Shown here piece after piece: positions 1-64,000 of a DNA stretch of 64,000 nt; the first letter of the stretch is position 1; each line of letters begins with the position of its first letter. Both the position numbers and the translations under genes were made by a program. The notes under the pieces are model-generated. The model was not told the DNA's origin. It was given only the letters and a program-made list of their open reading frames with translations, and searched no databases. The DNA is taken from the NCBI GenBank assembly GCA_021613535.1, contig CP075492.1:5394001-5458000 (forward strand), written 5' to 3'. This stretch comes from Adineta vaga. Lineage: Eukaryota; Animalia; Rotifera.

Positions 1-810
1 CACGGGTTTGCATAAAAGTGATTCAACTTTGTCTCCAAAATTCAATATGAAATATAAAAGATCATAGACTCCAATATACAATGTTGTCCATTAGCAACGT
101 TTGTATTTTATGTATCGGGAGAGAAGACACTTATTGTCTCGGCAAAAACAGACAGAATCCTTATGAATTCTCCTTAATTACATGATAGAATCATTTAAAG
201 TTACGTAGTCATGCAGTGAACCATTTTAGTTTCCTCTATCTGGTTGGATTACTTATTATGATTCAACATGAGGAGAAAAGAAAAACCTTTTAAAGATCTA
301 CAAGCATTAAGTAGAACCTGATAGGTTCATCACTCTCCTACAAAAGACTTTCTGTGGTTTGGCATTACTCGGTAGACTCATCTCCAGTACCGCATTGATC
401 GGCAGAACCAATTAGAGTTCAATGTTGTTGATTAAAATTATCTATGGTCTTTCAGTTCTGTAAGTAGCAAAGAGTCAAAAATAGTTCTCCAAAACTACTT
501 TTGCTAAAAAACGATTTTAGAAATGCGTTAAAAATGAGTGTTCAGTTTTATAAACATATTTATATAGTAAAAACCAAAGCTTAGTTTAATAAAACACTCT
601 TTGATGCTCCATATCTTTGGCGTGCTTGTTTTAGTAAAAGAAATTTTCATTTATGGAAAGGAACTGAACTCAACGATCTTGGACGGAAAATTAAAACAAT
701 AAACGAAGAAAAAACGAAGATTTTGAGTTTCTCTAGAAAAGGTCTAATATGGCAAGATTTGATTATTGAAACTACGGAATTTTTAACCAAAAAGAGATAC
801 TGAGAAAAAG

Positions 811-3045
811 GGTTCCATGACAGTTCCGCGCACGACACTACCGCGTACGACTCTTGCGCACATTGACATTTCAGTGTATGAACATTATCGCGCACGACAC
901 TTTAGCGGACGACATATATGCGAATTTTTTTAATCTCTTTTCTATTTGATCAATAAGCTTACGACTATTAATCAGAGAAGGTTGTGTTCTTTTTTTGGTC
1001 GATTGATTTAGGTGAAACCGGATATCTTAAAGATTAATTGGATTAGATAATAATGAGTGGATAAGTATAATTGACACGTTAATGAGAAGAAATAAGATGA
1101 AATTGACTAAATATTATATATATATATACAAGATAAGTTCATGTCAAAAATAAAAATGTCTCTTATCAAGTCAAGTAAAGGAAACGATCAACTTCTACTT
1201 GATGGTTTTCGTTATCGTCAAGATAAGACAATGTGCCGTTGTGTAAAGGACAAGTGTAAAGGTCGTGCTCGTTCTGATGGAAATACGTTCAAAATGTACC
1301 AAGATCATGCATGTCAAGCGCCAGATCCAGACGAAATTGAAAAAGCTTTATTTAATTATGAAATTAGGAAGAAAGCTAAAGAATGTCATGATTCACCAAG
1401 ATTAATAATACACGAAGCTCGACTTAAATTATCTTCAGATGCTGCTATTACTAGTCCTCAATACATTACATCAACACGTACTATTCAACGTATTCGAAGA
1501 GATGATAATATTCCATCAGGATCTAAAACACTCGCCGATATTATTATTCCATTAAATTTTCAAAATACTATTATGAATCAAAAGTTTCTTTTATATGATA
1601 ATAATAATGTTAATCGTCGATTATTGATATTTGCTAGCCAAGAACAATTGGATTTCTTAAATCAATGTGAAATTTGGCATTGTGATAGTACATTTGCTGT
1701 AAGTAGTTGAAATATATCCAAAATTTAAAACGAAATCTTCTATTTATAGGTTGCGCCTAAAATGTTTGAGCAAATGTATTCTATACATGGCTCTATACGT
1801 GGAAAAAGCTTACCATTGGTTTACTCATTGTTATCTAACAAAGATGAAGAAATTTATGAAGAATTATTCAAAATTATCAAACAACATGTTACACGTAAAC
1901 CAAAATACCTTTCAATCGATTTTGAAAAAGCAGCTGAAAACTCGTTTGGTGTTATATATCCTAAATGTGAAATATTTGGGTGTCTTTTTTCATTTTAAAC
2001 AATGCATTTGGAGACGTATTTGTGTAAGTTTATTTGATTCATAATGAAATATAAGTTTTCCTTGCAGGTGATAAATGTTTTGATTTTTTTCCAGGAATTA
2101 CATTTGAAAAAAGAATTTCTTGAAAATGATGTTAGTCGTCGAACAATGAAAAATTTAGCTGCTCTTGCATTCATTCCAGCACAAAATGTTATTGAAGAAT
2201 TGGTCCGTATTAAAGAAAATTCATCAGAAGTTTTAGACGGTAAATAAACTTTTGCATAAGTATTTATAGATCCAATGGAAAATTCTTACTTTATAGAGCT
2301 ATTCGTATATTTCGAAGACAATTTCATCGGACTTATAATGTCCAGAAATCGTCGAAAGTCTCCACGATTTAGTATATCCATGTGGAACTGTTTTTCAAGA
2401 GTGCATTTAGATTTGCCACGTACTAATAATGCAGTCGAAGGTTGGCATACTGTCTTTCATGTATGTATAATTGAAATTTTATCCATTTCAATATTGTTTA
2501 TTTCTCACATGGAATGTTGTTGGTGATCATCCAAGTTTTTACAAATTCATCAATGATATTAAAAGAGAAGAACACAATTCAATTGTAACTTTGAATCAAG
2601 TTCATGCTGGCACACAGAATCTAAAGAAATGAAAAAACTAAGCCAAAATCGATGAGCGAATAAAAAGTATGGTGAAAGAGTTTCATAATGTTTCACGTGA
2701 CGACTACTTCAAAATAGTCAGACCTATGTTTAACTTTTGAATATGTTGCTTACTAACTGTTATGTTACGATTTTCTTTTTTTGTTTTCATTAATTTATTT
2801 GTCAATAAATATTATTCAACTATACTTCTTTTTACTTGTTTAACTGGTTTTTCAAAATACATTTTAAATAGAGAAATAGTTGTGAAGTGTGCAATGGGCT
2901 ACACACGTGATATATGAATAGAACAAAAAAAATTTTTGCGTATGTCGTGCGCGGTAGTGTTCATGCGCTGATGTGTCAATGCGCGCAAGAGCCGTGCGCG
3001 GTGGTGTCGTGTGTGGTAATGTCGGCGCGGTAGTGTTGGACCGTG
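811..3045 (+). mobile_element. Mutator-like (MULE) DNA transposon, decayed
   Basis: Imperfect ~115-bp TIRs built from CACTACCGCGCACGA-like subrepeats (811-930 vs 2925-3045). Candidate 9-bp TSD gagaaaaag (802-810) / gaggaaaag (3046-3054). Encloses a FLYWCH-MULE transposase. Confidence 0.85.
1141..2739 (+). pseudogene. FLYWCH + MULE DDE transposase, 5 exons, disrupted
   Basis: Motifs LLLDGFRY..CRC..CKGR..H, WHCDSTFAVAP (joined across intron 1699-1749), IDFEKAA, GCLF/HFKQCIWR and PRTNNAVEGWH. Frameshift in a T-run near 1990, damaged last acceptor (~2510) and stops at ~2630-2641. Confidence 0.85.
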
Positions 3046-3806
3046 GAGGAAAAGGATCGTCATTTTTGAAAGATCTGGAAGCAGGTTGCCTTCCAATTGT
3101 GTGAGAATGCTTGAGCCATTGAAGAACTTGTTCATCAAATCAAAAAAGAGTATTAAGGAACTTTCTTGGGTAATTCAGCTTAGTTATTCTGTTATAAAAA
3201 CAGAATGAATCTGACCCAGTTCTATTCAATTTTAAGTGCCGTATGTTGTTGTATTTTATATAATTTGTTTGGCGGTTCTTAATGAGTTGGATACTATACT
3301 ATTAATAAAAGCTGTCAGTCTGCAATAAGCTCTCGCATCATTCTTTTTTTTTTCATAAAAAAGCGAACTGATTTCTATAGTATCCAACAATCAGACTGTA
3401 GAAATCAATTAAATTTTCCGAATATAATTCTAACATGGAATACAATCGCAAGACTTTTGGTGAGATACAAGTGAAATAGATCTGGTTATTCGATCAGAAA
3501 CAGCAGATTTGTGAAAGATCAAATGCGGGTGTTTACCTTTTCCGATCTACTCCACTAGTTGAATTAGATCCTTGAAGATATTTTATATCAAAATAGAAAA
3601 TGTCTTCCATTGTGTGAAAATAGAATAGTTCTAGTTTTTTAAAGAAACTTGTACTTTTCAGGTCATAATTTCTTCCTTCATTATACTAACGTCCTGCTCA
3701 TAAACTGTTAATCATTTATCAATAATCAAACCAGTTCTGGTTGAGAAATGTTCGCCTTATTCTAAAATTCTCGCTACTTGAAACAAATATCATATAGCTA
3801 TCAGTG

Positions 3807-4934
3807 ATGCACCTCGGAATGTTTCGTCAATCCATATATTTGCTTATGGTTATGTGCATTATGTCAATTGCGTTTGTTATATTAAATATAATAGTCGTTA
3901 ACAAAATTGTTTCAAATCATTTATTTTATATGTGGGATCTTATTGGTTTATCATCATTCACATCTCAAAGCTCTTATGCAGAGCATGTAACATGCTCTGC
4001 GAATGATATATTAGTCCAAGCGAACAAGTTTCAACAACTTTTCTCCCAAGATAAATTCTGGTCAGCCTGTTATAAAAATGACTACCTAACGATGCTCTAT
4101 CTTGCTGATTTGAATAAACCAAGACAGCAAAAAAAACTCTTGTTTGATATTGGAGCAAATAAAGGTTACAATATAGCTGCATGGTTATCAATGTGGAAGC
4201 CAGAAATGGGTATCAATTCGAAAACTCTGCATGAATTTCTGTCACAACTGTTAAATGCAAATCATTGTGGAGTCTGCTCAGATTGTAACGAAACGACACC
4301 AAGCAATATACAGACAAGCAGCTATCTTGATACTACGTTCGAAATTCATGCGTTTGAACCAATAGAAAGCACTTATAAAGTTCTTCGTCAAATACGTACT
4401 TGGATGAATATTTCTACTTTATACATTCATCAATTAGCAATTACTAATACTACCGGTATAGCTAATATGAGAAAATGCCCCGTCGGAGGAGAGTCATGTG
4501 GACTGATGAACGAAGACGATCCCGTATCAGAAAACGAAAAGGTCTTTCAAACTCAGACGATGACGCTTGATGACTTTGTTAAGCAAAAAAAAATAAGAAC
4601 AAAAATAGATCTACTCAAAATTGACACAGAGGGTGCTGATCCACTTGTCTTACAAGGCGCTAAGAAATTATTTTCAAAAGAACAGGTTAGAATGCTTATT
4701 TTTGAGAATCATGAAATTGGCGCATGGAAAACAACTCGTCTATTAACGGTTATAGAAACACTTAATATGCAAGGCTTTACCTGTTACATGCTTGGTAAAA
4801 CGGGTTTAGTACTCTTGACAAACTGTTGGTCTTCTGCACTTGATGTAAAACAATGGAGTAATGTCTTATGCATCCATCGACGAGAGAAACATCTCCTGCG
4901 TCTTTTAGACGCACTTCTCATTACCAGTATTTGA
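3807..4934 (+). CDS. FkbM-family (Methyltransf_21) SAM-dependent methyltransferase with N-terminal signal anchor, intronless
   Basis: SAM motif LLFDIGANKG, IHAFEP, TLDDF and IDLLKIDTEGAD. Hydrophobic N-terminal helix. First ATG at 3807. Confidence 0.88.
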   Translation: MHLGMFRQSIYLLMVMCIMSIAFVILNIIVVNKIVSNHLFYMWDLIGLSSFTSQSSYAEHVTCSANDILVQANKFQQLFSQDKFWSACYKNDYLTMLYLADLNKPRQQKKLLFDIGANKGYNIAAWLSMWKPEMGINSKTLHEFLSQLLNANHCGVCSDCNETTPSNIQTSSYLDTTFEIHAFEPIESTYKVLRQIRTWMNISTLYIHQLAITNTTGIANMRKCPVGGESCGLMNEDDPVSENEKVFQTQTMTLDDFVKQKKIRTKIDLLKIDTEGADPLVLQGAKKLFSKEQVRMLIFENHEIGAWKTTRLLTVIETLNMQGFTCYMLGKTGLVLLTNCWSSALDVKQWSNVLCIHRREKHLLRLLDALLITSI

Positions 4935-7900
4935 TTTAAGAAGTACAACGCGTGCGAAAAAGTGGTTCTAGGCTTTCCAAAATGAGTATCTTATTTTATA
5001 AGAAACCATTACTTTTGTTTCTGTTTTTGAAAAATCACTGAAAAGAGAATGTATTAGTAATATTTTATTGATCGATGAGTTGGCTGAGAATGTTATGCTT
5101 TCATTAGCCCAATTTTCAACACTGCAGTTCCTTATTACGCCTAGTACTTCTTAACATGTTAACACTTGAAGATTGAAACTGATCAGAGATCCAAAGAAGA
5201 GTATTATTGGTAGCCTGATCGTTCTACTATGAAAAAATAGAGTTGTGCATAATATTTCAAAAAACATAAAAGACTTCGTTCAATAACATCAAACTATGGA
5301 AAGCTCAGCCGATTAGATCTGGGCAAGAAAAGACTCCATGCTTTTATATTAAATTCTTCAAATTTTTTCATAGTGTCATGGATCGGGTGGATTATATTCT
5401 ATCATTGCGCAGCTTCAAAATGTTGTGTATCCATGCTAAACTATACAAAGATTTATTTTAGATGATACCGAACCCAAGAAGCTTTTGTTTTGAAGCACAG
5501 AACTGCATAGATTTCTGTCTGAAAATGTTACACCCTCAAGCTATTTACGTAGGGCACTAAAAAACGTTTTTCATCCAGTTCGTCTAAAAGTCTCAGATTG
5601 AGTTTATGTAAACTATTATAACGCTTATATGTGCTTAGGATTGTGCGCAAAATTTCAGACTTTTAAGTATTGTTCTTTCTTATTTCCTCAACTGAAAGGA
5701 GACTCATATGAAAAAAACTAGTTTGTATGTATGTGTGTTTGTGTCAGGGTCAAAGGTCACATACAAAAGAATCATTCCGAGGTGGGTATGGGTGAGGTGA
5801 TAGGTGGGAGAGAGGTGCGGGTGAAGAGCCAAAAATCAAAGTTCAAAGGTAAAAAAAATATCTTCAAAACGACGGAAAAGATTGCAAAATCAACAGTAGG
5901 GTGAGGCTGGAGTGATGGGTGGGTGTGTGAGTGGAGTGTGGGTGAAGGGTCAAAGATCAAAAACACTTTTTTTCGAAATGGTCCAAAAATTCAGAAGAAT
6001 TCGATACGCGATGGATTCAGAAGTCAAACAAACAAGTTTTTAAAATTCTAGGGTTATCCAATGACACAACCGTTTTTGATAATGAGACTTGGACCAATGA
6101 GAGTTCTTCATGGTCTAGCATTACTCACATTTGTTTCTTTGACCTTAGATTTTGGATCGATCATGTTTTTTCGTTCAAAAAATCCAGCCAATTATGGTTT
6201 TTTTGATACTTGCCTATGAACCATTATAAGGTTTTATCAGGCTAGATATTGAGTCAGTCAAATATTCTATAATGGTTTGGGTAAACGATACTATTTAATC
6301 AGAGTGTCTAGTTCGATCTGTTCATCATAATGAATTGTTCCTTTGACTGTGGTGAGGATCATAAGAAAAAAAGTTTGCATATGTGTTTGAGAATGCTGAT
6401 ATTGGTCAAGAGAATATCGTTTAAGACTAGACATAGCTCAACAAACGCATGGTTATGGTACTGTAAAGAGGTTCTGAAGGGCTATATTATGGACGTGTGG
6501 GTGTGGATTATACTGCGCACTACGAAAGCTTTTAAAGCGTACTCAAAGAAGACACAATTTATGCTGATTAATAAGAATTTAGTCGAGGGCCAAGCGAGTC
6601 AGCCTCGACGAGTGTTATTTATAGCCTATAATTTCTTTTACATCAACCACACTCCACTTTTTATATGATACATGGCAGGTAGGGTGTGTGTGGGTGTGAG
6701 TATTATATCTCTCTAACACCCACACCACAACCACACCCTAGTTTTTTAGTTTTTTTGTACAAAATACAATAGAAACTAGCTTAACAACTGAATAATTCAA
6801 TTTAGTTAAAATTGATTCGAACGAAAGCTAAACGAATTTGTGATAGGAGTATGTCTGAAGCGTATACGATGCCGTATCTATATATGTAATTGATTATTCT
6901 ATTTATCATATTAATTGGACTTAATACTTGAAATACTGAGGACCAAGAGTTTTGCACTTTACTATATATCAAGGGAAAAACATCGCTACAAAATAATTGT
7001 GTGATCTCCAAAAGTTAAGACGATTTTTTATGAAATATTGTGATAAAAGTTTTTCAATAACTCTAATACAGGTCATACCATACGGTGTTTTTTAATTCTC
7101 TAAATATTCCAATACTTGTCGAAACACCCAAAACAAATTTAGTTTTATAGCTTTTAATGAAAAACAAACACTTTCCAACATATGATGCAAGAGATATTAC
7201 TGTGTTTTCCGACAGTAGATGTTTATTATATCATTCAGATTAACTTAGGAAAATATGTTTTACTTAACGACTGATTAAGAAAAAATCCTTGTGTTCGGCC
7301 GAACTTGTTAGTATTTTGCTGAAATACAAGAGTGCAAATAGTGGTGAAACTGTCTCTTTCTAAATACATACCACACTGTTAGCCCCATACTCAGATTCGT
7401 ATCCATCTTTGCCACATCCTCGAACTTTCTTTGCTTTCTGATTTTTCTGTGAACCATCCTCACTCTGCCTAATCTATGATATAATAAAAAATAGCATAAT
7501 TTCAATGGTTATTCTTTCTCAGACAAACTTCAAGATTAGAAAACTTTGAATGCTCATACAAGTGGTACAAGGGTAGTAGTCGTTTTAAAAAAGTTTGAGG
7601 AAAATCTATCGAGCTGAATGGAAGAAAGACTATTCCCAAGATAGATCGCTTTTGAGCCTATATTATAAAATAAACTAAAATTGGCGATCATACTTTTCCA
7701 AGACATATCTCTTATTAAATAGGATAATTGTAATTCTCATCTTGAAACGTATATCTATTAAAAATCTTTTATTTCTATCGTATTTTGACGAGGTGATGTC
7801 GTAAAAATACTGTATAGAATAACTAAAGGAAAAATCTAAATCTGATAAAAAGATATTCTTGATGATTTCTTTAGATTTTCCATATCTCAGCTAAAATTCA

Positions 7901-8225
7901 AGGTTTATGGCTAAAACTTTGGTTTTATGCATAAAAACATTTTCTCTGAAAGATGAATAAGCCTCAGTTGATTCCATGATCATTGATTGAGCAGCTATAT
8001 TGAGCAACTCTTTGTCTCTCTCTTATGAAATGGCTCCTAAAGACATTTAATAAGAATTTCTAAGAAAAGATGTACGCGGTAATGATGAGTACAATGGATC
8101 CGTATTCATCGACACTCACATTTTCACATATAATTTTCAGTATTTTAATATAACTTTTATCAGAGAAAAGCTGTAATTTAATAATACAATGTAGCGTACA
8201 ATTGTTCTGATGACACGCATATTGT

Positions 8226-10311
8226 TCAGCGATCCAGGAAACCTTTCGATCGATGATGATCAAAAATCGTTGGATAAGGTCGTTTGTGCATTTCTCCCCA
8301 TTGAGATGGGTCTGGGTAAACTGTAAGGTTCCATTTTTTTGCAAGAAGACTCATAATAGCTTGATCATGTCGATGATCACGAAAGTCAGGATAGTTACCA
8401 AAACCAAGGACATTATCATCATCTGTAATTGCTCGAGGATCTTGTGCGTAGGCCAACCATTCTGATACAAATGCCACACTGGTAAAACTTTTTTTAACTA
8501 CCATATAAGAGGCAAGATTTGACCATGTTTCAGTATATTCTGGCTTGTCAGCATTTAGAAGAATCAATGTATCTCGTTTCATCCATATTGATTCCTGAGG
8601 AGAAAATTGAAAACATGATTTTTCTGTATTCATTTATACTGTTCAAACTATTCTATTTAAATAATAATACAGAGCACAAAACTATATTATGTACGTTTTT
8701 ATAAAGAAAGATTACTTCTACACATTGTGAAGCTTTGCAGGTACGCTAATAAAGCTTGAGTAAAGAGACTTTCCTTTCCACTGATAATAAGAGTTCCGCT
8801 GAACTCGATGTAGCTATCACATTCATGAGTATCCTGCATGTATCTGATTCGTAAATAATCTAGTGTTTATTTTTTTACGATCTACTGAAATTTTACGCAA
8901 TGATAGTGGAACAACGCTGTGGTCTTTCTGAAAAATATCGACGTCGAAAATTTCACAAAAGCTTTTTGATCAAGTATGCATTGGCTCGGTTTAAATAGAT
9001 TTGGTAATTAGTTCAAGTTAAAAAGATACATAATGTTACTATAAAAAATTCATAGATATGCAACACCAGGTTGTGCGTAACTATACTAGTAAAGATAAAT
9101 CATGTAATCTTAATCTTTTTACAGCAGACGTTTTATCAAGCACTCTACAGAAAGTGTAAAACTACATCTATATGGATCTGTTCTGATGATGTTTCGATAT
9201 TTAAGCTGAACAAGTCATACACTGATGCTATTCCAAACTGCACTAAGCAACGTATCACTATTTAGAATATTCTATTGATTTTGAAGCCATCTCGGTTTTT
9301 TGAGAATCATCGCATTTTTATAATTTTTTAAAATATGCGCCATGGTTAGCTGTAAAACAACAACATGAAAACATTTTAAAGATAAATAACTGACAATGTC
9401 TTGAAAAAATTTTTCTTTTAATAAATATCATCAGTAGGGATGTGCAGTTTCAGTGAAAACAGTTCAATAGGAATTTAGATTTTTTTCTTTGTTTTGCAGG
9501 AAATTTTACAGCCTATTCGTTAAAAGTTTTAATAATAGGATTTAATTACGAATAAAACCTTCGTAAAATATTCAAGGAGATAATCCTCATACCATATTGG
9601 GCGCAAATACTTAAAAACTGAGCATAGGAAATGACTATATCAATACTCGTTGTACAAAAGAAAAGTACGAGTATCTGGACATCGCTTAAACAAAACTAGC
9701 AGTCAGATAATACCAATTATATGTAGTTTAACTCAGATCCGAAAGAAAGTCATTTTTACCTTAAAACCTGTGAGTTGGAAAACGACAATATCTTGTTTTG
9801 TAGTTAATTCTGTTAAATAAGATATATTCGCAACAACATTAACTAATGCATCGGAATACACGATAATATCTCCATCTTGTGCCAGATAAAGTTCTTGAAA
9901 GATAATATACGGCTTCCACAACCAATAACCACCACCTCGCGTTCTGTCTAGAATTTTTTTGTTGCGACCAAAAAACATTGGATTATTAGCCAAGTTCTGC
10001 ATGTTAAACATAACACATTGCTGAATCCCATATTGCAAACCTGTCAAACAATTTTTTCTTTGTGATCGTCTACAACATTTATGAGCGAAATTAATCAAAA
10101 GTGGATAGCAACGTTGCACACCTGAGTTTGGTACATGTGTTACCACCGAATGGCATGAATTGTAAGTACCAGGAGAATTTTGAAATATTATTTGAGTAGA
10201 AAAACGTTCACTAATAAATAAAATGTGTACTATGACCACAGAGCAAATAATAGAAACGGCCAAAATACACAATAAACGGACACACCATCTGATCATTCTA
10301 CGCGACAGCAT
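8226..10311 (-). CDS. Putative glycosyltransferase (GYWLWKP...RHDQ family), type II membrane, 2 exons (10311-9760, 8594-8226)
   Basis: Two ORFs join in frame via a GT-AG intron 9759-8595 (TGFK|ESIWMKRD). Motifs RGGGYWLWKPYI, IVYSDA and DHRHDQAIMSLL. TM helix follows MLSRR; an upstream ATG at 10425 is possible. Confidence 0.75.
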
Positions 10312-10768
10312 ATTACGAAGAAGACCCACTTTAATTAACAAATAGTGAAGAATTTCTTGTAATACACACAATATCCGGAACGTAGATGCGATTGAAGAAG
10401 AATTATGATATTCGTGCGTGCTCATTGAGTTTTCCTCGTCTCATACTTTTTCCTGTTATTTATACATGCAGTAGTGATCGAAATGACTCATACAACTTGG
10501 AGAAACAAACTGATCGTAATACTGAATATTTTGCAAATATCTCAGCTACTACGAATGCCCTAATTATAACTGTTTCTTCTAAAAGATATGCTTTGAAGTT
10601 CTCTACAAGATTAGTCCGTAAAATAGTTTATGAACCGCTTGCAATAGCTTTCTTGATGCATCAAGAGCAGAATGCTTTTAAATAATAAAGTGCCTCGTTA
10701 TATGGATTACTATAACTAAATAGCTCCTTTTTTTAGAGCAAATGTTGTAGAGAATTGCATGGTATAAA

Positions 10769-11536
10769 CAGGGTAGCCAGATCAATATCTTAGAAATCGA
10801 AAAATTCGGAAAAATGGTTTTTAAGCTTTATGACCTTTAAGTTTGCGTTTTTCAGCTAAAAAAGCATTCCAAACTTGATTATTTTCTTTGCAGATATATT
10901 AGGCTTCGTCATGATTACAGTTAAAACAAATACATTAAATGTAGTGCTAGTAGAACCCAGTTTTTTTTCTTGGTTGTTTTAGAATTTGATGTGGTTGCTA
11001 GTTGAATAGAGATCGTAGCTTGATGAGATTCTTGTTCTTCTTCTTCACTTTCAATCATGCTAACAGATATATTATCAGATTTATCATTCATTACAACGTT
11101 TAATTTATTGTGAAATATAAGTGTTAAATAGAAAATGATACGTTCATTCATATTTACGTTCAGATTAAGTTTCTTTTAAAGGTACTATTGATTTGTATGA
11201 TTGTTTGAGAAAATCAAATATTGAACAAAACTGTTTCAACCAACTTTAGATATAATACGGTTTAGAAACAAATATTTAACATATTATATCTTCTCTCGAT
11301 TGATTTATTCCTACTCATCAAAATAATTAGTTGTCCAATGATCACAGGAAAATAGGGACGTCGCAATACGAAATTTTGTAAAATTTTCAACAAAAAAGAT
11401 AATGATAAGAAAATTTTTGAAAATAGTATGATTCGCAAAAATCACTAGAATTCCGATTCTGGAAGGTCGGAAAGCATTCGGAAAAAACTTCAAATTTCGG
11501 AAATTTTCGCAAAATTTGGATGATCTGGCAACCCCG
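10769..11536. mobile_element. hAT-like non-autonomous element
   Basis: Termini CAGGGTAGCCAGATCA / TGATCTGGCAACCCCG, subterminal TTCGGAA motifs, degenerate 8-bp flanks ggtataaa/ggtgtatc. Confidence 0.55.
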
Positions 11537-12008
11537 GGTGTATCTCTCAAAAGATACAATTAAACATGGAAAATTTTCTTCATGTTAGGATGCTTGCAGA
11601 ATGTTCAATATTACAATCAGCTTGAGGCTTTTAGCGATACAAATAATTTTAGTATAAATCAAAACTTTGATGACTTTTATTATTTTTACTATTGCAACAC
11701 TAATACGTATCTAACTGAACTAATGCTTCCATTGCAGCAACTGTTAATAACGAGCTATATTTGAGTGACAACCATAGCTCAAGAATGAAGGTGTGGGGGT
11801 ATCATCGCTACCAACTAAACATATCCGCCCTCACCCATACCTTCATCGAATGCATCTACTATATCGAAGAGAAAATGTAGTAAGTAGATATACTGATTGC
11901 TATTTCTTTATTGTGACAGGTGATGCATCTGCTTTCAGCATTTCTTCTATTTTGACAAGTTTCTTCTAGGTCAAGATATTTATGTGTATTATCATATATT
12001 TTATTTAA

Positions 12009-13374
12009 ATGAGCCACTCTCGTCGTAAAATCCGACGTTTATTCTTATTTGCTCGCAAACATTACGCTTATATGATATTTATTGGAATATTTGTTCGTGT
12101 TCTTTTTATTTTTCACAAAGAAATCATATATTATCTCTATATACAAACGCTAGATGTGCAACCATATGAAAAATCAATCACTATATGGAGTACAGATTTT
12201 CATACAGGGTATATTCGTACCACCGGGAAAAACTTAACTACAATGTGCTTGTTTTTTTTAATTTTTCAGTCCTATCCAAGATCTTAAAAACATGCTCATA
12301 CCTTTGGGTGTCAAATTTTTCGATAAAAGCCTTTCATATGGTTGCTCAAGAACGGGAACATGTTATTCTCCTCTACGTATACTAACACAAAAAAATGGGA
12401 TGAACCCATCAAAAGAAATTTCGTCTAAATTTTATCAATTTTATAAGAATCAAATTGAAATGAATGTTGTTGATGCATTCATTTGCTTTCATCCAGCAGG
12501 AATGTGTGAATTATATATGCCATTTAATCGAAGTATTATTATCATTGCATCAACACGCTATGAACTAGCTAGATTTGACCCACATCAATGGATGCAATTG
12601 AATGAAAATCTGAAAAGAATTTCACAAGATCCAAAAAATGTCATCGCTGCTAATAATTTATACGATGCCGAATATATACATTATTTTACTGGTATCGATG
12701 TAACTCTCTTAACGAGTCTTTGCAATTATACAAATGTTCAATATCATCGAACCAAAAAAGAATTTTTACTTGCTCCTATTCATGAACCGAAGTTTGATAT
12801 ATTATTGAGAAAAATGCTTGATAAATCGCTACAAGAACACGAAGAAAAACATATACGAATAGTACCACTTCGAGAAATATATCGTGATTATACATATTCT
12901 GATTTATCTCATCATCCTGCGATTATTCATGTTCCTTATCAAGTTTCAGTCATGAGTTTGTTCGAACAATATCGAATGAATATTCCGCTTCTATTTCCAT
13001 CACTTGATCTTTTAACTCGATGGCATGTTGAATATGGTGCAGTCAATGAAAAAACTTGGGATCAGGTTCTCTATGGCGTTAAGCCACATCGCTCACATAT
13101 TGATGGGATATTAACAAATGTGCCAGATCCAAATAATGACCGCAATGAATCCTCGATCAGATATTGGTTGAAATTCTCAGATTTTTATCAATGGCCACAT
13201 ATTATATATTTTGAGTCAATTGATGATCTGATTCAAAAACTGAGCTCGACAGATTTCGATATGATTAGTAAGAAAATGAAGAAATATAATGAGAAAGTTA
13301 GAAGAAATTTACTAAAAAAGTGGAAAAACATACTTCAAAAGATAAAACGATATTCAAGAAAATACACTAAGTGA
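12009..13374 (+). CDS. Uncharacterised type II membrane glycosyltransferase-like protein, 2 exons (12009-12208, 12270-13374)
   Basis: A 61-bp GT-AG intron joins WSTDFHTG-PIQDLK in frame. Basic tail then TM helix. C-terminal HPAIIHVPYQVSVMSLFEQYRMNIPLLFPS resembles a GT-B nucleotide-sugar-binding segment. Confidence 0.75.
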
Positions 13375-14888
13375 GTTTTTGATAGTTTAAGAAAGGAAAA
13401 TGAATGAACACCTTGAATTTATTATGATATCTTGTACTAACTTGATTACAAAATGTAACACTGTATCCAGATAATTCTGCTTTATTGTATATGAATAATG
13501 TTCATCACGTACTCCTGATTCTTTATAGATGATTTTAGATATACATTAATGATGTTTCGTAATTGTATAATTGCAATAAATATAATGGTAGTCAAAAGCT
13601 AATATTATAGTCAATAATAGAGATGATATTGTCTCTGATGAAACCATCGTTTCTGAATAGTATGCGCGTTGTAAATATCACAACATTTATACTAGGTAGC
13701 TTTGCAATGTCTCGGCTGTTTAAATAAATCAGGCAACACATTTCGACATGATTCAGTTTTTCTCAAAAACAAATTTTCAAGATATTCGTTTTCAAGGGAG
13801 ATAGCTTGCAAGAAATGCACTTTGTTATTTTTCAACATCTTTTCCCTATTATTTAACGTTCTGTTCTTGATATCGTCACATAATAAATCTTTTTGTGCAA
13901 CCAACTATAGAAAGCGCTCTAGCTGCTTTTTCATTCGATCTCATGTTAATATATAGTATGCAAAATAAAGGAACCAAATGATGCGATCATTCTGACAATT
14001 TTCGAAAATCTTGTTTGATCTTCTCTTCCTCGTTTGCTATTCGACAAATTGAAGCCGATAGTCCGGAACAACAATGAGCGTATCATCTTGAAGATATGGG
14101 TAAGAATGTTGGTGCGCGTGGATGTAGGTATAAGTAATAGGATCTATCAAATAGTTAACTAGCCACTCTCACGCACATCTACCTACACCCTGGAGATGCG
14201 TTTGACTGTTTTTTTAGTATTTTGTGGGATGTATCTCACTTTTTCAGTGCAAAGGATGAACAAATAGACAAAGAGTGTCTTCTTTTGACGAACTGGACCT
14301 AAAAATAACAACAAGCAGTTGGACTTCAACGGAGATTGTAGCTTAGAACCTGAGAGATGACCTGATCCCCTTTAAGTCAGATGTTGTCAAATATGAATAC
14401 GTTTGTTTCTTACTGTTCGAAAGTATTAACGTATTAATCTCATTAACAGAGGAGATCATGGTTCTGGAGAGGACAGCTAATCTTTATCTACTTCTACAAT
14501 GGGACGTGTTGGCAAGTGGAAAATGGGTCATTAAAACTCGAAGGCTGTTTTGAGCTCAATTAGGGGAGTTATTATTGTCTGCAATAAAAGCTTCTTTATG
14601 TGGAAAATGCACATATTTGTATTAAAATATTTTGCTAATTATCAGATTGCTCAAAAAACTATGTTTCGTCTCTTTAAGATAGATCATAAGGTGATATTGT
14701 CACATTGTTGACAAAAAATAACATCCGGCTTGAAAAAGTTAAAAATACTTCTTTTTATCTGTACATTATTTTTCAGAATATAAGGTATAATGTTTCTTTC
14801 AAAAATGTACTCGGGGAAAATGTTCCGCACACCTTATCTTTCAAAAAACAATTCCCATTTAAAAATATTTCTTTATCTAGATTTAACG

Positions 14889-15476
14889 TGTGAGATCAAA
14901 TTAGGTCAACATGTAGATGACTCCGGACATGCATAAATCCTTTAAAATCAATGGCAAACTATGATCAATATTTCATAGCCAATTGTGACAATCTAAATGA
15001 TTGTACACTTTCTTTCCGCTTCTCATACACTATGATATTCGTCCTTGAAATATGCTTCTTCCTCTTTCTCTTCTCTTCTTTCTCTTCTCCTCTTCCTCCC
15101 CCTTCTTCTCTTATGTCGATGAGTCAACCGATCATCTTCTATTTTCCTTCTCCCTGTTTGCACCTAGATATTAACCTTCTATCTTACATATCCATTAGAG
15201 ACATCGATATGCATGTTTTCTCACATCTTATTTTATATAACCATTAGAGAGATATCGATATGCATGTTTTCGTTCGTGTTATCTTATATAACCACTAGAG
15301 AGATATCGATACACACATATAACCTGGATTTTACACATTATCTATAGAGTTTGATATTTTTCTGTAGCGTAACACTGTATGTACCAAGGACTATATAAGG
15401 ACGAGGGAAATACAGTATAGATACGATTTCTTTGGATAAAATAAAAGAATACACATACTCTTTCTCATCTCTAACA
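14889..15476 (+). mobile_element. Possible solo LTR / LTR remnant
   Basis: TG...TAACA ends, ~50-bp tandem repeat x2.5 (15192-15320), TATATAA (~15392) and AATAAA (~15440). No convincing TSD. Confidence 0.35.
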
Positions 15477-15874
15477 TCAGAAATCGTCACACCAATCTCA
15501 GCGTGGAGGGAGATGCAGATGAAGTTGATAGTGTGAATGATGATATGTAGTCTGTAATCATACTTTTACTCGCACCTTCGTCAGTCCGCATGTTCCTAAA
15601 TTCTTCGCGACACCATCAACTTATTCTAAAATAGTTTCCTCACAATATCTCCGAAATCTCCAATTGTAATTAAAACAGTTTTTTTATACTACGCTTGACA
15701 AGATACTCTACGCCTCAGAATGAGTTCAAACTTCTGTGAATGAACCAGTTTGAGACAATTGAATTATTTCAAATATGTTGATGATGACTGTGTTAATGCT
15801 GCTATGTTAAAAATGAATATTTAGACTCGAATAAAACTTGATACTACAGTGCTACTAATGGTCTTAATCTTATG

Positions 15875-16052
15875 TAGTGGTGTAACCAGGGTAGGGTATG
15901 AGTAGGCGCCCCCTACCCACTGGTAATTTTCGAAAAAGCTATTTATGAAAAATAGCAGTAGATTCGTATGTGAGTTGCACTCAGTGGCATGACCAAGGCA
16001 GGATATGGGTAGGTGGTGCCTACTCACCCGCCAATTTCTGTTTACGCCACTA
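15875..16052. mobile_element. hAT-like MITE
   Basis: Termini TAGTGGTGTAACC / GTTTACGCCACTA. Absent from the paralogous site at ~36685 (ggtcttaagtg). Confidence 0.6.
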
Positions 16053-18899
16053 GCCTGTCCTAAGTGGCATCTGATGCTACGTCAGAGAGGGCTGACATAT
16101 TTTATAGTAAAATAGCTTGAACCAGAAACCGAGAAATTCTAGTGATAATTGTTAGTAAGTTAGGGATGCCAATTACATATCAAATCAAATACGTTCTCTC
16201 GTACAAAAAAATGTGTTTTTTATTCCACTTTTACATCGCTTTGTATTTTGTTTGAAACATCTAGAATATACCACAACATACATTATAAAATGAACTACAA
16301 TCTACAAGGAAAAGCCTATTTTATTTGTGTAATTTCTGCTTTTAGAAAAAAGAAAAATCATGTGCAATCAATTTTTGACGCTCCCAAAATATAATTTTTT
16401 CTTATTTCATCTTTATATCACCTAATGTGCTTTTCCGAAGAGAAACGAAACACCGGAGAATATGCAGTGTAAAATGTATTTGAGTTATGTGCTTTTCAGT
16501 TTTCAAAACAGCAAAATTTCATGACACCAATGCGTAACATTGCGAGAAAATGATTTTTGACAAGGATGAACAATTCCTTTCCTCTTACTTGAACAACTAG
16601 TTCTATGTAAATTATAGAGGTTTTTGCGCTGCATCTTTTGATGTATATTTTTTGACATGCATATTAATTGCCGAAGCGATGAAATATGAAAAAGGAATGT
16701 GTCGTTGACATAGAAAAAAAAGAGATTTATGCAGCGTCGAAAGTCGGTCGCACACAATTTCACTTTCGTTTGAAACTAGCAAGTACACAAATAAAGTAAG
16801 CTTTACTTTGCAGATCGTAGTTCTTTTCATGCTGTAGCTTATGGTATAATTTATTTGCTTTAAAGAAAATATAAAGCGACGCAGAAATGGAATAGAATTG
16901 TCAGAGGGAGATGACAGAAAAATGCTTGTATAGAATCTACTAAAACCAATGATTTAAGGCCGTATAATAGTAAATCTACATCAGAAAGCACTTTTCAAGC
17001 CATACATGATTCAATACTTGAGAAATTATATACAGCGATAAAGGAAATGTCATCAAATTCGATATAAACTTACTTAATATACTATAAAGTGTCTAGAGTC
17101 CTAATATACGAAAATTCAAATTATGCTATAGGTATAAACTAATATATTAATTTAGAATAAATACCTAAAAAAGGAAACGTTTGTCACAAACATATACGAA
17201 TAATAATTTTCACTTTTCATGTACACCTAGTGAGTCATGTTTTATATTTTACATAGGCATAGTGAAATGACCAAACTAATATTTTTCATATAGGATAACG
17301 ATCACACTATCACCAGTAAGTAAATTCTGATGTTTTCGTACAAATTACATGTGCTATGTATCAAACTAACAGACAATAGTTGCAAATGATCATGATACAC
17401 AGACACATAAATATAAAAGATGGCCATTTTTTTCAAGTTGCTTCTTATTATTATATGTTAGTATAGAGAATAGTGATGATTACTTATATCAACTCCAAAA
17501 GAATCCTCGAGCATTTTTCAGTCATTTGTATTAAATTATATAAGACATTACTCAATGATTGTTCATTCGAACGATAATCTTATAGAATAGATTATTTTGA
17601 TCATTTTACAGTTTTCCATGTTTCCATGATAAAGCACAATAAATGAAAAATAACCGATGCAATGATGTATAAATGTAGAAGAGATGATTACCTCACGATT
17701 TTACTTAGATCTATTTTGTTAAAGTATAAAAAGAAAAAATTATGCAATATGTAATATTCAGTAGTAGACTTGTGATCGATGAATTATTACATATGAAGAA
17801 GAAAGAATTGTAAGAGTTCAAATGTGTGCTTCATGATGAAATGAAAACAAGGAGAGAAAGAGAATGTTCATATGTAACCATCTCTTGCGACTGATGATGT
17901 TGCTAGGCACGAGAAGAAAAGACACTGATTAGGTCATATAAAAGAAATAAAATGTAAAGCACAAGAGAAAAATAAACCAAACTTGAGTCATATGAAAATG
18001 GATGAAACTCACTTCGTCTAAGTGCACTTATTATACAGTGGAATATAACTATGCAACATGGCATTACATATGATTGTTGCAGTAGAAACAATTATATTTT
18101 TAGAAAAGATCTGATGGGCTAGAATTATCAATTTGAACGAGTAATTACGAATAATATTTGAATTAAAACTCTAGTACTATACATCTCAGAGAGCATGGAA
18201 GTCATAAGTAGAAAAAAAGAAGAACGAGACTAGTTACTCACAAATACTTATGTTGTCTTCTAGATTTTCATTGATAGAAATAGTGCGAAAAAGTGAGTAG
18301 TAAGAAACTTTCTTGACACAAATCAAGTTAATGTCTCTAAGAAATATGAAGACACAGGATAGTTAGCTTGAGAACAAATAGTAAAAATGACTTCTGACTA
18401 GTCGTGGTTATCAATCAGTTTCTTTTCAACATACAAAAGAAAACAACATCGTTGAAATAGTCTATTCAAATGAAATTAAGCAAATCTATTTTTGCTTTTG
18501 AACTTTTTCTAATCACTTACCTTTTTGACCTATAAGACGAATGAAATGTTCTACTAATGTAAAAAATGAAAATAACTTCGAAAGTTTATAGCATATCCAC
18601 TTAGGCTAATATCTAAATATAAAACATAAAATTGCTGCTTCAAAATTACAGATGAAATATAACTAAATCATTTGTTATGCATTATCGTTTGTTTATACGC
18701 CATTTAAAGTTATCATGTGTCATGTAAATATGTAAATACTAAATACTAAATACTTAATCAAGCTATTATAGTTGAAATATTCAAACGACTGTTCAAAATT
18801 ATACGTTCCCTATCAAAAGCGAAAATTATATAAGAAATTTATTTGTTTGATCTAATAGAAGGAATATCGACATTGTCTCGCAGCGTCAGACGCGTAGTC

Positions 18900-20100
18900 T
18901 CCATAAGATTGACGCTCATAAATGGACATTTTGGTTATTTATTACAACAAAATACATAATAGTGCTCGTATTACTTTCATTAACCATAGATATTTCATAA
19001 ATAATATATTCCTTAAAACGCTATAGCACGCACAGAAGTCCCATAATTCGTTGAAAATGAACGAATTCAAAAGTACTATTGATACAAGCGTTTCATCTGT
19101 TTCTATAATTAATTCCTAAAAAAAAATAATCCGAGTCGAAATAAATCTATTTAGATCTATTTCAAACCATAATATTTCGACTGTTATTCATAATTCTAAT
19201 AAAATTAGATTCCAACTATTCATGTTTAGTCGCCCCAAAAACATAATGTTCGTTCGATGAAATATGAAAGTATGTATAATATTAAACATAATTATCCCAT
19301 AAATAAAAATTGTCGCTATCAATAAATAGATAGAAATGATATTGATAAAAAGTGAACATTAAATAATTCCTTAATATAGATAATCCCAGAAAAAAGTGTC
19401 CTAAAAACATAAAGGAAAGTATTCATTCATAAATAAGCAAATCCTGTCTGTATTATTCTAATTAGTTAGTTAGTTCATCCATCATAATATAGTGTGTCGA
19501 TAGCTTAGAGTTCTTAACAATCAATGAACATATTTATTCCATTATTCATATGTTATTCCCAATCATTTCATATGAAATAAATGTAAATATATTGTATGGC
19601 ATATAAATCAGTCAGTTCGTTGATTTAGAATAAATACCTTAAAAAAAAGAAATGTTTGTCACAAATATATACAAAATATTTTCCAATATTCCATGTGCAC
19701 ATCACCAGTCTATTTTTATATTTCACATCGATTTAGTGCATCTATCAAAATAACATTTCCATATAAATCGTAATGATAGTACTATTACTAGTGCATATTT
19801 CCTATAATATATATATATATATATCGAACGGATGAAATGATAGATGTGCATGACCATAATACATTATATGCATAGAAAAATCAAAGACGATTCTTTAATC
19901 TACACGTTTTGTTTTAGTGCTGCCCCATGTTCGTATAGAAAATAATGATCATTATTCATGCTGAGCCCAAAATACGTATGCTCTAGCTTTTTAGAGTCGT
20001 TTATATAAAATTATGTATAATATGATTCAATGAATATTCACCCATAAGATAATCTTGTTAAATAAATGTCATGTCTTTTGATGTTCTCCCATATTCATGA
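18900..20100 (-). pseudogene. Decayed Fringe-like/GT31 glycosyltransferase
   Basis: Manual translation of 19400-19216 after a ttttag acceptor: HFFLGLSILRNYLMFTFYQYHFYLFIDSDNFYLWDNYV*YYTYFHISSNEHYVFG. This fits the GT31 pattern WY..(D)DD.Y...NL...L......Y.G. Upstream IIISIRTWG. Further decayed copies at ~17.1-17.7, 41.2-41.9 and 63.6-64.0 kb. Confidence 0.45.
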
Positions 20101-20869
20101 TAATACAATAATAATAATAATAAATGAAAAATAAACGATGCAATGATAAATTCTAAATCTTACATAGATTTATCTCGCTAAAATATCAGAAATAGAAATT
20201 ATACAATATCCCATATTTATACGTGCGTTTGTGATCGGCGAATTACAACGTATGAAAAAGAAAGAATCGCAAGAGTTCAAATATATGTCTGCTGATGAAT
20301 GGAAGGAGAAAAAGTGGAAGATGGAGAATGTGCATATGTAATCACTACTTACGTGAGTGACGTATTGAGACGAACGAAAAAAGAAAGTGATTGGATCATA
20401 CAAGTGAGAGAGAAAAAAAACGAAGCGAAAAGTAAACAAAACTTGAATTGAATCAGAATGAATGTAACTAAGCAATAATGTTATATAACACTAAAAAAAA
20501 GATCAGAATACGTGCATAATATGTATTAGATAACAATTTAACAGAAAGCTTTATAATTATTCTCAGACTCATAAGAACTGAAACGTTAGTTTAAGCAAAT
20601 GTCGTTGCCTATCAACTAGCTGTACTCATGTTACGAAAATCAACAGTTTTAATTGAAGACTCGAATTTTGTATAGGTTTTACACATCTATTTATCCTTTC
20701 TTGTCATGATTTTTAAGAAAGGAAAACATAATAATTAACAATTTTCATAACATTATTAAACAGTCTGTGTCGATCATAGTATTAACTTTTGTCGCTCAAG
20801 AGAGGAGATTTAAGAATTCAAATGTATTAGAAAGGCACACCACTATCAATCAGATTCTGAGGAAATAGG

Positions 20870-21507
20870 TGTTACGATCTGTGTATGCATACACTAAGAT
20901 CATATCTATCTATTTTCTTTCATTCTGTCTTTACTTTTCCGTATTCATTCTCTTTCGTGTCTATGTACTAGTCGGTTGTTTATTCTATTCGAACTTCCAT
21001 ATAAATAAACAAAGGACAGATCATTAACAGTGGCGACCCCGCAGTAAATTTATAAACAATCGATTCTTTTTTAATTTACATTTAATTATGACAGTGCATA
21101 CACGTAATCAAAGTGAATCAAATAATGATGCTGATCCTCAACCTATTGCACAAGTTACAAATGAATCTAATCCAAATCTATTATCATTAACAAATACAAA
21201 TAATGATGATAAAACAGCTACAGCTGATGGATGTTCCGCAACAGAACGTGATGAAAAACCAACATTATTAGAAGTACTTCGCCATGATGTGAAATTATTT
21301 AATGGTCAAGATGATGCTCGTCAATGGTTTAGACATATTCATTCAAAATTTTCGGAATTTAATTTAACACTTGATGAACGATTGGAAATCATTCCTTATT
21401 TTTTCGAAGATGATGTTTTCATTTGGTATACGTTGAATCAAGACAAAATTCAATCATATGCTCATTTATGTCAATTATTTGCTCATGAATATTTCAATCT
21501 CGAATAA
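20870..21507 (+). mobile_element. Ty3/Gypsy remnant: 160-bp 5' LTR, PBS and truncated gag (21088-21507)
   Basis: LTR 20870-21029 with inverted ends TGTTACGATCTGT / ACAGATCATTAACA and an AATAAA. PBS TGGCGACCCC at 21031. ORF has gag-like FNGQDDARQWF...IWY...SY..L...F. No pol or 3' LTR. Confidence 0.75.
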
Positions 21508-22446
21508 ACTTCTTGTCCTGATGTCAACGCTAATATCAAACAATCAAACCAATCTTTTTTATTACGTCCACCTGTTGTTGTTAATGAATCTATATATGAT
21601 GATTTAATAAATCTTTTAGGTGATAAAGCAGTAGCAACTGCTGATGATCATGATACACATGCTTAAATTCTTGTATACGAAATCCACGAAATCTTCGACC
21701 AGTTTTCCACAAGAAGATAATATTCCAGTTCATTGTTAATAGTACGGCTAATTCGGCACCTTCAACATCAAGACCAAAAAAAAGTCGATATGAGTAATTC
21801 CAATAGCGGACAAATAAGTGCCAATAGGACCACATGCTACCTTTCGTATTTTGTGATGATTTTTATACTATGCCTTCTTGAAGGATGCATCCATAGTTGC
21901 GATATCACTTGCAACAGGACTATCTTTACCCTGAAATTTAAATATTCAATCAAATCTTTTAATCTCTTTTTTAGCACTGTCATGTTTGTGTATAAGAAAA
22001 GATACCGAATGACATCGCAATTTTGATCTTGAGACCATATATGTTCAATAGTAACAATCTATATAATATAACAGCATAGAATGATAAAAGCTTCTAAAAT
22101 TATTCTTTCTTCAATATATCGACTCTGATGAATAACAAAGTCACGACACTGTTAGTCTCAATGAGCTTAATGACTAACTTTGACAAGTGTTTTCCAATCC
22201 TTATATACTACACTGTGTGTTAGAAGTACACATATTTGTCCATTTTCTTGAGTGTCTGTCTTTAGATATTGACATGAATGAAAAAAAAGAGACATCTATA
22301 TATCGATAGAGATAACATTATGATGATTTTTGTCTATATTTCTTTATTGATACATAAGATAAAATCGACCTATTGTCTAGACATCGGTCATTTAAAAATG
22401 TTGTCCTTATCATCTCTCGTTCTTCACACGTTTGAACTTATTATCA

Positions 22447-23948
22447 ATGACGATAACAAAACATGTACATCGACGAAAGATTTGTCTACTTATTATTTCT
22501 ACTCTCTTATTTTTCACTACTATACTAGTATTTTGGTTTTTGTTTGATCATTCACCTCGAATTCAATATCAATTTACTTTTGTATCGAAAGCAACATCTC
22601 AAAGACGATCATGGCAAGTACAGGATTGGGTTCAACGATACAATATCACTCATCTATTTGATTGGACTTGGCATAGAACTGGTGATTATAATCGATGTCA
22701 CATACCACCAAATTCTATTTCGAAATTAATCCCACAAAAATTGAATTCAACAATTGTCGTTCATGATGTTGTTAGTTATTTTCGTTCTCATTCTGATGAA
22801 GGATGTATTGTCGATAATGCACCACATCAACCAAATCCCGTTCCTCATCCAATACCTCGTGCTCGTAACTGGTCCGATACGTGTGCATCGATGAATATCG
22901 ATCGTCACTGGATCTTATGTTATCTACCACAATCAGAAATTGGAAAATATTTACCAACGACGACTCATCATGTAGTAGTGGCTACATTTAATGCATATGT
23001 AGACAAAGGTCATTGTAATATTGAGGTACCAGGTACAGTATTTACAGAGCATGCTACTTTTCATCCTCAAGGATGGGTCAATGCACCGTGTAGTGTTGAT
23101 CCAATTACTCGTCTTCCAATGGTTAAACCAAAAAATCGATATATTGAATTAATTGATTCAATTGGAGTTTATTTACATGCACCTGGACATTTTGGACCTC
23201 AACAATTACCACGTTTATTACGTTTACTTGCCGTAGCTCCAACAACAACCAAAGTTCTCGTAGCCAAAGGTGGTGTTGCTGATCTATTGATGGATGTTCT
23301 CATTGAGCGAGATGTTGTTACACGTGATCGAATCGTTCTATTTGATAAAAAGAATCGTGATGATTATTATGCTAATATTGTTTATCGTAGCGAAAGTTGG
23401 CCATATTTATGGAATCAAAGTTATGCACATCGACTCCATGATCGAACAGATATGCAACTTGCTCATCGTGTTCTCGTTGGTGATAATAATCATCAACAAT
23501 CAATTGATAAAAAAGATCATGTTATCCTTATAAAACGAAAAGATGGTTATGATCGATCATTGATCGAACATTCCGATGTTGCTGCATTTATGATATCTGC
23601 ACTGGAAAATCAAATCTTTCATCTAATCTACATTTTAAAGTTTTTACTGCTCAAGGACATATGCGTGATCATATTGCTTTATTTCATCGAGCACGTATCA
23701 TTGTGGGTCCTCATGGAGCTGGTATGATGAATATTTTATGGGCATCACCAAAAACATACGTCGTCGAAATTGGCTATAGTACCGGTATGACATTTCCTCA
23801 AATGTATGCTGAAATGAGTCTTCATTTGGATCAAAACTATTGGGTTTGTAAAGGACACGGAGCTTATGGTGCTCCTATTCATATTGATATGAACGATTTT
23901 ATGTATATTTTTAATCAAATTCTTCAGGAAATAAAAACGTATTCTTAG
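22447..23948 (+). pseudogene. GT61 glycosyltransferase, copy 1 (1-nt frameshift; may be a sequence error)
   Basis: Matches copy 2 except one A missing in ggaaaa(a)tc at ~23607. Confidence 0.75.
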
Positions 23949-24070
23949 CAAGATAAAAAGAACGATTGTGTCGCTCTATTGCCATTGGTTCGTTGATAAG
24001 ATACGATTGAGTTTGATCAATTTTTCTTTCGTGTCTCATCTCATTCTCATAAATAATAGCTATACTAAAT

Positions 24071-26321
24071 ATGAATAATTCACAGAGTAGTAATAACGAA
24101 ATGGATGTCGATAAAATCGGTGTTGTTGATGAAGAAGGTGAACAACAATCAGCCAAGTAAAGATTTTATTTTATACTTATACTTTAATTATTTTTTAATA
24201 TTAATTCATAGAGGTCAACTAACTGGTCCAAGTTCCTTATTTATTTGTCTTCATTTTCTGATGATGACTATAATAAAACCTTTAGTTACTAAAACTATTC
24301 GTCTTTATCTTGACGACGTGTTCGAAATCATTTTTTCAAATGATCGTATTGTAAATAATCCAATGGATCAACTACAAGAATTTGCTAATAAATTCAATCT
24401 CAACTTTTATATTTACATCATTCAAGAAGATGAAAGAGGATTTCACGAAATCATCTCTTCAGCTGTCCATGAAACTAATAATCATGTTCGTGCATTTCTT
24501 GTATTCGATCAACGTCATCAACAGTTTTATGTATTCTCGATCAAGGATCCAAATATTGAACATGAAGTCATGTTTCGTATGGATGATATGAATAGTATGC
24601 AATTATTTCAAGAGTTTGTCTCTAATCAATACCCTGACAGTACAGTAAATGTCGTCCAATCATCAGAATGTAAATTAAATGCATCAAATTTATGTAATTT
24701 ATTACTTCAAAATGTTCAATCTCTTATTTCTTGTGTTGGATCACAACTTGATCATTTCAATAAGTTTTCCTTCGCTTCCTCCGGTGAGATATATAATTGT
24801 ATTATCAAAGTGATTGAATAGTACTTTTGTTTTTCTTTATTAGCATATCAACTTGCTGAAAATGACTTTACCTCTCTAGAAACGATGAACAATGCTTTAG
24901 ACAAACAATTGAACTTATTATTAAGACTATCAGAATTAACAGCAGAAACCTTGAAAATAAATCGTATAACATCTATCTCAACAGATATTACTGAAGCAAC
25001 TTCTATTGTCAGAGATACATGTAAATAATCAATTATTTCTTCGCAGTCGATTTCTTAATTTTTTTTATTTATATAGCAATAACGAATCACGATGAAAATA
25101 TTCTAACTAATAATCCAGTCGACATCAGTCCAGACATACCATTAAATGGTCAACTGTCAATAACGACAGACAATGGTGAGCAAACAATACAATTACCCAA
25201 AGTACAATTATTGAATCAACCAGCACGAGTTCGTCGTCATCGTTATTTAGTAGAATTACGCGATGGTAATTGTTCCGGTATACCATTTCAATTCACGGTA
25301 AATTCATCTAAATTAATTAGATTATTAATCATAATTCAATTATATTCTAGCTTCCAAAAGAGATCAACAATTATAAGCGAGACTTTTATCTTGGTGCGCA
25401 TGTTACAACCTACGATGGAAAAGAACATGATCAGAAAATACCGGTGTACACGGATATTTCAATTAAAGAGAATTATAATCTAAAAACGAATGATCTCGAT
25501 TGTTTTGAAACTTCGAATGATCATCAAGATAAAAATGAAACATTTGATCGGAAAACGAAAGGTGTCTTTTCAAAAATTATTTTTTCTGACCAAGAAAGTC
25601 TTCAGAAAAGGTAAAAAATATTATTTTTAAAAGAACATCTATATATTTATAGACATAGTTGGACTTTCAAGACAGTTAATTTTATGTCAAGACAACAAAA
25701 TTACGAAACCATTGATCAAAGATAAGAAACTGAAATGGTGTCGATTCAAATTTGCAATTTATATAAAATCATCTAATGGTCATTTTCAACGAATTTCTCC
25801 GCCAGTCTATTCAGATTTGTGCCAAGAAAGTAAATGATAAGACATCATTTTCTTCTTGATCTTATATCCATGCTTTTCTTTTTAATTCAAGCTTCTAATG
25901 GTCACCCAATAGAAACGGATACGATTATTCCAAATAAACTCTGCGAAAATGGTGGACAAATGATATTCATTGCAATTGATGAAAATTTGAATAAAGATGG
26001 TATAGAATTCTTCAAGTTTTGAATACTATCTATACATGCATTCTTTATTTCAGACGTATCTGTATCTTGTAATAATAAAGTTATCAACAAAAATAAATTC
26101 CAAATATGTGGAAAAATTCTATCGTTTGAATCCCCGGTGCATAAGCAAGGAGAAGATAGTCTTACGATCGAAGTTCGTAATTTAAACGGTGATTTTCTTG
26201 TTTCTCATCAATTGTTATATCATCAACATGGTATAGTCTCCTTTTTCTATATGTTTGAACTTTGTACTATATATTTCTAGATGATCATCCTGATCCATGC
26301 GGTGTATATAATGATGACTAA
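24071..26321 (+). pseudogene. Divergent Rel-homology + IPT protein gene, 9 exons, copy 1 (extra T at ~25681 shifts exon 6)
   Basis: Exons 24071-24156, 24212-24783, 24844-25020, 25077-25297, 25351-25610, 25653-25829, 25892-25999, 26054-26230 and 26281-26321. All introns are GT-AG with compatible phases. Confidence 0.65.
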
Positions 26322-26983
26322 TTCTCATATATATTTTCTTTTTTTTTCTTTGTATACAAGTACAATTAATAAATACAACTTTATGAAATTTTCAATTACT
26401 GATCATCTTGCGATTGAAATTGATGCACCTGTTTTCAACGATCGAGCACCATCAGATCGTTGAATTGATAATAAAGAATAGAAATGTGAACGTGCTCTCT
26501 TCTAACTTTGCAGCAAATAAGATTTGTTTTCAACATAGATCAAATTACTTTCGTTCTCTCAGTAGAATAACAGGTAATATAAGTTATGTATAAAAGCTGT
26601 CCGACCTTCAATATAGTCACCAATAAAGATTGACAGATACGAGAAACAAAATTACCTCTTGTGAAATTAAAGAACGAAAGAAAAAAAAATAATAAAAGTA
26701 AGTTTGATTTATTAGCAGGTATGCAATGAATACATGACACTGCGCTCACGTTTCCTCGTATATAACCAAAGACAAATAAACATTTTATTTCTATATAGAT
26801 TGCCCTTTATCGACGTCTGACGTACTTCTTTCAAGTTTTCCTGAACATTAAAAGAAGAGAAAAAAGTTAAAAAAACTTTTGACGACACTTTAAAAAAAAA
26901 TTATTCCATTCATTTCTCTTCCTTGTTTTTCCCCTCAAAGGAAAATGTGTTTAAACATGAGTTAGGATAATTTTTTCCCTTCA

Positions 26984-28932
26984 ATGTCAATCCTACCCAG
27001 ACTTATTCGTCTACGAACGAAATACATTCGTTTAGAAGTCATTGCCTCGATCATATTAATCAGTCTTTTTATTAATATTTTTTCCATTCATCAATTATTT
27101 CAATGTTCATCATTAAATGAATTAAAGCCATTGAAAATACATTCGAATATAAATCCATTAAGTACTATAGAACGATCGAAAAAGGCGCTTGAAAATTTAA
27201 AAGTATTATTGAATAGTGTCGTATCTTCAACTGATCAACCATGGATTTGGACGCCTTCAGCACAATATCCATCTGTACCATATCAACCAACATTATTATC
27301 AAATCAAAAAATTCCCAAAGCAATTAATACGAAATCAGCTGTACCACACGTCGTTCAAGATGAAATTAATCGTGTCTGTCAACGATTGACTAAAACAAAT
27401 AGTACAAGTGGACAAATTTGGTGTAAATTATTTACAAAATGTTATGCTGATACATTAGCAACAACTACAACTTTATTAGATGACAATACAACTTATATAA
27501 TAACCGGTGATATCGATTTAATGTGGTTACGTGATAGCAGGTAAGATTAGGAAGAGAAACAAATAATAAATGAAAAATTTCCTTTTATTCTCTAGCGCTC
27601 AAGTTCATCAATATATGACATTATCACATGATAAAGATATTCAACGTATTATAGAAGGTTTGATTCGTCGTCAAACACAATTTATATTTACTAATCCATA
27701 TGCAAGTTCATTTCGTTTAACCCTTTACGGCCGTGTGTTGCCAAAAAGCAACAATTTTGCCGTAGGGGGGTACGGCATTTTTTAAAAAGTCGACCGTGAA
27801 AAATTGATCCCTATAACTAAACAACAAAGAATATATAGAAAGATAACTTTTTGCTTGTTGTTTTCTGGTAGCCGGCCGTAAAGGGTTAACTCTTCGTCCA
27901 AATCCACCATCGGACGATTCTCTTGAACCAGTTCATATTCTCAAAGGTCGAAATATTCATGTTGCCATGCATAATTATGAATTAGATAGTTTATGTTATC
28001 ATTTACGTTTAAGTTATACTTGGTGGAAACAAACACATCGTACAGATGTTTTTGATCATCAATGGTTACTAGCAGTGTCAATGATTATTCAAATCATGAT
28101 TATTGAACAACATCATTCAGAAATTTCACCATATCATTATACAGAATTAGGCAATAATTATCAAGGTTCACGCGTTTCATATACAGGAATGACATGGAGT
28201 GCATTTCGTCCGAGTGATGATCAGACAAAATTTGGTTATTTGATTCCAAGTAATATGATGACTACCGTTGTTTTAAAACAACTCAAAGAAATGATACAAA
28301 GTTTATATCCTGATCAAATTGAACTTTTACAACAAATATATCAATTACAAGTCGATATTTATTCAGGTATTCATACGTATGGTGTTGTTCAACATGCAAA
28401 ATATGGTCAAATCTATGCTTATGAAACTGATGGATTTTCTTCACCTCTTCTTATCGATGATGCCAATGTACCATCACTTCTTTCTGCAGCATATCTTGGT
28501 TTTAAAACACCCTACGATCCTGAAGATCAAATATTAGCAGCAACACAATCATTTGTTCTATCGAAAGAGAATCCCTTCTTTTTTTCTGGTGAATATGCTT
28601 CAGGAATCGGTAGTCAACATACTCAATCGCAATATGTTTGGCCTATGGCTATTATAATGGAAGGCTTTGCAAATCAATCACAAGTAAATCTCGATAGTGT
28701 TTGGAAAAGATTAGAAGCAAGTCATGCTGGTACATTTGCTATGCATGAAAGTTTCAATATTAACAATCCACAACAATTTAGTCGTACATGGTAGATTCTT
28801 TTTTTTTTTCTTTTAAATTTTCTTTCCAAAACAACATCATTTTCTAGGTTTGCATGGGTGAATTCTTTATTTGCCGAATTAGTTTTAGTACATCTGGATA
28901 AATTGGAGAATTGGTTGCAATATCGTCATTAG
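26984..28932 (+). CDS. Glycoside hydrolase family 125 (exo-alpha-1,6-mannosidase-like) with signal anchor, copy 1; exon 2 carries a MITE
   Basis: Motifs ITGDIDLMWLRDSSAQ, YELDSL, FRPSDD, DDANVPSLLS, WPM, MHESF and WFAWVNSLFAEL. Introns 27541-27595 and 28791-28847. Confidence 0.88.
27721..27885. mobile_element. 165-bp piggyBac-type MITE inside a GH125 exon
   Basis: TTAA duplicated (27717-27720, 27886-27889). Perfect 13-bp TIR CCCTTTACGGCCG. Removing the element and one TTAA restores SFRLTLRPNPP. Confidence 0.93.
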
Positions 28933-29123
28933 AAAATGTTCACTAGTTATCTTTCTCTAGATGCAATTCTTTATTTCATTTACTGTGATGAAAATCAACA
29001 AGAGAATAGGACAACAGCACTAAGTCGTCAACATTGCTGCGGTCTCTCTCTCGGTCCTCAATTTTAGAACTTGATGTTTATCTTCCTCTAGAAACAGAAG
29101 TTATTTTGAGATTTTTTTGTTAA

Positions 29124-31554
29124 CCTTCTAATACCATGCGAAAAAAGTCCCGTGGAATACCGTGCATGGACATTTTTGTCCATAAATACAAATCATAAAA
29201 AATCCGACTTTAGTCAGTTTTAGCATTAATATATTTGATTAATCTGATATATCAGAACTCTCGCCACACATTTCACACACAATATTCACACAAATATGCA
29301 CTTTACACACATATATTCTGCATTTGTAGCATTTGGTGCCAATTCTGCTAGCTTTTTGTTTACTTGCATAATCGAAAGCTTTATCATAACAAATTTTGCA
29401 CCGACCACTTTTCACTGCCATCGATTGAGTTGTTGCTAATGATGTCGTTGCTGCTGCTGCTCTTGTTTTTGTTGCTAATGACGATGGTGAAGATGAATCT
29501 GATGATGTCTTTTCATGCAAGATGCTGTGTATTCCGAAAACAACATCTTTGTGTAAATTTGATGTATTTCTTTGTGAAACATAAGGTTTCACCAAACAAA
29601 GAGCTAGTTCTCTAAGAAAAAGCTTTCTTTTATTTGGATTTTGTTTGTCCCAGTCAGGAAAACATTCAAGAAATAGCGTGAAGGCGTTGACACCAATTAT
29701 ATCAAGTAAGGTATAAAAAATCGACAGTGACCATCTAAAAGTACCTCGTTTTGTTGTATAATGTCGTGTAAGTTGATCAATTGTATCGACACCACCTTTA
29801 GTATCATTGTAGAATAGGTTGATTTCGGGTTTTTTCTTCTCCCCTTCAAAATCACCAATCGTTTGATGTTGACTAGAGATAAAAATAAGAACTTTTTTTG
29901 GTTCATGATTGTATGAAACGAGTTTGACTGGTGCTGTAGCTGTTGTTACTTTTGAAAAGAGAAACATAGATGAATAAAGTTCTCTATTCTTGCTGATTTT
30001 CATGATTTCTGGTATATGCTTTCTGTTGACCTGCATAGTACCAACTACAGTCAATTGAAATTTATGCCACAGTTCGTCGGCAAGTTCTACAGATGAATAA
30101 AAGCGGTCCATAGTGATGTTTCTTGAAGTACCTTTGATGGTTTGTGCTAGTCGGCACACGATATCCTTCGGTTTATTTGAAATTTCATTTGTTTTACCAG
30201 CATATGGTTCCATATTGATTGCATATCTTTTATGTGAATCTTGTGAGCATTCTGATAAGAATACCATATTTACCAGGCTTGTCCTTCATAAATACTTTGA
30301 AAGGGCAACGACCACGATATAAAGAGAGCATTTCATCAATAGTTGTGCATTGGTATGGCTTGAAATTTGATGAAAATGTTGATGTTACCATTTGGAATAC
30401 ATTTCAAATTGGTGCAAATTTGTCTTTTTTTCTCGTTTGGTTTTTGTAGCAGCATCATCAAATCTTAAATGTTTCAATATATAATATGAACGAAGCGATT
30501 TCTAGCCATGGCTCCTTTGTAAAATGGTCTTCCATTCATTTCCGACCAAGATCTGTTATAGATAAGCCATTATCTTGATTTGTACCCATCATATATAAAA
30601 TACCAATAAATGCAAAGAGCTCGTGTTTGTCAATAGATCTATCATTCAATCCCATGTGCTTGTTTGTATTTTTAATTATTGTTGTTGATACTTCATCAGT
30701 AAAAAACTTTTTGAATGAATCTTCTATATTTTTAACTTTACCAGAACGTGTAACACCAAATGTATCTCGTATAATATTTTGTCGATACATTTTTGATTTT
30801 TGATGGTGTTTTGTAATAAATTTTTCCAGTTTTACTTATTACTTAATCATCATCTTCTTCATCATTGCTCATTTCCAATATGTTCAGTAAAAATCTTCTT
30901 CTTCTGACGTACTATTTGTAATATCATCATATTCTGCCATTTTATAAAATTTATTTATAGTTGTTAAATAATGTGGAGAGGTGAGATGGAAGACGAAGAA
31001 AATTGGTGATTTTATTCAGAAAAAAAACGAGTATATATAGGTGGAATGGATAAAGAGGGGTATTCGTCGAGAAGTTTCTTCTTTATTTTCATGAAGAATG
31101 ATTGACAATGGATCGAGGTCCATAAAAGGTCACACAGGAACATAGTGAGTACTTGATGTACGAAAGAGAAGCAAGATATGTACGAGAGAAAGAAAGAAAT
31201 ATACGAAAGAGAGGAGCAAAATATACGACAGAACAGAAAGAAATGCATGAAAGAGAAAGATATACTGTGTAGTAATAGTGTCTACAATATCTGTACGATA
31301 TAAACTAGACGAGAATACAGAAAACAAAGATATAAAAATGAGTGATACTATCATATGAATTTTTTCATGTACAAAAAAACGTTGACTTTTTCAGGAAAAA
31401 GTAAAAATTTGTTGAAAAGGAGATATTCAGCAGATGCTAGAGCTATAAAAATTTACATTCTAAAAAGTTGATATCGATTAGTTCAGGTCTTCACCGAAAA
31501 TTAAGTGTTTTACACACGTATGGACGAAAATGTGCATGCACAGTATTAGAAGGG
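29124..31554 (-). mobile_element. piggyBac transposon (~2.4 kb) with disrupted transposase (~30940-29239), copy 1
   Basis: TTAA TSDs, TIR CCCTTCTAATAC.. (left end lacks one C) and subterminal inverted repeats. DDD triad motifs TIDE, ITMDRFY and KGGVDTIDQ. C-terminal Cys-rich domain. Frameshifts present. Confidence 0.92.
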
Positions 31555-33597
31555 TTAACCCACTTTCATTCTCAAGATTTCCTCGTTATTTCCACGCGTC
31601 CTATTACAAAAGTTTTTTTCGATTTTTAACATTACTTTTGCTTTGATTTCTTCTTTTTGAACAACTTATACAGTGTATGTTTACAGTGAGGGTGTGGGTA
31701 TCTCTTCTTCTTTCATCCCACACCCACACCCACCCGATGTAGAACGCTTGTTATATTTTTATTTATTTTTTCTTGCTCTTGCTTTTTATTATAGGAAGAC
31801 AGTTTTAGTTCTGTACAGTCCTGGTACAGTCACAACTGAAATTTTAGTTTTAACTAAATTTCGATTTCGTTCGCGACACATATTTAAATGTGTATATTTC
31901 AGTATGTGAATATAAGGATAAGCATCCGGGTATGGGTATGGCTGGCGTAAACAATAAATGCTCGCACCCACACCCTCACATACTTTCAAGATTGTAATGC
32001 TATAGATATAACACCTGCATTTGGTACATCAGACTGAACCCATCAAAAGTTCGATAGATTAAAGTTTTAATAAAGCGTTGACAAATCGAAAAATGGTTTT
32101 CAAAATTTACGAAACTTAAAAAGGTTTCGTAGATTTTGAAAACCATTTCTTGCGATTTGTCAACGTATTCGAAGCTTTTGAAACATACAGAATCTTTTCG
32201 ATGGGTTTTGGGAATACACCTTTTTATTTAGAGTGTGTGGTGATATCAATATATGATCATCTCCTAATCAATTTTATGCGTACCTCCCGCTATTGTCGTC
32301 TCCCTGCGCTACTTTCTCTATATACCCATTGTAACGAAATTTAGATAGAGACCTTTCGTTACCACTGCAGTATATCTATTATTGTTGATCAACAATGAAA
32401 AGCTGGATGAGAAGCGTTACCGCTATCCTTGATGTATGATGTTCTTTGCTACATCATTAATCCAATTCTGTCCAAGTTACAAACAACACGCGCTTATATA
32501 CCAGAGAAGACGCGTAGAATAGAATGAATGAGAGATGCAATGTTTGAGCAGTTACTATCGATCAATCGGTCATGACCTGAATGTTGAACGGTCATCAGAC
32601 ACACCTTGACCGATAGAGAATCACCGAGTGGGTTATTCATCTTATCAGCACCCATCTCGGCCCTGAAACGGCATGAATGTTGGTGGATTTCCCCGTCCTT
32701 CCAATTGTATCCTACCGGAAACTAGGAGCTTTTTTCGGAAAAATCTGTTCATTTTCGCAACAGATACGGGCACTCGGAAAAGGATGGAGACGTGCTGATC
32801 CAAAAAATTTTCAAAACAAGATTTTTCAGCAATGAAAAATTTCTTTATTATAATTTCTTAAATGAGTTGTTCTCAAAGCGACAGTTTCGTTCACCAGGGA
32901 ACGTGGTTTTCCTGAGAATTCTGTTGTCGAAATCTGAACCTATTTTCGACATGGTGAAGAGATATGATCGTTTGCAAAGTACGGGATCTATGCGGAATGG
33001 TAATGAATCCGGGTACGGCGTAATACGGTCTGAATACTATTTCGATTTCTGTGTGCCCTTCCGGACGGAAACGGTTGGGAACCTCTGGGACAGTCCTAGC
33101 TTTTACGGGTTTTTCTATTGATACTGGAGGCCGGAACGACTGACCTGGATACGCGTGGATTGTATTACTAAGTGATGACATTGTATATGTGAGATAGCTT
33201 AGACATCTACACCGTGAGAAGCGGTGAGCTACCTCCAATTTGTTGTTACATAACAAGAATTTTCGGGGACATTGAGTTCTGTAAATAGTTTAAAAGACGC
33301 TTTTAGTAATGTGTGTATCTTGAGGATGTGCATACTGAGCCAGTCAAAACCTACTATTATCCATACCCACGCCCTCAATGTACATTTTATGACACTGATA
33401 TAGTTTGACATTGACACATTATAGAACTGTATCGTATTTTAATTATTTTGTGATGATAATGGACTTGTCAAACATGTATATTGTTTACTTTTCATAATTA
33501 TAGTTCAAAAGAATTGTGCGCGATATATTTGATTACTTTAAATACAATGCATAAACAAACTCTTTATAGCTCTCCTATTAACATGTTACAGCAATAA

Positions 33598-34592
33598 TGA
33601 AATGTTATAATGTAAACCGTTTCTACGCCGAAAATGCTGATCTGCTTAGTTACTACTATTGTTACTACTATATATTTCGGTATTTTTAGAAACGATTATG
33701 ATTTCATTTCCGAGAATAATTATTATCAATCATGAGGTGTCATCGCGACATTCTATCCGTAGCGATGATCGATCTGTTTTCTTAACCATTAATATGATCC
33801 ATTCTGTAGTGAGGTTTCATTCAATTAAAATAACTCATTCTATCCAATCATTATTTTCATGATAACAGCTTTACATCTGCCATGCGCCAACGCATAGTAT
33901 CATGTACAAGTTAGAATACAGAAATAAAGATTTCATTTGCTCTTCTGCTGATCTTCAAAACATCAATATTAACCCAATAATGGATCACGATCCAACAAAC
34001 CAATTAGCTATCGTCTGATGTGTCGATTTTGACACATGATATCTTTTATCACCCATCGATCACTGGTGGTCAATATGATTATCTTATGAGAATGGATGCT
34101 GATTCTGTATTTCTCCGATGTGACTAAAAAGGATCTTTTATATATACAGACAAGCAAAACTAGATTATGTTTATCGTGCTGAATACTGGGAACCAATCAC
34201 ACCAATGAAGCCTGTTCTGAAACATTTCTTTACGATATATCCGAAGTCTCTAGCTGCATTTACAATAATTTCTTTATAGTTCGATTAAAATGGTATCACG
34301 AATCAAACGAGTTCAAACTTCGTCAATGAGTTAGTTCGCGATGATTTAATGATTCTGTGAATACATTGGCGATGGATGTGCTCATGCAGCTATGTTAAAA
34401 ATTGATAATCAGGTCAAAGTAAAACGCATCACTGATATTTCCTATGGACATAATTATCATGTAATGACGCGTTGGGGAGTACTGAAATTTGTGAAAGTGG
34501 AGCAGTTTGAGGTGGAAATAAAAAAATCTTGTGAACAATTGATAGTAACTTCGAGACACTAGTGGTATACTCACTCAAATACCGATTCCATA
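33598..34592 (+). pseudogene. GT15 mannosyltransferase, copy 1, many indels (pseudogene or consensus error)
   Basis: Aligns to 55451-56449 with numerous scattered 1-4 nt indels. Confidence 0.7.
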
Positions 34593-35054
34593 ACAAAACG
34601 AAAATACATGTCCTGTCACAGTTGTTTGTCAAAAGTAGCAAGTGGTCATGGCCACGAGAGTGAATGTATGCAAATGCAAATTACTATCAAGATACGTATC
34701 GATGGTATACGGTTATGAAAATCGGTTAAAATACAACTCTAAATATGATTAAATAGATAACCATAATTATAATTAAGGGCTACTGCGAGTAAAACTGTAA
34801 TACATATTCTAAAATTATTCATCTAGTGTGACGATTTCCGATTGAAAGAGGCAGTAGCGCTGATGGAGCTATCCTTTCGTTTATTTCTTCATGCTATAAA
34901 GCACATCGATCTCACATGAAACAGTCACTTATATACCCTTCCTCAGGAGAAAAGGATAAAGGATTTTAGGGCAGAATACACAATAAGAACAAATATCAGG
35001 ATGTAACGCTTTCCACTGATTTCGTCACACTTATCCAAGTAGAGATATATTGTT

Positions 35055-35797
35055 TTGTGTACTCAAAAAGTGAGTACACTACTAAAATCGGTCAGTGTGT
35101 CCGTCCGTCCGTCCGTTTATCCGATAACTTTCGAAAGGAGAGTCCGATTGAGCTGAAATTTTCCACACAGTTTAGCCTCAGTAATATCTCAGTCAAGTTC
35201 GAAGATGAGACCGATCAGCCAAGAATTGCTTGAGTTCTCGTAAAAATACTGAAAACTGGCCAGACCATCCCTGAGGAGGAGTACAGGGATTTTTTGCCAA
35301 AGTTTTTTTTTCGTCATTTTCACAGGATATATCGGTCTGTTGGGCTTCATGTGCATTACCTTTGTGTCGTCAAAATCAGAGAGTGAATGTGGGTGATATA
35401 AGTGATCTGGGTGAAATTTCACCCAGATGGTTTTATGATGGGTAAAATCTCCAAACTTCGTATAGTGATTTCCTAGGCACGATATAACGTCGAGAACTTG
35501 TTGGAACATGAGGAAGGAGTGTGGATGACGATGAGGGCGAGGCTAACCTGGGTGAAGTGTCAGTCAAGATGTTCCACGTAGATAACGTCACCATAGTTTC
35601 TCAGGTGGTTTCCTAGGTCTACAGAAACGTCCATAAAGTGTTGGCACAATAGTAAAGATAAGAAGTTGACCTATGTAAAGTTTTATGGTAACATACAAGA
35701 TGAAAATAGTTGGTATATGCATAAGCCAGGTAATTTATTTCATATGATGAAAACTGAGTGCACTGCTTGAACAGTTTAGTATGTCTGCTCATCCGTT
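35055..35797 (+). mobile_element. HINE/DINE-1-like element, copy 1
   Basis: Same as 57266-58011. About 360 bp of upstream flank present in copy 2 is missing here. Confidence 0.6.
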
Positions 35798-36752
35798 CAT
35801 AGACACGATAATTCCTGAAGTATTGGTACAGTTCTGATGAAATTTTCTACGGAGTACTGCGACAATGATACCTCACTTGAGTTTGAAGAAGCGCCTGATC
35901 AGCCGAACGATTTGTGAGTTATTGGAAATAGTGGTATTTCGGTATGACTTTATTATATCTTCTATCTGATATACTTTTTGCAGTACACATAACATTCGGA
36001 TAAAATCCGAAGTTTCCGCATTTATTTCTATTTTTCTCAGTCCAGATATTTCGTTGGTATCAATGATGGAACTATCTTGAGGGTCTGATGGGTGTGGGTG
36101 TGAAAATAACACTCTACCATCACCCACACCCACACCATCGTAAGTTACTTAAATATAGATAACATTATTTTAAATTGTTTCAATGTATTAGTGAGACAAA
36201 GTGTAAAACAACCTCAAATGATCACGCACTTATCGCTATTTTGGCCAAGTTTTGCAGGATGACTGTTTCAACTGAGGAAGAAAATAATGATTTATTAGAT
36301 ATGCCAGGACAAGGCTCATTAATTACTGATTCTTTTGCTACTCCAGCTATTTCATAAAGCACTGTAGAACGTTTAATGATAACCTTTGTGTATTCACTAT
36401 CAAGACAAATAATAAGAGAGCTAATTCGTAAATAATGTTTGGCATGTCTGTTCTTTCGTTAAATAGAAAGAATGACAAAGCAAGACGCATATTCTTATAC
36501 AGCGAAATATGCTCTGCAAACTGATTCCAAATGGATTTGAAAAATCTGAACTTCAACTTTGGCCACGCTGGTTCACCTAACGATGGACAAGCTCAAATAT
36601 GTTGACAATAGCTGTGCTAATGTTACTATGTTAAAAATTAATATCTAGACTCGAATAAAACTCAATACTATAATGCTTCTTATGGTCTTAAGTGTCATCT
36701 GATCCCACACTAGGAAGAACTGACATATGTTATAGGAAAATAGTTTGCACTA

Positions 36753-38717
36753 CATAGAGTAGTCAATAGTGGCGGCGCCAAGGGGTAGGGGGGCCAAGCC
36801 CCCTCAGAAATTGTTTGAGCTCCTCAGATTTTATAAAATTCTCGCAGAAAACCAATGATTTTCTTACAAAATATCGAATTTTGGGGGCTGAGCCCTTCAA
36901 GTGAAAAATCCTGGCGCCGCCTCTAGTAACCAATAATAAGTTCTCGAACTCTTTATATCTCATCAAGAGAACTAGAATTCTTCACTCTTTTTACATCATA
37001 TATTTGAGTTAGTTGTTATGATGTTGTATAGAAAGTTTCATCGTTCTAACTTATTCTGTTGATATTCTATCGAGATAAATATTAGGTAAAAAAATGCCTC
37101 CTTGGTTATTACATCTGCTATATAGGTATAGATGGTTATCAGCTAGTCTCTCTTTTACTCGTTTCATGAAGTGGTATACCGAATGATTAGCTCAAGGTGA
37201 ATACACTGCATAAGCCATAGCTTCGTTTGGTTCACTTTAGAATAGGTAATAATGGTGTTACACATGTTGCTTAAAAATTACTAATGAGACTGTTCCATAA
37301 CAATACGGTTTTATTCAGATAACTTTTGTTTCTGTGAACTTTGATATCTTTGACTACTATGAATCACATTGCCAGCTACTATGGAAACTACTGTAAGGTA
37401 AAAAACGGCTCAAATCTCAGAAACCGCTGACGTATCTTGAGGTAACCATTCCATAGACAGTGAAAATTGCTTGTGAATAACTGGTTTCTCTGAGCATCCG
37501 TAATCTTAATGATATTGGATTCAGTATTGGGCTCTTAGAGTTCAGTCTGACATTTGCTAATGCTATCGGATTGAATTCATTTACTACTTAGCAGATTCAT
37601 GAAAATTTTAATATAAATAAAACTAGTAAAAGTTCACCAATAACCAAGGAGGCATTTTTTTACCTAATACTTATCTCGATCGAATATCAACAGAATAAGT
37701 TAGAACGATGAAACTTTCTATACAACATCATAACAACTAACTCAAATATATGATGTAAAAAGAGTGAAGAATTCTAGTTCTCTTGATGAGATATAAAGAG
37801 TTCCGAGAACTTATTGACAGAGATGGGCAGCTCCAACCCTTTCGATCTCCAGCTCAGCTACAGCTCCAGACAATACCCAAGACCGCTCCTCTCCGACTCC
37901 GCTCAATATTGAAAAATAGACTTTCGACTCCACTCCCAATGAATAATAGCCGCTCCAGCTCAGCTCCAGCTCTAGCTTTAATTTGAAAAATTCGCTCCGA
38001 CTCCACTCCAGCTCCGTTTCGACTCCGCTCCTGAATCAAGTTTTCTTGATTATGCTTTATGACTAGTCATGTTTACTGAATTTTTCATCTTAGTCTACAT
38101 ATAAAAGCATGTATATAAAGTACCAAAAAACACGGATTAACTATATATTTAACTTAGCGAGAATATAATATTAAACACATTAGTAGCAATATTCAATAGA
38201 TTAGTGAACTACAACAAGTGACGATTACATTTTAATAAAGTGAGCAATGAAAGCGTATTCTTCGATATTGAATCGTTATTATCGATGATAGTAACAGGAG
38301 ATAATTCATCGATGGGAAGATCATGTGTGTGTGTTACCATGATAATCGTTTTTGTTCAATTCAGACTTAGCTGAGAGTTATTGTTCTGATTATACACCGT
38401 TCACGTGTCGCATTTTATATCATGTCTTTTTTCTCTTGGGCGTAACCTTATTTTGCACTGTCTGAAATTTACGATATGACAGCCAATTAGTCAGATAATA
38501 AAATCGTAAATGGACGGTCAGTCATTGTCTGAGATGCCGTCAATGACGTAGAATTAAAAACAAGATAATAAATGTAATGAGCGAACAATGACCAGCCCTT
38601 TTTTCATTAATTTTTCTATGTATCGCATGAGAACATTTAAGAAAAAGGTCAGCGGAGCTAGCTCCATGGAGCGATCGCTCCGAGTCGAAGTTGCCCATCT
38701 CTGTTGACTACCCTATG
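36753..38717. mobile_element. Same Tc1/mariner-type element, copy 1 (nested hAT MITEs at 36767-36925 and 37818-38703)
   Basis: Same structure as 58970-60948. Confidence 0.82.
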
Positions 38718-40408
38718 TAGAAACTGAGAAATTGCAGTGACAGTTATTAGTAAGTCAGGGATGCCAATTGCATACCAAATCAAATATGTTCTTTGTACAA
38801 AAATAACAGTTTTTTCATTCCACTTTTTACATCGATTTATATTTTGTTTGAAACAACTAGAATGTGCCACAAGACACAGTATAAAATGAACTACAATCTA
38901 CAAAGGAAAGCTTATTTATTTGTGTAATTTCTGCTGTTAGAAAAAGAAAAATCATGTGCAATCAATTTTTGACGCTCCCAAAATATAATTTTTCTTATTT
39001 CATCTTTATATCACCTAATGTGCTTTTCCGAAGAGAAACGAAATACCGGAGAATATGCAGTGTAAAATGTATTTGAGTTATGTGCTTTCAGTTTTCAAAC
39101 AGCAAAATTTCATGACACCAATGCGTAACATTGCGAGAAATGATTTTTCGGCAAGGATGAGCAATTTCTTTCTTCTTACTTGAACAGATTGTTCCCCATA
39201 AATAATAGTTTTTTGCACTGCATCTTTTGATGTATATTTTTTGACATGCATATTAATTGCCGAAGCGATGAAATATGAAAAGGAATATGTCGTTGACATA
39301 GAAAAATATTCAGTGAAGTAGACTTGTGATCGATGGTGTTACATATGAAGGAAAAGAATTGTAAAGGTTCAAATGTGTGCTTCATGATGAAGTAGAAACA
39401 GGAGAGAATGTTCATATGTAACCATCTCGAACTGGAAGAACTGTGCAAATGATGTATAAATTACTAGAATGAGATGATTACTCTTCCCACGATTTTACTT
39501 CTAGAATCTACTTTTGTTAAAGTATAAAAGAAAGACATGGTCTCTGAATATGTAATATTCAAGGTGATCAGATCGATAGAAATTATTACATATGAAGAAG
39601 ATAAACTATGTAAGAGTTCAAATGTGCTTCATGAAAACGAAATTGAAACAAGGAGAGAAACCAGAATGTAGTTTTATCTTTCTGCTTTCTAGAATACGAT
39701 CAGTTTCACTAAAGACATATTCACTTGCGGTTGATGAAGCTTGAATAGAAAAAGCGTGGAGAAACTTAACGTAAGAATCGTGAAAATATCGCTGAGTGCT
39801 TCTTCCATCACATTAATATATTTTCACCTTCACCAAAATTGCTATTCATTTTCATGTATTCCATTAGTTTTACAGGACTCTAGTCGAAAGTCGGTCGCAC
39901 ACAATTTCACTTTCGTTTGAAAGTAGCAAGCACACAAATAAAGTAAGCTTTACTTTGCAGATCGTAGTTCTTTCATGTTCTAGCTTGTAGTATATCTTTA
40001 TTTGCTTTGAAGAAAATATAAAAGCGACGTAGAAGTGGAATAGAATAGAAATAGAACATTTTTTTGTCAAGAACAGATGACAGAAGAATGCTTATAAAGA
40101 ATTTCCTAAAACCAATGATTCAACTTAATATGAATTAAAATCTAGTGCTATACATTTCAGAGAGCATGAAGCTCATAAGAAGAAAAAAAAAGAAGAAGAC
40201 TAGTTACTCGCAAGCACTCATGATGCCTTCTAGTTTTTCATCGATAGATAGTGCGAGTAAGTGAGTAGAAAGACGCTTTCTTAACACACTGATTCACATT
40301 AATGTCTTCAAGTAATTTGAAGGCAAAGGATAGTTAGCTTTGGAACAGGTAGTGGAAATGACCAGAAAAATAACAACATTTAAAAAGCGATGCTAAATAA
40401 AACTAGGA

Positions 40409-41092
40409 CAACGTAGGTAAAATTAGCACCGTATTCGAGTATTTTTTGTTAGGATTCGCCTGTAAACTTGTGCTGGTCTTCGAAAAGGTTGTGTTGGATA
40501 CAGAATTGAATTCTGCTTTCGAATGATGCCAATTTTAATAGGGGTCCACCGTCCAAAAACTGAAGTTTTCGACGAAAAAACCGGTGTTTTCACCCATTTT
40601 TTTGGACTTGAAACTTTGTATTTCTTGCCCGGATTCGCTTGAGCACTTGTGCTGTGTCTAAGAATGGATGTGTTGGATTTAGAATTTAATTCTCTATCAA
40701 ATGATGTAGTTTTTGAAGAGGGTCACCGAGGGAAAAAATCATCACACCCACACACCCACACCCTCGCCTCCGGTAATGCCGCCTAAGTCCTACATCATTT
40801 GATAGAGAGTTAAATTCTGAATCGAACACATCCATTCTTAGACTCAGCACAAGTTCTCAAGCGAATCCGGGCAAGAAATACAAAAGTTTCAAGTCCAAAA
40901 AATGGGTGAAAACACCGGTTTTTCGTCGAAAACTTCAGTTTTTGGACGGTGACCCCTATTAAAATTGGCACCATTCGAAAGAGAATTCAATTCTGCATCT
41001 AACACAACCTTTTAGAAGACCAGCACAAGTTTACAGGCGAATCCTGACAAAAAATACTCGAATGTGGTGCTAACTTTTCTTACCTGCTGTTG
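40409..41092. repeat. ~680-bp fold-back element, copy 1
   Basis: Same as 62767-63447. Confidence 0.85.
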
Positions 41093-42690
41093 AACTGTAC
41101 TCTTTACGAAATAAATGTACTGAGACCTAATAGAATAATTTAATTTTGTTATGTTTGATGCGTTATGACTTTTAGAAAAAAAATAATCCGGTCTTCAAAG
41201 GGTTAAAGAATTCCGTTATATAAATAATCCTAGAAAAAAAGTGCTCTAAAAACGTAAAGGAAAGTATTCATTCATAAATAAGAAAATCCTGTCTGTATTA
41301 TTCTAATTAGTTAGTTAGTTCATCCATCATAATATACTGTGTCGATAGCTTAGAGTTCTTAACAATCAATAAACATATTTTATTCCAATTATTCATATGT
41401 TATTCCCAAATCATTTCATATGAAATAAATGTGTATATATATATTGTATGCGCATATAAGTCAGCCAGTTTTGTTGATTTAGAAAGAATATCTTAAAGAA
41501 AGAAATGTTTGGCTAACACAATATATACAAAAAAAATTTCCGTTATGCACAGTCCGATTTTATATTTCATCGATTCCGTCAATATCGCTTTTAACGTATA
41601 GTATAGTATAATGATAGAATTATTGCTAGTGTATATTTGCTCCAAATATATCTATCGGAAATGAATTTCTTATATCTCGAACGGGTAGAGTTAATACATG
41701 TAAATGGCCATAATGCATTATATTATAGAAACATAAAAGATAACCATGTTATTTGGACGTATTTTTTGTGGCCGTCTCATGTTCGTATAGACAATAATAA
41801 TGATTATTCATGTCCCGAAACCCAAATACTAATATTCCAGCTTTTCACAATCATTTATCCCAAATTACAAAGATTCACGATTTAATGAACACCCATCCAT
41901 AAGATGATCTTGTTGAATAAATGTTCACGTCATCTTATATTCTTCTATATATAAGAATAATATAATGATAAATTCATGATTTCACCAAGATCCATCCCAT
42001 AAAATATCAGAAATAGAAATTATACAATATCCCATATTTATACGTGCGTTTGTGATCAGTGAATTACAACGTATGAAAAAGAAAGAATCGCAAGAGTTCA
42101 AATATATGTCTGCTGATGAATGGAAGGAGAAAAAGTGGAAGATGGAGAATGTGCATATGTAATCACTACTTACGTGAGTGACGTATTGAGACGAACGAAA
42201 AAAGAAAGTGATTGGATCATACAAGTGAGAGAGAAAAAAAACGAAGCGAAAAGTAAACAAAACTTGAATTGAATCAGAATGAATGTAACTAAGCAATAAT
42301 GTTATATAACACTAAAAAAAAGATCAGAATACGTGCATAATATGTATTAGATAACAATTTAACAGAAAGCTTTATAATTATTCTCAGACTCATAAGAACT
42401 GAAACGTTAGTTTAAGCAAATGTCGTTGCCTATCAACTAGCTGTACTCATGTTACGAAAATCAACAGTTTTAATTGAAGACTCGAATTTTGTATAGGTTT
42501 TACACATCTATTTATCCTTTCTTGTCATGATTTTTAAGAAAGGAAAACATAATAATTAACAATTTTCATAACATTATTAAACAGTCTGTGTCGATCATAG
42601 TATTAACTTTTGTCGCTCAAGAGAGGAGATTTAAGAATTCAAATGTATTAGAAAGGCACACCACTATCAATCAGATTCTGAGGAAATAGG

Positions 42691-43328
42691 TGTTACGATC
42701 TGTGTATGCATACACTAAGATCATATCTATCTATTTTCTTTCATTCTGTCTTTACTTTTCCGTATTCATTCTCTTTCGTGTCTATGTACTAGTCGGTTGT
42801 TTATTCTATTCGAACTTCCATATAAATAAACAAAGGACAGATCATTAACAGTGGCGACCCCGCAGTAAATTTATAAACAATCGATTCTTTTTTAATTTAC
42901 ATTTAATTATGACAGTGCATACACGTAATCAAAGTGAATCAAATAATGATGCTGATCCTCAACCTATTGCACAAGTTACAAATGAATCTAATCCAAATCT
43001 ATTATCATTAACAAATACAAATAATGATGATAAAACAGCTACAGCTGATGGATGTTCCGCAACAGAACGTGATGAAAAACCAACATTATTAGAAGTACTT
43101 CGCCATGATGTGAAATTATTTAATGGTCAAGATGATGCTCGTCAATGGTTTAGACATATTCATTCAAAATTTTCGGAATTTAATTTAACACTTGATGAAC
43201 GATTGGAAATCATTCCTTATTTTTTCGAAGATGATGTTTTCATTTGGTATACGTTGAATCAAGACAAAATTCAATCATATGCTCATTTATGTCAATTATT
43301 TGCTCATGAATATTTCAATCTCGAATAA
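42691..43328 (+). mobile_element. Ty3/Gypsy LTR-PBS-gag remnant, copy 2
   Basis: Same sequence as 20870-21507. Confidence 0.75.
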
Positions 43329-44265
43329 ACTTCTTGTCCTGATGTCAACGCTAATATCAAACAATCAAACCAATCTTTTTTATTACGTCCACCTGTTGTT
43401 GTTAATGAATCTATATATGATGATTTAATAAATCTTTTAGGTGATAAAGCAGTAGCAACTGCTGATGATCATGATACACATGCTTAAATTCTTGTATACG
43501 AAATCCACGAAATCTTCGACCAGTTTTCCACAAGAAGATAATATTCCAGTTCATTGTTAATAGTACGGCTAATTCGGCACCTTCAACATCAAGACCAAAA
43601 AAAAGTCGATATGAGTAATTCCAATAGCGGACAAATAAGTGCCAATAGGACCACATGCTACCTTTCGTATTTTGTGATGATTTTTATACTATGCCTTCTT
43701 GAAGGATGCATCCATAGTTGCGATATCACTTGCAACAGGACTATCTTTACCCTGAAATTTAAATATTCAATCAAATCTTTTAATCTCTTTTTTAGCACTG
43801 TCATGTTTGTGTATAAGAAAAGATACCGAATGACATCGCAATTTTGATCTTGAGACCATATATGTTCAATAGTAACAATCTATATAATATAACAGCATAG
43901 AATGATAAAAGCTTCTAAAATTATTCTTTCTTCAATATATCGACTCTGATGAATAACAAAGTCACGACACTGTTAGTCTCAATGAGCTTAATGACTAACT
44001 TTGACAAGTGTTTCCAATCCTTATATACTACACTGTGTGTTAGAAGTACACATATTTGTCCATTTTCTTGAGTGTCTGTCTTTAGATATTGACATGAATG
44101 AAAAAAAAGAGACATCTATATATCGATAGAGATAACATTATGATGATTTTTGTCTATATTTCTTATTGATACATAAGATAAAATCGACCTATTGTCTAGA
44201 CATCGGTCATTTAAAAATGTTGTCCTTATCATCTCTCGTTCTTCACACGTTTGAACTTATTATCA

Positions 44266-45768
44266 ATGACGATAACAAAACATGTACATCGACGAAAGAT
44301 TTGTCTACTTATTATTTCTACTCTCTTATTTTTCACTACTATACTAGTATTTTGGTTTTTGTTTGATCATTCACCTCGAATTCAATATCAATTTACTTTT
44401 GTATCGAAAGCAACATCTCAAAGACGATCATGGCAAGTACAGGATTGGGTTCAACGATACAATATCACTCATCTATTTGATTGGACTTGGCATAGAACTG
44501 GTGATTATAATCGATGTCACATACCACCAAATTCTATTTCGAAATTAATCCCACAAAAATTGAATTCAACAATTGTCGTTCATGATGTTGTTAGTTATTT
44601 TCGTTCTCATTCTGATGAAGGATGTATTGTCGATAATGCACCACATCAACCAAATCCCGTTCCTCATCCAATACCTCGTGCTCGTAACTGGTCCGATACG
44701 TGTGCATCGATGAATATCGATCGTCACTGGATCTTATGTTATCTACCACAATCAGAAATTGGAAAATATTTACCAACGACGACTCATCATGTAGTAGTGG
44801 CTACATTTAATGCATATGTAGACAAAGGTCATTGTAATATTGAGGTACCAGGTACAGTATTTACAGAGCATGCTACTTTTCATCCTCAAGGATGGGTCAA
44901 TGCACCGTGTAGTGTTGATCCAATTACTCGTCTTCCAATGGTTAAACCAAAAAATCGATATATTGAATTAATTGATTCAATTGGAGTTTATTTACATGCA
45001 CCTGGACATTTTGGACCTCAACAATTACCACGTTTATTACGTTTACTTGCCGTAGCTCCAACAACAACCAAAGTTCTCGTAGCCAAAGGTGGTGTTGCTG
45101 ATCTATTGATGGATGTTCTCATTGAGCGAGATGTTGTTACACGTGATCGAATCGTTCTATTTGATAAAAAGAATCGTGATGATTATTATGCTAATATTGT
45201 TTATCGTAGCGAAAGTTGGCCATATTTATGGAATCAAAGTTATGCACATCGACTCCATGATCGAACAGATATGCAACTTGCTCATCGTGTTCTCGTTGGT
45301 GATAATAATCATCAACAATCAATTGATAAAAAAGATCATGTTATCCTTATAAAACGAAAAGATGGTTATGATCGATCATTGATCGAACATTCCGATGTTG
45401 CTGCATTTATGATATCTGCACTGGAAAAATCAAATCTTTCATCTAATCTACATTTTAAAGTTTTTACTGCTCAAGGACATATGCGTGATCATATTGCTTT
45501 ATTTCATCGAGCACGTATCATTGTGGGTCCTCATGGAGCTGGTATGATGAATATTTTATGGGCATCACCAAAAACATACGTCGTCGAAATTGGCTATAGT
45601 ACCGGTATGACATTTCCTCAAATGTATGCTGAAATGAGTCTTCATTTGGATCAAAACTATTGGGTTTGTAAAGGACACGGAGCTTATGGTGCTCCTATTC
45701 ATATTGATATGAACGATTTTATGTATATTTTTAATCAAATTCTTCAGGAAATAAAAACGTATTCTTAG
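44266..45768 (+). CDS. Glycosyltransferase family 61 (DUF563), type II membrane, intronless, ~500 aa
   Basis: Family motif ARIIVGPHGAGMMNILWA..T.VVEI, plus PGHF and ILIKR. N-terminal HRRK followed by a TM helix. Confidence 0.88.
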   Translation: MTITKHVHRRKICLLIISTLLFFTTILVFWFLFDHSPRIQYQFTFVSKATSQRRSWQVQDWVQRYNITHLFDWTWHRTGDYNRCHIPPNSISKLIPQKLNSTIVVHDVVSYFRSHSDEGCIVDNAPHQPNPVPHPIPRARNWSDTCASMNIDRHWILCYLPQSEIGKYLPTTTHHVVVATFNAYVDKGHCNIEVPGTVFTEHATFHPQGWVNAPCSVDPITRLPMVKPKNRYIELIDSIGVYLHAPGHFGPQQLPRLLRLLAVAPTTTKVLVAKGGVADLLMDVLIERDVVTRDRIVLFDKKNRDDYYANIVYRSESWPYLWNQSYAHRLHDRTDMQLAHRVLVGDNNHQQSIDKKDHVILIKRKDGYDRSLIEHSDVAAFMISALEKSNLSSNLHFKVFTAQGHMRDHIALFHRARIIVGPHGAGMMNILWASPKTYVVEIGYSTGMTFPQMYAEMSLHLDQNYWVCKGHGAYGAPIHIDMNDFMYIFNQILQEIKTYS

Positions 45769-45890
45769 CAAGATAAAAAGAACGATTGTGTCGCTCTATT
45801 GCCATTGGTTCGTTGATAAGATACGATTGAGTTTGATCAATTTTTCTTTCGTGTCTCATCTCATTCTCATAAATAATAGCTATACTAAAT

Positions 45891-48140
45891 ATGAATAATT
45901 CACAGAGTAGTAATAACGAAATGGATGTCGATAAAATCGGTGTTGTTGATGAAGAAGGTGAACAACAATCAGCCAAGTAAAGATTTTATTTTATACTTAT
46001 ACTTTAATTATTTTTTAATATTAATTCATAGAGGTCAACTAACTGGTCCAAGTTCCTTATTTATTTGTCTTCATTTTCTGATGATGACTATAATAAAACC
46101 TTTAGTTACTAAAACTATTCGTCTTTATCTTGACGACGTGTTCGAAATCATTTTTTCAAATGATCGTATTGTAAATAATCCAATGGATCAACTACAAGAA
46201 TTTGCTAATAAATTCAATCTCAACTTTTATATTTACATCATTCAAGAAGATGAAAGAGGATTTCACGAAATCATCTCTTCAGCTGTCCATGAAACTAATA
46301 ATCATGTTCGTGCATTTCTTGTATTCGATCAACGTCATCAACAGTTTTATGTATTCTCGATCAAGGATCCAAATATTGAACATGAAGTCATGTTTCGTAT
46401 GGATGATATGAATAGTATGCAATTATTTCAAGAGTTTGTCTCTAATCAATACCCTGACAGTACAGTAAATGTCGTCCAATCATCAGAATGTAAATTAAAT
46501 GCATCAAATTTATGTAATTTATTACTTCAAAATGTTCAATCTCTTATTTCTTGTGTTGGATCACAACTTGATCATTTCAATAAGTTTTCCTTCGCTTCCT
46601 CCGGTGAGATATATAATTGTATTATCAAAGTGATTGAATAGTACTTTTGTTTTTCTTTATTAGCATATCAACTTGCTGAAAATGACTTTACCTCTCTAGA
46701 AACGATGAACAATGCTTTAGACAAACAATTGAACTTATTATTAAGACTATCAGAATTAACAGCAGAAACCTTGAAAATAAATCGTATAACATCTATCTCA
46801 ACAGATATTACTGAAGCAACTTCTATTGTCAGAGATACATGTAAATAATCAATTATTTCTTCGCAGTCGATTTCTTAATTTTTTTTATTTATATAGCAAT
46901 AACGAATCACGATGAAAATATTCTAACTAATAATCCAGTCGACATCAGTCCAGACATACCATTAAATGGTCAACTGTCAATAACGACAGACAATGGTGAG
47001 CAAACAATACAATTACCCAAAGTACAATTATTGAATCAACCAGCACGAGTTCGTCGTCATCGTTATTTAGTAGAATTACGCGATGGTAATTGTTCCGGTA
47101 TACCATTTCAATTCACGGTAAATTCATCTAAATTAATTAGATTATTAATCATAATTCAATTATATTCTAGCTTCCAAAAGAGATCAACAATTATAAGCGA
47201 GACTTTTATCTTGGTGCGCATGTTACAACCTACGATGGAAAAGAACATGATCAGAAAATACCGGTGTACACGGATATTTCAATTAAAGAGAATTATAATC
47301 TAAAAACGAATGATCTCGATTGTTTTGAAACTTCGAATGATCATCAAGATAAAAATGAAACATTTGATCGGAAAACGAAAGGTGTCTTTTCAAAAATTAT
47401 TTTTTCTGACCAAGAAAGTCTTCAGAAAAGGTAAAAAATATTATTTTTAAAAGAACATCTATATATTTATAGACATAGTTGGACTTTCAAGACAGTTAAT
47501 TTATGTCAAGACAACACAATTACGAAAACATTGATCAAAGTTAAGAAACTCAAATGGTGTCGATTCAAATTTGCAATTTATATCAAATCATCTATTGGTC
47601 ATTTTCAACAAATTTCTCCACCAGTCTATTCAGATTTGTGCCAAGAAAGTAAATGATAAGACATCATTTTCTTCTTGATCTTATATCCATGCTTTTCTTT
47701 TTAATTCAAGCTTCTAATGGTCACCCAATAGAAACGGATACGATTATTCCAGATAAACTCTGCGAAAATGGTGGACAAATGATATTCATTGCAATTGATG
47801 AAAATTTGAATAAAGATGGTATAGAATTCTTCAAGTTTTGAATACTATCTATACATGCATTCTTTATTTCAGACGTATCTGTATCTTGTAATAATAAAGT
47901 TATCAACAAAAATAAATTCCAAATATGTGGAAAAATTCTATCGTTTGAATCCCCGGTGCATAAGCAAGGAGAAGATAATCTTACGATCGAAGTTCGTAAT
48001 TTAACCGGTGATTTTCTTGTTTCTCATCAATTGTTATATCATCAACATGGTATAGTCTCCTTTTTCTATATATTTGAACTTTGTACTATATATTTCTAGG
48101 TGATCATCCTGATCCATGCGGTGTATACAATGATGACTAA
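45891..48140 (+). CDS. Divergent Rel-homology-domain (NF-kB/NFAT-like) + IPT/TIG protein with OTU-like N-terminus, 9 exons, ~605 aa
   Basis: Manual splicing gives a stop-free frame. RHD-like VQLLNQPARVRRHRYLVE and LKWCRFKFAIY..GHFQQISPPVYSD. IPT-like PDKLCENGGQMIFIAIDENLNKDD and ILSFESP..LLY. The exon structure is more certain than the domain assignment. Confidence 0.7.
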
Positions 48141-48799
48141 TTCTCATATATATTTTCTTTTTCTTTGTATACAAGCACAATTAATAAATACAACTTTTAT
48201 GAAATTTTCAATTACTGATCATCTTGCGATTGAAATTGATGCACCTGTTTTCAACGATCGAGCACCATCAGATCGTTGAATTGATAATAAAGAATAGAAA
48301 TGTGAACGTGCTCTCTTCTAACTTTGCAGCAAATAAGATTTGTTTTCAACATAGATCAAATTACTTTCGTTCTCTCAGTAGAATAACAGGTAATATAAGT
48401 TATGTATAAAAGCTGTCCGACCTTCAATATAGTCACCAATAAAGATTGACAGATACGAGAAACAAAATTACCTCTTGTGAAATTAAAGAACGAAAGAAAA
48501 AAAAATAATAAAAGTAAGTTTGATTTATTAGCAGGTATGCAATGAATACATGACACTGCGCTCACGTTTCCTCGTATATAACCAAAGACAAATAAACATT
48601 TTATTTCTATATAGATTGCCCTTTATCGACGTCTGACGTACTTCTTTCAAGTTTTCCTGAACATTAAAAGAAGAGAAAAAAGTTAAAAAAACTTTTGACG
48701 ACACTTTAAAAAAAAATTATTCCATTCATTTCTCTTCCTTGTTTTTCCCCTCAAAGGAAAATGTGTTTAAACATGAGTTAGGATAATTTTTTCCCTTCA

Positions 48800-50748
48800 A
48801 TGTCAATCCTACCCAGACTTATTCGTCTACGAACGAAATACATTCGTTTAGAAGTCATTGCCTCGATCATATTAATCAGTCTTTTTATTAATATTTTTTC
48901 CATTCATCAATTATTTCAATGTTCATCATTAAATGAATTAAAGCCATTGAAAATACATTCGAATATAAATCCATTAAGTACTATAGAACGATCGAAAAAG
49001 GCGCTTGAAAATTTAAAAGTATTATTGAATAGTGTCGTATCTTCAACTGATCAACCATGGATTTGGACGCCTTCAGCACAATATCCATCTGTACCATATC
49101 AACCAACATTATTATCAAATCAAAAAATTCCCAAAGCAATTAATACGAAATCAGCTGTACCACACGTCGTTCAAGATGAAATTAATCGTGTCTGTCAACG
49201 ATTGACTAAAACAAATAGTACAAGTGGACAAATTTGGTGTAAATTATTTACAAAATGTTATGCTGATACATTAGCAACAACTACAACTTTATTAGATGAC
49301 AATACAACTTATATAATAACCGGTGATATCGATTTAATGTGGTTACGTGATAGCAGGTAAGATTAGGAAGAGAAACAAATAATAAATGAAAAATTTCCTT
49401 TTATTCTCTAGCGCTCAAGTTCATCAATATATGACATTATCACATGATAAAGATATTCAACGTATTATAGAAGGTTTGATTCGTCGTCAAACACAATTTA
49501 TATTTACTAATCCATATGCAAGTTCATTTCGTTTAACCCTTTACGGCCGTGTGTTGCCAAAAAGCAACAATTTTGCCGTAGGGGGGTACGGCATTTTTTA
49601 AAAAGTCGACCGTGAAAAATTGATCCCTATAACTAAACAACAAAGAATATATAGAAAGATAACTTTTTGCTTGTTGTTTTCTGGTAGCCGGCCGTAAAGG
49701 GTTAACTCTTCGTCCAAATCCACCATCGGACGATTCTCTTGAACCAGTTCATATTCTCAAAGGTCGAAATATTCATGTTGCCATGCATAATTATGAATTA
49801 GATAGTTTATGTTATCATTTACGTTTAAGTTATACTTGGTGGAAACAAACACATCGTACAGATGTTTTTGATCATCAATGGTTACTAGCAGTGTCAATGA
49901 TTATTCAAATCATGATTATTGAACAACATCATTCAGAAATTTCACCATATCATTATACAGAATTAGGCAATAATTATCAAGGTTCACGCGTTTCATATAC
50001 AGGAATGACATGGAGTGCATTTCGTCCGAGTGATGATCAGACAAAATTTGGTTATTTGATTCCAAGTAATATGATGACTACCGTTGTTTTAAAACAACTC
50101 AAAGAAATGATACAAAGTTTATATCCTGATCAAATTGAACTTTTACAACAAATATATCAATTACAAGTCGATATTTATTCAGGTATTCATACGTATGGTG
50201 TTGTTCAACATGCAAAATATGGTCAAATCTATGCTTATGAAACTGATGGATTTTCTTCACCTCTTCTTATCGATGATGCCAATGTACCATCACTTCTTTC
50301 TGCAGCATATCTTGGTTTTAAAACACCCTACGATCCTGAAGATCAAATATTAGCAGCAACACAATCATTTGTTCTATCGAAAGAGAATCCCTTCTTTTTT
50401 TCTGGTGAATATGCTTCAGGAATCGGTAGTCAACATACTCAATCGCAATATGTTTGGCCTATGGCTATTATAATGGAAGGCTTTGCAAATCAATCACAAG
50501 TAAATCTCGATAGTGTTTGGAAAAGATTAGAAGCAAGTCATGCTGGTACATTTGCTATGCATGAAAGTTTCAATATTAACAATCCACAACAATTTAGTCG
50601 TACATGGTAGATTCTTTTTTTTTTTCTTTTAAATTTTCTTTCCAAAACAACATCATTTTCTAGGTTTGCATGGGTGAATTCTTTATTTGCCGAATTAGTT
50701 TTAGTACATCTGGATAAATTGGAGAATTGGTTGCAATATCGTCATTAG
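48800..50748 (+). CDS. GH125 mannosidase-like gene, copy 2 (same MITE at 49537-49701)
   Basis: ORF translations match copy 1. Confidence 0.88.
49537..49701. mobile_element. 165-bp piggyBac-type MITE, copy 2
   Basis: Same as 27721-27885, with TTAA TSD. Confidence 0.93.
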
Positions 50749-50940
50749 AAAAATGTTCACTAGTTATCTTTCTCTAGATGCAATTCTTTATTTCATTTAC
50801 TGTGATGAAAATCAACAAGAGAATAGGACAACAGCACTAAGTCGTCAACATTGCTGCGGTCTCTCTCTCGGTCCTCAATTTTAGAACTTGATGTTTATCT
50901 TCCTCTAGAAACAGAAGTTATTTTGAGATTTTTTTGTTAA

Positions 50941-53370
50941 CCCTTCTAATACCATGCGAAAAAAGTCCCGTGGAACACCGTGCATGGACATTTTTGTCCA
51001 TAAATATAGATCATAAAAAATCCGACTTTAGTCAGTTTTAGCATTAATATATTTGATTAATCTGATATATCAGAACTCTCGCCACACATTTCACACACAA
51101 TATTCACACAACTATGCACTTTACACACATATATTCTGCATTTGTAGCATTTGGTGCCAATTCTGCTAGCTTTTTGTTTACTTGCATAATCGAAAGCTTT
51201 ATCATAACAAATTTTGCACCGACCACGTTTCACTGCCATCGATTGAGTTGTTGCTATTGATGTAGTTGCTGCTGCTGCTCTTGTTTTTGTTGCTAATGAT
51301 GATGGTGAAGATGAATCTGATGATGTCTTTTCATGCAAGATGCTGTGTATTCCGAAAACAACATCTTTGTGTAAATTTGATGTATTTCTTTGTGAAACAT
51401 AAGGTTTCACCAAACAAAGAGCTAGTTCTCTAAGAAAAAGCTTTCTTTTATTTGGATTTTGTTTGCCCCAGTCAGGAAAACATTCAAGAAATAGCGTGAA
51501 GGCGTTGACACCAATTATATCAAGTAAGGTATAAAAAATCGACAGTGGCCATCTAAAAGTACCTCGTTTTGTTGTATAATGTCGTGTAAATTGATCAATT
51601 GTATCGACACCACCTTTAGTATCATTGTAGAATAGGTTGATTTCGGGTTTTTTCTTCTCCCCTTCAAAATCACCAATCGTTTGATGTTGAGTAGAGATAA
51701 AAATAAGAACTTTTTTTGGTTTATGATTGTATGAAACGAGTGTGACTGGTGCTGTAGCTGTTGTTACTTTTGAAAAGAGAAACATAGATGAATAAAGTTC
51801 TCTATTCTTGCTGATTTTCATGATTTCTGGTATATGCTTTCTGTTGACCTGCATAGTACCAACTACAGTCAATTGAAATTTATGCTACAGTTCGTCGGCA
51901 AGTTCTACAGATGAATAAAAGCGGTCCATAGTGATGTTTCTTGAAGTACCTTTGATGGTTTGTGCTAGTCGGCACACGATATCCTTCGGTTTATTTGAAA
52001 TTTCATTTGTTTTACCAGCATATGGTTCCATATTGATTGCATATCTTTTATGTGAATCTTTGAGCATTCTGATAAGAATACCATATTTACCAGGCTTGTC
52101 CTTCATAAATACTTTGAAAGGGCAACGACCACGATATAAAGAGAGCATTTCATCAATAGTTGTGCATTGGTATGGCTTGAAATTTGATGAAAATGTTGAT
52201 GTTACCATTTGGAATACATTTCAAATTGGTGCAAATTTGTCTTTTTTTCTTCGTTTGGTTTTTGTAGCAGCATCATCAAATCTTAAATGTTTCAATATAT
52301 AATATGAACGAAGCGATTTCTAGCCATGGCTCCTTTGTAAAATGGTCTTCCATTCATTTCCGACCACAGATCTGTTATAGATAAGCCATTATCTTGATTT
52401 GTACCCATCATATATAAAATACCAATAAATGCAAAGAGCTCGTGTTTGTCAATAGATCTATCATTCAATCCCATGTGCTTGTTTGTATTTTTAATTATTG
52501 TTGTTGATACTTCATCAGTAAAAAACTTTTTGAATGAATCTTCTATATTTTTAACTTTACCAGAACGTGTAACACCAAATGTATCTCGTATAATATTTTG
52601 TCGATACATTTTTTGATTTTTTGATGGTGTTTTGTAATAAATTTTTCCAGTTTTACTTATTACTTAATCATCATCTTCTTCATCATTGCTATTTCCAATA
52701 TGTTCAGTAAAATCTTCTTCTTCTGACGTACTATTTGTAATATCATCATATTCTGCCATTTTATAAAATTTATTTATAGTTGTTAAATAATGTGGAGAGG
52801 TGAGATGGAAGACGAAGAAAATTGGTGATTTTATTCAGAAAAAAAACGAGTATATATAGGTGGAATGGATAAAGAGGGGTATTCGTCGAGAAGTTTCTTC
52901 TCTTTATTTTCATGAAGAATGATTGACAATGGATCGAGGTCCATAAAAGGTCACACAGGAACATGAGTACTTGATGTACGAAAGAGAAGCAAGATATGTA
53001 CGAGAGAAAGAAAGAAATATACGAAAGAGAGGAGCAAAATATACGACAGAACAGAAAGAAATGCATGAAAGAGAAAGATATACTGTGTAGTAATAGTGTC
53101 TACAATATCTGTACGATATAATAGACGAGAATACAGAAAACAAAGATATAAAAATGAGTGATACTATCATATGAATTTTTTCATGTACAAAAAAACGTTG
53201 ACTTTTTCAGGAAAAAGTAAAAATTTGTTGAAAAGGAGATATTCAGCAGATGCTAGAGCTATAAAAATTTACATTCTAAAAAGTTGATATCGATTAGTTC
53301 AGGTCTTCACCGAAAATTAAGTGTTTTACACACGTATGGACGAAAATGTGCATGCACAGTATTAGAAGGG
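50941..53370 (-). mobile_element. piggyBac transposon, copy 2 (transposase ~52759-51057; nonsense codon at 51885 and frameshifts)
   Basis: TTAA|CCCTTCTAATACC...GTATTAGAAGGG|TTAA, with the same motifs as copy 1. Confidence 0.93.
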
Positions 53371-53835
53371 TTAACCCACTTTCATTCTCAAGATTTCCTC
53401 GTTATTTCCACGCGTCCTATTACAAAAGTTTTTTTCGATTTTTAACATTACTTTTGCTTTGATTTCTTCTTTTTGAACAACTTATACAGTGTATGTTTAC
53501 AGTGAGGGTGTGGGTATCTCTTCTTCTTTCATCCCACACCCACACCCACCCGATGTAGAACGCTTGTTATATTTTTATTTATTTTTTCTTGCTCTTGCTT
53601 TTTATTATAGGAAGACAGTTTTAGTTCTGTACAGTCCTGGTACAGTCACAACTGAAATTTTAGTTTTAACTAAATTTCGATTTCGTTCGCGACACATATT
53701 TAAATGTGTATATTTCAGTATGTGAATATAAGGATAAGCATCCGGGTATGGGTATGGCTGGCGTAAACAATAAATGCTCGCACCCACACCCTCACATACT
53801 TTCAAGATTGTAATGCTATAGATATAACACCCTGC

Positions 53836-54067
53836 ATTCTACATAAAAAGGTAACGTGACCGAACCCATCAAAAGGATTTCATAGATTTCAAAAGCTTCA
53901 GAATGCGTTGACAAATCGAAAAAAATGGTTTTCAAAATTTACGAAACTTAAAAAGGTTTCGTAGATTTTGAAAACCATTTCTTGCGATTTGTCAACGTAT
54001 TCTGAAGCTTTTGAAATATACAGAATCTTTTCGATGGGTTTGGGAATACACCTTTTTTATTTAGAGT
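53836..54067. mobile_element. Palindromic (fold-back) MITE; degraded copy at ~32030-32232
   Basis: Arms AACCCATC...TTTTCAAAAT.TACGAAAC and GTTTCGTAGATTTTGAAAA...GATGGGTT around a short loop. Confidence 0.6.
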
Positions 54068-55450
54068 GTGTGGTGATATCAATATATGATCATCTCTCCT
54101 AATCACTTATGCGTACCCTCCCGCTATTGTCGTCTCCCGCGCTACTTTCTCTCTCTCTATATACCCATTGTAACGAAATTTAGATAGAGACCTTTCGTTA
54201 CCACTGCAGTATATCTTTATTGTTGATCAACAATGAAAAGCTGGATGAGAAGCGTTACCGCTATCCTTGATGTATGATGTTCTTCTTGCTACATCATTAA
54301 TCCAATTCTGTCCAAGTTACAAACAACACGCGCTTATATACTAGAGAAGACGCGTAGAATAGAATGAATGAGAGATGCAATGTTTGAGCAGTTACTATCG
54401 ATCAATCGGTCATGACCTGAATGTTGAACGGTCATCAGACACATATTCTTGACCGATAGAGAATCACCGAGCGGGCTATTCATCTTATCAGCACACCCAT
54501 CTCGGCCCTGAAACGGCTGAATGTTGGTGGATTTCCCCCGCGTCCTTCCAATTGTATCCTACCGGAAACTAGGAGCTTTTTTCGGAAAAATCTGTTCATT
54601 TTCGCAACAGATACGGGCACTCGGAAAAGGATGGAGACGTGCTGATCCAAAAAATTTTCAAAACAAGATTTTTCAGCAATGAAAAATTTCTTTATTATAA
54701 TTTCTTAAATGAGTTGTTCTCAAAGCGACAGTTTCGTTCACCAGGGAACGTGGTTTTCCTGAGAATTCTGTTGTCGAAATCTGAACCTATTTTCGACATG
54801 GTGAAGAGATATGATCGTTTGCAAAGTACGGGATCTATGCGGAATGGTAATGAATCCGGGTACGGCGTAATACGGTCTGAATACTATTTCGATTTCTGTG
54901 TGCCCTTCCGGACGGAAACGGTTGGGAACCTCTGGGACAGTCTAGCTTTTACGGGTTTTTTCTATTGATACTGGAGGCCGGAACGACTGACCTGGATACG
55001 CGTGGATTGTATTACTAAGTGATGACATTGTGGCTATGTGAGATAGCTTAGTAGACATCTACACCGTGAGAAGCGGTGAGCTACTCAAGCAATTTGTTGT
55101 TACAACAAGAATTTTCGGGGACATTGAGTTCCCTGTAAATAGTTTAAAAGACGCTTTTAGTAATGTGTGTATCTTGAGGATGTGCATACTGAGCCAGTCA
55201 AAACCTACTATTATCCATACCCACGCCCTCAATGTACATTTTATGACACTGATATAGTTTGACATTGACACATTATAGAACTGTATCGTATTTTAATTAT
55301 TTTGTGATGATAATGGACTTGTCAAACATGTATATTGTTTACTTTTCATAATTATAGTTCAAAAGAATTGTGCGCGATATATTTGATTACTTTAAATACA
55401 ATGCATAAACAAACTCTTTATAGCTCTCCTATTAACATGTTACAGCAATA

Positions 55451-56449
55451 ATGAAATGTTATAATGTAACCGTTTCTACGCCGAAAATGCTGATCTGCTT
55501 AGTTACTACTATTGTTACTACTATATATTTCGGTATTTTTAGAAACGATTATGATTTCATTTCCGAGAATAATTATTATCAACCGCGAGGTGTCATCGCG
55601 ACACTTATCCGTAGCGATGATCGATCTGTTTTCTTAACCATTAATATGATCCATTCTGTAGTGAGGTTTCATTCAATTAAAAATAACTCATTCTATCCAA
55701 TCATTATTTTTCATGATAACAGCTTTACATCTGCCATGCGCCAACGCATAGTATCATGTACAGTTAGGAATAATACAGAAATAAAGATTTCATTTGCTCT
55801 TGCCGATCTTCAAACATCAATACAACCCAATAATGGATCACGATCCAACAAACCAATTAGCTATCGTCTGATGTGTCGATTTTGGACACATGATATCTTT
55901 TATCACCCATCGATCACTGGTGGTCAATATGATTATCTTATGAGAATGGATGCTGATTCGTATTTCTCCGATGTGACTAAAAAGGATCTTTTTATATATA
56001 CAGACAAGCAAAAACTAGATTATGTTTATCGTGCTGAATACTGGGAACCAATCACACCAATGAAGCCTGTTCTGAAACATTTTCTTTACGATATATCCGA
56101 AGTCTCTAGCTGCATTTACAATAATTTCTTTATAGTTCGATTAAAATGGTATCACGAATCAAAACGAGTTCAAACTTTCGTCAATGAGTTAGTTCGCGAT
56201 GATTTAATGATTCGTGAATACATTGGCGATGGATGTGCTCATGCAGCTATGTTAAAAATTGATAATCAGGTCAAAGTAAAACGCATCACTGATATTTCCT
56301 ATGGACATAATTATCATGTAATGACGCGTTGGGGAGTACTGAAATTTGTGAAAGTGGAGCAGTTTGAGGTGGAAATAAAAAAATCTTGTGAACAATTGAT
56401 AGTACTTCGAGACACTAGTGGTATACTCACTCAAATACCGATTCCATAA
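55451..56449 (+). CDS. GT15 (KRE2/Mnt1-like) alpha-1,2-mannosyltransferase, intronless, 332 aa
   Basis: Motifs YPIIIFHD, SYRLMCRFW, YDYLMRMDADS, IYNNFFI and YIGDG (canonical RWGDA). N-terminal TM helix. Confidence 0.85.
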   Translation: MKCYNVTVSTPKMLICLVTTIVTTIYFGIFRNDYDFISENNYYQPRGVIATLIRSDDRSVFLTINMIHSVVRFHSIKNNSFYPIIIFHDNSFTSAMRQRIVSCTVRNNTEIKISFALADLQTSIQPNNGSRSNKPISYRLMCRFWTHDIFYHPSITGGQYDYLMRMDADSYFSDVTKKDLFIYTDKQKLDYVYRAEYWEPITPMKPVLKHFLYDISEVSSCIYNNFFIVRLKWYHESKRVQTFVNELVRDDLMIREYIGDGCAHAAMLKIDNQVKVKRITDISYGHNYHVMTRWGVLKFVKVEQFEVEIKKSCEQLIVLRDTSGILTQIPIP

Positions 56450-57265
56450 CAAACGAAAATACATGTCCTGTCACAGTTGTTTGTCAAAAGTGGAAGCAAG
56501 TGGTCATGGCCACGAGAGTGAATGTATGCAAATGCAAATTACTATCAAGATACGTATCGATGTATACGGTTATGAAAATCGGTTAAAATACAACTCTAAA
56601 TATGATTAAATAGATAACCATAATTATAATTAAGGGCTACTGCGAGTAAAACTGTAATACATATTCTAAAATTATTCATCTAGTGTGACGATTTCCGATT
56701 GAAAGAGGCAGTAGCGCTGATGGAGCTATCCTTTCGTTTATTTCTTCATGCTATAAAGCACATCGATCTCACATGAAACAGTCACTTATATACCCTTCCT
56801 CAGGAGAAAAGGATAAAGGATTTTAGGGGCAGAATACACAATAAGAACAAATATCAGGATGTAACGCTTTCCACTGATTTCGTCACACTTATCCAAGTAG
56901 AGATATATCAAGTTCTAGTGAAAGAGTTTTCAACCTGTTGCTGTACAATCCATCGAATTCAATAAATCATTTTTTGTTGCGAGTGAGAGTATGATCAAAT
57001 TGACATGAATAATAATGAACGAGCACACACACTCACAGCCTCAAAACAACCTTACATTGACATCTATGATGTTAAATTTTCTTTGATTCACAACAAATGT
57101 TTTGTCATCGAAGGATTGCCGAGTGAAAGTGTCGGCGTGGATAGAGAGAAATTATCCATCGAAACGAATACAGACGTAGTGGAAGATCAGATTGAGATGG
57201 GGCAGCATAAATTAAGTGATTTAATGGAGCTTTTCTTGTTCTGCAACTTTAATCTAATCGCATGT

Positions 57266-58011
57266 TTTTTTTGTACTCAAAAAGTGAGTACACTACTAAA
57301 ATCGGTCAGTGTGTCCGTCCGTCCGTCCGTTTATCCGATAACTTTCGAAAGGAGAGTCCGATTGAGCTGAAATTTTCCACACAGTTTAGCCTCAGTAATA
57401 TCTCAGTCAAGTTCGAAGATGAGACCGATCAGCCAAGAATTGCTTGAGTTCTCGTAAAAATACTGAAAACTGGCCAGACCATCCCTGAGGAGGAGTACAG
57501 GGATTTTTTGCCAAAGTTTTTTTTTCGTCATTTTCACAGGATATATCGGTCTGTTGGGCTTCATGTGCATTACCTTTGTGTCGTCAAAATCAGAGAGTGA
57601 ATGTGGGTGATATAAGTGATCTGGGTGAAATTTCACCCAGATGGTTTTATGATGGGTAAAATCTCCAAACTTCGTATGGTGGTTTCCTAGGCACGATATA
57701 ACGTCGAGAACTTGTTGGCACATGAGGAAGGAGTGTGGATGACGATGAGGGCAAGGTTAACCTGGGTGAAGTGTCAGTCAAGATGTTCCACGTAGATAAC
57801 GTCACCATAGTTTCTCAGGTGGTTTCCTAGGTCTACAGAAACGTCCATAAACTGTTGGCACAATAGTAAAGATAAGAAGTTGACCTATGTAAAGTTTCAT
57901 GGTAACATACAAGATGAAAATAGATGGTATACGCATAAGCCAGGTAATTTATTTCATATGATGAAAACTGAGTGCACTGCTTGAACAGTTTAGTATGTCT
58001 GCGCATCCGTT
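57266..58011 (+). mobile_element. Helentron-associated non-autonomous element (HINE/DINE-1-like)
   Basis: T-run followed by the palindromic 5' end TGTACTCAAAAAGTGAGTACA, then a (GTCC)n microsatellite. TGAGTGCACT repeat near the 3' end. No TSD seen. Confidence 0.6.
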
Positions 58012-58983
58012 CATAGACACGATAATTCCTGAAGTATTGGTACAGTTCTGATGAAGTTTTCTACGGATTATTGCAACAATGATACCTCACTTGAGTTTGA
58101 AGAAGCACCTGATCAGCCGAACTATTTGTGAGTTATTGGAAATAGTGGTATTTCGTTATGACTTTATTATGTCTTCTATCTGATATACTTTTTGCAGTAC
58201 ACATAACATTCGGATAAAATCCGAAGTTTCCGCATTTATTTCTATTTTTTTCTCAGTCCAAGATATTTTCGTTGGTATCAATGATGGAACTATCTTGAGG
58301 GTCTGGATGGGTGTGGGTGTGAAAATAACACTTACCATCACCCACACCCACACCATCGTAAGTTACTTAAATATAGATAACATTATTTTAAATTGTTTCA
58401 CGTATTAGTGAGACAAAGTGTAAACAACCTCTAAATGATCACGCACTTATCGCTATTTTGGCCAAGTTTTGCAGGATGACTGTTTCAACTGAGGAAGAAA
58501 ATAATGATTTATTAGATATGCCAGGACAAGGCTCATTAATTACTGATTCTTTTGCTACTCCAGCTATTTCATAAAGCACTGTAGAACGTTTAATGATAAC
58601 CTTTGTGTATTCACTATCAAGACAAATAATAAGAGAGCTAATTCGTAAATAATGTTTGGCATGTCTGTTCTTTCGTTAAATAGAAAGAATGACAAAGCAA
58701 GACGCATATTCTTATACAGCGAAATATGCTCTGCAAACTGATTCCAAATGGATTTGAAAAATCTGAACTTCAACTTTGGCCACGCTGGTTCACCTAACGA
58801 TGGACAAGCTCAAATATGTTGACAATAGCTGTGCTAATGTTACTATGTTAAAAATTAATATCTAGACTCGAATAAAACTCAATACTATAATGCTTCTTAT
58901 GGTCTTAAGTGTCATCTGATCCCACACTAGGAAGAACTGACATATGTTATAGGAAAATAGTTTGCACTACATAGAGTAGTCAA

Positions 58984-59158
58984 TAGTGGCGGCGCCAAGG
59001 GGGGTGGGGGGGCTGGCGGGGGCTAAGCCCCCCTCAGAAATTGTTTGAGCTCCCTCAGATTTTATAAAATTCTCGCAGAAAACTAATGATTTTCTTACAA
59101 AAATATCGAATTTTGGGGGCTGAGCCCCCTTCAAGTGAAAATCCTGGCGCCGCCTCTA
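58984..59158. mobile_element. 175-bp hAT MITE
   Basis: TIR TAG(T/A)GGCGGCGCCA. 8-bp TSD gtagtcaa/gtaaccaa. Confidence 0.85.
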
Positions 59159-60051
59159 GTAACCAATAAGTTCTCGGAACTCTTTATATCTCATCAAGAG
59201 AACTAGAATTCTTCACTATTTTTACATCATATATTTGATTTAGTTGTTGTGACATTGTATAGAAAGTTTCATCGTTCTAACTCATTCTGTTGATATTCTA
59301 TCGAGATAAATATTAGGTAAAAAAATGCCTCCTTGGTTATTACATCTGCTATATGGATATAGATGATTATCAGCTAGTCTCTTTTTTACTCGTTTCATGA
59401 AGTGGTATACCGAATGATTAGCTCAAGGTGAATACACTGCATAAGCCGTAGCTTCGTTTGCTTCACTTTAGAATAGGTAATAATGGTGTTCCACATGTTG
59501 CTTAAAAATCACTAATGAGACTGTTCCATAACAATACGGTTTTATTAAGACAACTTTTGTTTCTATGAACTTTGATATCTTTGACTACTATGAATCACAT
59601 TGTCAGCTACTATGGAAACTACTGTAAGGTAAAAAACTGCTAAAATCTCGGAAACCGCTGACATATCTTGAGGTACCCATTCCATAGAAGTGAAAGTTGC
59701 CTGTGAATAACTGGTTTCTCTGAGCATCCGTAATCTTAATGATATTGGATTCAGTATTAGGCTCATAGAGTTCAGTCTGATATTTGCTAATGCTATCGTA
59801 TTGAATCTATTTACTACTTAGCAGATTCATGAAAATTTTAAGATAAATAAAACTAGTAAAAGTTCACCAATAACCAAGGAGGCATTTTTTTACCTAATAT
59901 TTATCTCGATAGAATATCAACAGAATAAGTTAGAACGATGAAACTTTCTATACAATATCACAACAACTAAATCAAATATATGATGTAAAAATAATGAAGA
60001 ATTCTAGTTCTCTTGATGAGATATAAAGAGTTCCGAGAACTTATTGACTAC

Positions 60052-60934
60052 CAGAGATGGGCAGCTCCGACCCTTTCGATCTCCAACTCAGCTCCAGACA
60101 ATACCAGACCGCTCCTCTCCGACTCCGCTCAATATTGCAAAATAGACTTTCGACTCGGCTCTAGCTCCGCTCCCAATGAATAATAGTCGCTCCAGCCCAG
60201 CTCCAGCTCTAGCTTTAATATGAAAAATTTGCTCCGACTCCACTCCAGCTCCGTTTCGACTCCGCTCCTGAATCAAATTTTCTTGATTATGCTTTATGAT
60301 TAGTCATGTTTACTGAATTTCTCATCCTAGTCTACATATAAAAGCATGTATATAAAGTACCAAAAAACATTGATTAACTATATATTTAACTTAGCGAGAA
60401 TATAATATGAAACACATTAGTAGCAATATACAATAGATTAATGAACTACGTGACGATTAAGTTTTAATAAAGTGAGCAATGAAAGAGGAGTATTCTTCGA
60501 TATTGAATCGTTATTATCGATGATAGTAACAGGAGATAATTCATCGATGGGAAGATCAAGTGTGTGTTACCATGATAATCGTTTTTGTTCAATTCAGACT
60601 TAGCTGAGAGGTATTGTTCGGATTATACACTGTTCACGTGTCGCATTTTATATCATGTCTTTTCTCTCTTGGGCGTAACCTTATTTTTCACTCTCTGAAA
60701 TTTACGATATGTCAGCCAATTAGTCAGATAATAAAATCGTAAATGGACGGTCAGCCGTTGTCTGAGATGCCGTCAAGGACGTAAAATTAAAAACAAGATA
60801 ATAAATGTAATGAGCGCACAATGACCAGCCATTTTTCATTAATTTTTCTATGTATCGCATGAGAACATTTAAGAAAAAGGAGCGGAGCTAGCTCCATGGA
60901 GCGATCGCTCCGGAGTCGAAGTTGCCCATCTCTG
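60052..60934. mobile_element. 883-bp hAT non-autonomous element
   Basis: TIR CAGAGATGGGCA. Perfect 8-bp TSD ttgactac. Subterminal GCTCC/ACTCC arrays. Confidence 0.9.
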
Positions 60935-61571
60935 TTGACTACCCTATGTAGAAACTGAGAAATTGCAGTGACAGTTATTAGTAAGTCAGGGATGCCAATT
61001 GCATACCAAATCAAATATGTTCTTTTGTACAAAAAATAACAGTTTTCTTCATTCCACTTTTACATCGATTTATATTTTGTTTGAAACAACTAGAATGTGC
61101 CACAAGACACAGTATAAAATGAACTACAATCTACAAAGGAAAGCTTATTTTATTTGTGTAATTTCTGCTGTTAGAAAAAAGAAAAATCATGTGCAATCAA
61201 TTTTTGACGCTCCCAAAATATAATTTTTTCTTATTTCATCTTTATATCACCTAATGTGCTTTTCCGAAGAGAAACGAAATACCGGAGAATATGCAGTGTA
61301 AAATGTATTTGAGTTATGTGCTTTTCAGTTTTCAAAACAGCAAAATTTCATGACACCAATGCGTAACATTGCGAGAAAATGATTTTTCGGCAAGGATGAG
61401 CAATTTCTTTCTTCTTACTTGAACAGATTGTTCCCCATAAATAATAGTTTTTTGCACTGCATCTTTTGATGTATATTTTTTGACATGCATATTAATTGCC
61501 GAAGCGATGAAATATGAAAAAGGAATATGTCGTTGACATAGAAAAAAAAGAGATTTACGCAGCGTCGAAAG

Positions 61572-62236
61572 TAGTGTCCTGCACGGGTGCACTTTTTTGT
61601 ACCCGAAACCGAACCGGCTTTTTTTTATTGCCCGAGTCCGAACCTACCCGGCTAGTATGCACCCGGACCCGAACCGGACCGAACCGAACCGGCTCCATTT
61701 ATAATTTTTTAGAATGAAATAACACTTCTAAATCCTTTTTTTATTCCACCAACATATTCTATAAATATGGTACATAGACAACAATGAAGCAGATAAACTA
61801 TCTAAAATCAAGTAGAAAAACAATTGAATCAAGAAAATCATAATGTAGTTTTATCTTTCTGCTTCTAGAATACGATCAGTTTCACTAAAGACATATTCAC
61901 TTGCGGTTGATGAAGCTTGAATAGAAAAGCGTGGAGAAACTTAACGTAAGAATCGTGAAAATATCGCTGAGTGCTTCTTCCATCACATTAATATATTTTC
62001 ACCTTCACCAAAATTGCTATTCATTTTCATGTATTCCATTAGTTTACAATATTCTTTCTTATCATATTCATGATCTGTAGAGCTTTTCTTTTTTACATAG
62101 TCATAGTATTAGATTATAAAGTTACAAATTCAATGATGTCACTAGTTCCCGGTTCGGTTTGGGTAAGCAGTTGTACCCGGGACCCGAACCGGATTTTTTT
62201 ATTATGCCCGGCACCCGGCCGGTTTACAGGACTCTA
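61572..62236. mobile_element. 665-bp hAT non-autonomous element
   Basis: TIR TAG(T/A)GTCCTG. Perfect 8-bp TSD gtcgaaag. ACCCG/AACCG subterminal motifs. Empty site at 16736-16743. Confidence 0.9.
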
Positions 62237-62766
62237 GTCGAAAGTCGGTCGCACACAATTTCACTTTCGTTTGAAAGTAGCAAGCACACAAATAAAGTAA
62301 GCTTTACTTTGCAGATCGTAGTTCTTTTCATGTTCTAGCTTGTAGTATATCTTATTTGCTTTGAAGAAAATATAAAGCGACGTAGAAGTGGAATAGAATA
62401 GAATAGAACATTTTTTTTGTCAAGAACAGATGACAGAAGAATGCTTATAAAGAATTTCCTAAAACCAATGATTCAACTTAATATGAATTAAAAATCTAGT
62501 GCTATACATTTCAGAGAGCATGAAGCTCATAAGAAGAAAAAAAAGAAGAAGAAGACTAGTTACTCGCAAGCACTCATGATGCCTTCTAGTTTTTCATCGA
62601 TAGATAGTGCGAGTAAGTGAGTAGAAAGACGCTTTCTTAACACACTGATTCACATTAATGTCTTCAAGTAATTTGAAGGCAAAGGATAGTTAGCTTTGGA
62701 ACAGGTAGTGGAAATGACCAGAAAAATAACAACATTTAAAAAGCCGATGCTAAATAAAACTAAGGA

Positions 62767-63447
62767 CAACGTAGGTAAAATTAGCACCGTATTCGAGTAT
62801 TTTTTGTTAGGATTCGCCTGTAAACTTGTGCTGGTCTTCGAAAAGGTTGTGTTGGATACAGAATTGAATTCTCTTTCGAATGATGCCAATTTTAATAGGG
62901 GTCACCGTCCAAAAACTGAAGTTTTCGACGAAAAACCGGTGTTTTCACCCATTTTTTGGACTTGAAACTTTTGTATTTCTTGCCCGGATTCGCTTGAGCA
63001 CTTGTGCTGTGTCTAAGAATGGATGTGTTGGATTTAGAATTTAATTCTCTATCAAATGATGTAGTTTTTGAAGAGGGTCACCGAGGGAAAAAATCATCAC
63101 ACCCACACACCCACACCCTCGCCTCCGGTAATGCCGCCTAAGTCCTACATCATTTGATAGAGAGTTAAATTCTGAATCGAACACATCCATTCTTAGACTC
63201 AGCACAAGTTCTCAAGCGAATCCGGGCAAGAAATACAAAAGTTTCAAGTCCAAAAAATGGGTGAAAACACCGGTTTTTCGTCGAAAACTTCAGTTTTTGG
63301 ACGGTGACCCCTATTAAAATTGGCATCATTCGAAAGAGAATTCAATTCTGCATCTAACACAACCTTTTAGAAGACCAGCACAAGTTTACAGGCGAATCCT
63401 GACAAAAAATACTCGAATGTGGTGCTAACTTTTCTTACCTGCTGTTG
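62767..63447. repeat. ~680-bp fold-back element (arms ~300 bp, ~80-bp loop)
   Basis: 62767-63064 is the reverse complement of 63145-63447 with few mismatches. The loop contains CACACCCACACACCCACACCC. A lone piggyBac-type end (AAAGGG|TTAA) follows at 63555. Confidence 0.88.
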
Positions 63448-64000
63448 AACTGTACTCTTTACGAAATAAATGTACTGAGACCTAATAGAATAATTTAATT
63501 TTGTTATGTTTGATGCGTTATGACTTTTAGAAAAAATAATCCGGTCTTCAAAGGGTTAAAGAATTCCGTTATATAAATAATCCTAGAAAAAAAGTGCTCT
63601 AAAAACGTAAAGGAAAGTATTCATTCATAAATAAGAAAATCCTGTCTGTATTATTCTAATTAGTTAGTTAGTTCATCCATCATAATATACTGTGTCGATA
63701 GCTTAGAGTTCTTAACAATCAATAAACATATTTATTCCATTATTCATATGTTATTCCAAATCATTTCATATGAAATAAATGTGTATATATATATTGTATC
63801 GCATATAAGTCAGCCAGTTTGTTGATTTAGAAAGAATATCTTAAAAGAAAGAAATGTTTGGCACCAATATATACAAAAAAATTTCCGTTGTCCATATGCA
63901 CATCGATTTAGTGAATCCGTCAATATCGCTTTTAACGTATAGTATAGTATAATGATAGAATTATTGCTAGTGTATATTGCTCCTAATATATCTATCGGAA

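Follow-up and report, generated by a model that had tools for sequence, protein, structure and literature searches.

The window, meaning the whole stretch of 64,000 nucleotides analysed here, covers 5.394-5.458 Mb of Adineta vaga chromosome 3 and is interstitial (5.4 of 20.35 Mb). Its genes lie on both strands with TEs between them. Self-comparison showed that the interval from 19.4 to 63.6 kb consists of two tandem units of ~22 kb each, and that a third, partial unit continues outside the window, giving an array of about 2.4 units in total. The features are:

3804..4934, + strand: FkbM-family methyltransferase, single-exon ORF of 376 aa (PF05050, E 1.3e-14)
8075..8593, - strand: exon 2 of a predicted GT-A-fold gene ("GYWLWKP"), stop codon at 8226-8228
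9759..10515, - strand: exon 1 of the same gene, ATG at 10425
11920..12207, + strand: exon 1 of a predicted GT-B-fold gene ("WSTDFH"), with signal anchor, ATG near 12009
12269..13374, + strand: exon 2 of the same gene, ending at the stop codon
16057..20464, no strand: inverted repeat segment whose counterpart, 36.9-41.3 kb upstream of the window, is 97% identical (extended-region self-BLAST)
19359..41202, + strand: tandem unit copy 1 (~21.8 kb), with a gag-like ORF, GT61, RHD-like gene, GH125, piggyBac, GT15-like gene and TE debris
22432..23945, + strand: GT61 copy 1, frame broken by one 1-bp deletion in an A5 run
26984..28794, + strand: GH125 copy 1, with a Pfam match
29239..30790, - strand: piggyBac-type transposase copy 1 (PF13843)
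33597..34600 (approximate bounds), + strand: GT15-like copy 1
41203..63555, + strand: tandem unit copy 2 (~22.4 kb)
44251..45768, + strand: GT61 copy 2, intact, 505 aa, with signal anchor (PF04577, 3e-13)
45891..48140, + strand: multi-exon RHD-like ("regulator-like") gene between GT61 and GH125, first ORF 45925-46641
48800..50610, + strand: GH125 copy 2, exons 48800-49360 and 49783-50610 (PF06824, 1.9e-87)
51057..52609, - strand: piggyBac-type transposase copy 2, in three ORF pieces (PF13843)
55451..56449, + strand: GT15-like copy 2, intact, 332 aa, with signal anchor
63556..64000, + strand: in-window part of partial tandem copy 3 (63556-73114), which runs past the window end

The Pfam matches bear out the identities that an earlier note on this DNA had proposed for the FkbM, GT61 and GH125 genes, as well as its report of TEs, here represented by the piggyBac transposase. 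The FkbM protein has an N-terminal signal anchor (hydrophobic residues 14-32) and paralogues at C3:18.68 Mb (62%) and C1:15.02 Mb. The "GYWLWKP" and "WSTDFH" genes, which had also been called glycosyltransferases, are two-exon genes that are spliced and transcribed. The intron of the former (8594-9758, 1165 nt) has GT..AG ends on the minus strand, and its 9759-8593 joint is present in RNA-type contigs from 2 studies (3 runs) and absent from a DNA run; the 61-nt GT..AG intron of the latter is spliced out in RNA-type contigs of runs X1 and X3, and this joint too is absent from the DNA run. Exon 2 of the "GYWLWKP" gene corresponds to the C-terminal half of P0335, a member of its family, HRHDQ motif included, and a structure model of the family has a GT-A fold. 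A model of P0080, an A. ricciae homologue of the "WSTDFH" gene (pLDDT 93.5), has a GT-B fold with structural matches to GT1 and GT4. By these models, which agree with the earlier assignment, the two genes are predicted to encode GT-A-fold and GT-B-fold glycosyltransferase-like proteins, respectively.

Within the tandem units, GT61 copy 2 is orthologous to genes of A. ricciae (72%) and A. steineri (63%), and the first ORF of the RHD-like gene is 41% identical to a 620-aa gene at the equivalent position in A. ricciae. GH125 matches the structures of characterised exo-alpha-1,6-mannosidases (CpGH125 and SpGH125) at E 4e-75; its nearest relatives outside rotifers, at 44-46% identity, are in Paenibacillus and Cohnella, which points to a foreign, bacterial-like ancestry. 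The assignment of the last gene to GT15 stands in part. The ORF at 55451-56449 has zero Pfam matches by itself, even at E 10, although a profile built from the bdelloid family it belongs to matches Ktr4 and Kre2, both GT15 structures, at E 6.9e-9 to 2.8e-5, and 16 of 31 family members match PF01793; it appears to be a distant GT15 relative, at profile level only. A GT31-like relic, also proposed earlier, was not recovered: PF01762 is absent from the window, and seven A. vaga GT31 genes used as tblastx queries gave no match there. As had been claimed for the intact enzymes, six of six (FkbM, GT-A, GT-B, GT61, GH125 and GT15-like) begin with a short tail and then a hydrophobic segment, with Kyte-Doolittle 19-residue maxima of 1.9-3.0. 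Judged by anchors and folds, each intact protein is most likely a type II Golgi or ER membrane enzyme acting on glycans.

GT61, GH125 and the GT15-like gene occur two or three times each because of the tandem duplication, which leaves the count of distinct families unchanged. The two in-window copies of GT61 differ by zero substitutions, and the frame break in copy 1 may be a sequencing error. GT15-like copy 1 differs from copy 2 by 6 substitutions and 18 indels of one to four bases, with many of the deletions in homopolymers, and is either a pseudogene or unpolished sequence. These differences, the single base in the A5 run, and the dominance of indels in bins at 30-35 kb and 40-41 kb would fit haplotypes placed in tandem or unpolished long reads, in which case there would be fewer real copies and the "broken" ones would be spurious. 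We consider such an artefact very unlikely. The gene core exists in three pairwise-distinct versions that differ mostly by substitutions (29, 43 and 54 mismatches vs 8, 3 and 8 indels); a diploid holds only two alleles, and the duplication is therefore real. Furthermore, an insertion of roughly 160-170 bp in GH125 copy 1 (window 27726-27885) recurs in copy 2 (49542-49701) and is missing from copy 3, beyond the window, where GH125 is uninterrupted and GT61 intact. An artefact would in any case touch copy number and pseudogene calls only, leaving the co-location of families unaffected. Homology to tandem copy 3 and to A. ricciae stops at 29118, and precisely at this breakpoint lies piggyBac copy 1. 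GT15-like copy 2 shares 95% amino acid identity with a gene that lies upstream, 35 kb outside the window, and the array gene is a recent secondary A. vaga duplicate of that gene; the ancestral GT15-like locus adjoins a proteasome subunit gene.

Additional glycan genes lie upstream of the window: a GT25, an SDR/C-methyltransferase/GT2 fusion, a further GT15-like copy and a GH5. Neither these genes nor the tandem units had been noticed in the earlier note. The extended neighbourhood, from -54 to +73 kb (about 127 kb), holds nine GT/GH families plus FkbM. An earlier A. vaga assembly contained 623 GH and 412 GT genes (PMC4498783). With 520-1,035 GT/GH genes placed uniformly over the genome, 0.01-2.4 spans like that of the window are expected genome-wide, and 2e-5 to 0.07 like the extended neighbourhood with its 9 families. 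The density of glycan genes here is unusually high, and duplication cannot account for non-homologous families lying side by side.

Within Adineta alone, linkage is kept for GT61, the RHD-like gene and GH125, plus unrelated genes downstream of them, and for no other members. A. ricciae (L017) and A. steineri (L019) each have one copy of this block, in the order GT61, 620-aa gene, GH125, followed by the ordinary genes Methyltransf_32 and Prenyltrans; the order is that of A. vaga tandem copy 3 and its downstream flank. Since the conserved block holds unrelated genes too, it represents ordinary microsynteny. Directly upstream of GT61 in A. steineri is a signal peptidase whose A. vaga orthologue is on another chromosome, and GT61 was not near GH125 at any of the three Rotaria GH125 loci inspected. 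A second A. ricciae locus (L006), with GH5, a 7TM gene, a proteasome gene, a 910-aa gene and a GT15-like gene, is collinear with A. vaga -53 to -34 kb, and the nearest three GT-B homologues in A. ricciae are all in unrelated contexts. On the side facing the cluster, both A. ricciae contigs run out within about 12-18 kb, so that intermediate genes could be on unassembled sequence. Elsewhere in the A. vaga genome, paralogues of seven of the families never occur together within 60 kb, and no counterpart cluster was seen on C6.

The earlier note had envisaged a cluster-like unit; its high local density is real, but linkage of the whole is not conserved across related rotifers. If the type II enzymes acted in one pathway with the upstream fusion enzyme, GT25 and GH5, co-regulation or co-inheritance would favour their linkage, and the putative product, going by family names only, would be a rotifer-specific, possibly methylated, mannose-containing glycan, which the earlier note had pictured as trimmed, O-methylated and mannose-rich. 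Such a selected cluster would agree with the dense packing of unrelated families, the anchors on all members, the expression of at least two of them and the GT61-GH125 link in three Adineta species, and the amplification of the unit could reflect dosage selection. We nevertheless find it doubtful. Cluster membership is not conserved, the GT15-like gene having joined via recent duplication and the GT-B homologues being elsewhere in A. ricciae; the GT61-GH125 link is missing at the three Rotaria loci, adjoins a signal peptidase gene in A. steineri, and within Adineta belongs to ordinary microsynteny; the paralogues do not co-cluster elsewhere; and both strands are used and TEs intervene. Because the neighbourhood was built by recent duplications and mobile elements, and the unit is not shared by related rotifers, a single BGC-like pathway is not supported, and the linkage data speak against one.

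The origins of the genes are mixed. The earlier proposal of partly horizontal acquisition holds for at least one of them, GH125, and not all members are foreign; the GT-B family is also found in annelids. The GT-A family is frequent in giant-virus contigs and has an algal member in Closterium. Viral contigs of IMG/VR hold at least 545 stretches with members of it, some in two giant-virus MAGs and on contigs longer than 400 kb. It could be imagined that GT-A, FkbM, GT25, the C-methyltransferase fusion and a GT-like gene at -44 kb co-arrived from a donor with clusters of this kind, whether a giant virus, an alga or a protist, with introns and anchors gained and the island scrambled by TEs later. 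Within 10 kb of 79 viral GT-A genes, homologues of the -44 kb gene occur at 6 loci, FkbM at 2, and the fusion enzyme and GT25 at 1 each; however, at most one extra family is present per viral locus, and identity to the viral genes is just 25-44%. Together with the lack of any viral relatives found for the GT15-like gene, the annelid and Bacillota affinities of GT-B and GH125, and the fact that in A. vaga the -44 kb gene and GT-A have no adjacent paralogues elsewhere, this makes a foreign island unlikely.

We favour, with a probability of about 0.6, a real, dense, duplication-prone neighbourhood of recent assembly rather than a conserved or co-inherited biosynthetic cluster. Recent events would have put together a TE-rich, rearrangement-prone neighbourhood of secretory-pathway glycan-enzyme genes from two parts. 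The first would be an old microsyntenic block, in which GT61 and the RHD-like gene accompany a GH125 that came from bacteria and gained a signal anchor, amplified in A. vaga to the present array; each full unit also carries piggyBac, TE debris and a second-hand GT15-like copy. The second would be the neighbouring TE-rich stretch with single-copy FkbM, GT-A and GT-B genes, the GT-A family being common in giant viruses and algae and the GT-B family shared with annelids. Counting against this reading, GT61-GH125 adjacency is maintained across the genus Adineta, the extended neighbourhood is denser than uniform placement predicts, and the early ends of the two A. ricciae contigs leave room for the intermediate genes in that species.

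The GT15 enzymes Kre2/Ktr are fungal Golgi alpha-1,2-mannosyltransferases of mannan synthesis, and bacterial GH125 enzymes are exo-alpha-1,6-mannosidases. Aligned with Ktr4, the GT15-like family retains the Y-R-x-M-C-R-F-W signature and later acidic and histidine motifs, but the protein is too diverged to pass Pfam alone and has RMD(A/D)D in place of the RVEP(D/K) of fungal enzymes. The window GH125 is a clear family member that differs from bacterial mannosidases in its membrane anchor and in the inserted element that interrupts two of three copies. Bacterial O-antigen and capsule loci and giant-virus glycosylation clusters likewise combine GTs of several families with an FkbM-type methyltransferase and enzymes that modify NDP-sugars, and viral contigs place GT-A homologues beside some such parts. 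Unlike them, the window has genes each with its own eukaryotic signal anchor, some with spliceosomal introns, in mixed orientations with intervening TEs; it carries no single-donor signal and is not conserved as a unit. Bdelloid NRPS/PKS clusters (Nowell et al. 2024, PMC11258130) are similar in being non-metazoan-type biosynthetic genes domesticated in an animal, duplicated in one species relative to another and located in hard-to-assemble regions; they are, however, single megasynth(et)ase units with demonstrated coordinated induction, whereas the window holds separate, unrelated genes. HGT candidates of A. vaga are enriched in carbohydrate metabolism and clustered in dynamic regions and hotspots (PMC8494291). 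The window resembles these HGT/TE-rich hotspots in its foreign-type carbohydrate-metabolism genes among TEs and rearrangements, and in that conserved synteny on the homoeologous chromosome is mostly missing. It differs in being interstitial rather than subtelomeric, in lying on neither chromosome 1 nor chromosome 4, where the visible hotspots are marked (PMC8494291), and in its content of almost purely glycan enzymes, with members that are partly non-foreign.

Six non-homologous enzyme genes lie together in a 52.6-kb span of the window, in an interstitial part of chromosome 3 (at 5.4 of 20.35 Mb; the assembly comprises six contigs and 100.8 Mb) whose G+C content is about 32% along the whole window. 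The genes are as follows.

3804-4934, plus strand: FkbM methyltransferase (PF05050 Methyltransf_21, 55.1 bits against a cut-off of 22.7)
10515-8075, minus strand: GT-A gene
11920-13374, plus strand: GT-B gene
44251-45768, plus strand: GT61 (PF04577, 50.6 bits against a cut-off of 27)
48800-49360 and 49783-50610, plus strand: GH125 (PF06824, 294 bits, above cut-off)
55451-56449: GT15-like ORF

The Pfam matches, all above cut-off, bear out the identities that an earlier note had assigned to FkbM, GT61 and GH125; pieces of piggyBac transposase in the window were also found by Pfam. GH125 matches characterised exo-alpha-1,6-mannosidase structures by sequence (3qt3, E 3.7e-75; 3qpf, E 1.3e-70), and no significant match was found on searching GT61 against solved structures by sequence. 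The short tail and signal anchor previously described for these proteins are present in all six: after a short N-terminal tail, in many cases basic, comes a hydrophobic stretch. We predict that the six are probably working Golgi-type enzymes.

An earlier A. vaga assembly was reported to encode 623 GH and 412 GT genes (PMC4498783). If 520 to 1,035 GT/GH genes are spread uniformly over 100.8 Mb, five distinct GT/GH families in the span first proposed as an island (3807-56449) would be expected 0.01 to 2.4 times genome-wide, and nine families in an extended neighbourhood of 127 kb would be expected 2e-5 to 0.07 times. The uniform model is too kind, because the 2,679 horizontal gene transfer candidates among the 32,378 genes of A. 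vaga show enrichment in carbohydrate metabolism and are unevenly distributed, with hotspots (PMC8494291). The neighbourhood is dense and the density is real; the originally proposed span taken alone is not compelling. The first observation was largely right, but the GT31-like relic that it included was not found. None of the 38 PF01762 matches in the genome falls within the window, and tblastx with seven A. vaga GT31 genes yielded nothing below E 0.05 inside it.

The ORF at 55451-56449, searched alone, gave no Pfam match, PF01793 included, even at E 10. It belongs to a bdelloid-wide family with 77 detected relatives, in which the signature YRxMCRFW is invariant and PF01793 is matched by 16 of 31 members; a profile built from these 31 members reached Ktr4 (7boo, 6.9e-9; 5a07, 3.6e-7) and Kre2 (1s4n, 2.8e-5). 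Judged by sequence, the ORF is GT15-like, that is, homologous and too diverged for a call of specificity. Its designation as GT15 thus survives as family-profile homology with signature motifs, and not as a Pfam match of its own.

The GT-A and GT-B genes had been taken for glycosyltransferases of GYWLWKP and WSTDFH type. Contigs from three RNA-type runs of two studies join position 9759 of the GT-A gene to 8593 (minus strand) across a 1165-nt GT..AG intron, and contigs from two of the three RNA-type runs, from one study, join position 12207 of the GT-B gene to 12269 (plus strand) across a 61-nt intron. At both places a DNA run reads through without a joint, from which we conclude that the two genes are transcribed and spliced. 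The RNA-type contigs covered one 5.9-kb stretch and bear on the expression of these two genes, not on expression levels. The GT-A intron (8594-9758) is 1165 nt long against 61 nt in the neighbouring GT-B gene, and a repeated element touches 9650-9670 in the DNA run. The joined GT-A exons encode 344 amino acids and the GT-B product has about 430.

Single-sequence searches of Pfam (up to E 10) and PDB with the exons of the two genes found nothing, and a protein-atlas search gave sub-threshold GT-A-type leads only. No Pfam family was found for the GT-B gene. At E<=1e-3, 1,749 cluster representatives belong to the GT-A family; the window gene and ten relatives matched nothing in Pfam or NCBIfam, and no described sequence family. 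Full-length relatives were used for folding. For GT-A this was P0335, a family member 42% identical to the window gene; the P0335 model (pLDDT 84.8) has a Rossmann-like GT-A fold and matched retaining GT8, GT6 and GT34 enzymes, its nearest neighbours, with a Foldseek probability of 1.0 (E from 1.9e-6). For GT-B, the model of P0080, an A. ricciae homologue 71% identical (pLDDT 93.5), shows the two Rossmann domains of a GT-B fold and matched GT1 UGTs and GT4 BshA (TM 0.5-0.6). By the folds of these relatives, both genes are glycosyltransferase-like.

Self comparison placed the GT61, GH125 and GT15-like genes in a tandem array, with inverted duplicates upstream (positions that are negative or exceed 64000 lie in the flanks of the window).

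19359-41202, plus strand: tandem unit of about 22 kb, copy 1
41203-63555, plus strand: tandem unit of about 22 kb, copy 2
63556 to +73114: partial tandem copy 3, running beyond the window
-41.3 to -36.9 kb, inverted: duplicate of 16.1-20.5 kb, 97% identity
-36.1 to -32.7 kb, inverted: duplicate of the GT15-like segment, 94% identity

Every unit carries a gag-like ORF, GT61, a multi-exon RHD-like gene (the "regulator-like" gene) and GH125, and only the two full units also carry a piggyBac element, the GT15-like gene and TE debris. Copy 3 ends exactly at the piggyBac position of the other copies and then meets ordinary genes, encoding a Methyltransf_32 protein, GGTase-beta, a GMC oxidoreductase and an Orai-like protein. 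The upstream duplicate carries an intact GT15-like gene, whose protein is 95% identical to that of the window. The gag-like-looking ORF that heads each unit upstream of GT61 (21088-21507, 42909-43328 and +65245 onwards) has 139 amino acids and no Pfam match.

Parts of copy 1 bear on the possibility that the array is an assembly artefact, which would affect copy number only. The GT15-like gene of copy 1 differs from that of copy 2 by 18 short indels and 6 substitutions, and its GT61 lacks one A in an A5 run, with no substitution. Between 30000 and 35000 and between 40000 and 41200, 1-bp indels relative to copy 2 dominate, many of them homopolymeric, with few substitutions. This pattern suggests unpolished long-read sequence, which casts doubt on whether copy 1 is really "broken". 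In pairwise comparisons of the gene core, most differences among the three copies are substitutions (29, 43 and 54 mismatches versus 8, 3 and 8 indels). An insertion of about 160-170 bp in the GH125 exon, at 27726-27885 in copy 1 and 49542-49701 in copy 2, is absent from copy 3, where GH125 is one read-through ORF of 351 codons. Three distinct versions exceed the two alleles of a single locus, so the duplication is real, and we consider an artefact of assembly highly improbable.

Related genomes do not share the linkage of the whole set; what stays together, and within Adineta only, is the trio of GT61, RHD-like gene and GH125. A. ricciae and A. steineri each have GT61 first, then a 620-aa gene in the position of the RHD-like gene, GH125, Methyltransf_32 and Prenyltrans; this block is present once and runs collinear with copy 3 of A. 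vaga plus the sequence downstream of it. On the side that faces the cluster, both contigs of A. ricciae run out at about 12-18 kb, and sequence missing there could hide the singletons. The GT61-GH125 block is ordinary microsynteny, non-glycan genes included. Every bdelloid sampled has a GH125 orthologue (identity 84% in A. ricciae, 80% in A. steineri, 71-77% in Rotaria and 49% in Didymodactylos). Three Rotaria loci have NDK, LRR and DUF1349 as neighbours of GH125, with no GT61 within 10 kb. A signal peptidase lies upstream of GT61 in A. steineri; its A. vaga orthologues are on chromosome 6. The GT61 found near the A. steineri GT15-like gene is unrelated to that of the window.

The GT15-like orthologue of A. 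ricciae adjoins a 910-aa gene, a proteasome subunit, a 7TM gene and GH5, collinear with A. vaga from -34 to -53 kb. This collinearity indicates that the upstream GT15-like copy is ancestral and that the array copies were added recently in A. vaga. The three closest A. ricciae homologues of GT-B (68-71% identity) lie beside GT90 and peptidase M28, or Piwi and MFS, with none of the other cluster families within 10 kb. At two A. ricciae loci the GT-B homologue directly follows GT90 and precedes an unannotated 312-aa gene, another glycosyltransferase pairing in a different context. Among 72 paralogous loci of seven of these families elsewhere in A. vaga, none has another of the families within 60 kb. 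No counterpart cluster was seen on homoeologous chromosome 6, where only GT-B has close paralogues; the homoeologous region is unanchored, since the flanking GGTase-beta has no copy there.

These observations argue for a composite, non-selected neighbourhood, a reading to which we assign a probability of about 0.6. A GT61-GH125 block as old as Adineta would have been amplified recently, together with piggyBac and a borrowed GT15-like gene, beside a TE-rich stretch holding three single-copy enzyme genes. A functional glycan cluster, the biosynthetic-gene-cluster-like unit of the earlier note, would account for the density and for the common membrane anchor, but is unlikely given how little of the linkage is conserved; the idea of a single pathway, and of the glycan that it would make, comes from the names of the families.

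Further candidate genes extend the neighbourhood upstream (G000:C3 denotes chromosome 3 of the A. vaga genome).

-54 kb: GH5, by conserved position only (A. ricciae synteny); one A. vaga exon scanned, no Pfam match
-44845 to -43875 (G000:C3:5349155-5350125), minus strand: GT-like gene, two exons, no Pfam match
-31351 to -28070 (G000:C3:5362650-5365930): SDR/C-methyltransferase/GT2 fusion, open frame of 1,094 codons, about 1,077 aa from the first ATG
-11719 to -10358 (G000:C3:5382281-5383642): open frame of 454 codons with a signal anchor and no meaningful Pfam match, between transposase remnants and GT25
-8.3 to -3.9 kb: GT25

The fusion combines an NAD-dependent epimerase/dehydratase SDR, sugar C-methyltransferase zinc-binding and C-terminal domains and a GT2-like domain, and has a signal anchor. 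A relative of it (28% identical) adjoins a GT-A gene in one viral contig, and relatives of the -44 kb gene sit 1-2 kb from GYWLWKP-type GT-A genes in six. The latter pairing is not repeated among A. vaga paralogues; on chromosome 2, the -44 kb gene has one paralogue at a distance of 9 kb from a GT61 gene.

The genes point to different sources, and transfer as a unit from one donor lineage is not borne out. After the bdelloids, the best named matches of GH125 are the Bacillota Paenibacillus and Cohnella (44-46%), which fits an old bacterial acquisition. The GT-B family is large in bdelloids and has further members in two annelids, Owenia and Capitella (44-49% identity), as well as one stramenopile, and the GT15-like family is bdelloid-only among detectable relatives. 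GT-A relatives occupy at least 545 stretches of IMG/VR viral contigs, including two giant-virus MAGs and contigs of more than 400 kb, and the sole named organism in a cluster look-up was the alga Closterium. In the 10 kb around 79 viral GT-A genes, weak homologues turned up at six loci for the -44 kb gene, at two for FkbM and at one each for the fusion enzyme and GT25. Separate scans of viral contigs found no GT15-like relative; those for GT61 and FkbM, made with single proteins as queries, were insensitive and uninformative. These viral neighbourhoods provide a lead for a giant-virus or algal contribution, not evidence of co-transfer. A decayed foreign island would agree with the viral and algal affinities of GT-A; the mixture of sources makes it very unlikely.

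A more ambitious reading unites the fusion, GT25, FkbM, GT-A, GT-B, GT61, GH125, the GT15-like copies and GH5 in a working animal glycan island of about 130 kb, seeded partly by giant-virus or algal genes, which would make a methylated or branched-sugar glycan and whose tandem amplification would be a recent dosage adaptation. We regard such an island as quite unlikely; if true, it would imply a glycan of a kind that animals are not known to make. A literature search found no paper on rotifer glycomics.

If the neighbourhood is composite, as we favour, it exemplifies a way in which A. vaga neighbourhoods of this type are built, segmental duplication and TE activity having acted around a gene pair of greater age, and it is a warning that co-location in this genome should not be taken as the sign of a pathway. 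The locus also offers a concrete, testable set of proteins: a membrane-anchored, bacterial-type alpha-mannosidase, a Golgi-type FkbM methyltransferase and two uncharacterised glycosyltransferase families, one of them shared with giant viruses. To our knowledge, bdelloid rotifers have more foreign genes and carbohydrate-active enzymes than any other animal studied, and if the genes described here are co-regulated, they would form a glycan gene cluster of a kind rarely seen in animals.
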